Shown piece by piece: positions 1 through 64,000 of a stretch of 64,000 nt of DNA; positions within the stretch are counted from its first letter, which is position 1, and each line of letters starts with the position of its first letter. Source of the DNA: an uncultured Chthonomonadaceae bacterium (lineage in GTDB: Bacteria > Armatimonadota > Chthonomonadetes > Chthonomonadales > Chthonomonadaceae). A program made the translations under genes and the position numbers. The DNA lies in the NCBI GenBank assembly GCA_963817895.1, contig CAWFQB010000004.1, positions 608,001-672,000 on the forward strand, written 5' to 3'. The notes under the pieces are model-generated. The model was not told the DNA's origin. It saw nothing but the letters and a program-made list of their open reading frames with translations, and searched no databases.

Positions 1-328
1 CCGCAAATCGGGGAAATCGTGATGTCGTCGAGCGGGCAGGGCAAGGTTCTGGACCTGAACTTGAAAACCAGTATCGCCCTTGTGCAGTTGCTGGACGGCA
101 AAGCGGAACTGGAATTCCCGGCAGACGAACTGCGTATCGAAAAAACGGAAAAGTGCCACGACTGTCAGGGGGTGCAGCGTGGATCAATTGCAGGAGGATG
201 CCGAAGAAGCCGTGACCGTAGATGTGGACACGCGGCGGAATGCCCTTGAAACGGCTTCCACGCGCGCTTCCGATCTGGCGGCGGAAATGCTGGCGCTGGC
301 GAGAGAATCGCCGGACAGCGAACTTTGA
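1..328 (+). CDS. C-terminal part of a PSP1/RicT(YaaT)-like protein, running off the window edge, apparent frameshift near 170
   Basis: Frame 1 reads PQIGEIVMSSSGQGKVLDLNLKTSIALVQLLDGKAELEFPADEL, resembling the YaaT/PSP1 C-terminus; continues in another frame to TGA 328; lies upstream of metG. Confidence 0.5.
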
Positions 329-345
329 AGCAGAGGATAACAATC

Positions 346-579
346 ATGCCCATTTATGAGTTTCTATGCAAGGATTGCCGACACGAGTTCAAAACGCTGA
401 AACGCGCCGAACAACTGGCGCAGGTGACGTGTCCGACGTGTGGCGCGGGAAAAGTGTCCCGCCTGCTATCCGTAACCGCCCGAACCGCTTCCGATGGCAA
501 CGCGCAGGGGGCGGAGATGCAGGACTGCGGCAGGCCGGGTGGCTGCTGTATGGGCATGGGCGGCTGTGGAATCAATTAG
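346..579 (+). CDS. FmdB-family zinc-ribbon protein
   Basis: MPIYEFLCKDCRHEF...CPTCG motif, Cys/Gly-rich tail; GAGG upstream of ATG 346. Confidence 0.9.
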   Translation: MPIYEFLCKDCRHEFKTLKRAEQLAQVTCPTCGAGKVSRLLSVTARTASDGNAQGAEMQDCGRPGGCCMGMGGCGIN

Positions 580-582
580 GAG

Positions 583-1724
583 CTCACCTTACGCAGGCGA
601 GCAGTTTGTAGTCACAGATTTGCTGTTGTTGACGGTAGAATAGTGTCATGGACAAACAACTTCTGGACCTTTACTCAGACTATCTCCTTTGTTCGTTCGG
701 CCTGACTACCGCGACGGGCCTTTCCACCCTGCTCGACGGCGCGATTAGCCACGACAAGATCACGCGGTTCTTGTCAGGACGTGACTTCACTTCTTCGGAC
801 CTGTGGCATCTGGTCAAACCCTTGGTACGGCAGGTACAATGTGAAGACGCAGTTCTGGTCTTCGATGACAGCATCGAAGAAAAACTCTATACGGATGAAA
901 GCGAACTCATTTGCTGGCATTGGGATCATTGCTTCAACCGCAACGTGAAGGGCATCAACATTCTGACCTGTTTGTATCGCGCGCCCACTGCCGCTCTGCC
1001 CGTTGCCTTCGAGTTGATCCAAAAGTCGGCTTGGGAAACGCATAAGAAGACGGGCAAACCCAAGCGAGTGTGTCCCAAGACCAAGAACGAATACCTGCGC
1101 GAGATGGTGGCGCAATGTCAGAAGAACCAATTGCCTTTTCGCTATGTCCTGGCCGACGCTTGGTTCAGCGCGGCAGAAACGATGATGCACCTCAAAAACG
1201 AAGGCAAAACCGACTTTATCTTCCCGATTAAGGCCAACCGCAAGGTGGCTTTGTCCCAGGAAGACAAGTTGGCAGGCCGCTATATGCCCGTATCCTCGCT
1301 TTGCTGCGAAGCGGACGCCGTATTGAACATCTGGCTGGAGGGGGTAAACTTCCCCCTTCTGCTGTGTAAGCAGGTCTTTACAAACAAGGACGGCAGCCAG
1401 GGCGTTCTCTATCTCGTGACGAGTGACACGACGTTAAGCGGTTGCGACATCCAGACGATCTACCAAAAACGGTGGAAAGTGGAAGAGTATCACAAATCGG
1501 TCAAGAGCAATGCGAGTTTCGCCAAGTCGCCGACCAAAACTATTCGGACCCAGAGCAACCATATCTTCGCCTGTTTATGGGCGTATGTGAAGTTGGAAAG
1601 TCTGCGTTTGCAGACGCGCTTGAACCATTTTGCGATGAAAGGCAGGCTCTACAAAGCGGCCCTTGCCAGCGCCTACCGCGAACTACAACTGCTCAAAGGC
1701 ATGAGTGCGCCTGCGTAAGGTGAG
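583..1724 (+). mobile_element. Complete IS (IS701/IS4-superfamily DDE), 1142 bp
   Basis: Perfect 17-bp terminal IRs CTCACCTTACGCAGGCG (583-599; reverse complement 1708-1724), flanked by direct repeat TTAGGAG (576-582, 1725-1731). Confidence 0.93.
648..1718 (+). CDS. DDE transposase
   Basis: VFDDS, VLADAWF and YQKRWKVEEYHK motifs; lies inside the IRs. Confidence 0.93.
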   Translation: MDKQLLDLYSDYLLCSFGLTTATGLSTLLDGAISHDKITRFLSGRDFTSSDLWHLVKPLVRQVQCEDAVLVFDDSIEEKLYTDESELICWHWDHCFNRNVKGINILTCLYRAPTAALPVAFELIQKSAWETHKKTGKPKRVCPKTKNEYLREMVAQCQKNQLPFRYVLADAWFSAAETMMHLKNEGKTDFIFPIKANRKVALSQEDKLAGRYMPVSSLCCEADAVLNIWLEGVNFPLLLCKQVFTNKDGSQGVLYLVTSDTTLSGCDIQTIYQKRWKVEEYHKSVKSNASFAKSPTKTIRTQSNHIFACLWAYVKLESLRLQTRLNHFAMKGRLYKAALASAYRELQLLKGMSAPA

Positions 1725-1737
1725 TTAGGAGCAAGCA

Positions 1738-2136
1738 ATGTCGGATATGACTGATGGCAACCCGGATGTGGAAGCCGCTCGTTTTCAGGGCGCGAGTTCT
1801 GCCCACGCCGCTGCGGGCGCAACTTTTGTGGGCAATGAACCTGTCCTCATTTTTACCGCGATGGACAACGAAGAAGCAGACGTGGTTCGCGCCACGCTGG
1901 CGGCGGCGGGTATCCCCGCCATGCTGCAAAGCGCGAGCGTAACAACCGTCATGGGCGCGGTTGATGCTGTCACGCGGGATACGCACAATTTAGGTATTGT
2001 CGTCGCGCCCTCGCACGTCGAAGCCGCCCGCGCCCTGCTCAACGCGCCCGCGCTCACCGAAGAAGAACTCGCGGCGGAAGCCGCCGCCGACCCGACTACG
2101 CTGGCGCAGGCCGAAGCGGAAGTGAGAAAGGCGTGA
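1738..2136 (+). CDS. DUF2007-like putative signal-transducing protein
   Basis: EEADVVRATLAAAGIPA...IVVAPSHVEAARALL pattern; AGGAG RBS. Confidence 0.7.
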   Translation: MSDMTDGNPDVEAARFQGASSAHAAAGATFVGNEPVLIFTAMDNEEADVVRATLAAAGIPAMLQSASVTTVMGAVDAVTRDTHNLGIVVAPSHVEAARALLNAPALTEEELAAEAAADPTTLAQAEAEVRKA

Positions 2137-2195
2137 AAGGTAGATAAGTAGACGGTAGATAGTAGTATCAATCTACAATTTTACTGCCGGACACA

Positions 2196-2336
2196 TTTTG
2201 CCAGGGGTTGAAACCCCTGTCTACATAGCCTACGGCCAAGCGTCCTTCGGACGCAAATGCTTATTTTCAGTGGATCGCGTCCGAAGGACGCCTGGCGGAA
2301 CGCCACTCAGACGGGTATTTTCAATGCCCGGCAAAA
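2196..2336. repeat. REP-like nested palindromic element upstream of metG
   Basis: TTTTGCC...GGCAAAA outer arms, CAGGGGTTGAAACCCCTG hairpin, CGTCCTTCGGACG/CGTCCGAAGGACG inner pair; AACCCCTGTCT recurs near 25770. Confidence 0.6.
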
Positions 2337-2369
2337 TGTGTCTGGTAGTGAATCTACCCATCTATTCTT

Positions 2370-4616
2370 ATGAAACCCTACTACATCACGACGCCTATCT
2401 ATTATGTAAACGGCCTGCCGCATGTCGGCTCTGCCCTGACGACGGTTGCCTGCGATGTTCTGGCGCGTTATCAGCGCCTGCGCGGACGGGAAACGTTCCT
2501 GCTGACGGGAACCGACGAGAACGCTACCAAAGTGCAGGAAGCGGCGATTGCGGCGAATGTGCCGCCGCAGCAGTTTGTGAACGAACTTGCCGGCGCTTTC
2601 GAGGAGTGCTGGAAGCAGCTGCACGTCGCCTACGACGTATTCATGCGAACGACAGACCCGCGTCACGTTCAGGCCGTACAGACGTTCTTCACGCGCCTGC
2701 TGGAACGCGGGTATGTGTATAAAGATGTGTACGAGGGCTGGTACAGCGTCAGCGATGAGACGTTTTTCCGCGATAGCGACGTGAATATTCAAGATGACGA
2801 ACACGGCACGGCCAAAGAAACGGGCAAGCCTGTTCAGCGAATGAAAGAAGAGAACTATTTCTTTCGATTGTCCGCGTTCGGAGATCGCCTGCTGGCGCGT
2901 ATCGAAGCCGACCCCTCCTTCCTGCTGCCCGAATTCCGCCGCAATGAAGTCGTCGCCTTTGTCAAAGACGGCCTGCGCGATATGTGCATCACCCGTTCCA
3001 ATCAGGGGTGGGGCATCCCCTTTCCCGGCGACGACAGCAAAGTCATTTATGTCTGGTTCGACGCCCTCATCAACTATTTAACGGCGACGGGATGGCCCAC
3101 AGGTCAGTGGTCAGGAGAAAAGGAAGAGCAAGGCCTGGCCCCTGACCACTGGCCCCTGACCACTGACCTGTGGCCTGCCGACGCGCATATCATGGGCAAA
3201 GAGATATTTGTGCGGTTTCATGCCACGCTGTGGCCCGCAATGCTGATGGCGCTGGATTTGCCGCTGCCGAAACAGGTGTTCGCGCACGGCTGGTGGACAC
3301 TGCCGTCCGCGTGGAAATTGAAAGAGGGCGAAAAGGCGGGGAAAAGCACGGGCGGGCTGCCGCATCCGACACGGTTTTCCGAGTTTCTGGCGGAGCGGGC
3401 GGGGATGTCGTTCGATCTGGGCGCGGACGCGCAGCGGTATCTGCTGTGCCGCGAAATGAACTTCGGCATGGATACCGAGTTTACGGTAGAAAACTGCCTG
3501 CGCCGTTTCAATACCGATCTTGCCAACGATCTGGGAAACCTGCTCAACCGTACCATCAACATGATGATGAAGTATTATGACAGCGTGGTTCCGCAAACCC
3601 GTGACCATGACCATGAAATCGCCGCGCTGTCCCTACAGGTACAGGAGGATTATACCAAAGCGCTGGCCGAGTTCCGCCTGAACCTCGCGCTCGAAGCCGT
3701 GTGGAAACTTGTTGCCCGCATGAACAAGTACATTGACGAAAAAGCGCCCTGGGCATTGGCAAAAGCGGCGAACAGCGGGGACGAGGCCGCGAAGGAGCAG
3801 CTTGCCCTTGTGCTGTACACCTGTCTGGAAGCCACGCGAATTGTTTCCCTGCTGATAGCGCCATTCATGCCCGTCGCCGCCGACGCCATCCGCGCCCAAC
3901 TGGGTTTGCGCCAGTCGGCAACGGATGCCCACTGGAACGATCTGATATGGGGCGGGTTGCCTGCGGGTACGCGCGTCAGCGCCCCGCAGCCGATTTTCCC
4001 CCGTTTGCAGGACTTGACCGTAGACAGGGACGCCCACGCCCGGTTGGGAAGCCTGCCGAAAGAGGGGAAAGAAGACAAGGAGACAAGGAGAAGAGGAGAA
4101 GAGGAGAATCAATCTTCAGTATCCAATCTAAAATCTAAAATCGAAAATCCAAAATCGAATATCGCCTCAAAGGAGAATGCGAACGCTGTGAGTGATACAA
4201 CAAATACGGATCAACCAACCACCAACTATCGACCACCAACCACCGTGCCGGGTACGCCGGTCGCGCCGGTTGCCGCCGCGCCGGAAAACGCGCCGATTAC
4301 CATTGATGATTTCATGAAGGTGGAACTGCGGGTGGGCGAAGTGCTGGCGGCGGAGCCGGTTCCCAACGCCACAAAACTGCTGCGCCTGACGGTGCAACTA
4401 AGCGAGGATGATACGCGCACAATTCTGGCCGGTATCGCGGAATTTTATCAGCCGGATGAACTGGTAGGGCGGAACGTTGTTGTTGTGGCGAATTTGCAGC
4501 CGCGCAAGATGCGGGGTATCGAGTCGCAGGGCATGTTACTGGCTGCCGATGTGGAGGGCCGCGCCATACTGGTCAAGCCCGATGGGGATGTTCCTGTCGG
4601 CGCGCGGGTTCGCTGA
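2370..4616 (+). CDS. metG: Methionyl-tRNA synthetase with C-terminal tRNA-binding (OB) domain
   Basis: YYITTPIYYVN, GTDEN, YVWFDALINY, DLANDLGNLLNR, ITIDDFMKVELRVG, NLQPRKMRGIESQGM. Confidence 0.97.
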   Translation: MKPYYITTPIYYVNGLPHVGSALTTVACDVLARYQRLRGRETFLLTGTDENATKVQEAAIAANVPPQQFVNELAGAFEECWKQLHVAYDVFMRTTDPRHVQAVQTFFTRLLERGYVYKDVYEGWYSVSDETFFRDSDVNIQDDEHGTAKETGKPVQRMKEENYFFRLSAFGDRLLARIEADPSFLLPEFRRNEVVAFVKDGLRDMCITRSNQGWGIPFPGDDSKVIYVWFDALINYLTATGWPTGQWSGEKEEQGLAPDHWPLTTDLWPADAHIMGKEIFVRFHATLWPAMLMALDLPLPKQVFAHGWWTLPSAWKLKEGEKAGKSTGGLPHPTRFSEFLAERAGMSFDLGADAQRYLLCREMNFGMDTEFTVENCLRRFNTDLANDLGNLLNRTINMMMKYYDSVVPQTRDHDHEIAALSLQVQEDYTKALAEFRLNLALEAVWKLVARMNKYIDEKAPWALAKAANSGDEAAKEQLALVLYTCLEATRIVSLLIAPFMPVAADAIRAQLGLRQSATDAHWNDLIWGGLPAGTRVSAPQPIFPRLQDLTVDRDAHARLGSLPKEGKEDKETRRRGEEENQSSVSNLKSKIENPKSNIASKENANAVSDTTNTDQPTTNYRPPTTVPGTPVAPVAAAPENAPITIDDFMKVELRVGEVLAAEPVPNATKLLRLTVQLSEDDTRTILAGIAEFYQPDELVGRNVVVVANLQPRKMRGIESQGMLLAADVEGRAILVKPDGDVPVGARVR

Positions 4617-4819
4617 TTTTCGGCATTGGATTTGATGTCTGGAACTTAGTCGCGTAAATAGTTGTAAAGGATACCAAAACTTTTGTAACCATTGCGCGTC
4701 TATCAGGCGGCACATCAACAGCGAGTGGGTGACATGACAAGAGGGGCAGATTTCTGCTGTGAAACCTCAATAATCTCCCGCTCCCTTCAATCATCTACTT
4801 CAGGGAAGGATGTAAACGA

Positions 4820-5623
4820 ATGAAACACAATTCTATGGGGCTGCTGGGCCTGACCGCGCTGATGCTGGTCGGCACCGGCATAACGGTACTGGCGCAGGAC
4901 GCTCCCCCGGCTGCCGGACAGGCTCCGGCGGCGGGCGCAGGGCGTCAGGGTGGCGGTCGTCAGGGTGGACGGGGCGGCCAATTCGGTGGGGGCGGCGTTA
5001 CGCTGTCCAGCCTGTCGGTTGACTCCCTCGACTCCGGACTGACGCTTACCGCCGATCAGAAAACCAAAATCAAGGCGATTCTGGCACAGAAAGATACGGA
5101 CACCAAAGCGCTTCCGGCTCTGCCCGCGTTTACGCCCGGCCAGCAGCCGGACCCTGCGGATCAGCAGGCCCGACAGGATGGCATGCAGAAGCGGCGCGAG
5201 ATTAGCACAAAAGCCGATACTGACATTCAGGCGTTGCTGACGGATGAGCAGAAGACGAAATGGACCGCCTATCAGCGGGAGTTGGGCGCGATGCAGCAGG
5301 CAGGTCTTCCCGCCGGCGTTCTGGGCGACCTGAAACTGACCGCCGACCAGAAGACGAAAATTATGGCACAGGCGAAAGCCAATCAGCAGGAGATGCAGGA
5401 CAAAATGCAGGCCGCGCAACAGTCCGGCCAGCGCATGTCCCGCGAAGACATGATGGCGATGCGCAAGGATGCTACGGATAAAGTCTCTGCGATACTGACC
5501 CCCACGCAACGCGCCATGCTGGAAAAATACAACCGCGATCATCCGCAGGCCGCGTTCGGCGGCTTCGGTGGCGGACGCCGCCAGAATGGCCCCGGCGCAG
5601 CGGCAGGCGCTCCCGGCGCGTAA
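4820..5623 (+). CDS. Secreted helical LTXXQ-motif (Spy/CpxP-like) protein
   Basis: Signal peptide, repeated LTADQKTKI/LTDEQ/LTPTQ motifs, Gly-rich ends. Confidence 0.75.
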   Translation: MKHNSMGLLGLTALMLVGTGITVLAQDAPPAAGQAPAAGAGRQGGGRQGGRGGQFGGGGVTLSSLSVDSLDSGLTLTADQKTKIKAILAQKDTDTKALPALPAFTPGQQPDPADQQARQDGMQKRREISTKADTDIQALLTDEQKTKWTAYQRELGAMQQAGLPAGVLGDLKLTADQKTKIMAQAKANQQEMQDKMQAAQQSGQRMSREDMMAMRKDATDKVSAILTPTQRAMLEKYNRDHPQAAFGGFGGGRRQNGPGAAAGAPGA

Positions 5624-5677
5624 CAAAGGATGAAGGATGAAGGATGAAAACATTCCTGTCGCTTCATCTACATTATC

Positions 5678-5715
5678 AAACAGCCCCTTTCCGTAATTGG
5701 AAAGGGGCTGTTTTT
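5678..5715 (+). terminator. Rho-independent terminator
   Basis: AAACAGCCCCTTTCC-loop-GGAAAGGGGCTGTTTTT between convergent genes. Confidence 0.8.
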
Positions 5716-5731
5716 GGTATCTGTAATGGCA

Positions 5732-5859
5732 CACCGTCAAGGCCGAACAGGTAGGGGCGCTGCTTGCTGCGCCCTGCATTGCTCATTGGGCGTCACATTC
5801 CAAGAGGGTTCAGCAAGCAGAACCCCTACGATGTACCCTGCCGTTCTACCTTGACGGTG
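5732..5859. repeat. REPIN/MITE-like element, copy 1
   Basis: Outer IR CACCGTCAAGG...CCTTGACGGTG enclosing GTAGGGGCGCTGCTTGCTGCGCCC and AGGGTTCAGCAAGCAGAACCCCTAC. Confidence 0.75.
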
Positions 5860-5920
5860 GGATAGTTGGCCTGTACCGTAGATAAGGTAAAGAGCGCTTT
5901 CTATCTCTTACCCCCATCCC

Positions 5921-7504
5921 TCATCCCTTCCTCATGTATTCATCCACAGTGGCGAGGGCGAACTCGTTGCCGTGCTGACGGGCTTCCAGGGCGATGGACA
6001 GGGCGCGGGCGGTATCCAGACTGGTGAGACAGGGGACTCCGGCTTCTACGGAGGCGCGGCGGATACGCGCTCCCTCGCGCTCGATGCGTTTGTCTTTGGA
6101 AAGCGTGTTGATGAGCAGGCTGATTTCGCCGCTGCGAATCAGGTCAACGATATTGCCCTCGCCCTGATGAAGTTTCTTCACGGTTTCCGCCGGGATGTTC
6201 TGTTCCTGTAGGAAACGGGCCGTACCCTCGGTTGCGATGACGTGAAAGCCCAATCGCGCGAATTCCCGCGCGATGGGAACCACTTCCGCTTTGTCTGCGT
6301 CCGCGACCGTGACAATCATTTTACCCCCGGTGGGAACCCCGATACCTGACGCCACCATCGCTTTGTACAGCGCGAGCGGATACTGCGCGTCCATTCCCAT
6401 GACTTCGCCCGTGCTTTTCATCTCCGGCCCCAAACTGATGTCCACTTTCGCCAGTTTTTGAAACGAAAATACGGGGGCTTTCACGGCGATACTGCCCTGA
6501 TCGGGATGCAGGCCGGATTCGTAACCCTGCACCTTCAGCGACTGGCCGAGCATAACCTTTGTGGCGACGTTGACCATCGGGATGCCGGTAATTTTGCTGA
6601 GATAGGGGACGGTGCGCGAGGCGCGTGGGTTTACTTCCAACACCTGCGCGGTTTGGGTTTCGTGATCCACGACAAATTGAATGTTCATCAGGCCGCGCAC
6701 TTCCAGCCGCTGCGCAAGCCGGGTCGCGCTCCGCACAATCTGCGCGATAATGTCCGGGGAAAGCGATTGCGGCGGGTATACGGCCATGCTGTCGCCCGAA
6801 TGGACGCCTGCCCGCTCGATGTGTTCCATGATTCCGGGCAGCAGGCAGTCTACGCCATCCGAAATAACATCCACTTCCACCTCTTTGCCCAGGATATATT
6901 TGTCCACGAGAATAGGGGCTTTGGGGGATACATCAACCGCGTACTGCATGTAGCGGAGCAGGTCTTCGCGGCTGTACACGATTTCCATCGCGCGCCCGCC
7001 AAGCACATAGGAGGGGCGAACGAGGACGGGGTAGCCGATTTCCTGCGCCACTTCAACGGCGGCTTCCGCATTGCTGATCGCGCGTCCCGCCGGTTTGGGA
7101 ATGTCCAGTTCGCGCAACACTTTTTCAAAGCGGTCGCGGTCTTCGGCAAGGTCAATGCTATCATGGGAGGAACCAAAAATCTTGATACCGGCCTCGTGCA
7201 ACGGTCTGGCAAGGTTGATAGCTGTTTGCCCGCCGAACTGCACGATGACGCCTTCCGGCTGTTCCCTGTCCAGAATGTTCAGCACGTCCTCGACCGTGAG
7301 CGGCTCAAAAAACAGCCGGTCCGACGTGTCAAAATCCGTAGAAACGGTTTCCGGGTTGTTGTTGATAATCAGCGCGTCATAGCCCGCTTCGCGCAGCGCC
7401 CAAACGCAATGCACGGAGCAGTAATCAAACTCAATCCCCTGTCCGATTCGTATCGGCCCCGACCCAATCACCACTATTTTCTTGCGCTGTTCATCCCCGT
7501 TCAA
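5921..7504 (-). CDS. carB: Carbamoyl-phosphate synthase large subunit, C-terminal half (with MGS-like domain)
   Basis: [56 protein letters not shown] start with GGGGGTG upstream. Confidence 0.95.
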
Positions 7505-7612
7505 AAATACACCCCCGATTTGAGTTGTTAGTTGTTAGGTTGTTAGTTTTGAAGGATACGACAGGCTTTGCAATGTCGCGGATTTTCACCTGACAACCTA
7601 ACAACTAACAAC

Positions 7613-8563
7613 TTATTCCCCGTGCAGCGTTAGCATCTCCTGCACAGATTTTTCTACCGATTGCGCCATGTCCGTCACCGATTGCTGAATGTGGGTGACA
7701 TGCGGCACAGTAGGCTGCACCTGCGCAACGTGGCTGTGCGTGAGCGACGACTGCACCAGGGCGAACGTCTGCTGTATCACTTCCTGCTGCGCTTCCAGAC
7801 GCTTCAAACTGGTTTCCAGCGAACGGGCGTTGTTCAGGCGCGTTTCGCACAGCGTCAGACTTTGCGACAGCGCGTGGCGCACGACGGAATCCTCCGCCTG
7901 CGCCAGTTGTTCGGCGATGCTGTGCCGTTGCGCTTCCAGATTGGTCACGCTGTCGTTTTGAATGGCTTCTTCGATCTGCTGCCTCTGCCGCTCCATCTGG
8001 CGGGCGTTTGCCAGCAGGCCATTCAAGTCGTGCAGGGTATGGCGCAGCGAATTTTCATCCGCGTAGTGTTCGCGGCTGACGAGCCATTGCAGCGTGTTGG
8101 CATACGTGCGCTCGAATGGCGACAGTTTCAGCAGGGGTACGACGGCATTGAGTTCTTCCACGCTGATGGTTCGGCGCAGGACATTGGCCGGACGCCGGTA
8201 CGCGATCTGGTGCGACGTGGACTGCAAAATCAGCAGCCAGGTGAACAGCGCGAACATGATGCCGATGATGGGCGTGACGCTGGCGACAAGAGAACCGGCA
8301 ATCGCTGCCAGAAAAAACGCGAGGAAGCGGGCGCGGGCCACGCTGCCCTGCACGTTGTCGCGCTCCAGCCGATGCTCCAGGGCGCGTCGCTCCTCTTCTG
8401 TCGCGTCGCGCTCGTTCATGCCGCGCACGAAGCCGGGAATGTTATACTGGCTCGACAACGGAAAAAATATATCATCCTGAAGATAGTGGTGCAGGGGCGC
8501 GGCCAGGCGCTCCTCCATCTTCGCGGCGATTTGCGGATCAAGATCATCTAAGCCAATCTGCAT
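7613..8563 (-). CDS. Hypothetical membrane protein with C-terminal coiled coil (paralog of 8820-9905)
   Basis: ATG 8563 with GGGAGG RBS (MQIGLDDLDPQIAA); 2 TM segments; helical C-terminus. Confidence 0.75.
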   Translation of the reverse strand: MQIGLDDLDPQIAAKMEERLAAPLHHYLQDDIFFPLSSQYNIPGFVRGMNERDATEEERRALEHRLERDNVQGSVARARFLAFFLAAIAGSLVASVTPIIGIMFALFTWLLILQSTSHQIAYRRPANVLRRTISVEELNAVVPLLKLSPFERTYANTLQWLVSREHYADENSLRHTLHDLNGLLANARQMERQRQQIEEAIQNDSVTNLEAQRHSIAEQLAQAEDSVVRHALSQSLTLCETRLNNARSLETSLKRLEAQQEVIQQTFALVQSSLTHSHVAQVQPTVPHVTHIQQSVTDMAQSVEKSVQEMLTLHGE

Positions 8564-8663
8564 AAGGGTTGCCTCCCAAAAATCTGCATTTCTGTTTACA
8601 TTCCATACGCAAATCGAGCGGCAATTTACGGCACTTTTCCCCACGAACTTATGGGCTACTAAC

Positions 8664-8815
8664 CCATCAAGGTAGGATGGTAGGAAACATCGTAGGGGTT
8701 CTGCTTGCTGAACCCTCCTCAAACGTTGGTGGAACCCTTCTCGAAACCGGGCGCAGCAAGCACTCACGGAGGGCGCAGCAAGCAACGCCCCTACATAACC
8801 ATTCTACCTTGATGG
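8664..8815. repeat. REPIN/MITE-like element, copy 2 (inverted relative to copy 1)
   Basis: Outer IR CCATCAAGGTAG...CTACCTTGATGG; inner GTAGGGGTTCTGCTTGCTGAACCCT and GGGCGCAGCAAGCAACGCCCCTAC. Confidence 0.75.
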
Positions 8816-8819
8816 AGGA

Positions 8820-9905
8820 CTAACAGGAAGAGCGCAACGTCAAAACTTCTTCTACCGCGCTTTCTACGGCGATTGTTTGCCGGTTCATCTGCGTTACCGA
8901 CTCGGTAATGTCGTTCATGGCGAATTCGGTATTGGTGTCGGCGCGTAAATCTGCGGTAAGGTGCATACGTCCCAGTGAGGACAGCGCGGACGAAAGCGTT
9001 TGCGTAATGGCTTCCTGCTGCGTGTTCAGGCGTTCCAGTCCGATTTGCAGGTTGTGGGCGTTCTCGATGCGCGACAACACCATGCGGCGGCTCTGCTCAA
9101 GGGAAGCGCGGGTCATCGGATCGGTAGCCGTTTCCAGTCGTGATTTTAACTGGTCATATTCCGTTCGCAGTTCGGGTACGACATTGGCTCCAAGCAGGGG
9201 AATCAGGCTCAGGCGTTGTTCTTCCAGTTGTCGGCTGCTTTGCATCAGGTCATTGAGTTGGCGCAATGTCTCGCGCATCGTTTGTTCTGTGTCGGAATTG
9301 GGCTGCGCGCGGGCAAGAAACAGCAGCACGTCGCAATACACGCGCTCGGCTCGCGTCAGGGAGAGGGACGCGAAAACGTCTTTCAAACCTTCCGGCCGCA
9401 ATTCCGTGATTTTAACGGATTGCGGCGCGGCATTGAGGGCGATGTGGTTTCCAGCCGATGCAGCCGCCAGCGAAACCATCAACCACAGTAGATAGAAGCC
9501 CGCAGAGGGATTACCCCGGCTGCCAAATACTATTATTGAAGCCGTGAATCCCAACACCGGCGCGACAAGCGCGTTGAGGGTCATCAGAGCCGCCACCTGT
9601 CGTGATTTGAGACGCTCTTTTAGAAGGGCGCGACAGCCGATTCCGGCTCCCACTCCCCACGTCAGTCCCCATACAGCAAACGGCGACCACCAGATATGTC
9701 GCAAATAACTATGAGAAACCAGCATGATGGCAAGCGGCAGGCCGAGCATCGGCGGCACCGCAAGCGCCGCCGCAAGCGCCGCGTGTCTGCGTTGAGACAA
9801 ACGGGGACGTGGACGGGAAGCCGACACGCGGACGGCCTGAGCGGGAACCATAGCCGCATATTGGGCGGCTATGCGCGGGTCTATTTCGTCAAGAGCGATA
9901 CGCAT
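8820..9905 (-). CDS. Hypothetical 4-TM membrane protein with C-terminal coiled coil
   Basis: MRIALDEIDPRIAA start 6 nt after carB-N stop; C-terminus similar to 7613-8563. Confidence 0.8.
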   Translation of the reverse strand: MRIALDEIDPRIAAQYAAMVPAQAVRVSASRPRPRLSQRRHAALAAALAVPPMLGLPLAIMLVSHSYLRHIWWSPFAVWGLTWGVGAGIGCRALLKERLKSRQVAALMTLNALVAPVLGFTASIIVFGSRGNPSAGFYLLWLMVSLAAASAGNHIALNAAPQSVKITELRPEGLKDVFASLSLTRAERVYCDVLLFLARAQPNSDTEQTMRETLRQLNDLMQSSRQLEEQRLSLIPLLGANVVPELRTEYDQLKSRLETATDPMTRASLEQSRRMVLSRIENAHNLQIGLERLNTQQEAITQTLSSALSSLGRMHLTADLRADTNTEFAMNDITESVTQMNRQTIAVESAVEEVLTLRSSC

Positions 9906-9911
9906 GTGAAA

Positions 9912-11654
9912 TCATTTCTCGTCTTCGGTATCGTAGCACGAATAGAAATAGGGCGTGGCGGCCTCGAATTCCGCCGCGCACGTATCTACCATCTTATACG
10001 TTGGCACAATGCCAAGACGCTTCCGCAACGCGCGCAGTTTCATTTCCGGTATCTCGGCAATTTCCGCAAGGGTTCGATCTGAAAAACCGGCGCGTTTCGC
10101 TTCGCGCAGGAGATTAATAGTTGAGAGGTTGAGAGTTGAGAGTTGAGAGTCTCCCGGTGTTCGGTCTCCTTTTCTCCTTTTCTCCTTTTCTTCCTCTTCT
10201 TCCTCAACCAGTGCCGCCAGTGCCTTACAATGCTCTTTCAGGCGTTGTTCCAGTTGGACGAGGCCGCTGAGTTTGCGCAGAAACCAGGGGTCTATGTTGC
10301 TCAGGGCGTGGATTTCTTCGATCATCATGCCCCGGCGCAGGGCTTCCGTGATGGCCCACAACCGTTCGTCGTTGGGGACGCGAATGGCTTCTTCCAACTG
10401 CATGTCGCTGAACTGGTGGGCGGTTTTGTTGGACAATCCATAAATGCCGACTTCGAGGGAACGAATGGCTTTCATCAGGGCTGGCTCGAAGGCGCGATCA
10501 ATCGCCATCACTTCGCCGGTCGCCTTCATCTGCGTGTTGATCTGCCGATCCGCGAACGTAAACTTGTCGAACGGCCAGCGCGGAATTTTCACGACGCAGT
10601 AGTCCAGCGCAGGTTCAAAGCAGGCGAGAGTTTTGCGTGTGACGGCGTTTTCGATCTCGTCAAGACGCAGGCCAATGGCGATTTTAGCGGCCACGCGGGC
10701 AATGGGATAGCCGGTCGCTTTGGAAGCCAGCGCGGATGAGCGCGACACGCGGGGATTCACTTCGATGATGTAGTAACGGAAGGAGTGAGGGTCAAGGGAT
10801 AGTTGCACGTTGCAGCCGCCCTCGATGCCCAACGCGCGAATGATTTTCAGGGAGGCTGTGCGCAGCATCTGGTATTCTTTATCCGAAAGCGTTTGCGAGG
10901 GGGCAACCACGATGCTGTCGCCCGTATGAACGCCCATCGGATCGAAGTTTTCCATGTTGCAGACGGTAATGGCGGTATCGTTGGCGTCGCGCATCACCTC
11001 GTACTCGACCTCTTTCCAGCCGGAAAGGTAGCGTTCCACCATCACCTGATGCCGCATGGACAGGGCAAGCCCGCGTCTAGAAATTTCGCGTAGTTCCGTT
11101 TCATTATACGCAATGCCGCCGCCCGTTCCGCCCAGCGTGTACGCCGGACGAACGATTAGCGGCCAGATACCCGATGCGAGCGGGGCGTCCAGATGTGATT
11201 CGTCCGTGACGATCCACGATTCGGGAACGGGTTCGCCCAACTCGCGCATCAGGTCGCGGAACTCCTCGCGGTCTTCGGCTTTGCGGATGGAAGCGAGCGG
11301 GGTTCCGAGCAGGCGCACGTTGTACTTTTCCAACGCGCCCGCTTCAGCAAGCAGGGTGGCGAGATTCAGGCCGGTTTGCCCGCCGAGCGTCGCCAGCAGG
11401 CCGTCGGGACGTTCGCGCTCGATAATGCGGGTAGCAAACTCGACATTGAGCGGCTCGATGTACACGCGGTCGGCGATTTCCACGTCCGTCATAATGGTGG
11501 CGGGATTGGAATTGATGAGGACAACGGAAATGCCCTCTTCGCGCAGGGCGCGGCAGGCTTGCGTTCCCGCATAATCGAACTCAGCGGCCTGCCCGATGAT
11601 AATGGGGCCGGAACCGATGAGCATGACTTTCTTGATGGTCGTATCTCTGGGCAT
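9912..11654 (-). CDS. carB: Carbamoyl-phosphate synthase large subunit, N-terminal half
   Basis: [58 protein letters not shown], ends [22 protein letters not shown]. Confidence 0.96.
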
Positions 11655-11672
11655 GGAAGCGAAACAAACTCC

Positions 11673-13709
11673 TTATGGTTGCGTCGGCTGCGCCTGATAC
11701 AACAACAGGCGAAATTTGCCGAACACAACGAAGCGCCGGATGCAATGTTGGGGCGTTATCCATTGCGGATAGTGGCGTTCCCACCAGCGCAGGGGATTGG
11801 GGCCTTCAAAGATCAGGATGTAGCAGGGACGGCCCGCAAAAGTTTCTACCGGCCTGTCGTCATTGCACAGCCCGGGGATGACATTGATTGCTGTAAATTG
11901 GCTGCGCAGGGTCAATCCCGGCGCGGGATCGCCAATCAGCACGGCGTTGGCAGGCAAATTTTGCTGCATCCAGCGGTCACAGTCGCGCTGCGTGTACCGG
12001 ATATGGCCCGCCCAATCCAGCAGCCAACCGGCGTTGATAATCCCCCACAGCAGCATGAGTGATATGGGAAGCAGGCTGCGCTTATGCGCTTCGCCGACGC
12101 TGCTCATGAACCGGCTTATACCATCTAAATTCTTTTGCCGGTTAGCAAGGCCTGCGGCCAACCGTCCTGCGGACGAAGAAACAGGTTGTGTCCTCGGACT
12201 GTTATTTGGTTGTTCAGACTGGCCGACAGTTGGCGTTGCGAACCCAAGCTGTAGCAACAAGCCCGTTCCAATCGTTATTCCGTAAAGCAGCGCATCCGCG
12301 CCCGTACTGCGATGTTGCAGAGCCGCTTCCAGCAAATGATAAATCAGCAACGTCCCTAACAATGCGCGACGGATAGGCGAGGCGGTTATGATACGCGCCA
12401 CTTCATGAATATGCGCCAGCGCCAGCGCGGCGAGCGCGGCGAGCGCGGGATAAAACAACACATAATAACGGGGCGGCGAATAGCGCACAAGGGCAAACGC
12501 TGTAAGCATGATACCCACCCACAGCATCAAAAAGCGAATCGCCTGTACGCTATAACGAGCGGCTTGCGGTTGCGTCGCGTCCATTCGCAGGCGCAAATCG
12601 GGCCATGCAAGCAGCCATGCCAGCGCGAGCGTCCACTGCACGGGCGAGTGGCGGAACAGATAGGAAGAAAACCCCCGTTCGTTGCCGAACAGCGAGTGTC
12701 CAATGTTGTGCCGGATTTCTTCCAGACCGCGCGGCATCAACTGCTGCGCCATATAAAAGTGGTTGACGGTTTGCAGGGACGCGCGATTGGGCAGATACCA
12801 GACGCAAATGTAGACAACAAGGCCAAGCGCAAGTCCCGTCAGCAGGCCAAAAAGTGGCAACTGCGACAGGGATTGCGGCGCGGGCAGGCTGTCAGCGGAA
12901 CGTTTCGTAACGTTGGAATGTTGGCCGCGCCATGCCAGAAACAATAGCGCGGGCAGCAGCAGCGCGCTCAGTCCGCGAATGGCATACGCCGCCATCATAA
13001 GCAATCCACAACATGCCATCCAGAAGGCGTTGGAGTACCTCACCCCAACCCCTCTCCTGGCCGCTCCTTCGTCGCTAGGAGAGGGGCTATTTAGATTTAC
13101 CCCCCTTTTGATTGTTCCTTCGTCATCAAGAGTGGGGCTTTTTATGGCAACGCCGGAACTATTCGGCGCGTTGTTAGCATCAATGGATGCGTTTTCAATA
13201 ACGACGGGAAAGGCGCGGACGAATGCATAAAAGCAGGCGACAAGCGGCAACTGCGCGGGCGTGTCCATTAGCGCCATTCGATTGTACAGCAGGTTGATAT
13301 GGTCGAAACCGAGCAATAGCAGCGCGGGCAAAGCCACTCGCGTTCCGAAAGCGCGGCGGCAGGCGGCGTAAAACAGCCCCATTGTGGCGAAACTGAACAC
13401 GACCGAAATCATGCGCGACGCCACAAGGCTGACACCGAACACGCGGAAAACGCCAACCTGTATAACGTGCAGCAGGGGCATAATCAGGGCGTTATGAAAA
13501 TTATCGCCCACAACGTGGATACTGCCTGTTAAAATCAGGTTACGCGCGTCATGGCAATAGAAGGCCTCGTCCGTGACAAGTTCGCTGCTCCATGTCAGTC
13601 CGGCGTAGCCGTCGCTGTCGAGCCAGAGGACGCGCAGCAATGCCAGCAAACTTACAATGAAACCGATACAAAGGATTCTGGTAAGCTGCCGGCGTTGCGT
13701 TTTAGACAT
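11673..13709 (-). CDS. GT-C (family 39/ArnT-PMT-like) membrane glycosyltransferase
   Basis: TDEAFY after first TM, FGVSLVASR, many TM helices, PPRYY. Confidence 0.75.
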   Translation of the reverse strand: MSKTQRRQLTRILCIGFIVSLLALLRVLWLDSDGYAGLTWSSELVTDEAFYCHDARNLILTGSIHVVGDNFHNALIMPLLHVIQVGVFRVFGVSLVASRMISVVFSFATMGLFYAACRRAFGTRVALPALLLLGFDHINLLYNRMALMDTPAQLPLVACFYAFVRAFPVVIENASIDANNAPNSSGVAIKSPTLDDEGTIKRGVNLNSPSPSDEGAARRGVGVRYSNAFWMACCGLLMMAAYAIRGLSALLLPALLFLAWRGQHSNVTKRSADSLPAPQSLSQLPLFGLLTGLALGLVVYICVWYLPNRASLQTVNHFYMAQQLMPRGLEEIRHNIGHSLFGNERGFSSYLFRHSPVQWTLALAWLLAWPDLRLRMDATQPQAARYSVQAIRFLMLWVGIMLTAFALVRYSPPRYYVLFYPALAALAALALAHIHEVARIITASPIRRALLGTLLIYHLLEAALQHRSTGADALLYGITIGTGLLLQLGFATPTVGQSEQPNNSPRTQPVSSSAGRLAAGLANRQKNLDGISRFMSSVGEAHKRSLLPISLMLLWGIINAGWLLDWAGHIRYTQRDCDRWMQQNLPANAVLIGDPAPGLTLRSQFTAINVIPGLCNDDRPVETFAGRPCYILIFEGPNPLRWWERHYPQWITPQHCIRRFVVFGKFRLLLYQAQPTQP

Positions 13710-13750
13710 GGACTGCTTTCAAAGCTATTCTCGTTCGCGTCGCTCGCAGG

Positions 13751-14521
13751 CTACTCCCGTTGATTTGGGTTGCCCGCTTCCGTCACGTCGTACTTGCTTT
13801 CGTGATACAACACGCGCACAAAGCGTCCCAAAACGTTTGCGCGGGGCAGCGTTCCCCAGAATCGGCCATCATCGCTGTTGTTGCGATTGTCGCCAAGCAC
13901 AAACAAATGTCCGGGTGGAACGCGCAACGGCTCGTATACGGCATAAGGAAAGTCATACCCCATGCGGTTGTCTACGGGTAGGAGGGGGTAGGCTTCCGGC
14001 AACGCCTTACCGTTCACAAGCAGAGTATTCCCCTGCAACTGAATGGTATCGCCGGGGAGTCCCACCACGCGCTTAATCAAAATCTCGGACCTGCCCGAAC
14101 TGGCGTTACCCGATCCGTTTTGATCCGCCCCGTCCGTGTCTTCATCCGCGTCTTGACTGGTATGGCTGCGCGTGGCCGCGTCTACCGTGTCGCTTGAAGT
14201 TAATTGCGAACCTTCGGGGGGTGGCGTGTTCGGCATCCGAAAAACAATAATGTCGCCGCGTGAGGGCATCGCGCCGAACGGATACGCCAGCCATTCACGC
14301 ATGGTGACAATATGGTCACCGGGGCGCAGATTGGGTTCCATAGACTCCGAGGGAATGAAATTGTGCGTGAATCCTGCCGCAATAAAAATGGTGACGGTCA
14401 GCAGCAGGTACATGAAGCCCTGCCGAATTTTGTGTCGGTACGCGCTGCCGTTTTCAGGCTCAGGATGCGTCTTGTGGCGTATCCTTTCTGTTTTCGATTT
14501 TGTTAGCAATGCCGCTGTCAT
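13751..14521 (-). CDS. lepB: Signal peptidase I (start uncertain)
   Basis: IPSESMEPNL, LIKRVVGLPGD, FVLGDNRNNSDDGRFWG. Confidence 0.92.
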   Translation of the reverse strand: MTAALLTKSKTERIRHKTHPEPENGSAYRHKIRQGFMYLLLTVTIFIAAGFTHNFIPSESMEPNLRPGDHIVTMREWLAYPFGAMPSRGDIIVFRMPNTPPPEGSQLTSSDTVDAATRSHTSQDADEDTDGADQNGSGNASSGRSEILIKRVVGLPGDTIQLQGNTLLVNGKALPEAYPLLPVDNRMGYDFPYAVYEPLRVPPGHLFVLGDNRNNSDDGRFWGTLPRANVLGRFVRVLYHESKYDVTEAGNPNQRE

Positions 14522-15674
14522 TGTCCGCTCCCCTGATTCTGGTCAGGACATCTACGAACTCGCGAAAAAAATACGCGCTGTCGGTCGGGCCGGGTGACGC
14601 TTCCGGGTGATATTGTATCGAAAATATCGGAAGCTCTTTGTGGCGCAAACCCTCTACCGTGCCGTCGTTGAGGTTGACGTGCGCCACTTCCATGCCGTTT
14701 TGCAGGCCGTCCGGGTCAACGGCATAGCCATGATTCTGAGACGTGATATACACCTTGCCGGTGCGCAGGTCTTTCACGGGATGGTTGCTGCCCCGATGCC
14801 CGAACTTCAGCTTGAAAGTGCGGCTGCCGAAGACATGCCCCAGAATCTGGTTGCCCAGACAAACGCCCATGATGGGTTTTTTGCCGACCAGTTCGCGTAC
14901 CGTTTCGACCACATAGCCTAATTGTGCCGGATCGCCTGGACCAGGAGACAACATAATCCCGTCGGGGTTCTCACGCAGAAGTTCCGTCGAAGTCGCTGTA
15001 CATGGATATACGATAGTCTCACAGCCCAGATTAGCCAGACTGCGCACGATGTTGTACTTTACGCCACAGTCCAGCAGAGCAATCCGCAAAGGGGCTTCCG
15101 CTCCTGACGGTTGGGCTGTATCATCGGCAATCGCGCCCGGTAACTGTAGCGGGAGGGGCTGTTGGCTGTGCGCAAGCCACCAGTACGGCTGTTCCGTCGT
15201 TACCTGACGATTGAGGTCTACACTCGCATACCGTTGGGAAGACTGCAAACGGCGGCTCGCTTGTTCCACAGTTTCATCGGTTGTGATTGTACCCATCATC
15301 ACGCCCCGAACGCGCAGGGCGCGGGTGAGGGCGCGGGTATCCACGTTTTTGATCGCCACAATGTTCTTTGACTTCAAATAGGCGTCAAGGTTCATTGCGG
15401 ATCGCCAGTTGCTCGGCGCGTCTTCACATTCACGGACGACAAAGCCCTCCACCTGTATGCGGCGCGACTCGAAATCATCGGGATTGATGCCGTAGTTGCC
15501 GATGAGCGGATAGGTGAGCGTGACGATCTGCCCCGCATACGAGGGATCGGTTAAAATCTCCTGATACCCGGTCATGCCGGTATTGAAAACGACTTCGCCC
15601 GTCGTCCTGCCGGACGCGCCGAGCGATTCGCCCGCAAATACGGTTCCATCTTCCAGTACAAGAAATGCTTTCAT
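14460..15674 (-). CDS. carA: Carbamoyl-phosphate synthase small subunit
   Basis: GEVVFNTGMTGYQE, SPGPGDP, GVCLG, SQNHGYAV, QYHPEASPGP; AGGAG RBS. Confidence 0.97.
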   Translation of the reverse strand: MKAFLVLEDGTVFAGESLGASGRTTGEVVFNTGMTGYQEILTDPSYAGQIVTLTYPLIGNYGINPDDFESRRIQVEGFVVRECEDAPSNWRSAMNLDAYLKSKNIVAIKNVDTRALTRALRVRGVMMGTITTDETVEQASRRLQSSQRYASVDLNRQVTTEQPYWWLAHSQQPLPLQLPGAIADDTAQPSGAEAPLRIALLDCGVKYNIVRSLANLGCETIVYPCTATSTELLRENPDGIMLSPGPGDPAQLGYVVETVRELVGKKPIMGVCLGNQILGHVFGSRTFKLKFGHRGSNHPVKDLRTGKVYITSQNHGYAVDPDGLQNGMEVAHVNLNDGTVEGLRHKELPIFSIQYHPEASPGPTDSAYFFREFVDVLTRIRGADNDSGIANKIENRKDTPQDAS

Positions 15675-15695
15675 TCGGCTCCTAAACATGGCAGG

Positions 15696-17345
15696 TCAGG
15701 CCAGCGCGTCTTCACCATACAAACATGCGCCACCAACCCAGGTGCCTTCAACCTTTAACTGTTCCCATTCATCAATGGGTGTTTGCGTGGGATCGGCGGA
15801 AAGCAGCACAAAGTCGGCCCATTTGCCCGTTTCCAGACTACCCCGGTCGCGATCCGTGTGCGTGGCATAAGCGGGCGCGGAAGTGTAGTTGTATAAAGCA
15901 ATGTCGGGCGCGAGACATTCTGCGGCATCCAGTATATGCCCGGACGGAGTTTTGCGCTCAATGGCGGCTCTCAGTCCGTCGAGGGGCGCGCCGGGTACGA
16001 CCGGGCAATCGGAACTGAACGCCTGCGCGACATTTTGCTGATCCAGTGTGGCATACGGCGACAGGCGATTGGCGCGTTCTTCGCCCAATGCCATGACATA
16101 CGCATCCCCCAATTGCGACAAAAACTCCGGCTGCCCGATGCTCCACACGTTCTGGCGACGCAAGCGGGCGATTAAATCCGGGTTGAGCAGCATACAGTGT
16201 TCGATGCGGTGGCCGGGACGGAAACGGGTGTTTTCCCGCTGCGCGTCGGCATACGCCGACAAAACTAGATCAACCGCCCGGTCGCCAATCGCGTGTGTGG
16301 CGATTTGCCAGCCCGCAAGGTGCGCCTTCAGGATGTACTCGCGCAATTCGTCCGGCGGATGCAGGGGGATGCCACAGTCGTTAGGCTGTCCGGCCATGCC
16401 CTCAAACGGTTCGGTCAGCCAGCACGTCCGGGTCGTAATCGCGCCGTCGCTGAACAGTTTCGCCTGCCCGACATGGAACTGATGCCAGCTTAACCCCTGC
16501 CACTCCGGCTGCAAATCATCCGGATTTGGAATAACTCCGTCACCAACATGCTTCATCACTTCGGCCCACGCGACCATCCCATTCGCGCGTACCTGCAACA
16601 CTTTGTCCGCAGCCGCGCGGGCAAAAACGCCAATATCATTTGTGGCTAAATTCGAGTCCGTCGCGCTCGTGATGCCGCGTTCCAGCAGATATTGGTTGGC
16701 GCGTCCCAATGCGGCAACCTGTTCGTCCGGGCTGACGTGTGGCAAAATACGGTCAAGATCGTTCCAGCTTGCGGTTTCCAGCAGAACGCCGTTCGCTTCC
16801 CCCTGCGCGTCGCGGACAATTTCGCCGCCAACCGGGTTCGGCGTATCATTTGTAATGCCAAGCATTTGCAGGGCGCGGGTATTGACCACTGCGGCGTGTC
16901 CCGACGTATGCACAATCCGAACCGGTATTGCGGTAGAGACTAAATCCAGATCGTGTCGCGTGAGATGTTCCGGTGGCGACAGTTTGTTCTGGTCGTAGCG
17001 GTTGCCCTGAACACACGTCAACTCTGGTCGCGCATCCAATCGCTCCCGCAACAACCGAATAATGTCCCGCTTATCCTTTACGGGCGGCGAAGCCAGATTG
17101 ACATGCCCTAAATTGATGCCGAGCCACTGAATGTGCAGGTGACAATCGAAAAATCCCGGCAACAGCGTTCGTCCACGCAAATCTATCTGCCGCGTTCCCG
17201 CGCCTGCCAGATTCCGAACCTCATCATTGCTTCCCACCGCCACAATGCGCCCGTCCTGCCCGACCGCAACCGCCTGCGAAGACAACTCCGCGCCCGTCAT
17301 GGTCAGCACATTGCCGTTATAAAGAATTGTCGCCGTGTTAGCCAT
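15696..17345 (-). CDS. Amidohydrolase_3 family (YtcJ-like) metal-dependent hydrolase
   Basis: PGFFDCHLH, SGHAAVVNT, HAIGDRAV, HRIEHC, SSDCPV. Confidence 0.9.
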   Translation of the reverse strand: MANTATILYNGNVLTMTGAELSSQAVAVGQDGRIVAVGSNDEVRNLAGAGTRQIDLRGRTLLPGFFDCHLHIQWLGINLGHVNLASPPVKDKRDIIRLLRERLDARPELTCVQGNRYDQNKLSPPEHLTRHDLDLVSTAIPVRIVHTSGHAAVVNTRALQMLGITNDTPNPVGGEIVRDAQGEANGVLLETASWNDLDRILPHVSPDEQVAALGRANQYLLERGITSATDSNLATNDIGVFARAAADKVLQVRANGMVAWAEVMKHVGDGVIPNPDDLQPEWQGLSWHQFHVGQAKLFSDGAITTRTCWLTEPFEGMAGQPNDCGIPLHPPDELREYILKAHLAGWQIATHAIGDRAVDLVLSAYADAQRENTRFRPGHRIEHCMLLNPDLIARLRRQNVWSIGQPEFLSQLGDAYVMALGEERANRLSPYATLDQQNVAQAFSSDCPVVPGAPLDGLRAAIERKTPSGHILDAAECLAPDIALYNYTSAPAYATHTDRDRGSLETGKWADFVLLSADPTQTPIDEWEQLKVEGTWVGGACLYGEDALA

Positions 17346-17373
17346 AAAAACCTCGAAAAGAAACTCAATGATG

Positions 17374-17584
17374 AACCGCGAAACACGCGAAATACACGAA
17401 AAGACAAAAAGAAGAACAAAAGAGAATAGACAGGATTAACAGGATTTTCAGGATGAACAGGATTATATGCAGAGAAGGTGGGGCAGTCCTTTTCTCTCCT
17501 CTGTGAAACCTCTGTGTCTCTGTGTCTCTGTGGTGAACGTCTGTTTTTGTCCTCTTTTCGTTTGTTTCGCCTGTTTCGCGGTTT
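17374..17584. repeat. Nested short-repeat palindromic spacer
   Basis: Outer arms AACCGCGAAACACGCGAAATACACGAAAAG / CTTTTCGTTTGTTTCGCCTGTTTCGCGGTT with inner CAGGAT and CTCTGTGT arrays. Confidence 0.75.
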
Positions 17585-18875
17585 ATAATCGTATGACGCG
17601 CCCGCCGACAACCGTAAAGGCCGCTTTGCCCTGCACGTTCATGCCGTGAAAGGGCGTGTTTTTGGATTTAGACTGCACTTTGTCGCGGTCTATAGCCCAT
17701 TCGGTTTCAAGGTCGAATACGGCTATATCGGCGGGCGCGCCGGTTTGCAGCGTTCCCACGCCTTCAGGCATGTTCAGGACGCGGGCGGGAACATGCGTCA
17801 TTTTGGCGATGGCGTCCGAAAAGGTTAAAATACCGGGCTTGACCAGCGTTGTGTACACCAGCGGGAAGGAGGTTTCCAACCCTAAAATGCCGAAGGGCGC
17901 GGCATCGAACTCTACTTCCTTTTCGTATTCGGCGTGGGGCGCGTGGTCGGTCACGATGCAGTCAATGGTTCCGTCCGCCAATCCCTGCTTCACGGCTTCA
18001 CAGTCTTCCGGTGTGCGCAGGGGCGGGTTCATTTTAGCGTCGGTTTTGTAGCCCATCACGGCCTCATCCGTCAGCGTCCAGTGGTGGGAGCAGGCTTCCC
18101 CGGTCACGTTGATGCCGTCCGCTTTAGCGCGGCGGAGTAGTTCAACGGTTCCCGCTGTGGAGATGTGCAGCAGGTGCAAATGGCAGCCCGTCAGTTGCGC
18201 CAGCAGGATATTACGGGCAACGGCAATGTCTTCGGCAACGCGCGGTATACCGGGAATCCCCAACACCGTTGCCGTGTAGCCCTCGTTCATCGCGCCTTTT
18301 TCGGTTAATTGTTTGTCTTCGTTGTGCGTCATCAGGCACAGGTCGAGCATCCGGCAGTATTCCATAACGCGGCGCATGGTTTCGGCGTTTTGCAGGGGAA
18401 AAGCGTCGTCGGAAATGGCGCAGGCTCCCGCCGCTTTCAATTCCGCCATTTCGGTCAATTGATCTCCCTGCATCGCCCGCGTTGCCGCGCCAATCGGATG
18501 CACCCGCGCGCTGCCGACCTGCTCCGTCCGCTCCAAAATCTGGCGAACAACCGCAGCCGTATCAATTGCGGGATTGGTATTGGGCATACAACAGACTCGC
18601 GTAAATCCGCCCGACGCAGCCGCCCTCGTTCCACTTTCGATGTCTTCCTTATACTCCTGCCCCGGTTCCCGCAAATGGACGTGAATATCTATCAGGCCGG
18701 GCGTAACCACCATGCCCCGTGCGTCCAGCTTCTCCGCGTCGGCAAACTCCGAACCCGCCGCGCCCGGATCAACAATGCCCGCAACACGGTCGCCGTCAAT
18801 CAGCACATCTGCAACACAGTCTATATTTTGTGATGGGTCAACAACGCGCCCGCCAGATAGAATTTTTTTCAACAC
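17583..18875 (-). CDS. pyrC: Dihydroorotase
   Basis: PGLIDIHVHLREPG, CMPNTNP, KMNPPLR, TDHAPH, SKSKNTPF. Confidence 0.96.
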   Translation of the reverse strand: MLKKILSGGRVVDPSQNIDCVADVLIDGDRVAGIVDPGAAGSEFADAEKLDARGMVVTPGLIDIHVHLREPGQEYKEDIESGTRAAASGGFTRVCCMPNTNPAIDTAAVVRQILERTEQVGSARVHPIGAATRAMQGDQLTEMAELKAAGACAISDDAFPLQNAETMRRVMEYCRMLDLCLMTHNEDKQLTEKGAMNEGYTATVLGIPGIPRVAEDIAVARNILLAQLTGCHLHLLHISTAGTVELLRRAKADGINVTGEACSHHWTLTDEAVMGYKTDAKMNPPLRTPEDCEAVKQGLADGTIDCIVTDHAPHAEYEKEVEFDAAPFGILGLETSFPLVYTTLVKPGILTFSDAIAKMTHVPARVLNMPEGVGTLQTGAPADIAVFDLETEWAIDRDKVQSKSKNTPFHGMNVQGKAAFTVVGGRVIRL

Positions 18876-18897
18876 ACTCTCCTCGAAAACATCAACC

Positions 18898-19263
18898 CTA
18901 CAAATCGTCTACTGTGGCAAGTCCGCCATCTCGAAATTGCGCGACAAGTTCTTTATCGTCAAGCAAAGCCGTTCCAAGTAAAGGCCGCCTGCCTGTTGCC
19001 AGAACACGCACCGTTGTTTGTACGCCGTTCCAGCGAATGATAGCGACATGTACGGGAATGTCAACCATGCTGTCGTCTGCTAAATTGGCAGGCATACGAT
19101 GCAGAAAGGGTAAGTTCAGTGCCGCGACGACCGCAGGCGGCAACGTAAGATAGCCGGTAAAACCTGTATCTAAAACAAATTCGAGCAGCAAATCAGGCTG
19201 GCCGGGCAAGCAAAACGCAATCATCATTAGGATTTGACGATTGAAGACATTGCCGTTCATCAT
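18898..19263 (-). CDS. Clan AA (retropepsin-like) aspartic protease
   Basis: VLDTGFTGYLTLP catalytic motif and PLLGTALL; ATGA overlap with upstream gene. Confidence 0.85.
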   Translation of the reverse strand: MMNGNVFNRQILMMIAFCLPGQPDLLLEFVLDTGFTGYLTLPPAVVAALNLPFLHRMPANLADDSMVDIPVHVAIIRWNGVQTTVRVLATGRRPLLGTALLDDKELVAQFRDGGLATVDDL

Positions 19264-19529
19264 GGTAAGGTACGCTCCAAGATACCGCCAATGGCTTCTA
19301 CGGCATTGTAACCAATACGGAGGGCGTACAGCGTTGCGCCTGGATGGCGCACCTGCAAATGACGAGACGTTTCTATGCCCATATCGTCAATCTCATAATC
19401 GCCGCTGTCCACATCCATGACAATAAGTTTGCCGATGTTGGCGGGAGTTTCGATTTGTGGACGAAGTTGCTCGTATAATTGCCGCGCCCGTTCGTTCAGC
19501 GCAGTACTATTCGGAACCGTTGTCTGCAT
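19260..19529 (-). CDS. Small hypothetical protein coupled to the aspartic protease
   Basis: AGGAGG RBS before ATG 19529; GKLIVMDVDSGDYEIDD...LRIGY. Confidence 0.75.
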   Translation of the reverse strand: MQTTVPNSTALNERARQLYEQLRPQIETPANIGKLIVMDVDSGDYEIDDMGIETSRHLQVRHPGATLYALRIGYNAVEAIGGILERTLP

Positions 19530-19560
19530 AAGTACCTCCTTTACAACTGACAGAGAAAGC

Positions 19561-19986
19561 CTATCTTTCAATTACGCTTTCTCCTACGGTTAATTCTTGC
19601 CAAGTGTAACGGCGTCTGTTGACGTTGTTCCGCTCAGGGCGAGGCTTGTGCGGCAGTTCGACTGCTTCTGTAAGCAGATAAAAACGGTGTTTGCCACGAT
19701 TGGATGCAAAGTAGTCTGCGCGATCATGAACATATTGGCGAATACGGTCACGACTTGAAGAAGCAACAAAACGCCAAGTAGTTTCATCATGAGGATCAAG
19801 CGTGCAAACAGAATCTACTGAGTAGATTGCATCCATTTCACCACCTTTCTGTCGAAACGCGAGGTACTTATCAGCAAATTCGAGGTAAGAAGCAGGACAG
19901 GAATATACACAGTTTGTTTTTAGCGCAATGTAAGAATCAGCGGCAGGAATGGAGAAAACTTGAGTTTGTGGTGAATGGTTGGTCAT
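19561..19986 (-). CDS. Hypothetical protein, lower GC
   Basis: 141-aa ORF with GAGGAG RBS just after pyrB stop. Confidence 0.65.
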   Translation of the reverse strand: MTNHSPQTQVFSIPAADSYIALKTNCVYSCPASYLEFADKYLAFRQKGGEMDAIYSVDSVCTLDPHDETTWRFVASSSRDRIRQYVHDRADYFASNRGKHRFYLLTEAVELPHKPRPERNNVNRRRYTWQELTVGESVIER

Positions 19987-20003
19987 GGTGTTTACTCCTC
20001 TGG

Positions 20004-20942
20004 TTATGCTTCTGCTCCGGTTGTCCCCTGCGTTCCCATGAGCGTGTACAAAACGGCCATGCGGACCGCGACGCCGTTTGTCACCTGTTCTTCAATCGCG
20101 CTGCGGATGCCGCCTGCGCCATCCGCGACATCGGCTGATATTTCAACGCCCCGGTTCATGGGGCCGGGGTGGAGGACAAGCACATCCGGTTTGGCGGCTT
20201 TCAGGCTGCTGCCGGTGACGCCGAACATGCGGCTGTACTCGCGCAGGCTTGGAAGCAGTCCACGCTCCTGCCGCTCGGTTTGCAGGCGCAGGACATTCAC
20301 CACGTCCGCGCCTTCCAGTCCGGCGCGTAAATCATCGAAAACCTGCACGGGCAGTTTTTCGGCGTCGGGCGGCAGCAGGGTGCGCGGGCCGACAAGCCGG
20401 ACGTTCGCGCCCATTTTGGATAATCCCCATATATTGGAACGGGCGACGCGGCTGTGGGTAATATCGCCGACAATCGCCACGTTCAAACCTGCCAGTTCGC
20501 CCTTGTGCTGCTGCATGGTGAGCATGTCGAGCAATCCCTGCGTGGGGTGTTCGTGCCGTCCGTCGCCCGCGTTGATAATGGGAATGTTCAGGTGTTCGGC
20601 GGCGAACTGCGGCGTACCAGAAACGGAATGGCGCATCACGATGCAGTCGGCTTTCAATGCCTGAAGCGTGAGCAGCGTATCCTTCAGGCTTTCGCCTTTG
20701 GCAACCGACGACTGCGCCACCGCGATATTGATGGCCTCTGCCGACATGATTTTGGCGGCCATTTCAAAACTGGTGCGCGTCCGCGTGCTGTTCTCGTAAA
20801 ACAGGGTAATCATCGCCCGCCCGCGCAGGGTAGGCACTTTCTTGACCGGACGCGCCAGAATCTCCTGAAAGGCAATGGCCTCATTCAGCAGATAGCGTAT
20901 GTCTTCGGACGTTGTTTCGCGCAGCGTGAGCAGATGTTTCAT
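20004..20942 (-). CDS. pyrB: Aspartate carbamoyltransferase catalytic subunit
   Basis: FYENSTRTRTSF, NAGDGRHEHPTQGLLD, RLQTER, HPGPMNRG. Confidence 0.97.
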   Translation of the reverse strand: MKHLLTLRETTSEDIRYLLNEAIAFQEILARPVKKVPTLRGRAMITLFYENSTRTRTSFEMAAKIMSAEAINIAVAQSSVAKGESLKDTLLTLQALKADCIVMRHSVSGTPQFAAEHLNIPIINAGDGRHEHPTQGLLDMLTMQQHKGELAGLNVAIVGDITHSRVARSNIWGLSKMGANVRLVGPRTLLPPDAEKLPVQVFDDLRAGLEGADVVNVLRLQTERQERGLLPSLREYSRMFGVTGSSLKAAKPDVLVLHPGPMNRGVEISADVADGAGGIRSAIEEQVTNGVAVRMAVLYTLMGTQGTTGAEA

Positions 20943-21052
20943 AGGATTTTCGATTTTCGATTTTCGATTTTCGATTGGGCTTGCCGCTCCTCTTCGCCTG
21001 TTGGAACAGCAAGGGGCGTCAATCGTCAATCGAAAATCGAAAATCGGCAATT

Positions 21053-21629
<577 letters not shown>

Positions 21630-21644
21630 TCAGCCGGATATGCC

Positions 21645-21689
21645 AAAAACGCCTCCCCACGACCTGAAAAGGCCGACCGGCGAAGGCGT
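21645..21689 (-). terminator. Attenuator terminator of the pyr leader
   Basis: Minus strand ACGCCTTC...GGAGGCGTTTTT hairpin between the PyrR site and the pyrR start. Confidence 0.7.
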
Positions 21690-21763
21690 GTAGAAAGGGG
21701 GGGCGGCAACAGAACGGGCGCAAACCGCGTTATCGGTTGCGTGTTCTTTCTGCCTGTATTCCT

Positions 21764-21800
21764 GCCCCTTGCCAGCCTCACCGGACCAACTTAAAAGGAC
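21764..21800 (-). promoter_or_regulatory. PyrR-binding RNA element
   Basis: Minus strand GTCCTTTTAAGTTGGTCCGGTGAGGCTGGCAAGGGGC resembles the UUUAA...RUCCNGNGAGGYU...AAGG consensus. Confidence 0.85.
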
Positions 21801-21934
21801 GATGCTCAAAAATCATACTCTTGCTTATGAAAAGGAGTCTAGCACATATCGGATAATGAAGTCAACTGCAATCGGCGCGTTGTTTTGGTAGAGCGGGCGT
21901 TAGAGGGTTGCCGACGCGCAAGCGCATAAAGAAA

Positions 21935-22579
21935 TCAGGACTGCGCCAGCAACGCCGTAAGCGTATCGTAGACATCGGGGCGAGGTTCGCGCAGTATCCA
22001 TTCGGCCTGCAACGTCAAGCCGGGGAGAGTGGCGAACGTGACCGGTCCTTCGTTGATAACTGTTTCCGCGTAGCCCTCCTCATTGCGGCGCAGCAGGCGG
22101 ATTTCCTGATTGCGAAGATGAACGAAAACCAACTCCGGTACGCCAAGCCCGAAATACTCGGCTTCCAATTCCCGTAAATGCGAAGGGCGGTCATTAGGAG
22201 AGGCGATCTCAATGATCAAGTCCGGCGCGCCGCGAACGGCCTGCTGTTGAACAATATCCATACGCTCTTGCCGCACAAAGAGCAAATCCGGCATTCTGCC
22301 GCCAAACGTATCCGTCTTGACCATGATGCGCGAACTCAGCATCTCCCCCAATCTATTCTTTTGGATAAAGATGCCCGCTACCTGATAAAGCCAGCCTGTA
22401 CATAATTCGTGATCCAGTTGTATGTTCGGTTTTTCCACGACCACGCCCCGCGCTAATTCAATAAAGCGCTCTTCTGCCATAATGAGAAAACGTTCAAAGG
22501 GGATGGGGCGTTCGCCGACATGAACAACGCGGGCTTCCACACTTCGTTCGGTTTCACATTCCAGTAAAAAGTTCGCCAT
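21935..22579 (-). CDS. Uma2/DUF820 family PD-(D/E)XK endonuclease-like protein
   Basis: RMPDLLFV, GAPDLIIEIASP, YFGLGVPE, LPGLTL. Confidence 0.9.
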   Translation of the reverse strand: MANFLLECETERSVEARVVHVGERPIPFERFLIMAEERFIELARGVVVEKPNIQLDHELCTGWLYQVAGIFIQKNRLGEMLSSRIMVKTDTFGGRMPDLLFVRQERMDIVQQQAVRGAPDLIIEIASPNDRPSHLRELEAEYFGLGVPELVFVHLRNQEIRLLRRNEEGYAETVINEGPVTFATLPGLTLQAEWILREPRPDVYDTLTALLAQS

Positions 22580-22680
22580 GTTTTTACTCCCGAAAAGTTG
22601 TATATGCCACAGAATAATACAGGCGCAAGTAGGCATAGGATACACTTGCCCTACAATTTACGACATCAAAGTGTCCGCCA

Positions 22681-23373
22681 TCACGAAACTTTTGCGCTTG
22701 CTTCTTGATCTGTCCACGGGAAGCGGCGCATATCTATTCGTAAAATGGTCTTGTCGGCATCGATTGGCTGCGGTTCGGAAATTTTCTTTTGCCATGACAG
22801 GCTGTTCAGCAGTTTTGACAGCCCGACACGAAATGCCTGAATGTCATCCTCGCCTGCGCCCGCGTTGGCAAGGTGGGTGAGAGTAAAATAGCGGAAATAG
22901 GGGCGGTCACGTTCACTCGCGCGGTTCAGGTCGGCTTCAATTTCACGCAGAATATCGGCTTCGCTGAGGAATTTGCGGGGCGCATTGGGCTTTGCAAACT
23001 TAATTTGAGGCGCGCCCGCTTCGATCCATGCCTTCAGCGTTGCAGTTTCGTTGTCGTTGAGGGGGTTATTTTCACTGCGGGGAGGCATTGGGTCGCCGGG
23101 TGATTTCGCGGCGCGAATGAAGATACGGGATTCGTCCGGCTTTCCCGGCGCGATATGCCCGTTGTCCACCATGAACTTGTAGTCGTGGAAGGTGAAGCCC
23201 GCCGTTTTGTCTTTGCCGTGACATTTGGCGCAATGTTTCTCCAGAACGTCATAGGCTCTTGTTGCCAGGTCGTTGTTTTGCTGTGGCGCAACGGGACTGT
23301 TCGGGAACGCGACTGACGCTACCAAACTCAAACCGGCAAATGAAAACAGGCATATATCCCGCCTGTTCAACAC
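22681..23373 (-). CDS. Secreted planctomycete-type cytochrome c protein, possibly truncated
   Basis: Signal peptide, CAKCH heme motif, PGKPDES..MPP..LKAWIEAGA; second domain ends abruptly. Confidence 0.7.
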   Translation of the reverse strand: MLNRRDICLFSFAGLSLVASVAFPNSPVAPQQNNDLATRAYDVLEKHCAKCHGKDKTAGFTFHDYKFMVDNGHIAPGKPDESRIFIRAAKSPGDPMPPRSENNPLNDNETATLKAWIEAGAPQIKFAKPNAPRKFLSEADILREIEADLNRASERDRPYFRYFTLTHLANAGAGEDDIQAFRVGLSKLLNSLSWQKKISEPQPIDADKTILRIDMRRFPWTDQEASAKVS

Positions 23374-23421
23374 GGTGGTCTGTTTATTATGACATGAGAT
23401 ACGCTTAAAACAATGTTGTTA

Positions 23422-23976
23422 TCAGGAACCGTGCTGGAATGCCTGCCAGTGTCCGTTGCCATCCGAATTGGCTTCCGCCGCCAGTTGATAGTGTTCGATG
23501 CTGCCGCGCGGGTTGGGCAGGTAAAAGCGGACGTGGCGGAAACCGTAGGCGTAGGCATAAGGATTGACGACGCGGGTGAGCAGGTCGGTAACAATGGTGG
23601 CATCGCGTCGGGTCGCGTACAAAACCAGAATGGAACGATCTTCCAGCGCGGGCCGTCCCTCCACGACTATATCTCCGCACTGGCGGCGAAGAATGTCGTA
23701 GAAGGGCGCGCGCTGCGCTTCGTAATCATTGATGGCCTTTTGTTCCGGCGTTTGCACGGGCGCAATATTGGGCAAGGTTGAGGGTTGCGAGTTGAGAGTT
23801 GAGGGAGGAATTGAGTTTATAGTTGAGGGTTGAGAGTTGAGGGGAGTGGCTGTTCCCTGCGTGGACGCATTGGGTGCGGTTGCGCTGTTTGTGGGGAACA
23901 GGCGGGGCGCAATCAGCCACAGCACCAACGCGCAGGTGCATCCGGCGACGACAATCAGCATCAGCAGGCGTCCCAT
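23422..23976 (-). CDS. Hypothetical membrane-anchored protein with repeat-derived linker
   Basis: GGAG RBS, N-terminal TM, LNSQPST repeats from a 7-mer array. Confidence 0.7.
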   Translation of the reverse strand: MGRLLMLIVVAGCTCALVLWLIAPRLFPTNSATAPNASTQGTATPLNSQPSTINSIPPSTLNSQPSTLPNIAPVQTPEQKAINDYEAQRAPFYDILRRQCGDIVVEGRPALEDRSILVLYATRRDATIVTDLLTRVVNPYAYAYGFRHVRFYLPNPRGSIEHYQLAAEANSDGNGHWQAFQHGS

Positions 23977-24042
23977 GGCATCTCCATGCAGGGAGCAGGG
24001 AGCAGGGAGCAGGGAGTGGGGTGTAGACCGCCTTTCTACTCC

Positions 24043-24486
24043 CTATTCCCCACTCCCTACTCCCTGAATTATCGCGTTCTCCCCCTCAATCCAGAACGCG
24101 CCGTCCGGGCAGACTTCCCGTTTCCAGATCGGCACGGTATCTTTCAGAGTATCTATGCACCAGCGGCAGGCTTCAAACGCCTGCGCGCGGTGGGGCGAGC
24201 CGACGCAAATGACGATACTGGCTTCCCCCAATTCCAGACGTCCGATGCGATGCTGCATCACGACCTGACAGTTCCAGCGAGTTTCAGCCTCTTCAGCAAG
24301 GCGCTGCATCTGCTTTTGCGCGAGTGGCACATAAGCGTTGTACTCCAGATACGCCACTTCGCGCCCTCTGGAATTATGTCGCACCTGCCCGATGAACGTA
24401 CAGACCGCCCCGTTTGCCACATCGGAAACTTTCGCTTCTAATTCGGCGGCGTTGATAGACGTTTCCGAAATGATTGCTTCAGCCAA
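24043..24486 (-). CDS. moaE: Molybdopterin synthase catalytic subunit
   Basis: GAVCTFIGQVR, LEY, HRIGRL, SPHR..AF, LKDTVPIWKRE; AGGAG before TTG. Confidence 0.93.
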   Translation of the reverse strand: MAEAIISETSINAAELEAKVSDVANGAVCTFIGQVRHNSRGREVAYLEYNAYVPLAQKQMQRLAEEAETRWNCQVVMQHRIGRLELGEASIVICVGSPHRAQAFEACRWCIDTLKDTVPIWKREVCPDGAFWIEGENAIIQGVGSGE

Positions 24487-24537
24487 TAAGAAACTCCTGC
24501 TAAAATGTTTCGCCCAATCAACCATTACCACCAGTGT

Positions 24538-24783
24538 TTATCCGCCGCTCATCGGGGGAAGAACGGCGACCGTATTTTCTGCCTGCAATTTCTCGTCTAA
24601 GGAAGCATACTCTTCCTCTACGGCGAAGCGGCAATGCGCGGCAATATTAACAAAGCGCGGGTCACGTTCCGCCAGAGTTTGCGCCAAATCGCGAACCGTC
24701 GCGTTTTCGGCAAGCGCAAGAGCGAGTTGCCCATTGGGAACATAATCGCTGTAATGGCCGAAAAAGAGAATGTTTACAGTCAT
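24538..24783 (-). CDS. moaD: MoaD/ThiS sulfur carrier
   Basis: MTVNILFFG...VAVLPPMSGG with C-terminal GG. Confidence 0.93.
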   Translation of the reverse strand: MTVNILFFGHYSDYVPNGQLALALAENATVRDLAQTLAERDPRFVNIAAHCRFAVEEEYASLDEKLQAENTVAVLPPMSGG

Positions 24784-25771
24784 GCGCCTGCCTCCTCTGT
24801 TGTTTCTGCGGTTTTCTGGCTGCCTGCGTCGTTTCCGGGTAATGTGGGCATTTCTCCCCGCGCCAGTTGCCGCAAGCGGGACAGATTGACGGCGTGCATG
24901 ATTTCTGATTCGGGCGTTTCCAGAATGATGGGAATGTGCCGCAGGCGGGTATCCGTGACAAGGCGGGCAAAAGCCTCCATGCCGATATGTCCCTCCCCGA
25001 TATGCGAGTGACGATCCACGCGGCAGCCGAGCGGCTTCTGGCAATCGTTGGCATGAATCACTTTAAGATTTTCCAGCCCGATCAGCCGGTCGAAGTCCGC
25101 CATCGTTTGCGCATACGCCGCCTCCGCGCGCAGATCGTAACCGGCGGCGAAAATGTGGCAGGTATCCATGCAAACGCCCAGACGCGGGGTAGGGCCGACT
25201 TCGCGCAAAATGCGGCTCAACTGCTCGAACTGCCAGCCTAATCCGGTTCCCTGTCCCGCCGTCGTTTCCAGCGCGACGCCTACCGTATATCCCAACTTGT
25301 CCGTATCTTCCAGTACCTGTTTCAGGCTGTCCACAAGCCGCGTCATGGCCTCGTCTTCGCCCTGGTCCCGATGCGCGCCCATGTGCGTGACCACCCACGG
25401 AATACCCAACGATTGCGCCCGATCCAGTTCCGCCCGAAACGCCGCCCGCGATTTATTTAGATCTCTACATCCGGCGCTGCCAGATTAATCAGGTGGGAAT
25501 CGTGCGACACGGTTGAAGCGATGCCGGTTTGCTCCTGCGCGTCGCGGAACGCGGCGATAACGTCCGCGCTGAGTGGCCCCATCTGCCACTGTTTGGGATT
25601 GGCGGTAAACAACTGTACCGCGCTGCACCCGATTTTATGCCCCCCGAGCAGGCTGTTATGCAGGCCGCCCGTTGTCGGCATGTGCGCCCCCAACAGGTGC
25701 GCGGAATCTATATCTGTCACAATCCTTACTTTCTTTTCACTATCGGACACATTCTTACCACTGGTTTTCAA
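24780..25771 (-). CDS. nfo: Endonuclease IV, frameshift near 25460 (probable read error); start uncertain
   Basis: LLGAHMPTTGG, QLFTANPKQW, HDSHLINLA, LETTAGQG, CMDTCHIFAAGYD, HAND, DRHSHIGEG, ILETP. Confidence 0.92.
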
Positions 25772-25793
25772 CCCCTGTCTCTATGGCCTGCGG

Positions 25794-25880
25794 CGTAGGG
25801 ACACAACTTGTTGTGTCCTCCTTTTGTTGTGTCCTCCTTCGACCTTGCGCAATGCGGACACAACAAGTTGTGTTCCTACG
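25794..25880. repeat. REP doublet (GTAG type)
   Basis: CGTAGGGACACAACTTGTTGTGTCC ... GGACACAACAAGTTGTGTTCCTACG. Confidence 0.75.
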
Positions 25881-25895
25881 GTGTTGTTTTTGTGA

Positions 25896-26828
25896 TTAGC
25901 AGGAAACCTTGCCGAAAAGTTCCGCGAGAAGCGCGTCCTGCATCGCATCCTCACTGATTTGAACGGGATAGACGCTTTTCACTTCACTTCCCGCCACCAT
26001 GCGGGCGGCGTTCAGCGCGAGCGCGTTGTTCTTGTCCCGAACGCCCACAATCAGCGTTTCGCCCTCCAGGGCCATGCCAACAATTTCATGGGCGCGGGCG
26101 ATGTGTTCCGGGATCAGCGCGGCGGCGCGCGGGTCAATCAGATAGCCATCGGCCCATACAGGCGGGCGTCCGCGCAGGGCGCGTTCACCCTCCACAAGGG
26201 CGCGAAAAAGCGCTTCTTCCGCAAGGGGCGACGTGCCGCGCGCCAGAAACAGATGCCAGCCAATGGTTTCGTTGCTGTAGCGCGTCCAGAACTCCACGTT
26301 TCCCCACGCCAGCGCGTCCCGCAGGTTGTCCACGCGATCCGCCAATTTCACCAGTCGAACCCACTCGCCCGATTTGCGCAATTCGGCAAAGTATCGCGCT
26401 TCACGCGCCGCCTGAACCTCGCGGGGGCCAGGCATCGGTTTTGTCAGGGTTTCTATAGCATGATAAACTTCGTTACCCGCCTCGCGAATGATGTCCTGCT
26501 CATACGCGCCACGCTGATCGCGGGGGCAGTCTTCCAGTGTATCGTGCAGCAGGCAGGTGGCAAGCGTTCGCAGGTCGAAACGCTGCCACTCGTCGGCCAG
26601 AATACGCGCCACCCGCAGCGGGTGCATGATATACGGCGTGGCTATCGGCTCCGTTTCCGCCGTGCGGAACTGTCCGGCATGGGCGCGAACGGAAATGGCG
26701 AACACCCGATCCAGCGCATCCCGCTCCGAAGAAGACAGATGCGTACGCAGCGCCTCCAGATGCCTCCGCGCATCAAAATTTCCGCTGACAGGTGGCTCCA
26801 CATCGATTCCTTCCAGGGATGATGTCAA
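25896..26828 (-). CDS. RelA/SpoT-type HD hydrolase fused to a T2SSE_N-like C-terminal domain
   Basis: AHAGQFR, PYIMHPLRVA, LLHDTLED, VKLADRVDNL; then IDPRAAALIPEHIARAHEIVGM..LIVGVRD. Confidence 0.8.
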   Translation of the reverse strand: MTSSLEGIDVEPPVSGNFDARRHLEALRTHLSSSERDALDRVFAISVRAHAGQFRTAETEPIATPYIMHPLRVARILADEWQRFDLRTLATCLLHDTLEDCPRDQRGAYEQDIIREAGNEVYHAIETLTKPMPGPREVQAAREARYFAELRKSGEWVRLVKLADRVDNLRDALAWGNVEFWTRYSNETIGWHLFLARGTSPLAEEALFRALVEGERALRGRPPVWADGYLIDPRAAALIPEHIARAHEIVGMALEGETLIVGVRDKNNALALNAARMVAGSEVKSVYPVQISEDAMQDALLAELFGKVSC

Positions 26829-26915
26829 AGGTTAGGTTGTTAGGTTAGGAGGGGCAGAGAGGTATACAGGAAGCATTTCCTGATAACCTAACAACTAACA
26901 ACCTAACAACCTGAC

Positions 26916-27922
26916 TTAAGCATTGTCCCGAAACGCTTCGGGAACGGTTTGCAGGGGAACGGCAAGGGCGCGAACCAGAGCGGAAAGCATCTGCTCCTTG
27001 TAGATGCTGTTGAGCGCGAGAGCGGCCTGCGTTTGCGCGTACCCGAACGGGATGCCGATGTCGTGCCGTTCGCCGACGGCTTCAAAGGCGAGATAACGCT
27101 CACCCGACGCCCGCAGGCGTTCCTGCGCGCTGGTAAACTGGAACTCGCCCTTTTCGCGCAGGTCGTTGTCCATCGCGATATTTCAGGCAGTCGAAGATTT
27201 GCGGCGTCATAATGTGCATCCCGAAAAAGCACAGGTACATGCCATGCAGCAATCCGGCCTGCCGTAAATGCTCTTCGGCGTACTCCGGCGTGGGCTTTTC
27301 GAAAATGGCTTCCACTTCATACGCCGTCTGCCCGTGTTCTACGCTCTCTTCCAGACGCTTGCCGCAGACCGTGCCGAACAGGTGCAGCAGTTCGGTCGGG
27401 GTTTGCTGCACGGCGGAAACGCTGGCGTTATATTTCTCATATACGTCCAAAATCTGTCGGGCGCACCGTTTGTTGCCCCCCGCCGTGAAAATATGGTCGC
27501 CAAGCATCACAAGAAACGGTTCGTTGCCGACGAAACTCTGCGCCTGATAGACCGCGTGGCCGTAACCCTCCGGCTTTCTCCTGAACCACGAAATGCAGGC
27601 GCGACGCGATCTGCTGAATACGCGCCGATTGCAGCAATGCCCAATCCTTGCCTTTGAACAGGCGCAACTCTTCGGGCGAAAGCGGCGCGAAGTGCTGCTC
27701 GATCTGGGCGCGGTTGTGCGGATTGACAACCAGACAAACCTCTTCGATGCCGCTGTCCAGCGCTTCCTCAATGATGATCTGAATCGCAGGCTTGCAGATG
27801 CCGTCCCGATCCATGACCGGCAGCATCTCTTTTTGTATGGTAGTGGTGGCGGGATACATCCGCGTACCCCGTCCCGCCGCGGTAATCACCGCTTTCCGAA
27901 TCTTGTTCACGCTTTCCTCCAT
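26916..27922 (-). CDS. NDP-sugar pyrophosphorylase (GalU-like), two frameshifts (probable read errors)
   Basis: KAVITAAGRGTRMYPAT..KEMLP, GYGHAV, VMLGD, IFEKP, GEFQFT. Confidence 0.85.
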
Positions 27923-27927
27923 GCGAA

Positions 27928-28055
27928 TTTAACCACGGGGAACACGGGGGACACGGGGAGATACAGGGGAGAAATTTACCACCAATGAAAGAGATACTCT
28001 ATGATGAGGCTCTTGTTTTCTCCTCCCCGTGTCCTCCGTGTTCCCCGTGGTTAAA
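27928..28055. repeat. Inverted 9-mer repeat hairpin
   Basis: TTTAACCACGGGGAACACGGGGGACACGGGGAG / CTCCCCGTGTCCTCCGTGTTCCCCGTGGTTAAA. Confidence 0.8.
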
Positions 28056-28063
28056 TTGTTTTA

Positions 28064-29668
28064 TTATCCTCGCATTATCTGTCGCGCGCCGAAGAGGATG
28101 GCTCCGGGCGAACTGCCCACAATGGCGCGGGGGGTGATGCCGGTACGCTGCTGATACGCCTGACAGACTTCCACAAGCGCGTTGTCCGCGTCGGGCGATT
28201 CGTCATCGCACAACACGGCTACTGTGCCGCCCGCGCCGCCGCCCGTGATACGCGCGCCGTACAATCCGCGTTCCGGCCCGCGCTCCCGTATCAACTGTAC
28301 CAGCAAATCGGTTTCGGGCGAACCGAGATTGAGCCGCTCGCCATACGACGCATGGCTGGCATACATTAATTCGCCCGCCTGCTGTAACAATTGTGGGTCG
28401 CCACGAAGGGGAATGGGCGGGATTGGCAGCGGGCGCGTTTCGGTTCCTGCTTCGCTTTGCAACGCCTCGGCTGTGTCCCGCATTTTACGTTCGGCAATCG
28501 CCTGTTCCTCTTCCGCGCGCAGGCTGGCAATGTGCATCAGGGCGTAGAACGTGCCGACTCGCTCGTTTTCCAGTATGGGATGTTCGGCGCAGGCGCGTGG
28601 ATGGTAGGTGGCGGCGGGATCAACGCGGGTGACGACATCCGGCAAACGGCCATACAACTCCTGATACTCCGCGCCCGTGATGGTTTCAGGAATCAGGTCG
28701 CGGTACTGCGCGAACTCTTCGGGCTTCATTTTGCACAGGTAGTTGTCGAGCAGTTTGCCGCCGCTTTCCAGTTGAATCACTTTCAGGCCCATGAACGCGC
28801 CCACGCGGGCATGAGTGTAGCGGCTGCCGCCAACGGAGTGTTTTACGCGGCTGTCTATGCCGACAAAGCGCCATCCGGGCGGAACCTGCTGGTTGCCCAA
28901 CAAATCGTGCGGCTGACAGCGCAGGGCGAGCAGCGCGTTCTGGCGTCCAAGCGCGGACGTGACCTGATCCATGATGCCGCAGGGCGCGCCGACAATGGTG
29001 TTTTCCACGCGCTGACACCACGAGGCCAGAGTCAGATCGCTGGGGTGTATGCCCGCCGCTTCGCTCAGGGCGTGCATGGTGGCGACTTCCAGCGCGGCAG
29101 AAGAAGAGACTCCGGCTCCGAGCGGCACTTCGCTCCAGATAAGGATGTTCGCGCCCACATCTCCCAGACGCGCGTCTTCTCGAACCGCGTGGGGCGCTTT
29201 CACATACGCCGTAAGCATCACATAAAAACAGCCCAACACATAACTGGCCCAGCGCGTGTGCGGGTCTGCGGTCAGGTGGGCGCGAACCTCGTCAGCCGAG
29301 CGAAGCGAACCGTCCTCGCGCAACAGTTCATCCAGCGAAATAGTGACATCATGCGCCAGCCCTTCGGCCTCCACGTCCAGACTGCGAACGCGCAGGTTCC
29401 GGTCACTGCGCCATTGAATAGCGGCGCAACAGGCGTGGGCAATCGGCATTTCAAGCACCAAACTGCCGGAGTAATCCGCCACGCCGCCCATCACATCCAA
29501 TCGTCCCGGCGCGCGCGCCCCCGCGATAGGACCTTCCCCATCAAAAAACTCCTGCGCTTCATTCTGTACCAGAGTTTCAAACCGCTTCCATTGCGTCTCC
29601 GCATCGGGAAGGGGCGCAAACAGTGTTCGTAACGCGTTGTCATCCGGGTTTTGCGCTGATGCGCTCAT
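28064..29668 (-). CDS. GHMP sugar kinase (galactokinase/L-arabinokinase-like)
   Basis: ARAPGRLDVMGGVADYSGSLVL, VPLGAGVSSSAA, CGIMDQ, GARITGGGAGG. Confidence 0.9.
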   Translation of the reverse strand: MSASAQNPDDNALRTLFAPLPDAETQWKRFETLVQNEAQEFFDGEGPIAGARAPGRLDVMGGVADYSGSLVLEMPIAHACCAAIQWRSDRNLRVRSLDVEAEGLAHDVTISLDELLREDGSLRSADEVRAHLTADPHTRWASYVLGCFYVMLTAYVKAPHAVREDARLGDVGANILIWSEVPLGAGVSSSAALEVATMHALSEAAGIHPSDLTLASWCQRVENTIVGAPCGIMDQVTSALGRQNALLALRCQPHDLLGNQQVPPGWRFVGIDSRVKHSVGGSRYTHARVGAFMGLKVIQLESGGKLLDNYLCKMKPEEFAQYRDLIPETITGAEYQELYGRLPDVVTRVDPAATYHPRACAEHPILENERVGTFYALMHIASLRAEEEQAIAERKMRDTAEALQSEAGTETRPLPIPPIPLRGDPQLLQQAGELMYASHASYGERLNLGSPETDLLVQLIRERGPERGLYGARITGGGAGGTVAVLCDDESPDADNALVEVCQAYQQRTGITPRAIVGSSPGAILFGARQIMRG

Positions 29669-30044
29669 TTCTACTCCTCAAGTTCCCTGTAATATCGTCC
29701 GCCTGGCGGCTAAAATCAAATTTCCAAAGCACGATCCCAAATACGAAGCCCACATTCAGGCGCGTTTCTGAAACTTTCCTCATGCTGTTATCCACTTGTC
29801 ACGGTTCGCGCGAATTCTGCTGCGATATGATAGCCCGAAATGCGCCTCCTGTCAATCAGTCCGGCATATTTGCCGGATATAAGAATAAAGGAAAAATTAA
29901 CGAACCCGCGCTGAACATTTTATGATGGCCTGCGTCGAAGAGTATGAACGGCGTTGTAAGGCAATGATTGCAAAGTTTACCGGCGTCGTTCATCGAGCTG
30001 CTGATTGAAAATTAAAACAAAAGGATTGTGAAAGGAACAATTCG

Positions 30045-30347
30045 ATGAAGAACACACTGAACTGGAAACTCGGCCTGGGCGCGGCGGGCCTCTGTATTTT
30101 GAGCGGGGCGTTTCTTGTCCCGCAGAACACTCCGGCATCCGCGCAAAACCTTGCGCCCATTCCCGTGCTGAAACAGCGCGGCATGGAGAAGCATCCTGAA
30201 ATCCGCAAGGCTATACGTAATCTGGAGCAGGCCAAAACCAATCTGACAAACGCCGCCCATGATTTCGACGGGCATCGCGAAAAGGCGCTCGACCTGACAA
30301 ATCAGGCCCTCGCCGAGTGCAAACTGGCTCTCAAAGCCGACAAGTAA
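30045..30347 (+). CDS. Small secreted helical protein
   Basis: AAGGA RBS, signal peptide, HPEIRKAI..AAHDFDGHREKA. Confidence 0.8.
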   Translation: MKNTLNWKLGLGAAGLCILSGAFLVPQNTPASAQNLAPIPVLKQRGMEKHPEIRKAIRNLEQAKTNLTNAAHDFDGHREKALDLTNQALAECKLALKADK

Positions 30348-30389
30348 GCGCGCGTTCGCAGGAAGCAGTCCTGACGCTGCTGCCCATCT

Positions 30390-30450
30390 CCTGCCTCTGC
30401 TCACTCGTTCTAACCGGAACGGAGCCAGTGAACAGAGGCAGGCGTTTTTG
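30390..30450 (+). terminator. Probable terminator hairpin
   Basis: CCTGCCTCTGCTCACT...AGTGAACAGAGGCAGG followed by CGTTTTT. Confidence 0.5.
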
Positions 30451-30588
30451 TTGTTTTCCATTCCACATGAAAGGCGCAATTCTGCCGAAAAAGTGTATAA
30501 TGCTGATAGGTTCTGACGCTTTGTTCGAGGCTATCAGGGATTTTCAATCCCAAGCACAAACAATGCCTTAAATCTGAAACGCGCCCCC

Positions 30589-31332
30589 ATGTTGTCGTCT
30601 GTGAAGGATTCTACCCGCATGGTAAGATTGTCGCTTTCTTTGCAGCCTCGTTTTCGTAACAAGCCTCACGCGCTGAATTCACGCCGAATTATCAGGGCTG
30701 TTCTCCCCGTCTTCAAACTGTGTACTCCCCGGCTGCGAACCGCATTTTGTTTGCTGTGCGCGTTTGTTGCGGCGTGTGTCGCCTGCTGTATTCCCTCGGT
30801 TGCTTCCCTGCATGTGCGGGACGACGCGCCTCATGCGGAGCAGTGGTTTCGCCTGTACAATGAGTTGCCGGACGTGTGGAAAACGCGCCGCGTCGTCAAA
30901 CTGCGGGAACTTCCGCCGCGCGAGATGGAGCGGCTTATCGCGAAATTAGGTGGCGGCGAAGCGGATCGGAACGACGATTCCGTTGTGGATGGCTGCTACC
31001 AGAGCGGGGATGAGGACGAGGATACGCCTGTTATTACGCTCTGCGATAATCTGCGCGGCGAACAGGCGGGACTGGTGTTTACGCACGAGTACGGACATTT
31101 CGTATGGGGGGAGTTGCTGACCAACAGTGAACGCGCCCGCTACACGCGCCTCTGGCGAACGCAAAAACGCGCCCATCATCTGGTGACGGAGTACGCGCGC
31201 GACTCGGACGAAGAGGGCTTTGCGGAAGCGTTCGCTTACTTTTTGCGCAGGCCCTCCCAACTGCAAAAGCGCGACCCCGCTTCCCTGCAATTTTGCCGCG
31301 AGTTGGTTGAAAACAGGCAGATAGGTAAGTAG
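30589..31332 (+). CDS. Zinc metallopeptidase-like protein (lethal-factor/ATLF-like fold); start uncertain
   Basis: HEYGH motif plus TEYARDSDEEGFAEAF. Confidence 0.7.
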   Translation: MLSSVKDSTRMVRLSLSLQPRFRNKPHALNSRRIIRAVLPVFKLCTPRLRTAFCLLCAFVAACVACCIPSVASLHVRDDAPHAEQWFRLYNELPDVWKTRRVVKLRELPPREMERLIAKLGGGEADRNDDSVVDGCYQSGDEDEDTPVITLCDNLRGEQAGLVFTHEYGHFVWGELLTNSERARYTRLWRTQKRAHHLVTEYARDSDEEGFAEAFAYFLRRPSQLQKRDPASLQFCRELVENRQIGK

Positions 31333-31452
31333 GTAAATAGGTTGTTAGGTTGTTAGTTTGTTAGAGCCTGTCATAGTAGTTGCCCCTTCTCCCAAAAAAG
31401 CCTGGGAGAAGGGGCCAGGGGTTGAGGGCCATTCAGAATGGGAGATGTGGGT

Positions 31453-32691
31453 ATGTCCGTGTTCTTGAACCGAGCGAAATCGAAACCGATGTTTGCGCCT
31501 TCCGCGTGGGTGAGTCTGCTGCTGATGGTGGCCCTGATGATCGGGGGCGGACGGGGAGCGCGAGCGACGGAGCAGTACGCGCAAAAGGAGGGCCGGGCCT
31601 GTCAATACTGCCACGTCAGCGGTCTGCCCGGCAGAATCAACGAGGTCACAAAACGGCGCGAACCCGTAGACGTTAATAAGCGCGGATTGTATTACCAGAC
31701 GCACAACCATTCGATGGATGGCTATATCGAACCGCGCGTGATTCCCAACGCGCCGCCGCCCCTGTTCCGGTTCATTGCGCGGGAAATGCTGCCGGATCGC
31801 GCGCGCCGTATCGCGGTTGCGGACGTGACGGGCGACCATACGCCGCGCCTTATAACCTTGAGCGACATTCCGAATGTCAATCTCGGCAGTATCCTATCGG
31901 TGAAAAGATGGGATGGGAAAGCGTTTGTAACCGAATTCAGCGGCGAGGCTCCCGGCGCGGTAGACAAATTGGAAGTGGGGAGGTTCGCTTCGGGCGGCAA
32001 ATTCGTTATCCTGACGGAACGCTCCGCGTGGGTCTGGAATGGGAAAACGTATGTTCGGAAGGACGCGCCGCAATCGCTGAACCTTTTGGGCAGCGTTCGG
32101 CTGCGCTCGGACGGCTCCGAGCGCGTGCTGGCGGCAAGTTCGCCAACGGATATACGCGCCTATCGGGTGGATGTAAACAGCGCGGCGCTGCTGGTAGACC
32201 CGATTGCGACCCCGGCTTCCGCGCAGGTGGCGCAGATGGCAATGCACAACACGCCGGAATTCTTCGACAAGATGGAGATGCCGTCCGAACTGACGCGGGG
32301 CGGCATATTCGGGTTGATGACGGCTTCCCGACTGAATAAACAACTGCTGTACCATGTGGATTTAGATCAGGATGTGGACATCAAGAACGATCCGACGGGA
32401 TTGACAAAGCCGAAACTGGTGCTGAAAAGTCAGGGCTGGAAGGTGGGCGTGGTCAATCCGCGCGAGCCGAGTCTGGCGAACCAGTTTTTCACGCAACGTC
32501 TTGCCGGTGACATTTACGATGTGGCGACGGAAAGCGCGCATGGCGACGGAACCCCCGGCCTGCTGGTGTTGACCAGTGAGGGACCGGAGGGCAAAGGCCG
32601 CAGTCTGTATTTCTTCGCCCTCAATACCGCCACTACTGCCACTTCCGCAACCATCCCCGCATCGGCGACAACGCCAGAGAAAGCCCGCTGA
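31453..32691 (+). CDS. Secreted protein: CXXCH heme motif plus FG-GAP-like beta-rich region
   Basis: Signal peptide, ATEQYAQKEGRACQYCH, IAVADVTGD. Confidence 0.65.
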   Translation: MSVFLNRAKSKPMFAPSAWVSLLLMVALMIGGGRGARATEQYAQKEGRACQYCHVSGLPGRINEVTKRREPVDVNKRGLYYQTHNHSMDGYIEPRVIPNAPPPLFRFIAREMLPDRARRIAVADVTGDHTPRLITLSDIPNVNLGSILSVKRWDGKAFVTEFSGEAPGAVDKLEVGRFASGGKFVILTERSAWVWNGKTYVRKDAPQSLNLLGSVRLRSDGSERVLAASSPTDIRAYRVDVNSAALLVDPIATPASAQVAQMAMHNTPEFFDKMEMPSELTRGGIFGLMTASRLNKQLLYHVDLDQDVDIKNDPTGLTKPKLVLKSQGWKVGVVNPREPSLANQFFTQRLAGDIYDVATESAHGDGTPGLLVLTSEGPEGKGRSLYFFALNTATTATSATIPASATTPEKAR

Positions 32692-32778
32692 CAACAGAAT
32701 AAATCTGGATAAACCACGCTGAGACAGTATGAAACCAATCTCCTTTGTATTCGGTCAATGGCATCAGGAGGTGACGTA

Positions 32779-35487
32779 ATGTTCAACACCAAAGCGTTTG
32801 AGAATTCCCGCGCCGATGGGTTTCCCGTCCTCGAAATCGTTCAGGAAGAAACGGGAATGCAAACCGGGCGCGCGTTTGTGCCGCTGAAACATACGCGGCT
32901 GAGTGGCGATGTTGCCGGACCGCTGGCCGCGCTGACCCTGACGCAGACGTTCGGGTACGGGCGCGAACAGTCCGACAAAAAGCTGGAAGCCGTGTACCGT
33001 TTCCCCCTGCCGGGAGACGCGGCGGTGACGGGCGTTCGGGTGCAGTTCGGTGACGTGGAGATTGCCGCTGAGTTGAAGGAGCGGCAGCAGGCGGAAACGG
33101 ATTATCAGGAAGCGGTACAGCAGGGGCGGCAGGCCGCGCTTGCCACCCGCGAGTCGCCCGATGTGTTTACCCTGCGCGTTGCGGGTTTGCAGCCGGATCA
33201 GGAAGTCAAGGTTGAAACCAATTATGTGCAGCTTGCGCGGGCGGAAGGAAGCCACTGGACGCTGCGGGTTCCGCTCACCACGTCGCCGCGCTATGTTCGG
33301 GCCGATGAAGCGAACAGCCGCCACGCCGAAGGCCAGCCCCTTGCCCTGCTGCGCGATCCCGGCCATCGGTTCGGTTTGGACGTAAAATTTGAACAGGCCG
33401 AAAACGTGAAAAGCGCGACACACGCGCTGGATGTGCAGGATTTGGGCGGAAACTTGAAACAGGTTCGATTACAAAACGGCGAAGTGTTGCCCGACCGGGA
33501 CTGCGTTCTTTCGTGGCAGGCGGTTCAGGAGGCGGCGCGTCCCGGTTTGAGCGTCCTGCTGCACGATGATAGAGCAAGCGGTTATGCCTACTTTCTCGCG
33601 CTTGTCGCGCCACCCAAAGCGCCTGCGGGGAAGACCGATGTGCCGCGTGAAATCGTTCTGCTCGTGGATCATTCCGGCTCGATGAGCGGGGCAAAATGGG
33701 AAGCATCGGATTGGGCCGTGAAGCAGTTTCTGGGCAGCCTGACGGACAAAGACTCGTTCGCGCTCGGCCTGTTCCATAGCACAACCCAATGGTACAAGCA
33801 TGGCGGACTGCACCGCGAAGCGCCCCATGCCGCCAATTCTGAGAACGTGGAACGCGCCCTGCGGTTTCTGGAGGGCAGCAAGGACAGCGGCGGAACGGAA
33901 CTAGGGGTCGCGCTGGAACAGGGATTGCATTTGCACCGCGCCGGGGGCGATCTCGCCCGTCACCTGCTGATTGTCACAGACGCGGAAGTAACGGATAGCG
34001 GACGATTATTGCGTCTTGCGGAAGGGGAAGCGGCAACGCCCGACCGTCGGCGCATCAGCGTGTTGTGCGTGGACGCCGCGCCCAATGCGTTTCTGGCAAC
34101 CGAACTGGCCGAACGGGGTGGCGGTATCTCCAAATTCCTGACCAGTTCGCCCGATGAGGAGGACATTACAACGGCTCTGGACGCGGTATTGGAAGACTTC
34201 GCGCAGCCCGTGCTGGCGAACCTGAAACTGGAAGTGAACCAAGCGGGCGTGGAAGCGTCCGGGCGCAACATCCTGCCGGGACGCAATGCGCAAAGCAGCG
34301 CGATTGACATGGGCGATCTGCCGCGCGGACGCGCCGTTTGGATCGTCGGGCGCGTAAAGCGTGGCGACGATGCCAATCTGGATTTCGCCGTCACGGTTGG
34401 CGGGCGGGAAGTGGCGCGAACCGGTGTCAACGCGCAGACGAACGCTGTCCGTCCCGCGATCAAGGCGCTGTTCGGGGCAAAGCGGGTTCTCGCGCTGGAA
34501 TACCTGATAACGGCGCATTACGATACGGACGCGGTACGGGAACAGTTGACGCGGCTCGGTTATGATGCAAAAACCGTATTGAGCGGCTCTCCTCAGAAAA
34601 GCGTATATGCGGAAAACGCTGATGTGTCGCCGCAAACTGCGCTGAAAAATCTGCTGGTGAAGGAAGCATTGGATTACGGCCTCGCGTCTTCGGAAACCGC
34701 TTTTGTCGCCGTCCGAACCGAAGCGGGCAAGCCCATCGAAGGCACGGTTGCCGTTGCCAACGCCCTCCCCTCCGGCTGGTCGGAACAGTTTGTCGGTGGC
34801 GCGGCTCCAGCAGGCACGGTTATGATGCGCGCAATGCCCATGCTTGCGTCGGGTTCCCCGTCCCCGGCGAGGTTTGCCAGAGCGAAAATGATGCCTCAAC
34901 AATCTGGTTCCGTTGATTATGACGGAAAGAATATTCTTAGCGTGGCTGCTGACGCAAGCGAAATTCTGCCGATGGCAGAACTCAATGAGGGCGTGGCGAC
35001 AATGGATTGGATGGATCAGGAACAGGAACGCGGTATCACTCTGCCGCCTGCCAAGCCTGCTCTATCTGCCGCTGCCGCACAATCCTTCAGCGCGCCACCT
35101 CCATTTGCCGCTGCCACACGAAGCGGGCTGTCACTGTTTTCGGGCATCCCCGTATTTGCCGATGGCGAAGCGGTTTTGTTCGATACGGGCCGTGATGAAG
35201 ACAACGCGAAACTGCCTCTGAGCGCGACATTCACAAAACTGGAAATCCGTTTCCCGAACGGCAAACCGGACCTGAACGCGCTCAGTCAAAACCTGATGAT
35301 ACTGCTGTTCGTGGACGATCTGGCGCAGCCGCGCGCCCGCGTTCGGCTGTCTGATTTGCTGCGTCAGGGTGGGGCGCGTCCGCTCAATGTGCAGCGCGTG
35401 TCGGGGCAGGCCGTCCGCATCGCGCTTGTGGATGATTCGGGAAACCCGCCCGCATTGCCGATGTTGGAACTCGCGCTGCGCTGGTGA
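32779..35487 (+). CDS. VIT and VWA domain protein
   Basis: LEAVYRFPLP (VIT), LVDHSGSM MIDAS, GGTEL, IVTD; AGGAGG RBS. Confidence 0.88.
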   Translation: MFNTKAFENSRADGFPVLEIVQEETGMQTGRAFVPLKHTRLSGDVAGPLAALTLTQTFGYGREQSDKKLEAVYRFPLPGDAAVTGVRVQFGDVEIAAELKERQQAETDYQEAVQQGRQAALATRESPDVFTLRVAGLQPDQEVKVETNYVQLARAEGSHWTLRVPLTTSPRYVRADEANSRHAEGQPLALLRDPGHRFGLDVKFEQAENVKSATHALDVQDLGGNLKQVRLQNGEVLPDRDCVLSWQAVQEAARPGLSVLLHDDRASGYAYFLALVAPPKAPAGKTDVPREIVLLVDHSGSMSGAKWEASDWAVKQFLGSLTDKDSFALGLFHSTTQWYKHGGLHREAPHAANSENVERALRFLEGSKDSGGTELGVALEQGLHLHRAGGDLARHLLIVTDAEVTDSGRLLRLAEGEAATPDRRRISVLCVDAAPNAFLATELAERGGGISKFLTSSPDEEDITTALDAVLEDFAQPVLANLKLEVNQAGVEASGRNILPGRNAQSSAIDMGDLPRGRAVWIVGRVKRGDDANLDFAVTVGGREVARTGVNAQTNAVRPAIKALFGAKRVLALEYLITAHYDTDAVREQLTRLGYDAKTVLSGSPQKSVYAENADVSPQTALKNLLVKEALDYGLASSETAFVAVRTEAGKPIEGTVAVANALPSGWSEQFVGGAAPAGTVMMRAMPMLASGSPSPARFARAKMMPQQSGSVDYDGKNILSVAADASEILPMAELNEGVATMDWMDQEQERGITLPPAKPALSAAAAQSFSAPPPFAAATRSGLSLFSGIPVFADGEAVLFDTGRDEDNAKLPLSATFTKLEIRFPNGKPDLNALSQNLMILLFVDDLAQPRARVRLSDLLRQGGARPLNVQRVSGQAVRIALVDDSGNPPALPMLELALRW

Positions 35488-35495
35488 AGGAAAAC

Positions 35496-38400
35496 ATGAG
35501 CCATCCAAATTCAAAGCAGAGTCGCCGCCGTTTTTTGCGCAATGCCGTTCACAGCATGGCGGCGGCTTCCCTTGCCACTGCGGCGGGGGCGGAAGAACTG
35601 CCGCCTTTGGTGGATTTGAATGCCGGGGACGCAAGCGCGGGCGGAGTGGAATGGCGCAATCGGGGTCTCCTCGGCGCGTTTCAGCGTGTTGGAACCCCGA
35701 CTGTTGGCGAAGTGGGCGGCGTTCGGGCGGTTCGGTTCGACGGCAAGCAGGATGCGTACATCGGCCCGCGCTCGGTTGCGGCAATCGAAGGCAATGAGGC
35801 GCGAACCATTGAGGTTTGGGTTTATAATCCAACGATTGATGCGGCGGAAGAAACCCTTGTCGCGTGGGGCAAGCGTGGCGGGCCGGACACGTCGGATATG
35901 TCGCTCAACTACGGCAACAGCGGCGCGTATGGCGCGGTCACGCACTGGGCATCCGATATGGGCTGGAATTCATTGCCGGAACCGGGGCAATGGCATCATC
36001 TGGCGTACACCTACGACGGTAAAATGGCGCGGATTTACGACAATGGCGTGGAAAGGAACAATCGCCCGATACGCCTGAACACCGCGCCGGGAAATACCAT
36101 CAACATAGGGGCGCAAAACGGCGCGAACGGCAAGCCCCAATTCCTCAATGAGTTCGACCTCACGCAGCAGGCGGGTTCCGTGTGGATCGCGTCCGTTCGC
36201 GTTTATGCGGGCGCGTTGTCGCGTGACGCCATCCGCAAACGTTTTCAGCAGGACGCCGCGCGGTACAAAGCCGTCGTTCCCCCGCCGCAGTTCGACATGC
36301 TGGAAGCGGGAACCGAAACGTACCAGACTTCGGCCTTTGCGCTGACAGTGCTGAAAAGCGCCCGCGTCGCGCAGTCCCTGACCGCCCGCGATTCCAATTT
36401 CGATTTTCTGCCCTCCGACCGCATGGAACTCCGCGCGAGTGACCATTTCTATCATCTTGGCGATGTCACGTTCCGCGTTCGGATAAAAGATGAGACTTGG
36501 AAGTCGTATTCGTCCGCAGACAAGCGCGCGGACATAAGTACAGGCAAATTGCAATTGCCGATGAGCAGTTTCGAGGCTGGAGGGCTGACTGCCCGATTTG
36601 CAAAAGATACCCTCGCGGTCTTCGGCCCCGATTGCCCGATTGCCGTTGAGCGTTGGTGGGGCGCGATGGGCGACGATCTGGTTTTACGCTTTAAACTGGC
36701 TAATCACACATCGCAGGCTGTTGAACTTGGGGCGTTTGGGGTGGCGATGGCGTTCAACAACATTTTGTCTAACCGCCCGCTGGAAGAAGCGCACGAAAAA
36801 TGCGCGTTTGCCGACCCGTATATTGGGGATGAGGCCGGTTATGTGCAGGTAACGCGCTTGAACGGCAAGGGACCCGCCCTCCTCGTCCTGCCCGAACCCG
36901 GCACATCGTTTGAAGCCTACCGGCCATTGCGGGATGACCGAACGCCGTGCGATGTAACCAATGAAGGCATGTACGAATGGATGGTACATTCCAAAGCATA
37001 CGCGGAAAACGAATGGAAAAACGCGCCTGCGTGGAATCAGCCGACCTCCCGTATGTTGCCCCCCGGCGCGTCGGTTACGTACGGCTTCCGCTTCGCGCTG
37101 TCTCCCGATATACGACACATCGAATCCACTTTGCTAAAGCAGAAACGCCCGATTGCCGTCAGCGTTCCCGGTTACGTGCTGCCAACCGATCAAATCGCCC
37201 GGTTGTTTGTGCATCCTTCCACTCACCTGCCGGGGTATGTCACCAGCATCCGCGTAGAACCTTTTGACGCGCTGGAAGTGCAGCCGGACGCGCAACTCTC
37301 CCTGAACGGCTGGGAGTTTTATACCGTGACGGGTAAGCGCGTCGGTCCCTGTCGCCTGAATATATTTTATTCCGACAAAACGCAGCAGTGTGTTCAATAC
37401 AATGTGATCGCGCCGGAAACCGAACAGGTACGGAAATTGGGGGCGTACCATGCCACAAAGCAGTGGTACGACGATCCAAACGACCCGTTCGGCAGAACCA
37501 ACTCGTTTATGCCGGTCAACCGCGAAACGGGCAAAATCGTCCTTCAACATTCGCATGTATGGATGTCCGGGCTGAGTGACGAGATGGGCGCGGGGCCATC
37601 CGTCGCAATGGCAATGAAGAATTTAGGGCAGCCGGACGCGGGCGAAATCGCCCTGCTGGAAAAATACGTCAGTACAACGCTGTGGGGCAAACTACAGAAT
37701 CCCGATTACGGCGTGAAGGCAAGCCTGTTCTATTACGAGCCGAAATTGCAGCCCGGTTACTACACGATACGAAGCGGGTGGGACAAGGCGCGGGGCGAAA
37801 CGACGTGGCGGGCGTACAATTATCCGCATGTCGCCTGCGTGTACTGGAGTCTGTACCGCCTTGCTCGTAACCATGAGGGGCTGGTGAAAACCCGCAAGTG
37901 GGACTGGTATCTGCGGCAGGCGTATCAGACGGCAATGGCGATGCAAACGCACTGCGGGCGTCGCCCCACAGATGGACTGGCGCAATTCGGACTGATGGTG
38001 GGCAGCGTGTTCGTGGAAATCCTGCGGGACTTGCAGCGCGAAGGCTGGAAAGCGGAAGCGGCAACATTAGAAGCTTACATGCGGCAGCGGGCGGAACACT
38101 GGAAATCCCTGCGCTATCCGTTCGGCAGCGAAATGCCCTGGGACTCGACCGGGCAGGAAGAAGTGTACAGTTGGTGTCGTTATTTCGGTTTTGACGACAA
38201 AGCGCAGGTGACGGTAGACGCCATTTTGGGCTACATGCCGACGGTTCCGAACTGGGCATACAACGGCGCGGCCCGCCGCTATTTCGACGCGCCCGTAAAC
38301 GGTACGCGCTGGCCCGACATAGGCCGTATGACCAATCACTACGGCTCGTCCCTGAACGCCATTCCGGTTCTGGACAACTACCGCCGCAACTCGGAAGACT

Positions 38401-38960
38401 TTTATTCCCTGCGCGTGGGCTACGCGGGCATGAATCAGGTAATCGCCAACATAGATGCCAACGGACACGGCTCGTATGGCTTCGACGCCAACCCTGCCGT
38501 ATTGCAATTCGACCCGTATACGGCGGATTACGGCATGGCTTTTTATGGCTACGCCCGCAATTGCGGCGCGTATGTGATTCAGCATCCCGTATTCGGCTGG
38601 CTCGGATTGGGCTGCAACCTGCGAGAAGAAAACGGGCGGCTGCACATTGCGCCCCGTGACGCTTTCCGGCAGCGCGTGTTTGTGGCCCCGCTCAATCTAT
38701 ATCTCACGCTGGATTCGGGAACAGTGGAAAGCATTGTCGCGCATCCGGCAGCAAAAACCGTAGAACTCACATTGGCAAAGGCAACGCCTGCTACTCCCGC
38801 CGCCCGTCTGCGCATAGAAAACACGCGGAACGAAAAGCAAAACGCGCCGCAGTGGACGCCTACCGCCAACCTGAAACAGGAACGGGGCGCGTATGTCGCG
38901 CCGCTTACTCATGCGCCCATGACGATTGGATTGAAGGTAGCCGCGAATAAACGCGAATAA
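35496..38960 (+). CDS. Tat-exported LamG + DUF5695 putative glycoside hydrolase
   Basis: SRRRFL Tat motif, WHHLAYTYDG (LamG), RAYNYPHV, PFGSEMPWDSTGQE. Confidence 0.8.
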   Translation: MSHPNSKQSRRRFLRNAVHSMAAASLATAAGAEELPPLVDLNAGDASAGGVEWRNRGLLGAFQRVGTPTVGEVGGVRAVRFDGKQDAYIGPRSVAAIEGNEARTIEVWVYNPTIDAAEETLVAWGKRGGPDTSDMSLNYGNSGAYGAVTHWASDMGWNSLPEPGQWHHLAYTYDGKMARIYDNGVERNNRPIRLNTAPGNTINIGAQNGANGKPQFLNEFDLTQQAGSVWIASVRVYAGALSRDAIRKRFQQDAARYKAVVPPPQFDMLEAGTETYQTSAFALTVLKSARVAQSLTARDSNFDFLPSDRMELRASDHFYHLGDVTFRVRIKDETWKSYSSADKRADISTGKLQLPMSSFEAGGLTARFAKDTLAVFGPDCPIAVERWWGAMGDDLVLRFKLANHTSQAVELGAFGVAMAFNNILSNRPLEEAHEKCAFADPYIGDEAGYVQVTRLNGKGPALLVLPEPGTSFEAYRPLRDDRTPCDVTNEGMYEWMVHSKAYAENEWKNAPAWNQPTSRMLPPGASVTYGFRFALSPDIRHIESTLLKQKRPIAVSVPGYVLPTDQIARLFVHPSTHLPGYVTSIRVEPFDALEVQPDAQLSLNGWEFYTVTGKRVGPCRLNIFYSDKTQQCVQYNVIAPETEQVRKLGAYHATKQWYDDPNDPFGRTNSFMPVNRETGKIVLQHSHVWMSGLSDEMGAGPSVAMAMKNLGQPDAGEIALLEKYVSTTLWGKLQNPDYGVKASLFYYEPKLQPGYYTIRSGWDKARGETTWRAYNYPHVACVYWSLYRLARNHEGLVKTRKWDWYLRQAYQTAMAMQTHCGRRPTDGLAQFGLMVGSVFVEILRDLQREGWKAEAATLEAYMRQRAEHWKSLRYPFGSEMPWDSTGQEEVYSWCRYFGFDDKAQVTVDAILGYMPTVPNWAYNGAARRYFDAPVNGTRWPDIGRMTNHYGSSLNAIPVLDNYRRNSEDFYSLRVGYAGMNQVIANIDANGHGSYGFDANPAVLQFDPYTADYGMAFYGYARNCGAYVIQHPVFGWLGLGCNLREENGRLHIAPRDAFRQRVFVAPLNLYLTLDSGTVESIVAHPAAKTVELTLAKATPATPAARLRIENTRNEKQNAPQWTPTANLKQERGAYVAPLTHAPMTIGLKVAANKRE

Positions 38961-38980
38961 ACGCGAATGGGGAGAGGAAT

Positions 38981-39763
38981 TCACTGTTTGACGCCAGCGG
39001 ATTCTAGCAGATGAACGGAATCCGTTTGATGCGCTATTCTGGCAGCATCCAGCGCGGTTGTTCCCGCTCTGTTACGTATGGTGGGGTCGGCATGATATTT
39101 CAGCAGGATACGCTCAATCTCCACGAAGTTGCGGCTCGCGACCATCATAAGTGCGGTATCCCCGCTATTGGATATGGCATTAACATCTGCTCCATGCTTC
39201 AGAAGCAGCAGAGTATTGGACGCTTGTTCAAAACACGCGGCGTAAATCAATGGCGTTGTGCCGTACTTATCCTGAACATTAATCCGGGCGGAATGAGCCA
39301 GAAGCATCGAAAGTATGTCTGTGTCCTGAAATGAGGTTGCCTCCATCAACAGAGTGTTGCCGTTTGGACTGGATAGGTTGGGGTCTGCCCCGGCTTCCAG
39401 CAGGGTTTGAATGACAGCCTTCTGCCTGTCCCATACTTCCAATCCGTGCATGTCACGAGAGAAAGCACAATGAGAAACCGCAGATTGTAGAGCCGTTCGC
39501 GTCCTGTAGCGTGAGGTAAGCGCCTGCCATCTTCCACTGCGCAGATACTCCCATGTCTCCCTTACGGAATCGCTGTATTGAGCGTTAGGGTCCGCGCCGT
39601 CGCGCAATGCTTTCAGAACGATACTCGGAGAAGCGTCAATAATCCCAACCCGCAGGTCATTGTTTACGGCTGTCTGCCACTGAACGCGCAGAAAGACAAG
39701 ACTCGATATGACCACAACCAGGCCAATCACGATGAGAGCGGATTGTCGGGAAGACTGTTTCAT
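38981..39763 (-). CDS. Membrane-anchored ankyrin-repeat protein
   Basis: GADPN, GTTPLIYAA, GDTALM, GTTALD repeats; N-terminal TM. Confidence 0.9.
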   Translation of the reverse strand: MKQSSRQSALIVIGLVVVISSLVFLRVQWQTAVNNDLRVGIIDASPSIVLKALRDGADPNAQYSDSVRETWEYLRSGRWQALTSRYRTRTALQSAVSHCAFSRDMHGLEVWDRQKAVIQTLLEAGADPNLSSPNGNTLLMEATSFQDTDILSMLLAHSARINVQDKYGTTPLIYAACFEQASNTLLLLKHGADVNAISNSGDTALMMVASRNFVEIERILLKYHADPTIRNRAGTTALDAARIAHQTDSVHLLESAGVKQ

Positions 39764-40368
39764 CGGCTGTTCAGAGTTAGCGTGGCATTGACATCATCTG
39801 CTTCTTCCGTTTTTCGCGGCAGTGAAAAGACATAAGGGATTGGGGTATCGGCGCGTAACAGTTGGTCGGCGGGAACGCGCGTTGTATCGCTTGCGGCGCG
39901 TAACAGGGTATGCGGTTCTGCGGCAATTGCGGAGGAGGCGCGGAGCAGTATACGGGCGTCTTGAGGGGCAGCAAGGTCAAAGTCGTAGAGGGCGTACATC
40001 GGGCGGCCATTGATGAGATAGCGCGGCTTTACTCCCTGCCGCGCGGCGACAGCAGGCAAATCTTCCGCTTCAATCCCCAACAAGTCGCTTGTCTCTTCCG
40101 CCGTGCCGAGATCGAGCAGGCGCAGGCGAGTGTTGAGCAGCCATCCGCCCACGCCGCCAATCGCCGTCCCGAAAAACAGCAAGCCCTGCGCGAAAGAGCC
40201 GTTTTCCCCGACGCGCCATCCCGCCGCCCCCTGACCGAGCGCGAGAACTATCTGCAGTATACCGCCGCCAAGCATCAGGGTACAAAACCCCGGCGTTGGA
40301 ATCCCATCCCCGCCGCCCGCAAAGACAAAGGGTTCTTTCGCTTCATCCCACGCCTGCCGCTTGTTCAT
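39760..40368 (-). CDS. 2-TM protein with HTH-like domain and triple-LLR tail (array A, gene 3)
   Basis: TM pair, GVKPRYLINGRPMY, ILLR..TLLR..QLLR; ATGA overlaps at both ends. Confidence 0.75.
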   Translation of the reverse strand: MNKRQAWDEAKEPFVFAGGGDGIPTPGFCTLMLGGGILQIVLALGQGAAGWRVGENGSFAQGLLFFGTAIGGVGGWLLNTRLRLLDLGTAEETSDLLGIEAEDLPAVAARQGVKPRYLINGRPMYALYDFDLAAPQDARILLRASSAIAAEPHTLLRAASDTTRVPADQLLRADTPIPYVFSLPRKTEEADDVNATLTLNSR

Positions 40369-41015
40369 TGGCGTTGTATCTCCTGCAAGGGTTGCTCATC
40401 AGAAGTTTCCATCTGAATATAGGAAGGGGCGACGGCAACAGCAGGGGCAACAGTCTGCGCCGCTTCTAAATCGGAACTCGGAACACGCAGCAGTTGTTCG
40501 GGATGTGTGGATATGTCGGCAGTGGCGGGCCGCAGCAAAATCTCCTGCGTGTCGTTTGGGCGCGCGGCGGCTCGCAGCAGGATTTCGGAAGCGTTGGCGA
40601 AGTCAGCGGGATTGTAGTAGTCCATGCCGTTGATGCTCATGCGCGGTTTAATGCCTTTATCTTGCGCGACCTGTGCCAGCATCGTTTCCGGTACGCCGAA
40701 CCGGTCTGAAAGCTGATCGGCAGGTTTAAGTGAAAGAATGTGCTTACGTAAACTGCGCATCCACAGGCCCATGCCGCCGAAGGTCAGCGCATGAATTCCC
40801 GATACGTAAACGAGGACGCCAATTGCGGCAGGCCATGAAAGCGTCAACAGCGCGAACAGCAGCAGCGCAAAACACACGCAGGCCGCGCAAACGCCATAGA
40901 TAATAAACCCAGTTCCGACCCCCTTCAGGAGACGTTCCCAATTGCCGCTTCCCCGCCATTGACTGACGCCACGCTTGTCTTTGCCCCCGTATTTAAATCC
41001 CCATACTTGCGCCAT
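40365..41015 (-). CDS. 2-TM protein with HTH-like domain and triple-LLR tail (array A, gene 2)
   Basis: GIKPRMSINGMDYYNPADF, ILLR..ILLR..QLLR; GAGG RBS. Confidence 0.8.
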   Translation of the reverse strand: MAQVWGFKYGGKDKRGVSQWRGSGNWERLLKGVGTGFIIYGVCAACVCFALLLFALLTLSWPAAIGVLVYVSGIHALTFGGMGLWMRSLRKHILSLKPADQLSDRFGVPETMLAQVAQDKGIKPRMSINGMDYYNPADFANASEILLRAAARPNDTQEILLRPATADISTHPEQLLRVPSSDLEAAQTVAPAVAVAPSYIQMETSDEQPLQEIQRQ

Positions 41016-41026
41016 ACCTCACTCCA

Positions 41027-41587
41027 TCATTCTTGCGCCGCCCGCAGCAACTGTTCCGGTTTTGCTTCCTCTGTCCCGACAGAAGGCCGCAACAGCATAT
41101 CTCGCGTTAGCACAGGCATAGCGGACGGGCGCAGCAGGGTGTTGATGTCGCCAAAATCTCTGGGATTGTAGTAGTCCTGCCCGTTGATGTTTATCGTCGG
41201 GGTTATCTGCTTCTGTGCAGCCCACTCCTGCAAATCAGAAAAATCCATCTGGAACTGACGACACATAGCCTCGGAAGATTTCAAATGCCGTAAACGATAG
41301 CGGGTTCTCAGCATCCATACGCCGCTGCCCCCAAAAGTAAATACCCACATCGGATACATGATGACATCCCCGGCACGGCGAAAGAATTGATCCGCTTCCG
41401 GGGAAAAGAGGGGAGCATGATGCCGATGTGGTCTATTCCATTTTACAATAACGGAGGGAATCGTAAGCACAAACATAGATGCGCAAAACAGCCACACGAG
41501 CGCAAGCCAGACGGGCGGCTTATTCCAGCGGCCTTTGTACATGGGGGCGCCCGCTTCACTGACGCCTATTCGCTTGTAGCCAATCAT
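41027..41587 (-). CDS. 2-TM protein with HTH-like domain and triple-LLR tail (array A, gene 1)
   Basis: QITPTININGQDYYNPRDF, TLLR..MLLR..QLLR; directly after miaB. Confidence 0.8.
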   Translation of the reverse strand: MIGYKRIGVSEAGAPMYKGRWNKPPVWLALVWLFCASMFVLTIPSVIVKWNRPHRHHAPLFSPEADQFFRRAGDVIMYPMWVFTFGGSGVWMLRTRYRLRHLKSSEAMCRQFQMDFSDLQEWAAQKQITPTININGQDYYNPRDFGDINTLLRPSAMPVLTRDMLLRPSVGTEEAKPEQLLRAAQE

Positions 41588-41602
41588 CCTGCTTCTCCCA
41601 TT

Positions 41603-43141
41603 TTAGTCTGCCAGTTCACCGGTAAAGCCGGTTAAATTCGCTTCCAGTGCGCGGACGGGAACCAGTTTGCCGATGAGCGAATCCAGTGAACGGGTTCCCC
41701 CGGCGGGAACGGTGAAGTTGACCATTTTCTGGGTTCGGGTGTAGCCGCTCAGACGGTTCGGGTCGCGCTGGCTGCGGCCTTCCACCAGTACCTCAAAGAC
41801 CTGTCCGACCTGCGCCTGATTGATTTCCACCGTGATCTGATTCTGGCGGGCAATCAGGGCGTTCAAGCGTTCGATTTTCACTTTTTGCGGAACCTGATTT
41901 TCCATTGCGGCGGCTTTGGTGTTCGGGCGCGGGCTGTACGCGAACATGAACGCCGAGTCGAAGCGGATTTCTTCCACCATTCGCATCGTATTGGCTACTT
42001 GTTCGTCGGTTTCGCCCGGATAGCCGAGCATCATATCCGTCGTGATGGCGATGCCGGGAACGCGGGCGCGAAGGTTGTCCACGATTTCTCGGTAGCGAGC
42101 AACCGTATAGCCCCGGTGCATCTCCAGCAGCAATTCGTCGTCGCCCACTTGCAGCGGCAGGTGTACATGTTCACAGACGTGTTCCAGCCGCCCGATGGCT
42201 TCAATAAGTTCATCGGTAAAATCGCGCGGGTAGGGACTGGTGAACCGGATGCGCTGTATGCCGCGAATGGCATTGATCTGTTCCAGCAATTGCGCGAACG
42301 GAACGCGGCCTTCCGGCAGGTTTTTGCCATACGAGTTGACCGTCTGGCCGAGCAGGGTGATTTCGCGCGTCCCATTTCGCGCCAGCCCTCGATTTCCGCC
42401 AGAACCTCTTCGGTCGGGCGGCTGCGTTCTCGTCCCCGCGTGAGCGGCACGATGCAAAACGTGCAGAACTTGTCGCAGCCGTACATAATCGGCACATGCG
42501 CCTTCAATTTGGCCTTGCGCTCCACAACGCGGGCCGGAATATCCGCCACAATCGCGCCCTTGCGCGGCGGCAATTGCAGCGCGGTCAGCGTGGTCGTTTG
42601 CGTTTTGCCCCGCGACAGTCAAGAGGAAATAGGGATAAGGGATGAGGGATGAGGGATGAGAGGTACACGCCTCTTTTCCGTTCTCCTCTTCTCCTTTTCT
42701 CCTTTTCTCCTCTTCTAAAACAACCTCGCCCGACTTGACGCGCCGGACCATTTCAGGAATGGCGGAAATATTGCCCGTGCCGACGACCATATCTACATGG
42801 GGAGCGCGGCGCTTGATTTCCACGCTTTCCACCTGCGCCATGCAGCCGCACACGCCGATGACCATGTCCGGGCGGTCTCGCTTGATGTCGCGCAGTCGGC
42901 CTAATTCGCTCCATACCTTTTCTTCGGGTTTGGCGCGGACGGAACAGGTATTGAGCAGCACAACATCGGCTTTTTCCGCATCGGCAACCGGCTGGTAGCC
43001 CATAGATTCCATGTACAGCGCGATCTGCTCCGAGTCTTCCTCGTTCATCTGGCAGCCCCACGTCATAATATGATAGCCGGGCGCAGGCGAAGCGGTTTCT
43101 TGACTGGCGGCGTCAGGCAGAGCAGCGGTTTGCTCGAACAA
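41603..43141 (-). CDS. miaB: tRNA methylthiotransferase MiaB, two compensating frameshifts (about 42600-42700 and about 42390)
   Basis: [37 protein letters not shown] in the alternate frame, [14 protein letters not shown] domain. Confidence 0.95.
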
Positions 43142-43265
43142 TCGTTTAGTAGGTTAGAAATGCTCACGATAATCCCAATCTTAATGCGTTATGATTACAG
43201 GGCGGCGCGATACAGGGCAGCCGTGCAGGTGAAATCGTATCTGGAAATTCCAACGGCAGCGAAAA

Positions 43266-43313
43266 TGTGAAAGCCTTGACAAATCTCACAGGCGAAGTGT
43301 GTGAAATCTCACA
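43266..43313. promoter_or_regulatory. Cluster of CRP/FNR-like boxes between divergent miaB and histidine kinase
   Basis: TGTGA-N6-TGACA (43266-43281), CTTGA-N6-TCACA (43275-43290), TGTGT-N6-TCACA (43298-43313). Confidence 0.55.
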
Positions 43314-43521
43314 ATCGAAGCCCCTACTTTGGCGCGTATTAACGACTCTAGTATAGCAGATACGCCCTGTGGTTGCCGAATTCCAACATCAGGCGGCGCG
43401 TGACGGTAATAGCCCACTCGCCGCGTTGTATATGCGCTGCAAAAGATGCTAAAATTGTAGAACTTCCCGGTGACTTATGCTGAGAAACGGAAGAACGACG
43501 ACAATGACGACAATGACGACA

Positions 43522-44932
43522 ATGGAAATGACAACTCACGATACGGAACAGTTGCGCGACCAATTGCAGGAGATGCGGCAAAACGGCTGGATTTGCGCGA
43601 ACGCCAACTGCATACCGTGCATGAAATCAGTTCGGCCCTCGCCTCGCAGACGCGATCTCAACTCCATTTTGCGGGAAACCCTGCGCGTGTCGCTGAAAAC
43701 AGTCTGCGCGGATGCCGGCTCGCTCTTGCTGTACGACGCGGAGAAGCGCAAACTGGTATTCGAGTTCGTCGTCGGCAAAACGGAACTCATCGGGATGGAG
43801 ATTGATCCCGAAACCGATTTGAACGGCAAGGCTTCGACGGTATTTCGCACCGGGCAACCGCTCATCACGCTGGACACGATGAAGGAGGGCTACAACCGAC
43901 TTTCGATCAGAAGACCGGCTATAAAACGTCCAGTATCATCACGGTTCCCCTGAAAAACATGGGCGGCAAACCGCTGGGCGTGATGCAGGCGCTCAACAAA
44001 ACGGAGGGGCATTTCGACGAAGAGGATCAGGAACTGCTGGAAATCGTCAGCAGTCTCGCGGCCACTTCAATTGTCAACGCGCGCCTGGCCGAAGAAGCGC
44101 AGCTTGCCGCTGTCGCCCGCGCGGTCGGGGATTTGAGCCACGACATCAAAAACGCCCTGACGCCCGTTGAGTCCATGATAGATACCACTGTAGAAGCCTT
44201 CTTTGAGCCGATGTATCAGGCGCTGGATGAGCATCAAGCCGGAATGGCAGGCGCAATCGCCCAAAGTGACGACGGAGATCATGGAGGTGGTCGAGCCGCT
44301 GCGCGCCTGGTATCCCGAAATGCAGATCTTCCGTAAAGGACGGCTGCGCCGACATTCGCGAAATGGTATCGGAAATCGCCGATTACATCAAGGGTACGCA
44401 GTCTACCTATATGGAGGAAAACGACATTCGGGAGGTGCTGGAAGAGCGGCTGCGGCGGCTGCGCGTGGTGGCAAAACAGCGGCGCATCACCCTGCACCTG
44501 AATGAGAATACGGACGCGAATGAGACGACGGTTCCCGTATTCGCTTTCGACCGGCGGCTTGGTCGGACGGGCCGTTTTCAATCTCATCAACAACGCGATG
44601 GGAGCCATCAACGACGCCGTGAAAAAGAGGACGCTGGAACTGCGCCCCTTCAACATCTGGATACGCGCCTCATCCGTTCAGGAGGGCGAATGGCCGGAAG
44701 GCCGATATTGCCTGCTGGAAGTCCGCGACGACGGGCCGGGCATCCCGCCCAAAGTGCTGGAATCGCTGTTCACGCCACAGGTCATCAGCACCACGATTGG
44801 CGGAACGGGCATCGGCACGCGCTTCGTGAAAAGCGTGGCCGACGCGCACGGCGGCGCGGTCGGCGTGGAAAGCGAACCGGGCAACGGCGCGCGTTTCTGG
44901 CTGAAACTGCCGCTTCGACAGCAAAGGAGTGA
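43522..44932 (+). CDS. GAF-domain sensor histidine kinase, several frameshifts
   Basis: ADAGSLLLYD..GVMQALNK (GAF), LSHDIKNAL H-box, FNLINNA, DDGPGIP, GGTGIG. Confidence 0.85.
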
Positions 44933-44968
44933 AGGAATGAAATATCATTCATCCTCTCATCCTTTGCC

Positions 44969-45669
44969 TCACGCGCTTTGCAGCACCTTGTCTTCCAGCC
45001 CTTTTTTGTTCAGGACGGTCAGGCGATAGCGGCTGTCTACGGAAATCAGATTTTTGGCGCGGTACGCGACCATTACTTTGTTGACGCTTTCGCGGGCCGC
45101 GCCGACGAGATCGGCGATGTCCTGCTGCGTCAGGCGGATGGGGATGAGAATGTTGCCGTCCGGCTGCGGTTCGCCATACAATTCGCAAAACTCCACGATT
45201 TGAAAGGCGACAAGGCCGTACACGTCGAGGGTACAGTGCGCCTGTATTCGCACGTTCGCCAGACGAAGGCGGCGAGCCAGAATCACGCATCATGTTGCGG
45301 GGAAAAGTGGAGCCGTCCTTCATCAGGCGGTCAAAGGCAACGCGGTCAATGCTGATCATCGTGGTCGGTTCCTGCGTGACCACATCGGCGGAGCGTCCGT
45401 TAGAGTCGATCAGGCTCATTTCGCCTACCGTATCCCCGGTGGCGAGCAGGGCGAGAAACACCTGCTGGCCGTCCGGCAGCGAAGTAGAGACACGGACGGT
45501 TCCGTGCTGAATAACGTAAAAAATGTTCGCCCGGATCTTCCTGACTGAAAAGGATCGCGTTGGCTTTGTAAGTGCGTTCGCGCGCGTGTTCGGCAATGAA
45601 CGCCAGTTGGTCGGGAGTCAACCCATCGAAAAGAGCGATTTTGGGCAGGCGATGTGGATCAAGTGCCAT
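44969..45669 (-). CDS. Crp/Fnr-family regulator, two frameshifts
   Basis: GEMSLID...RSADV cNMP pocket; LTQQDIADLVGAARESVNK HTH. Confidence 0.9.
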
Positions 45670-45942
45670 GAACGTGCAACCCTCCCCGGACATAAGCGCC
45701 GGAACTGCGATTAAGCGCGTCAAACTGTGAAAAAAGATAAGCAATAGTACGGTGACATGAACGCATTATAGACCGCGCCGCAACACTTGTCAAGCCGATG
45801 CGCCGGGGAAATGCGTTCCTATTATAACCGGCGTTTTGGATGGCGATAAAAGCCTGTTCCTGTAGGTTCCCCTTCTCCCAATTTTGGGAGAAGGGGTTAG
45901 GGGTTGAGGGCTATTTGGGATAGACAGCAAAGGAGGCATCAA

Positions 45943-46557
45943 ATGCCGGAAGAAATCGAATTGGATATACGGGAACAGCAGGAAAAAATGGAGGAGATGC
46001 ACAGGGAACACGAGGAACATTCCGAGCATCCGCCCTCGCAACTATGGGTGCGCCTGATCTCCCTGAGTACAGCATTTCTGGCCGTGATTGCCGCTGTCGC
46101 CGCGCTGCAATCCGGTTCCCTTGTGAACGAGGCGCTGCTGGAACAGATCAAGGGGACGCAATCGCAGGCGAAAGCGTCGGATAGCTGGACGTATTATCAG
46201 GCGAAGGGACTGAAGCAGAACGGCGCGGAGCAGACCGCCGCGATTTTAGCCGCCAATCCCGCGCAGACAAAGGCGACGGAACATTACCGCGAAGAGGCGA
46301 AACGCTACTGGGAAGAGAAAGAGAAGCAAAAGGCCGACGCGGAAAAGCTGGAGGAGGAGCGCGACAAATCCAACGAAGCCTCCGAACACTTCATGCACAA
46401 GCACCATATCTTCGCCATTTGCGTGACTCTGACGCAGATCGCCATCGCGCTTTCCGCCATCGCCGCCCTGACCCGCCGCAAAGACGTCTGGTACGGAAGT
46501 CTCGCAGTTGGGTTGGTGGGATTATTTTACCTCGTTTATGGCTATGCGCAGCATTGA
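45943..46557 (+). CDS. DUF4337-family membrane protein
   Basis: AGGAGG RBS, ASDSWTYYQAK, QIAIALSAIAALT. Confidence 0.85.
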   Translation: MPEEIELDIREQQEKMEEMHREHEEHSEHPPSQLWVRLISLSTAFLAVIAAVAALQSGSLVNEALLEQIKGTQSQAKASDSWTYYQAKGLKQNGAEQTAAILAANPAQTKATEHYREEAKRYWEEKEKQKADAEKLEEERDKSNEASEHFMHKHHIFAICVTLTQIAIALSAIAALTRRKDVWYGSLAVGLVGLFYLVYGYAQH

Positions 46558-46566
46558 GAAGCGTTT

Positions 46567-47538
46567 TTAGTTTGCAAGGGCGGTGTTGAAGAATGTGGTT
46601 ATTTGGTGGGCGTATTCGGCGGGCGCGACGTTCTGCGCGCTGATATGATCCGCGCCGGGAACATGCCACAAACTTTTGGGCTGTCCGGCGGCCTGCAAAA
46701 GCGCCTGCGTCTCTTCGGGCGGGCAGAGCGTGTCGGAACCGTCTTCAATCAATAGCAAGGGACGCGGCGCGATACGGGCGATTTCTTCAATCGGAGCAAT
46801 GTCGGCGCAGCTTTTGCCGATAAGCGCCTGCCCGATGAGGCGCGTGGGAACGGCAAGGAGGGGAGCGGCTGCGCCCAAAACGGAGCGGAAATGGTTGTTG
46901 ACGGCATGATCCAGTCTGGCGAACGGGCTTTCCGCAACCACGCCCTTTACGTCGGCGCAGCGGGCTGCGCCCATCAGCACAACCACCCCGCCCATAGACT
47001 CGCCAAGCAGCCCGAGAGGAACAGGCTTCATTTCCGGGCGCGATTTCACATATTCTATCGCAGCCAGTAAATCTCCCACTTCGCGGTAGCCGAGCGTGCA
47101 GCGCGTGCCTTCGCTTTCGCCCCTTGCCCGAAAATCGAACAGCAGCACGGCAAAATGGGCTTTATGCAGGATCGCGGCGGTGGCAAGCAGATCGGTTCGG
47201 TCGCTGTCCACGCCGTGACAGCAGACAATCACGCCTTTGGGCTTACCGTCAGTCGGAATAAACCAGCCATGCAGCGTCAGTTTGTCCGGCGCGGCAAAGA
47301 CGATATTCTCATATTTCAGGCTATGCGCCCGTGGCGTCACCATAAGTTTGTGCTGTTTGGGCCGAACCGTTTCCCATGCCAGCCTGCCGCATATTATCAG
47401 ATAAGCCGAGACATTCAGCAGCAGAAGTATCAGCACCCTCCATCGAGAGCGTTTGCGCGGTCCCGGCAACCGGCGCGTCCTCGCTTTCAAGAACGGCAGG
47501 TTCCCATTCTCTTCCTCCGCATCAGTAATCCTGTCCAT
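46567..47538 (-). CDS. Membrane-anchored alpha/beta hydrolase (start uncertain)
   Basis: LHGWFIP, FDFRARGES, GESMGG nucleophile elbow, VPGADH. Confidence 0.88.
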   Translation of the reverse strand: MDRITDAEEENGNLPFLKARTRRLPGPRKRSRWRVLILLLLNVSAYLIICGRLAWETVRPKQHKLMVTPRAHSLKYENIVFAAPDKLTLHGWFIPTDGKPKGVIVCCHGVDSDRTDLLATAAILHKAHFAVLLFDFRARGESEGTRCTLGYREVGDLLAAIEYVKSRPEMKPVPLGLLGESMGGVVVLMGAARCADVKGVVAESPFARLDHAVNNHFRSVLGAAAPLLAVPTRLIGQALIGKSCADIAPIEEIARIAPRPLLLIEDGSDTLCPPEETQALLQAAGQPKSLWHVPGADHISAQNVAPAEYAHQITTFFNTALAN

Positions 47539-47594
47539 CCTGAAAAATCCTGTTCATCCTGTCTATTTTCCGTTGTTTGTCTACCGTCTACCGT

Positions 47595-48011
47595 CTACTT
47601 CCTGCGCCGATTGCGGCGGGAGCGGGGGCTGTGTTCAAAACGGGGAATATACAGCCCGTTGCCGCGTAGGTTCGGTATCCATGCCGGAACATCCTCCTGC
47701 AACGGCAAATCGGTCACGCCCTGTTCGGCCAGCCAGAGCAGCAGTTCCTGTGAGCGCGGATCGTTGCGGGCGCGTTCGCGCAGCGTGCCAATCGCGTGTC
47801 CGGCGGCATCGCGGACAGCGGGGCCGGTGGGTTCGGCATACGTCTGGAAAATGGCGATCCACAACTCTTTGTCGTAGCGGCGGTTGCGGCAGGGACAGGC
47901 GGCGCGGAGAGCGGCGTTTTGCTTTACCGGATCGTCGCAGGCCAGTTCTTCCAGCAGGCGGGGAACATCGCGAAACGAGATGCGGGCGTCGTGTTGTTTA
48001 TCTTCGGGCAT
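47595..48011 (-). CDS. Hypothetical HEAT-like protein
   Basis: DDPVKQNAALRAACPCR, VRDAAGHAIG; AAGGA RBS. Confidence 0.65.
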   Translation of the reverse strand: MPEDKQHDARISFRDVPRLLEELACDDPVKQNAALRAACPCRNRRYDKELWIAIFQTYAEPTGPAVRDAAGHAIGTLRERARNDPRSQELLLWLAEQGVTDLPLQEDVPAWIPNLRGNGLYIPRFEHSPRSRRNRRRK

Positions 48012-48148
48012 GATGGCAGCAATCCTTTCAGGAATCTACGCTTATATCGAATCGCGTCCCTTGATTGCTCAATGCGCCCCGCGAAGTGGAGCCATGCAGG
48101 AATTCCATTGCGAAGCGCGAATAAACATGCAGAAAAGGAGACAGCATC

Positions 48149-49096
48149 ATGTCTATCATTCACAGAGGAGTATTGTTTGCGCTGCTGCTGTTCATAATCG
48201 CCGCGACAAGAACCGCCGCGACAAACGCGGGCAAACCCGCCAATACCCGCCTGTACTACAGCGAGCAATGGCCCGATCACGCGCAGGTTTACGCGATGAA
48301 CGCGGACGGAACGCAGCCTACATGCCTGACGCCCACTTCGGATACGGATTATCGCCCCGCCGTGTCGCCGGACGGCAGAACCATTGCGTTCACCACGCAC
48401 CGCGACGGCGTCCGTTCCCTGTACCTGATGGACGCGGACGGCTCGCGTCAGCGCCGTCTGACTTCCGACAGTGACGCGGGCTTGCCCGCATGGTCGCCCG
48501 ATGGCAGGCAAATAGCATTTTCCAGCAATCGCAAAAACGGGTATTGTATCTGGACGATTAACGTAGATGGATCGCAAATTCGTCGCCTGACGAACGGGCC
48601 GTCCGACGACAGCCCTGCATGGATGCCGGATGGCCGCTCGCTCGCGTATCAGGGTAAGTCCGGCAGCAAGTGGCAGTTGTTTACAATTAGCGCGGACGGA
48701 ACCAACCTCCGAGCCATAACGAAAGGGTTATGGGATGACCGCTGGCCCGCCCCCTCACCCGACGGCAGCAAAATCGCTTTCACCAGTTACGAACAGGGCA
48801 ATGCCGACATTTACGTGATGGACACGAAAACCCTCCATTCCACGCGCCTGACCTCGAGCGCCGCCGATGACATACAGCCCGCATGGATGGCGGACGGCAA
48901 AACTCTGCTCTTTCACAGCAACCGGGCGGGGAAGTTCGACATCTTCTCCATCACAGCAACAGGCGCGGACGAACACCGCCTGACCGCAAGCGTAAAGGAT
49001 ACCCGCGAAATCGCCTGCTTCGTCCCACATGTAACTTCTGTTCCGACACGCGATAAGCGCCCTGCACGAACGCAATCCAACCACAAACGTAATTGA
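48149..49096 (+). CDS. Secreted TolB-like PD40 beta-propeller
   Basis: Repeated PAWSPDG/SPDG..IAF motifs; AGGAG RBS. Confidence 0.9.
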   Translation: MSIIHRGVLFALLLFIIAATRTAATNAGKPANTRLYYSEQWPDHAQVYAMNADGTQPTCLTPTSDTDYRPAVSPDGRTIAFTTHRDGVRSLYLMDADGSRQRRLTSDSDAGLPAWSPDGRQIAFSSNRKNGYCIWTINVDGSQIRRLTNGPSDDSPAWMPDGRSLAYQGKSGSKWQLFTISADGTNLRAITKGLWDDRWPAPSPDGSKIAFTSYEQGNADIYVMDTKTLHSTRLTSSAADDIQPAWMADGKTLLFHSNRAGKFDIFSITATGADEHRLTASVKDTREIACFVPHVTSVPTRDKRPARTQSNHKRN

Positions 49097-49143
49097 GAAC
49101 AGCATTGGTTGCGTATATAAGCGAAAGGAAGCGAAATACGTTG

Positions 49144-50703
49144 ATGGACACAAAGAGGTGGCGCAAGGCGTGGGGGCGTTGGAGCGCAATGGCTGGTCTT
49201 GCAATAGGCTTGTTGGCGTGGGGAAGCGCTAACGCGATTGCGGCGGGAAATTTGACGCCGCTGAAGGTGGAAGGGACGCAGATTCTGGACGGCGCGAACA
49301 AGCGCGTTCGGCTGCGGGGCGTGAATGTGCCGAGTCTGGAATGGGATCGCAAAGGGGAGGGACACATTCTGGAAACGGTTCGCGTCGCCCTCAAAGACTG
49401 GCATGTCAACATCATCCGCCTGCCCGTCGCGCAGGATAGCTGGTTCGGCAAAATGCCCGATCAGGCGGATGAGGGCATGGCGTATCGCGCCCTTGTCCGG
49501 CAGGTTGTAGACCTGTGCTACGCGAACAACTGCTACGTGATTTTGGATTTGCACTGGAACGACGCGGGGCAGTGGGGGCAGAATGTCGGGCAGCACGTCA
49601 TGCCGGACGAAAACAGCCTGCTGTTCTGGAAGAGCGCGGCGACCGAATACAAAAACAATCCCGCCCTCATTTTCGACCTGTACAACGAGCCGCATGACGT
49701 GAGCTGGGACATCTGGCGGGACGGCGGGCAGGTGACGGAATCCGACGGCAAGGGTGGAACGCGAACCTACAAAGCCATTGGAATGCAGCCTCTTCTCAAC
49801 GCCGTTCGCGAAACCGGGGCTAAAAACGTCGCGCTCATCGGCGGCCTGAACTGGGCATACGATTTTGACGGCATACTGGCGGGACGGCAGCTGAAAGATA
49901 CGACCGGGCGCGGCGTGATATACGCCAACCATGCGTACCCGCAAAAAGGCGAATCCGTTGCCGTGTGGACAAAGCGCATGGAAACGGCGACCAAAACCCT
50001 GCCGGTTTTTGTGGGGGAGTTCGGCAGCGATCCGGGCGGTGGGGTGGGCGAAACGGGCGAATCGTGGGTGCGGCACGTATTGCAGGTAATTCAGGATCAC
50101 GACTGGAACTGGACGGCATGGGACCTGCATCCCGCCGCAACGCCGAAACTGGTTTCGGATTGGGAGTATCATCCGACCGCGCACTTTGGAGTTTGGGTCA
50201 AGCAGGCGCTGAATGGCACACTGGCGCATTATACGCCGCCTGATCCGGCTCTGATGGTGGCCCCTGCGCTGACGACGGGCGCGGTCTTCGCGGACGCGCT
50301 GGCGAACGGCTGGCAAAGCTACGGTTGGGCCAAACTGGACTACGGCAATACGTCCCCGGTTCACAGCGGCAAAACATCTATCAAGATACAGGCGGGGCCG
50401 TATGAGGCGATGTTCCTGCACCACGAACCCTTCCGTATCGGCAACATGCGTAATCTCACGTTCTGGATACACGGCGGGCCGGAGGGCGGGCAATCGCTGA
50501 AAGCGCAGGCGACCATTGGCGGCAAGCCGCAGACCGTGTTCACCCTGCCTAAAGTCTATCCGAACGCATGGCGCATGATCGTGGTTCCGCTTGCCGCGCT
50601 CGGCATCACGGACAAATCCAACATGGACGGCTTCTGGATAGAAAGCCTGAGCGCAACGCCTGTGCCGCCCTTCTATGTGGATGATATTGCGTTTACGCCA
50701 TAG
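49144..50703 (+). CDS. GH5 endoglycanase with C-terminal CBM-like domain
   Basis: LRGVN, NIIRLP, ILDLHW, LYNEP (acid/base), VFVGEFG (nucleophile). Confidence 0.9.
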   Translation: MDTKRWRKAWGRWSAMAGLAIGLLAWGSANAIAAGNLTPLKVEGTQILDGANKRVRLRGVNVPSLEWDRKGEGHILETVRVALKDWHVNIIRLPVAQDSWFGKMPDQADEGMAYRALVRQVVDLCYANNCYVILDLHWNDAGQWGQNVGQHVMPDENSLLFWKSAATEYKNNPALIFDLYNEPHDVSWDIWRDGGQVTESDGKGGTRTYKAIGMQPLLNAVRETGAKNVALIGGLNWAYDFDGILAGRQLKDTTGRGVIYANHAYPQKGESVAVWTKRMETATKTLPVFVGEFGSDPGGGVGETGESWVRHVLQVIQDHDWNWTAWDLHPAATPKLVSDWEYHPTAHFGVWVKQALNGTLAHYTPPDPALMVAPALTTGAVFADALANGWQSYGWAKLDYGNTSPVHSGKTSIKIQAGPYEAMFLHHEPFRIGNMRNLTFWIHGGPEGGQSLKAQATIGGKPQTVFTLPKVYPNAWRMIVVPLAALGITDKSNMDGFWIESLSATPVPPFYVDDIAFTP

Positions 50704-50735
50704 TTCCTTTTGGCTAAACAGTTTGAGATTATAAT

Positions 50736-53594
50736 ATGGCACCTAAACTTACACTAACAAACCTCTTTTGTCTCCTGTTTAGCATTGCGTTGTTGCTTGC
50801 GAGTAGCATTATGAACGCCGCGCCCGTCACACAGGGACGCGAACGCCTGCTCATGGACAGTGGCTGGAAGTTCCATTTAGGCGATCCGGCGGGCAATGCG
50901 ACGCAAACACAGACCACGCGATTGCAATGGCGCTACAAGTCCGTAGCGCAGGGACAGGAGAATTTGGAAACGCCTGCCGCTCCCGATTTCCAGATGGATG
51001 AGGGCTGGAAAGACGCTGGCGTTTCGCAGGACGTGTTCAACGGGCGGCGCGGCTTCGCGTGGTATCGCGCCACGCTTCCCAACGTACCCGGCGTGACGCG
51101 GGTTCTGCATTTCGAGGGCGTGGATGACAACGCGACGGTTTATGTCAACGGCAAAAAGCTGCTGCATCACGAGGGCTACGACGAGCCGTTCAATGTGCCG
51201 CTTGCGGGCGTGTGGAAAGAGGGCGGGCCAAACGTCGTTGCTGTGCTGGTGGAAAATACGGCGGGCGCGGGCAGCATCGGCGCGGTTGGATTTCAGGAGA
51301 GCGAAGTCGCCGTAGACGAAACGTATTCCAAACCCGGTTTTCAGGACAGCGACTGGCGCAATGTCCACCTGCCGCATGACTTTGTCGTAGAAGGGAAGTT
51401 CACGCCCACTGCGGATGCCAGTCATGGGTCGCTGCCGACGGGAATCGGCTGGTATCGCAAAACGTTCACGGTTCCCGCTTCGGATAAAGACCGCGCCCTG
51501 TGGGTGGACTTCGACGGCATTTACCGCAACGCTTATATCTGGCTGAACGGCAAACTGCTCGGCAACCATAAGAGCGGCTACATCGGGGCGCATTACGACA
51601 TCAGCAGATTTGTGAATTACGGCGGTACGAACACGCTGGCAGTACGGGCGGACGCGCGGGCGCAGGAGGGCTGGTGGTACGAAGGCGGCGGCATCTACCG
51701 CCACGTCTGGCTGAACAAGGCCAATGTTGTCCATATTTTGCCGAACAGCATATACGTATCCTCACGGGTACAGGGCGACAGCGCAAACCCTGAAAGCGCG
51801 AATGTGCAAGTCAAATTTAAAATGTCAAGTTGGTATTATGGGGGGCCGCGCCGCATCAGCTATCAAATTCGCGCGGAAATACGAGCATCTGACAATTCTG
51901 ATACCAAAATTGTTGCCCGTGCTAGCGATTCTGGCACTGAAGCGGATGAGGAACCCGGATCAGTTCACAATCTGCAATTCACCATTCCGCATCCTCGTCT
52001 CTGGTCTCTCGAACAGCCAAATCTCTATCAAGTCGTCATCCGCATTCACCTCGACGAATACGATAATGCAGGAACAGGTAAGGCACGCGACGTTCTGGAT
52101 ACTACTTCGACGACATTTGGCATCCGCACCATCAAATTCGACGCGCAGAAGGGCTTTTTCCTGAACGGCAAGCCGGTCAAGATACAGGGGACGTGCAACC
52201 ATCAGGACTTTGCGGGCGTGGGCATCGCCATGCCGGACAGTCTGCTGGAATGGCGCGTGAAGAAACTCAAGGCAATGGGCAGCAACGCCTATCGTATGTC
52301 GCACAACCCGCCCGCGCCCGAACTGCTCGATGCCTGCGACCGGTTGGGCATGCTGGTCATGGACGAAACGCGGCATTTAGGCGACACCTACCGGCCTAAA
52401 ACCAGTCGTGGCACGCCCGTCAGCGATCTTGGCGACCTGAAAGAAATGGTGATGCGCGACCGCAACCATCCGAGCATCATTCAATGGTCACTGTTCAATG
52501 AGGAGGGCTTGCAGGGCAGTGACGAGGGCGCGCGTATCTTCAAAGCCATGAAGGAAGCCACGCTCGCGCTCGACCCGACCCGCCCCACGACGGGAGCCAT
52601 GAACGGCGGGTGGGGATACGGTATTACGTTTGTTGAAGATTTGCAGGGCATCAACTACGCCCCCGGAGCTTATGAGGGCTTTCACCAGAAGTTTCCCGAC
52701 ATGCCTTTGTTCGGCAGCGAAACGGCAAGCGCGGTGAATACGCGCGGCGAATACGTCACCGACCCGCAAAAAGGCTATGTCAGCGCATATGACGTGAACG
52801 CGCCGAGTTGGGGGCAAACGGCAGAAACGGCGTGGAAAGCTATCGGCACACGCGAATACGTAGCAGGCGGGTACGTGTGGACGGGATTCGATTACAAGGG
52901 CGAACCCACTCCCTACGGCTGGCCGTGCATCAACTCGCACTTCGGAATCATGGACGAGTGCGGCTTTCCCAAAGACACGTACTACTATTACCTCAGTTGG
53001 TGGGGCGACAAACCCGTCGCGCATATCCTGCCGCACTGGAATTGGCCGGGAGATGAGGGCAAACCTAAAGACGTGTGGATTCACAGCAACGCCGACCGGG
53101 TGGAACTGTTCCTGAACGGCGCGAGTTTGGGCGCAAAAGACATGCCGCGTTTGGGACACCTGCAATGGAGCGTCCCCTACGCCCCCGGCCAACTGGAAGC
53201 AAAGGGCTACAAAGACGGCAAAACTATTGTAACCGATGTGGTAGAAACGACGGGCAAGGCCACGCAAATCCGCCTCAAACCGGATCGCAAAACCATGACC
53301 GCGAACGGCGAAGAGGTCATCATGGTAGAAACGGAACTGCTCGACGACAAAGGCCGCGTGGTTCCCGATGCCGACAACGAAGTAATGTTTGAGGTGACGG
53401 GCGCGGCGCATATCGGCGGCGTCGGCAACGGCGATCCGAGCAGCCACGAACCCGACAAAGCCAACAAACGCCACGCCTTTCACGGCCTGTGCATGGCCGT
53501 CGTACAGGCATCCGAGCAGCCCGGTTCCGTGCAGGTCACAGCCACGTCCCCCGGCCTGAAACCCGCCAACGCCACCTTACAGACAAAGAAGTGA
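50736..53594 (+). CDS. GH2 beta-galactosidase-like glycosidase
   Basis: LPHDF, WWYEGGGIYRHV, GTCNHQD, RMSHNPP, RDRNHPSII.WS..NE, WTGFDYKGEP. Confidence 0.92.
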   Translation: MAPKLTLTNLFCLLFSIALLLASSIMNAAPVTQGRERLLMDSGWKFHLGDPAGNATQTQTTRLQWRYKSVAQGQENLETPAAPDFQMDEGWKDAGVSQDVFNGRRGFAWYRATLPNVPGVTRVLHFEGVDDNATVYVNGKKLLHHEGYDEPFNVPLAGVWKEGGPNVVAVLVENTAGAGSIGAVGFQESEVAVDETYSKPGFQDSDWRNVHLPHDFVVEGKFTPTADASHGSLPTGIGWYRKTFTVPASDKDRALWVDFDGIYRNAYIWLNGKLLGNHKSGYIGAHYDISRFVNYGGTNTLAVRADARAQEGWWYEGGGIYRHVWLNKANVVHILPNSIYVSSRVQGDSANPESANVQVKFKMSSWYYGGPRRISYQIRAEIRASDNSDTKIVARASDSGTEADEEPGSVHNLQFTIPHPRLWSLEQPNLYQVVIRIHLDEYDNAGTGKARDVLDTTSTTFGIRTIKFDAQKGFFLNGKPVKIQGTCNHQDFAGVGIAMPDSLLEWRVKKLKAMGSNAYRMSHNPPAPELLDACDRLGMLVMDETRHLGDTYRPKTSRGTPVSDLGDLKEMVMRDRNHPSIIQWSLFNEEGLQGSDEGARIFKAMKEATLALDPTRPTTGAMNGGWGYGITFVEDLQGINYAPGAYEGFHQKFPDMPLFGSETASAVNTRGEYVTDPQKGYVSAYDVNAPSWGQTAETAWKAIGTREYVAGGYVWTGFDYKGEPTPYGWPCINSHFGIMDECGFPKDTYYYYLSWWGDKPVAHILPHWNWPGDEGKPKDVWIHSNADRVELFLNGASLGAKDMPRLGHLQWSVPYAPGQLEAKGYKDGKTIVTDVVETTGKATQIRLKPDRKTMTANGEEVIMVETELLDDKGRVVPDADNEVMFEVTGAAHIGGVGNGDPSSHEPDKANKRHAFHGLCMAVVQASEQPGSVQVTATSPGLKPANATLQTKK

Positions 53595-53619
53595 CAGGTA
53601 AATCGGGCGAGCAGTAGCA

Positions 53620-53648
53620 TTGACAGAGTAGATATTTGCCGTTATAAT
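53620..53648 (+). promoter_or_regulatory. Consensus sigma70 promoter
   Basis: TTGACA (53620-53625)-17 nt-TATAAT (53643-53648), 72 nt before the first cyclase ATG. Confidence 0.85.
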
Positions 53649-53720
53649 GCTCTTATATCCCTCTATTTGCAGGGACATAGAAGTTATAACTACACAACTT
53701 CTGCTTGATGAGGCGCTGAC

Positions 53721-54293
53721 ATGACTACTGACATAGAAATCACCGCGCGGCCACATACCTCCGCGCCAACTCGTCTCATGGCAATTGTGATCGCGGATAT
53801 AGTTGGTTCCACGCGTTTAAGTTACGAAGCAGGCGATCTGGCATTGCATACGGGAATTGGTCAACTGCTTGCGCGTGTCTCTCATCTTTTGGAGATTCAT
53901 TCAGGCCGATTAATCAAGGATATAGGCGATGGCTTCTTCGCCGTGTTCGAGGATTCTGCCGCTGCCACAGAGTTTGCTGCCGAACTGCTGCAAACTCTTG
54001 ATCGGGAGCCTATTCTCGTTGGAAATAATAAGATTAGTTTAAGGATGGGATTGCATGTAGGGAGAGGGCAACTGCAACAAACTTCGTATGGGGTGGATGT
54101 GTTCGGGGCATCCGTAGAATTAGCGGCCCGCTTGAATACATACGCGCCTCCCGGGCAACTCGTTGTGTCGAAAACCGCTTTTGACACATTGCCCGATAAT
54201 CTGCAAGCCTCCTTTCAGCCAATAGGAGAACTTTTCCTCAAGGGCGTCGCAACTGCAATTCAGGCGTATGTGTTGACAAAGACGGGAGAGTAG
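53721..54293 (+). CDS. Stand-alone class III nucleotide cyclase domain protein 1
   Basis: ADIVGST, IKDIGDG, LRMGLHVG, DVFGASVELAAR, LKGV. Confidence 0.88.
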   Translation: MTTDIEITARPHTSAPTRLMAIVIADIVGSTRLSYEAGDLALHTGIGQLLARVSHLLEIHSGRLIKDIGDGFFAVFEDSAAATEFAAELLQTLDREPILVGNNKISLRMGLHVGRGQLQQTSYGVDVFGASVELAARLNTYAPPGQLVVSKTAFDTLPDNLQASFQPIGELFLKGVATAIQAYVLTKTGE

Positions 54294-54299
54294 TCTGCA

Positions 54300-54950
54300 A
54301 TGCCGCCTGATACTGTGGACGTTCCCGAAGTAGCGACAGAAGCTATTGTTATTGTAGATTTAGTCGAGTCGGCGTCTACGAGTAATTTATTTGGATGGTA
54401 TGCGGTTGGCCGCTCTTTGATGCGTGACCTGCGTGGTATGATCCATGAAGTAGGCGATGCGCGGGGGCTTCAGTGCCTGAAGAGTATAGGCGATGGGTAC
54501 TTGCTTGCCTTTCGAGCTAACTCCTCTGCGGAGTTAGCTGTTCTTCATGCCATAGAAAGCGCCTTGCTGCTTCTGGACTTGGTCTCGAAGCGCAATCGCG
54601 CGGTTCCAGAAGAACGTGTTATTAATTTGCGATTAGCGGTTCATTTTGGTGAAGTGGATGTTATCGCCAACGACCGCGAAGGGCCGCATGTCACGTATGC
54701 TTTTCGTCTCGAATCCATTGATAGAGATGCGCTTGCCGACGCGTTCAACCCAATTCCTCCTGAAGATTTGCCCTTGCGAAACTATATCCTGTGCAGTGAA
54801 GAGGCAGCCGGTATTCTGGAAAGGCGTTCCTCCCTGTACGCGATTACGCGCATTGGATTGTTAAAGTTACAAGGATTCCCCGGCTGGCGCGAAGTCTTTT
54901 TGGTACTGCCGATACATAGCAATGTATACACGCCTGAGTCTGCTATTTGA
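54300..54950 (+). CDS. Stand-alone class III nucleotide cyclase domain protein 2
   Basis: VDLVES, LKSIGDG, LRLAVHFG, DREGPHVTYAFR, LQGF. Confidence 0.8.
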   Translation: MPPDTVDVPEVATEAIVIVDLVESASTSNLFGWYAVGRSLMRDLRGMIHEVGDARGLQCLKSIGDGYLLAFRANSSAELAVLHAIESALLLLDLVSKRNRAVPEERVINLRLAVHFGEVDVIANDREGPHVTYAFRLESIDRDALADAFNPIPPEDLPLRNYILCSEEAAGILERRSSLYAITRIGLLKLQGFPGWREVFLVLPIHSNVYTPESAI

Positions 54951-55131
54951 TTAATGTACCTCTTGAAGACATCGGCAGGTTCCAGAGAACGGAAAAGCAA
55001 GGCGCATCGCGTTGTACCCGCGTCTATGGAACCTGCCGCGCAATTTTCCGAGTAACGCCGCGTGGTTCCCGACGCCGACAACGTAGGTGTTCATCGCGGA
55101 AAACTGCAATGAGCCAAAGAAGGCATAAACC

Positions 55132-55671
55132 ATGTCTGTTACGGATAAATTGCGTTCTGCTGTTATGAAGGTACAACAAGGAAGCCGCGTACAACGAGAG
55201 TTGTACGTTGCTATACCGTTTGAAGCAGCGTTTGCAATGTGTCTGGAAGCGGTTCAGGCGATCTCCGGCTGTTCGATTAAAGCGCAGAGTCCACAGGCAG
55301 GTGTAATATGGGCTATTACGCGCGTAAACTGGCAAACTTTCGGGGATACGATTACATTGAAGCTCACCGCGTTGGATGATGGGCAAACGCGGGTAGATAT
55401 TAGCAGCAACACAACTCTGTATCAATTCATAGATTATGGACGTAACGCGGGACACATACGTGCGATTACAAGCCATTTGAATAGGGAGCAGGAAACGCTG
55501 TTGCGCCACGCCGATAAACCGGAAGCTGCCGGGGTAACGCTGTTGCGCGCCGCGCAGGCGCAAACGTCTACTGCGCCGCGCGAATTGCTGCCTCTGCTGA
55601 CAATGAGAACGTTTGATGGGCGTTGGCATAGCAGAAGGCATACTGTAGACCTCTTTCATAAGTCCTTGTAA
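55132..55671 (+). CDS. DUF1499-like protein with triple-LLR tail (true stop probably 55616)
   Basis: TRVDISS..IDYGRN pattern; ETLLR..VTLLR..RELL. Confidence 0.7.
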   Translation: MSVTDKLRSAVMKVQQGSRVQRELYVAIPFEAAFAMCLEAVQAISGCSIKAQSPQAGVIWAITRVNWQTFGDTITLKLTALDDGQTRVDISSNTTLYQFIDYGRNAGHIRAITSHLNREQETLLRHADKPEAAGVTLLRAAQAQTSTAPRELLPLLTMRTFDGRWHSRRHTVDLFHKSL

Positions 55672-55707
55672 GCGCGGCAGGTCTTATCTCATTCAAGAGA
55701 CTTATGA

Positions 55708-57132
55708 CAGTATCTTTGCACTTTTGGGTTCAGGCCGCCAAGAGTAGCTGCACCTGCTCTGGCGTGGTTCCTTGTTGGTAGTGGTCGAATACCCATTGCA
55801 GCAGATTGTTCTGGTGTTGTGCCTGTATTTGGCGTCTCATGTGTCCGATACTGACACTTTGCTGTCTGTTCTCAACCCTCGGCTTCGGTAGAGAGGCGCG
55901 TTGTTCTTCCAGAAACACGTAGGCCAGACACGCAAGCGTCCAGAAGCGCACGACGGCAACATCGCTCATCATCTGGTAGTGGTCGGTGCCGAAGAGTTCC
56001 TTGACATCGGCAAAGAACGTCTCGATGTGCCAGCGGACGGCGATAATGGCAACAAGCGTTGGGGTGTCCGCGTCTACCAGACTGCTGACGTAGAAGGTTG
56101 TCTTGTGCGGCGGATCCTCCAGGTGACGCTTCACGCACAGCACTTGACACGCGCCTAACTTGCGCACCAGCGTTCGCCGCCGATGCACCCAGAGAACCTG
56201 CCCGCCCGTGTCCGAAGGCCAGACCACCTTCTCGAACTGCTCGTCCGTCACAGATGCGGCGTAAACCGACAGCTTTTGCCAGACTTTGTTTTCCTGCGCG
56301 TCCGTCACGCGCAGACTGCGGTTGCAGGCTAGACCGCCGCTGAGGTCGAAGCCGCGTTGCTTGGCCGCTTTCCACAGCGCTTTGTTCATGTACCACGCAT
56401 CTACCAGCGCATGCGTGTGCGTGTCGGGGGCAGGGACAAAGGTTTGCACACACGAAACCGCCATCGCGACCTTGCTCACGAACGGCGTTTCTTGCGCTTG
56501 GCACACGTTCTTGGTCCGGTACATACGTGGCAGCAAGGGACAACGCCTGCCAACAAGCACATACAACGCTTGGAACAGGCTATGCCCGCTCACCCGCTTG
56601 CCGTGTGTGCTGCTGTGGTGACGCCCTAAACCGCGCATCGTTTTGGCATACGGCTTGGCATGGGTGCTGTCATCCATAATCAGGTAACCGGTGAGCAGGG
56701 TTGCCTTCGGACGACCGGGCGCTTTGCCGCGCTGTTGTCGTTGGTGTTGATGCGCGTACTGAACGCTTGCTTGCTGCTGTTGCCGAAAACGGGCTTGCCA
56801 CTGCTCTGCTAAAGCGGCTTCGCTCCACGGCGCACGGGCAAAGAAGCGCGACAGTCCGGCTAAAGTGACACTGCATTGCACTTTGTGCAACATTCCTGAG
56901 AGTGTGCGTCGGCCTTCGACTTGCATGAGCGCCAGCAGTACGGTTTCGAGGTACTTGAACTGAGGCTTGCTGAACACGCAACGAAATGCGGCTAGGAATT
57001 GACAAAGTGCCTGACTTGCGCAGATAATAGGAGTGGGCATGGTTTTCCTCGGGAATGGATGGTTGGCACTTTCCATTTTCCACAAAGAAAGCCATGTCCG
57101 CTACCCCTTCTTCAAAAAGTGCAAAGATACTG
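55708..57132 (-). mobile_element. Complete IS701-like element, 1425 bp
   Basis: 18-bp IRs CAGTATCTTTGCACTTTT (55708-55725; reverse complement 57115-57132); direct repeat TTATGA (55702-55707, 57133-57138). Confidence 0.93.
55730..57040 (-). CDS. IS701-family DDE transposase
   Basis: LIMDDS, LVDAWY, RWHIETFFADVKE. Confidence 0.92.
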   Translation of the reverse strand: MPTPIICASQALCQFLAAFRCVFSKPQFKYLETVLLALMQVEGRRTLSGMLHKVQCSVTLAGLSRFFARAPWSEAALAEQWQARFRQQQQASVQYAHQHQRQQRGKAPGRPKATLLTGYLIMDDSTHAKPYAKTMRGLGRHHSSTHGKRVSGHSLFQALYVLVGRRCPLLPRMYRTKNVCQAQETPFVSKVAMAVSCVQTFVPAPDTHTHALVDAWYMNKALWKAAKQRGFDLSGGLACNRSLRVTDAQENKVWQKLSVYAASVTDEQFEKVVWPSDTGGQVLWVHRRRTLVRKLGACQVLCVKRHLEDPPHKTTFYVSSLVDADTPTLVAIIAVRWHIETFFADVKELFGTDHYQMMSDVAVVRFWTLACLAYVFLEEQRASLPKPRVENRQQSVSIGHMRRQIQAQHQNNLLQWVFDHYQQGTTPEQVQLLLAA

Positions 57133-57165
57133 TTATGAAAGAGATCTTGTGTATGAGGAGACAGA

Positions 57166-57675
57166 ATGGAACCAAAAACCGAACTGGAACTGTGCCGGAT
57201 GCTTCTGATTATGCACCTGCGCGGGTTTGTGTATGAACTGCGGCAACTGCCTGCCGATAAATGGGATTGGACGCCCGATCAGGCCGCGCCCACTGCCCGA
57301 ACGGTTGCGGTACATGCGTGGCAATGGCTGATTTGCGACCGACAGCACATTGAGGAACCGGACGCGACAAAACACGCCGATGTGCCGGATGCGCCCCACG
57401 ACCCGGAAGCGTTTTGCGCCGCGTTCGAGGCGGAAACGGAGAACTGGAACCAACTATTGCGCAATCTGACGCCGGAACAACTGGACAGCCCCCGCAAACA
57501 GTTCAATTTTGCAGACTCCAGGATGAACGTGCGCGGCTTTATCGGCCATATCATTCAGAACACCATTTACAAGCACGGACAATTCAGCACCCTGTTTTTC
57601 GCGCTCGGCTGCGATGGCACGGAACCTTACGACGCGCCGTTCCCCAATCCCATCTATGCGGAGCATTGCCGCTGA
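57166..57675 (+). CDS. DinB/YfiT-family protein
   Basis: WDWTP, VAVHA, IYKHGQF; GAGGAG RBS. Confidence 0.75.
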   Translation: MEPKTELELCRMLLIMHLRGFVYELRQLPADKWDWTPDQAAPTARTVAVHAWQWLICDRQHIEEPDATKHADVPDAPHDPEAFCAAFEAETENWNQLLRNLTPEQLDSPRKQFNFADSRMNVRGFIGHIIQNTIYKHGQFSTLFFALGCDGTEPYDAPFPNPIYAEHCR

Positions 57676-57678
57676 AAA

Positions 57679-58533
57679 TCACGCTTGCGTTTCTTCTTGT
57701 TCAGATTGGGACGCCCGCAATAACTGTTGGGGGCGTTCCGTGTTTGTGGGGTGAGTGGCGCGTAAGAGAGTTTCGGGTTGGGAGGTAGGCATATCGGCTG
57801 CGCGAAGAAGGGTTTCCGGCACTTCCTGCCGCAGCAGACGGGCTTCCATAATGGGAGCAAGTTCCAGCGCCTTCCAGCTTATGCGCTGATGTTGGGCGTA
57901 TGTGCAGATGGTTGCGCCGAGGGCTTGCATCTGTCGCAGGGAATTGCGATTGCCGATGAGCGCGAGCGCCTGTAACGTGCGCAGGGGCAATGTCTCGTCA
58001 AAGTGTTCGCCGGAATACAGCGAAGGCACAGCCAGCCTCCAAAGCATCTCCTGCATCCTGCCGTTCAACAACCCGGCGTCCGCTTCCCTAACATGTTCGA
58101 GCAGCCGGGTAATAGCGCGTATAACTTCGGGATGCTTGCCCCATGCGAACCGCGTTCCCTGTATCAAGGCGGGCAGAACGCGCAGATCGTCGGTTTGGGT
58201 CAGAGCATAAGTGGCGAGACGCTGCCCCGGCCCCGGATCGTAGATAAAGGCGCCAAGTAATACCAACGCCATACTGATAGGGAATAAGGCGGCAACAAGC
58301 GAAGCACATCCTAAAAAAATTGCGAACGCGCCAAAGAAAATGAGAAGATACCCTGCAATTTTGGGGCGCAACGTTTCTTCCGTCGCAATGTATTCCAGCA
58401 ATGCCGTAATCGTACGCGGGTCAAGTTCGTACAGTTCGGGTTCGGAAGGCCAGTCGCGTTTCAAGTGATGCAGTCGGCGTATCAACTCTTTTGCGCCGGA
58501 TTGTCCTATTACTTTGGGTAGGTTCTGCGGCAT
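57679..58533 (-). CDS. 2-TM + HEAT-like protein with triple-LLR tail (array B, gene 3)
   Basis: YALTQTDDLRVLPALIQ, ALALIG, TLLR..TLLR..QLLR. Confidence 0.8.
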   Translation of the reverse strand: MPQNLPKVIGQSGAKELIRRLHHLKRDWPSEPELYELDPRTITALLEYIATEETLRPKIAGYLLIFFGAFAIFLGCASLVAALFPISMALVLLGAFIYDPGPGQRLATYALTQTDDLRVLPALIQGTRFAWGKHPEVIRAITRLLEHVREADAGLLNGRMQEMLWRLAVPSLYSGEHFDETLPLRTLQALALIGNRNSLRQMQALGATICTYAQHQRISWKALELAPIMEARLLRQEVPETLLRAADMPTSQPETLLRATHPTNTERPQQLLRASQSEQEETQA

Positions 58534-58576
58534 TGCGGTTCCTGGAAGCGCGGCGTTGGCGCAGGGAGAAAACAGT

Positions 58577-59476
58577 TCAGGCGGGCATGTCGGCGTTGTC
58601 GGCACTGGTGGCGCGAAGCAATTCTCCCGCTGAAGTATCCTGTCGTTCCTCAGACGAACGCAAGAGGCTTTCAACGGCTTCGGGTTTGCGCTCAGGCCGC
58701 AGCAACACGTCTTTGCCCTCCTTCTTCGCGATACGCTCTTGAATTACCTGCGCGCAACGTTCGGCAACTACTCTCGGCTCATTCAGAAGCGACCCGTTTT
58801 CGAGAAAGCGTTCTACGTCAGGTAAGTCTCGTTTGTCGCCTACCTGCTCCAGCAGACGCAGTATCGAAAAAGCGCGTTCCGGCGTGTAAGCAGGTGTCTT
58901 AATTTCTGTAGAATTCATGGGAAACAGAAAACTGCGCATCCGTTCGCGTTGGCGCGTATTCAAGGCGTCTACATTCGCAGTCTGCATCAGGGGGAGCAGG
59001 CGCACAACGGCCTCATTTACCGACAGGATAAGGCTGGAATAAACATGGCCGGGATGCTCATCGGCATCTTTAAGTTCAAGTATGGGGCCGAGCATAATTG
59101 GGTCGCAGGTTTTCAGGATGTAGCGAGCAAGCTGTTGTTCAACTTTAATATCTTGACGCGCATAAGCGGTAAATAGGCTCGTTATCAGCATAAGAGCGCC
59201 GACGATGAGAAATGAACACCAGATAAGCGTAATCGGACCGCCAAAGATTATCCGTAGTTGGATTACAACGAATGAAATAAAGAATGAGTAAACGGTCATG
59301 TGTGCCAGAGCGATAAAATGGCTGGTATTGCGCCGTACCCGCGCCACGAGTACCCGGAACTCATCAGGAGTGAGCAGGGGAGTTTCGGCATGTTGTTCGG
59401 CTGCGGATGGAGATGACGGCTGCATGGCGTAGTATTCCGCGCGTAATCGTGATTCCTGTTGAGGGTAGAAACTCAC
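58577..59476 (-). CDS. 2-TM + HEAT-like protein with triple-LLR tail (array B, gene 2)
   Basis: DPIMLGPILE, AVVRLLP, LEQVGD, VLLR..SLLR..ELLR. Confidence 0.8.
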   Translation of the reverse strand: MSFYPQQESRLRAEYYAMQPSSPSAAEQHAETPLLTPDEFRVLVARVRRNTSHFIALAHMTVYSFFISFVVIQLRIIFGGPITLIWCSFLIVGALMLITSLFTAYARQDIKVEQQLARYILKTCDPIMLGPILELKDADEHPGHVYSSLILSVNEAVVRLLPLMQTANVDALNTRQRERMRSFLFPMNSTEIKTPAYTPERAFSILRLLEQVGDKRDLPDVERFLENGSLLNEPRVVAERCAQVIQERIAKKEGKDVLLRPERKPEAVESLLRSSEERQDTSAGELLRATSADNADMPA

Positions 59477-60321
59477 AATTCCCGTTCCTCTCCCGTACTG
59501 GCACGCAGGAGTTGTCCCGTCGGTTCGGGAGTTGTGGCGTGAGCGGCGCGAAGAAGCGTGTCCGGTTGATTGGTGGGCGTATTAGCGGTGCGCAGGAGGG
59601 TTTCGGACACTTGCTGACGTTTCAGGCGGGCTTCCATGAGCGAGATGAGTTCTCGCACGATCTCTAAAGCAGAGACACCGCCGTATAACCACATAGAATT
59701 ATGGGCGAGTTGCTTCAAGCGCGTCAGCGTGGTTTGGCTGCCGATGGCGGCCAGAATGTGCAGCGTGAGCAGCATGGTTTCACTGGATCTGGTTGACGAC
59801 AGACCTTGCATCTCAACGTTAATTATCCAGAGTTGCTTTTGCTCCGCGTCGTCCAGCAGTCCGACGTGGTCTTCCGTGACGTGTTCGAGCAGGCGCAGTA
59901 TGGCGGCGCGTATCTGCGGATGCCGTCCCCAGGTGTGGCGCGTCGCCTGTATAAGCGTGGGCAGTGCGGCAACGTCGTTGGTTTGCGTGAGGGCGTAGAC
60001 GGCGTAGGGGTACTGTCTTGCGGCAAGGACGAACGGGAGCAGCAAGAGGGCTTCACAGGTGGCAACCCACAACCCCAGGGCGAAATCCCCCTTTAATGCG
60101 CCGGCTGCCAGAGCGAACAGCACCAGTGACCGGGCGGTAAGCGCAAGACTATGGTGTGTTTTTGCGCGGGAAGCGATGTAGTCCTGCAAGGCTTCGATTT
60201 GCAACGGAGTAAGTTGACGGAGCAGGGGTTCGTCCGCCCAGCGCCAGCCTCGGCGGGAAAGCAAGCGCATGATGCGTTTGGCTTCTCGATGCGGATGCGA
60301 GTTAAATTTGATGGCGGGCAT
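59473..60321 (-). CDS. 2-TM + HEAT-like protein with triple-LLR tail (array B, gene 1)
   Basis: YALTQTNDVAALPTLIQ, close paralog of 57679-58533; TLLR..TLLR..QLLR. Confidence 0.8.
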   Translation of the reverse strand: MPAIKFNSHPHREAKRIMRLLSRRGWRWADEPLLRQLTPLQIEALQDYIASRAKTHHSLALTARSLVLFALAAGALKGDFALGLWVATCEALLLLPFVLAARQYPYAVYALTQTNDVAALPTLIQATRHTWGRHPQIRAAILRLLEHVTEDHVGLLDDAEQKQLWIINVEMQGLSSTRSSETMLLTLHILAAIGSQTTLTRLKQLAHNSMWLYGGVSALEIVRELISLMEARLKRQQVSETLLRTANTPTNQPDTLLRAAHATTPEPTGQLLRASTGEEREL

Positions 60322-60353
60322 GGCGTTGGCTTTGGGCAGTGCGGAAGATTGTA

Positions 60354-60408
60354 CCCTCACCCCCGACCCCTCTCCCTGATTCGTCCGCTGCGCGGACAGG
60401 GAGAGGGG
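60354..60408. repeat. REP-like CCCTCACCCC...CCCTCTCC/GGAGAGGGG hairpin
   Basis: Related copies at about 13038-13088, 31382-31429 and 45869-45911. Confidence 0.7.
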
Positions 60409-60427
60409 AGCAAGTATGGAAGCCGGG

Positions 60428-61651
60428 TCACAGATTCGACGGCACATCTTCCGTCTGAGCTTCGCGTTCCAGAGCGATGAGCGTGTCGCGGCGGTTCCAT
60501 TCTGACCGCTCGAACATGTTCAGGCCGGGATCGCAGATGATGCCGTTTTCTTTGCGCGGTTCGCTGCTGTTCAGGAAATCCTCGTTGAGCGTCACGCCCC
60601 AGCCCGGACCGGACGGCAGATGGAAATGACCGTCAATCACTTCGGGATAGGGGCTTGCCACCTGCTTGATCTGCGAGTCGGTAAAGTCGTTGAAGTGTTC
60701 CAGAATTTTGGCGTTGCGCAGGCCGAACATCATGTGCAGCGTGGCGACAGTGGTAATCACGCCGCCGACGTTATGCGGGGCGGCCATGATGGAGTACGTT
60801 TCGGCAGTTGAGCAGATTTTCTTCGTTTCCAGCAATCCGCCGCACTGGTTCAAATCGGGCTGAATGATGTGCGCCAGCCGGTTGCCCAACAGGTCGCGGT
60901 ACTGCTGCGCGTGGTACAGGCGTTCCCCCGTCGCAATCGGAATACTGGTATGTTCCATCACATAGCGCAGGGCGGGAACGTCTTCGGGGCGGCACGGCTC
61001 TTCGATCCAGCCGGGGTTTAAGTGTTCGATGGCTTTGGCGATCTCGACGGCCTGATGCGGCGCGAACCGTCCGTGCATTTCCACGAATATTTGCACATTG
61101 TCGCCTGTCACGGAATGAACCGCTTCAATTAGTTCAATGGATTTGTGGAATTCGTGGCGCGACAGTTCCAGATTGCCGTTCCCGAACGGATCAAATTTCA
61201 AGCCTAAATACCCGCGTTCCACGACTTTCTGCGCGGCCTCAATGAACGCTTCGGGAGTGCGTTCGCCCTTGTACCAGCCGTTGGCATACGCGGGAATCCG
61301 ATCATGCACCTGTCCGCCAATGAGTTTGTAGACGGGCAGGTTGGCTTTTTTGCCGATGATGTCCCAACTCGCCATTTCCACCAGAGCGAGCGCGGACATA
61401 ACCACTTCCCCCGGTGAGCCGAAATCCAGCAGGGTAAATCGCCGGTACAGCGCCTCGATGCCGTACACGTCATGCCCGATGAAATGCCGCCGCGCGTCCT
61501 TCAGATACTCCAGCACGGTATGGGTCTTGCCCAAAATACGCGCTTCCCCCACGCCCGTCAGTCCGTCTTCCGTTTCTAAAACAAGGTACGTCAGGTTGCG
61601 CCAGGGCGTCGAAACTACGAATGTGCGATAGCCGGTAATCTTCAAGTTCAT
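60428..61651 (-). CDS. Mandelate racemase/galactonate dehydratase-like enolase-superfamily enzyme
   Basis: GLTGVGE, ASWDIIGK, KFDPFG, EMHGRF, WIEEP, IATGER, QPD, APHN. Confidence 0.9.
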   Translation of the reverse strand: MNLKITGYRTFVVSTPWRNLTYLVLETEDGLTGVGEARILGKTHTVLEYLKDARRHFIGHDVYGIEALYRRFTLLDFGSPGEVVMSALALVEMASWDIIGKKANLPVYKLIGGQVHDRIPAYANGWYKGERTPEAFIEAAQKVVERGYLGLKFDPFGNGNLELSRHEFHKSIELIEAVHSVTGDNVQIFVEMHGRFAPHQAVEIAKAIEHLNPGWIEEPCRPEDVPALRYVMEHTSIPIATGERLYHAQQYRDLLGNRLAHIIQPDLNQCGGLLETKKICSTAETYSIMAAPHNVGGVITTVATLHMMFGLRNAKILEHFNDFTDSQIKQVASPYPEVIDGHFHLPSGPGWGVTLNEDFLNSSEPRKENGIICDPGLNMFERSEWNRRDTLIALEREAQTEDVPSNL

Positions 61652-61660
61652 TCTCCGATG

Positions 61661-63401
61661 TTATTTATTTTCTCGAAACTGCGTATCTTTCCATTCGGCA
61701 AACAGGGGGCGCAGTTTGCCGCGCTGGTATTTGCCTGTAGAGGTGACGGGGAAGGTATCCCCGAACACGACTACTTTGGGCGATTTGGCGAAGGGGAGTT
61801 TTTCGCGGCAGGCGCGGAGTATTTCCGCTTCCGAAACGCTGCTGCCCTCTTCGCGCTGTACGTATGCGCCTACTTCTTCGCCATAGAAATTGTTTTCAAA
61901 GCCCACTGCCATTGCCGTGCGAATTCCGGGGATGGCGTTCAAAACCTCATCTATATCGAACGGCGACAGGTTGATGCCGCCCCGGATGATGAGTTCCTTC
62001 AAGCGTCCCGTGATAAAGAAATAGGGCAGGCCATCCGCGCCCATGCGGTAAAAGCCCTCATCTCCCGACCGGAACCAGCCATGCGTAAAGGCGTCACGGT
62101 TTGCGTCCGGGCGTCCATAATAGTACCGCATGACATTGACGCCGCGAATCACGATTTCGCCCCGCGTTTCGGATGGCAGCGCGTTGCCTGTCCGCGTCGT
62201 GTATCTGCATTTCGTTGACGGGAAGGGGGCAGCCTATACTTGGAAACCCGCACTCGCTGCATCCAGTAGTTGTATTCTTCCTCCGTTTGCTTTGCGGGCA
62301 GGAAGCAAGAATAGCACGTTGTTTCGCTCAGGCCGTACCCGTGCGTGATGCGCAGTCCGAATTTGTCATGAAAGCGGCGGGCCACTTCGACGGTCAGCGG
62401 GCCAGCGCCACACAGGATGCGCTTGAAGCGGGAAAGGTCGTACTGCGTAATATCCTCGCCCCGTTCCGTCAGAAACGCGAGAATGGTGGGAACGACACTG
62501 ACCCACGTACAGCCTTCCGCTTCCAGCGTTTTCCAGAACGAACCTGCGCTGAATTTACGATTGATAACCACGCTGCCGCCAATGACAAGCGGCGTCAGCA
62601 GTGTTACCACGATGCCGTTGACATGGTGCAGTGGCAGCACATTCATAGCGCGGTCGGCGTATCAAATTCCATCCACAGGCAAATCGCCATCGCGTCAGTA
62701 TATTAGATTGCCGTGTTCAAGGACAACGCCCTTTGGGCGGGCCGGTTGTGCCGGAAGTATAGACAATCAGACATTCGGTATTGGCGTGAACAGAGGGGCG
62801 TTCGCGTAACAGAGCTGTGTTGAACAGGGGAGTGGCAACAGCGCTTTCATAATCGCAGAGGGCGGCTGAAAGCGGGTAAATCGTAGGCAGGGGATTGTCT
62901 GTGTTTGCAGTTTCGGGCGTTGATTGCGACAGTTTATTCCATTTGTCTCGGTTTTCTTCGGGTATGAACAGGGCTTTTGCGCGGGAATGGTGGAGAATGT
63001 AGCGAATACGCTCTTCATCTTCGGCAGGATTGATAGGCACAATCGTTGCGCCCAACGTCCACGCGGCAAAGTAGACAAGCGCAGTACGCGGGTCGTTGAC
63101 CAGCAGCGTGGCGATGCGATCTCCAGGCATAATCTGCGCTTCAGCCTGCATCCATGCCTGCAAGCTCACGCAGGACTTCGATAAACTGCCGATAGCTGTA
63201 ACTGCCCGCGTGCCCGTTTTCATCGTAGTACGTAAGCCAGTTCGCATTCCACATACGTCCGTAACGCGCTCGCAGCAAATCGCCAATGACGGAACCGTAC
63301 ACTCGGACGGCATACGCGCCGGAAACGTCACGCGCATGAGCGATGTTGTCCTGCGTGTCAGACGTGACATTGAATTGTACATTCGTGTCGTTGTCGCTCA
63401 T
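61661..63401 (-). CDS. AMP-dependent acyl-CoA ligase, several frameshifts
   Basis: VYTSGTTGPPKG, VLPLHHVNG, HGYGLSET, GWFRSGD, GRLKELIIRGG, TSTGK. Confidence 0.88.
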
Positions 63402-63420
63402 GGGGAACCTGCCTCTGACG

Positions 63421-63470
63421 GAAAAAGCCTGCGCGCGTCGTTGGAATGTACGACGCGCGCAGGCTTTTTT
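63421..63470. terminator. Bidirectional terminator-like hairpin
   Basis: GAAAAAGCCTGCGCGCGTCGT-loop-ACGACGCGCGCAGGCTTTTTT. Confidence 0.75.
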
Positions 63471-63507
63471 CCTTCCGGCAGTAGCGGTTTAATCCGACAA
63501 AAGCGGA

Positions 63508-63720
63508 TTAGACGCTGAGATCGCTGCTCGTTTCCCTGCCGTCAATCAGGCCAAGCTGCATCAGGGCCATAGACGTGCTGGAAGCGGAAACGGGAAGACC
63601 GCTGATACCGGCATCGGCGGTCATTTTGCGCTGAAGGTCTTCGGCAAACGCCACGTCGTTATCGGACATAGCGCGTATCAGTTTCTTCAGCGTAACAAGC
63701 GAGGTTCGGCAGAATTGCAT
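63508..63720 (-). CDS. Small hypothetical protein
   Basis: 70-aa ORF with GGGAG upstream and a terminator downstream; no recognisable motif. Confidence 0.4.
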   Translation of the reverse strand: MQFCRTSLVTLKKLIRAMSDNDVAFAEDLQRKMTADAGISGLPVSASSTSMALMQLGLIDGRETSSDLSV

Positions 63721-64000
63721 GAGTATGAATACTCCCATCCAGAAAGAGCGACGGCCAACAGGGGCCAATGAATGAGATACGCGCGGGGCGCGTATGGGAG
63801 CAGTTGTGCTGTGTCCCTCACGGGGCAGCGGTAGTGCAAGTCATGCGCGGCGGAACGCATGGGACTTCCTATCCTTATCGGCGGAGAGCGAAGAAATGAT
63901 AAACAGGAAGATACCGCATGGACACTGCAAACGAAAACAATGTTCCCGCAATGATGCAGCTTCAGGAACATTGTATCTTAATTATGGCAAATGTCAAGAC

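What the first reader, a model, noticed from the sequence alone, without database searches (positions are those of the whole stretch)
39760..60321. Fixed-spacing triple-LLR C-terminal module shared by seven otherwise unrelated proteins: candidate undescribed sorting/docking signal
Seen: seven ORFs carry LLR-x11-LLR-x12-LLR (one has x10) at or near the C-terminus. 41027: LLR-PSAMPVLTRDM-LLR-PSVGTEEAKPEQ-LLR. 40365: LLR-AAARPNDTQEI-LLR-PATADISTHPEQ-LLR. 39760: LLR-ASSAIAAEPHT-LLR-AASDTTRVPADQ-LLR. 57679: LLR-AADMPTSQPET-LLR-ATHPTNTERPQQ-LLR. 59473: LLR-TANTPTNQPDT-LLR-AAHATTPEPTGQ-LLR. 58577: LLR-PERKPEAVES-LLR-SSEERQDTSAGE-LLR. 55132: LLR-HADKPEAAGVT-LLR-AAQAQTSTAPRE-LL(R). Spacers differ in sequence but keep their length and are Pro/Thr/Ala/Glu-rich, and the LLR codons differ, so constraint is at protein level. 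The module sits on at least three different bodies (TM+HTH-like, TM+HEAT-like, DUF1499-like). Inference: a modular multivalent peptide tag recognised by a common partner (scaffold, protease/unfoldase, compartment shell or export machine), analogous to encapsulin cargo peptides or C-terminal sorting signals. I know of no named family for it.
Basis: partly seen in the sequence, partly recalled or inferred. Interest (0 to 1): 0.88.

Follow-up and report, generated by a model that had tools for sequence, protein, structure and literature searches.

The report
Triple-LLR tail of Chthonomonadales proteins
Dozens of different, mostly membrane-anchored proteins in one order of bacteria end in the same floppy tail of three evenly spaced Leu-Leu-Arg motifs, an undescribed tag that probably docks them all on one shared partner that has not been found yet.

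Summary
Confirmed, and much larger than the window. The triple [D/E/Q]-x-L-L-R-[A/P] tail ends 86 ORFs of this genome (reversed control max 13 bits against 29 or more) and occurs in 63 of 68 genomes of the order (homologues labelled Chthonomonadaceae), in 0 of 225 other genomes of the phylum, and in about 2,900 protein clusters. Selection acts on the protein: 1 of 63 LLR codons changes residue between orthologues, against 38% in the bodies. It is portable: it sits on TM-hairpin/HEAT, small two-TM, TM/wHTH, soluble HEAT, DUF1499-like and Spo0M (arrestin-clan) bodies, and TM-HEAT and Spo0M relatives also exist without it. AlphaFold finds no fold for the tail. No Pfam, NCBIfam, PHROG or PDB family and no paper matched. 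The seven window proteins are three body types, not seven, and one third unit is frameshifted. Best reading: a cytoplasmic, three-valent docking motif linking a fast-diversifying set of membrane-proximal adaptors to one oligomeric machine, most likely in membrane quality control. The partner was not identified; encapsulin, DivIVA and McsB are unlikely. The scan's earlier notes held no like finding.

The parts
39760..40368 (-). 202-aa TM-hairpin + MerR-like winged-HTH body with triple-LLR tail (motif 39853-39948)
   Evidence: wHTH by alignment pattern and a weak HTH_17 hit in a homologue
40365..41015 (-). 216-aa paralogue, same body and tail (motif 40485-40580); orthologue at 61% identity in L087
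41027..41587 (-). 186-aa paralogue, same body and tail (motif 41042-41137); first gene of the three-gene array behind a miaB-like gene
55132..55671 (+). DUF1499-like soluble body with tail (motif 55498-55593); third unit broken by an apparent one-base frameshift
   Evidence: (DUF1499 E 0.005, below cut-off)
57679..58533 (-). TM-hairpin + HEAT-like solenoid with tail (motif 57715-57810)
58577..59476 (-). TM-hairpin + HEAT-like solenoid with tail, first spacer 10 (motif 58613-58705)
59473..60321 (-). TM-hairpin + HEAT-like solenoid with tail (motif 59503-59598)
   Evidence: (HEAT_2 E 0.006)

Best explanation
The tail is an intrinsically disordered, three-valent short linear motif, unit [P/A/S]-[D/E/Q]-[T/Q/I]-L-L-R-[A/P]-[A/S], period 14-15 residues, on the cytoplasmic side of the inner membrane. 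Shown: protein-level purifying selection on L-L-R only, fixed spacing, strict C-terminal position, restriction to one order, grafting onto unrelated bodies. Inferred: each LLR inserts into an equivalent pocket of one common oligomeric partner, and the three together give avidity. The carriers act as a variable-body/constant-tail repertoire: the body (hydrophobic hairpin, HEAT solenoid, arrestin-clan Spo0M fold) recognises a membrane-associated client, and the tail recruits the shared machine. I judge that machine most likely to be a membrane quality-control or proteolysis assembly (FtsH, Clp, the ARC/UBact proteasome, or a PspA/SPFH scaffold), about even odds within this reading. It would work like the PY-motif tails of eukaryotic alpha-arrestins or the SspB tail on ClpX, without being a member of either.
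For: Motif selection: 1 of 63 LLR codons changes residue in 7 orthologue pairs, against 488 of 1273 in bodies and 80 of 175 in spacers, at similar synonymous change; Arg in 81/81, 81/81 and 76/81 units. Spacing 11/12 in 81 of 152 non-redundant tails, nearly all others within 1-2. No fold: tail pLDDT about 50 on the full protein, pTM 0.15 alone with 150 sequences; the tail is poor in aromatics and rich in P, E, S, T, A, Q. Portability: 13 TM-HEAT homologues from 5 genomes of other orders score 3.4 bits or less for the tail and end close behind the HEAT domain; 9 of 21 Spo0M proteins in the order carry it; 3 of 3 DUF1499-like proteins carry it, in two families. Cytoplasmic side: 65 of 86 carriers have a TM-grade segment; K/R exceeds D/E on both flanks of the hairpin, and 1 of 86 has a lipobox-like pattern. 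Repertoire behaviour: 3 to 86 copies per genome, tandem arrays up to 17 genes, bodies at 20-40% identity. Envelope-control context: a double TM-HEAT tail gene lies beside an ECF-linked, anti-sigma-like membrane protein family in 11 of 30 loci, against 1 of 49 control loci; Spo0M is an FtsH substrate in B. subtilis (PMC5325327, passages) and belongs to the arrestin clan (PMC9105457, passages).
Against: No partner was identified. ClpX, ARC, ClpC/ClpB, PspA and SPFH proteins occur equally in tail-positive and tail-negative genomes, and their N-domains show no feature that tracks the tail. No gene family recurs beside most tail genes; the ECF link holds for one subfamily only and is absent from this genome (0 of 27 ECF-like genes). 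The published ClpX-ZBD consensus LKxh fits unit 2 (79%) but not units 1 and 3 (25%, 35%). Topology rests on a hydropathy and charge count, not on a dedicated predictor. Nothing here is experimental.
Confidence: 0.58

Rival explanations
1. Degron: the tail marks its own carrier for turnover by an AAA+ protease, rather than recruiting the machine to a client.
For: Disordered C-terminal location; an ssrA-independent ClpX-binding peptide fused to GFP gives steady degradation (PMC12373786, passages); Spo0M is an FtsH substrate (PMC5325327, passages).
Against: The extreme C-terminus is not conserved, Glu is the commonest last residue (22 of 86), and up to 51 residues follow the motif. Carriers are almost all HEAT/TM proteins rather than regulators or enzymes. 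McsB, needed for a phospho-Arg degron, was not found in tail-positive G022 (99% complete) or G000.
Confidence: 0.15
2. Self-assembly: tails bind the HEAT solenoids of other family members (or their own), building a coat-like lattice on the inner membrane face; no outside partner is needed.
For: The low-copy genomes carry only HEAT-bearing members, membrane-bound and soluble; ARM/HEAT grooves bind Arg-rich peptides (own knowledge); the fold resembles ARM/HEAT solenoids.
Against: The same TM-HEAT body exists without a tail in three other families; AlphaFold with 70 sequences did not place the tail on its own solenoid; the bodies diverge far faster than a shared binding site should allow.
Confidence: 0.12
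3. Processing or modification sites: three redundant sites for an Arg-specific protease or modifying enzyme that switches the carriers on or off.
For: Near-invariant Arg after two Leu; Ser at R+2 in 94 of 150 first units.
Against: Pro follows the Arg in 97 of 150 second units and 74 of 150 third units, which blocks most Arg-specific proteases (own knowledge); redundant sites would not need fixed spacing; Ser is not kept in units 2 and 3.
Confidence: 0.07
4. Export or compartment-loading signal (CTERM-like sorting signal, secretion signal or encapsulin cargo peptide).
For: Many-to-one C-terminal homology among otherwise unlike proteins, as for GlyGly-CTERM (PMC3237569, abstract).
Against: No TM helix or basic cluster in the tail; no toxin or enzyme domains among the 77 carriers scanned in Pfam beyond HEAT, Spo0M and weak hits; encapsulin not found in 5 of 5 carriers' genomes; most carriers are integral membrane proteins.
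Confidence: 0.05
5. Selfish DNA repeat or recombination scar translated in frame (RPE-like), with no protein role.
For: Local DNA similarity of 65-80% among the small two-TM genes of one island, and chimaeric genes there.
Against: 2448 of 3884 identical residues use different codons, as genome codon usage predicts; tails on singleton bodies are only about 54% identical to their nearest DNA relative; all 86 hits are in frame at C-termini; strong purifying selection on LLR.
Confidence: 0.02

Closest known systems
SHOCT domain (PF09851; PMC3581485, first quarter of the text read)
   Same: Short, promiscuous, C-terminal module on many unrelated bacterial proteins, with fixed internal spacing and unknown function.
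   Different: SHOCT is a 30-residue two-helix unit with conserved Gly and Glu, spread over many phyla. This tail has no predicted fold, is a triple repeat of LLR, is confined to one order, and did not match PF09851.
GlyGly-CTERM, PEP-CTERM and LPXTG sorting signals (PMC3237569, abstract and outline)
   Same: Many-to-one C-terminal tag; carriers in one genome are alike only in this region; partner expected by co-distribution.
   Different: Those are motif + TM helix + basic cluster on exported proteins with signal peptides. This tail is hydrophilic, repeated, predicted cytoplasmic, and no partner lies beside it even in genomes with 3-5 copies.
ClpX-ZBD docking peptide of SspB (XB/XBR; consensus LKxh in PMC7226468, passages)
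   Same: Disordered C-terminal Leu-basic motif that tethers an adaptor to an oligomeric AAA+ machine.
   Different: One motif per chain on one adaptor. Here there are three per chain on up to 86 proteins; only unit 2 fits LKxh, and the ClpX ZBD is alike in genomes with and without tails.
Alpha-arrestins with PY-motif tails that recruit Nedd4/Rsp5 ligases (PMC9105457, passages)
   Same: Arrestin-clan fold (here Spo0M, PF07070) followed by a C-terminal tail with short motifs; adaptor logic for membrane proteins.
   Different: Eukaryotic; PPxY motif and WW-domain partner. Here LLR units, a bacterial host, most carriers are HEAT/TM proteins, and the partner is unknown.
Encapsulin cargo-loading peptides (recalled)
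   Same: Short C-terminal peptide shared by unlike proteins.
   Different: Single motif on soluble enzymes encoded beside the shell gene; no PF04454 shell was found in 5 of 5 genomes.

Membership tests
Any Pfam-A / NCBIfam / PHROG family | Profile match of the tail above noise | tested here: not met
   43 tails: best Pfam E 0.018, at most 2 members per family; best NCBIfam E 0.009, single members; 150 tails: best PHROG E 0.02; PDB sequences best E 0.4
SHOCT (PF09851) | About 30-residue two-helix unit matching PF09851 | tested here: not met
   No PF09851 hit at E up to 10; no helix of 4 or more residues in the model
CTERM sorting signals (LPXTG, PEP-CTERM, GlyGly-CTERM) | Motif, TM helix and basic cluster at the C-terminus | tested here: not met
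   Tail sequences are hydrophilic, Lys 1.2%
CTERM sorting signals (LPXTG, PEP-CTERM, GlyGly-CTERM) | N-terminal signal peptide and exported body | tested here: inconclusive
   No signal-peptide predictor was run; hydrophobic segments are mostly internal hairpins with basic flanks, lipobox-like pattern in 1 of 86
CTERM sorting signals (LPXTG, PEP-CTERM, GlyGly-CTERM) | Co-distributed processing enzyme, adjacent in low-copy genomes | tested here: inconclusive
   20 neighbourhoods from 5 low-copy genomes show none; whole-proteome profiling was not possible
Encapsulin cargo peptides | Encapsulin shell gene in the genome | tested here: not met
   PF04454 in 0 of 5 tail-bearing genomes, 4 of them 96-99% complete; other shell families not searched
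ClpX-ZBD docking motif (XB) | L-[KR]-x-small hydrophobic | tested here: inconclusive
   A/V/I/L at R+2 in 25%, 79% and 35% of units 1-3, n=150
ClpX-ZBD docking motif (XB) | Binding to the ZBD dimer | not testable with these tools
   Needs a binding assay
Phospho-arginine degron (McsB/ClpCP) | McsB kinase in the same genomes | tested here: not met
   PF00217 not found in tail-positive G022 (99% complete) and G000 (81%), found in two tail-negative genomes and one positive
DivIVA/GpsB-binding Arg motifs | DivIVA-family protein in carrier genomes | tested here: not met
   PF05103 not found at E 0.05 in 24 of 68 genomes, among them G000, G270 and G022, all tail-positive
In-frame DNA repeats (RPE-like) | DNA-level conservation, copies in any frame or between genes | tested here: not met
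   Synonymous sites saturated; all hits C-terminal and in frame; intergenic frames under 60 codons were not searched
RAPP-type ribosome arrest peptides (recalled motif) | R-A-P-P / R-A-G-P like motif near the C-terminus | tested here: not met
   R+1/R+2 are A/P then S/A; Pro is not among the common R+2 residues
HEAT/ARM-like solenoid (body of the main subfamily) | Stacked helical repeats | tested here: met
   HEAT_2 above cut-off in several members; model pLDDT 88; nearest folds ARM/alphaRep, none at E 0.001 or better, best Z 9.8, rmsd 4.0, 160 aligned

The most novel reading that the evidence does not exclude
Chthonomonadales run a eukaryote-like adaptor system: a large, diversifying repertoire of membrane-hairpin/HEAT and arrestin-clan proteins recognises varied membrane clients (foreign toxins, phage proteins, anti-sigma factors, damaged complexes), and a constant triple-LLR tail plugs each into three equivalent sites of one oligomeric machine, such as the UBact ligase/ARC proteasome or an undescribed scaffold. 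That would be a bacterial counterpart of alpha-arrestin/Nedd4 or F-box adaptor logic.
Probability: 0.22. Interest if true: 0.92.

Novelty: new variant of a known kind. Interest (0 to 1): 0.74.

Why it matters
Short linear motifs reused by dozens of proteins are typical of eukaryotes; in bacteria the known many-to-one C-terminal tags are mostly export or anchoring signals. Here a disordered, three-valent motif is shared by up to about 1% of a proteome, is nearly universal in one order and not found outside it, and has been grafted onto at least six unrelated bodies. It implies a hub protein or machine that nobody has described in this barely studied phylum. It is directly testable: the tail is a 40-residue peptide with obvious point-mutant controls, and a record labelled Chthonomonas calidirosea, a cultured species, carries it (L072). 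It also gives a handle on about 2,900 clusters of 'hypothetical' proteins.

Tried and rejected
DivIVA anti-correlation: seen in 5 genomes, gone over 68. McsB/phospho-Arg. Stand-alone ClpC N-domain proteins: expanded in some carriers, but genomes with 78 tails have only 2 Clp_N matches. ClpX ZBD and ARC N-domain: no residue pattern separating positive from negative genomes; the single-gene trees were too weak to tell loss from late gain. PspA and SPFH: in all 5 genomes tested. Complex prediction of the ClpX ZBD dimer with tail units 2-3: no answer, not counted either way. TM-ankyrin genes as partners: 12 of 75 lie within 3 kb of a tail gene against 6% background, but 5 of the 12 come from one island. 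Toxin-immunity arrays: no recognisable toxin gene beside the long arrays (the middle of that output was cut from view and flanking genes were judged by BLAST to this genome only). Defence families: PADLOC gave only scattered weak hits, 4 of 70 members. Mobile elements: no match in 72,556 plasmid or 50,697 phage records; 3 viral pattern loci all under 20 bits. ESM Atlas: nothing for the tail; 0.90 to an unnamed Armatimonadota cluster for a full protein. Expression: no RNA holder was listed. Single-protein scan of GTDB found no confirmed relative. Mini-domain idea rejected. P0012 is a chance profile hit with internal repeats.
Full report
1. Observation. A six-frame scan of the window finds the triple motif at the end of exactly the seven ORFs named, with spacers 11/12 in six and 10/12 in one, and 4-39 residues after the last unit. 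In ORF 55132 the third unit reads L-L-P; the DNA fits a one-base frameshift there, and this assembly has many apparent frameshifts, for example in the neighbouring miaB-like gene. The seven proteins are three body types: three paralogues with a TM hairpin and a MerR-like winged helix, three TM-hairpin/HEAT proteins, and one DUF1499-like protein.

2. Genome-wide. A loose triple regex hit 53 of 66,005 stop-to-stop frames; I dropped 5 of these as off-pattern before seeding a profile. The iterated profile finds 86 frames at 29 bits or more, then 20 and 16, with reversed frames reaching 13.4; for the 88 frames at 16 bits or more the match ends within 51 residues of the stop, within 9 in 68 of them. 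Several of the 86 are frameshift fragments, so the gene count is nearer 80. A strict regex hits 40 of 7165 called genes, all in the last 90 residues, and none in 20 shuffles. With tails removed, the bodies fall into clusters of 53 (TM-hairpin/HEAT and soluble HEAT), 17 (small two-TM proteins with an L-V-R variant), 3, 2 and 11 singletons. Close body homologues lacking a tail in this genome are frameshifted, truncated or generic HEAT proteins.

3. What is conserved. The unit is [P/A/S]-[D/E/Q]-[T/Q/I]-L-L-R-[A/P]-[A/S]; Arg is present in 81, 81 and 76 of 81 scored tails (5 of 86 had no full triple and were left out). Among 26 tails with 11/12 spacing, 2448 of 3884 identical residues use different codons, as genome codon usage predicts. 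In 7 orthologue pairs, 1 of 63 LLR codons changes residue, against 80 of 175 in spacers and 488 of 1273 in bodies, with synonymous change at 39-49% throughout. Spacing is 11/12 in 81 of 152 non-redundant tails. The constraint is therefore on the peptide and its period, not on the DNA.

4. Distribution. The profile matches 2920 of 1.84 billion cluster representatives at E 0.001; named homologues are Chthonomonadaceae. In a phylum sample it hits 23 of 251 genomes, all in this order, and 0 of the 225 others; only 28 candidates per genome were scored, and a deeper look at two outgroups reached 15 bits. Across the order it hits 63 of 68 genomes with 3 to 86 matches each; the five negatives belong to two genera of the sister family and to a third family. 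Nothing was found in phage, plasmid or viral collections.

5. It is a portable module. The TM-HEAT body occurs in three families of other orders; 13 such proteins from 5 genomes have no tail. Of 21 Spo0M proteins in the order, 9 carry the tail and 12 do not, one of these cut by a contig end. All 3 DUF1499-like proteins found carry it, in two families. Further bodies include four-TM proteins and small soluble domains. Tandem fusions keep an internal copy.

6. Structure and topology. AlphaFold gives the main subfamily a confident helical model (mean pLDDT 88): a long hairpin with a hydrophobic tip inserted in a HEAT-like solenoid. The first LLR ends the last helix and the rest of the tail is near pLDDT 50. 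Fold matches are generic ARM/HEAT and hairpin proteins. The tail alone, with 150 sequences, has pTM 0.15 and no helix of four or more residues. 65 of 86 carriers have a TM-grade segment; in 71 examined, K/R averages 3.1 before and 2.4 after the hydrophobic block against about 1 D/E, and 50 have a hairpin-sized span. I infer that both termini are cytoplasmic.

7. Context. 40 of 86 tail genes have another within 2 kb. Arrays reach 17 genes in 24 kb of G256 and sit among housekeeping genes. No family recurs beside most of them. One subfamily, a doubled TM-HEAT protein, follows an ECF sigma gene and a single-TM anti-sigma-like gene: 11 of the 30 best loci of that family hold a tail or body gene, against 1 of 49 control loci once three generic HEAT fragments are set aside. 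In this genome that link is missing: 0 of 27 ECF-like genes have a tail gene within 5 kb downstream. The small two-TM genes of contig C4, 38-54 kb, form a cassette island with TM-ankyrin genes, shared 5' and 3' DNA and chimaeric members, which shows one way tails can be swapped.

8. Partner search. Encapsulin was not found in 5 of 5 genomes. DivIVA is missing from many carriers, McsB from two tested. ClpX, ClpC/ClpB, ARC with UBact, PspA and SPFH proteins are present irrespective of the tail, with no co-varying N-domain feature. The ClpX-ZBD consensus LKxh (PMC7226468, passages) fits unit 2 only. That hexameric ClpX and ARC each present three dimeric N-domains, matching three units, is recalled and is a lead only. 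The partner is either a universal machine, a lineage gene I could not profile, or the family itself.

9. Mechanism. Most likely (0.58) the tail is a three-valent docking motif on the cytoplasmic membrane face, joining variable recognition bodies to one oligomeric partner; a role in membrane quality control or proteolysis is my best guess, from the Spo0M and ECF links. Shown: reality, selection, spacing, position, portability, range. Predicted: disorder and topology. Inferred: binding, avidity, partner class. Rivals: degron 0.15, HEAT self-assembly 0.12, processing site 0.07, export or loading signal 0.05, DNA repeat 0.02.

10. Known or new. No Pfam, NCBIfam, PHROG or PDB-sequence match. Paper searches (search listings seen) gave no description; one search was too broad to be informative. 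PMC4959169 (passages) does not mention it; the first Chthonomonas genome paper was not held, most subscription papers are outside the library, and I read no supplements, so a brief mention could have been missed. Comparators read: PMC3581485 (part 1 of 4), PMC3237569 (abstract, outline), PMC7226468, PMC12373786, PMC5325327, PMC9105457 (passages). It works like a many-to-one C-terminal tag but fails the defining features of SHOCT, CTERM signals and encapsulin peptides. The scan's earlier notes held no like finding. Verdict: real, undescribed in what I could search, a new variant of a known kind; interest 0.74.

Noticed in passing
window 55639-57155: IS element with a DDE transposase (55730-57085) and 22-23 nt inverted repeats, directly behind ORF 55132.
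   Followed up: partly
window 41603-45750, 61658-63400 and many other places in G000: Many genes (miaB-like, sensor kinase, acyl-CoA ligase, ClpB, ClpC, DnaK) are split by apparent frameshifts, which suggests indel errors in the assembly.
   Followed up: no
window 38981-39763; 75 ORFs in G000: TM-anchored ankyrin-repeat proteins are strongly expanded, and many end in a shared A-G-A-K/R-E-like end; one lies directly behind the three-gene tail array.
   Followed up: partly
window 53721-54950: Two tandem stand-alone class III nucleotide cyclase domains just upstream of ORF 55132.
   Followed up: no
L005 (G000:C4:38000-54000): Cassette island of same-strand small two-TM tail genes, TM-ankyrins and unknown small proteins, with a shared DNA stretch at gene starts and chimaeric genes.
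   Followed up: partly
L210 (G000:C14:118016-130149): Complete UBact/proteasome locus: ARC ATPase, Dop/PafA-like genes, UBact, proteasome subunits; UBact has a D-L-L-K-R stretch loosely like the tail unit; a HEAT gene with a degenerate tail lies 1.7 kb upstream.
   Followed up: partly
L380, L304, L387, L390, L395-L424: Pfam-less single-TM family with a large C-terminal domain, some with a zinc anti-sigma-like N-terminus, behind ECF sigma genes; in 43 of 68 genomes of the order, itself in tandem arrays, not found in the five tail-negative genomes.
   Followed up: partly
G000:C1:1255040-1256875, C4:792505-793560; L369: Stand-alone ClpC N-domain proteins fused to other domains are expanded in the family.
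   Followed up: partly
L274-L303: DivIVA is patchy within the order and was not found in several near-complete genomes.
   Followed up: partly
L209, L214-L240: The ClpX zinc-binding domain in much of the phylum has an unusual C-x-L-C start and a changed loop.
   Followed up: no
L003 (G000:C12:8000-19500), L084, L086, L110: Tail genes are interleaved in a MoxR/DUF58/vWA-like gene cluster in several genomes of the family (gene names by sequence pattern, not by profile).
   Followed up: no
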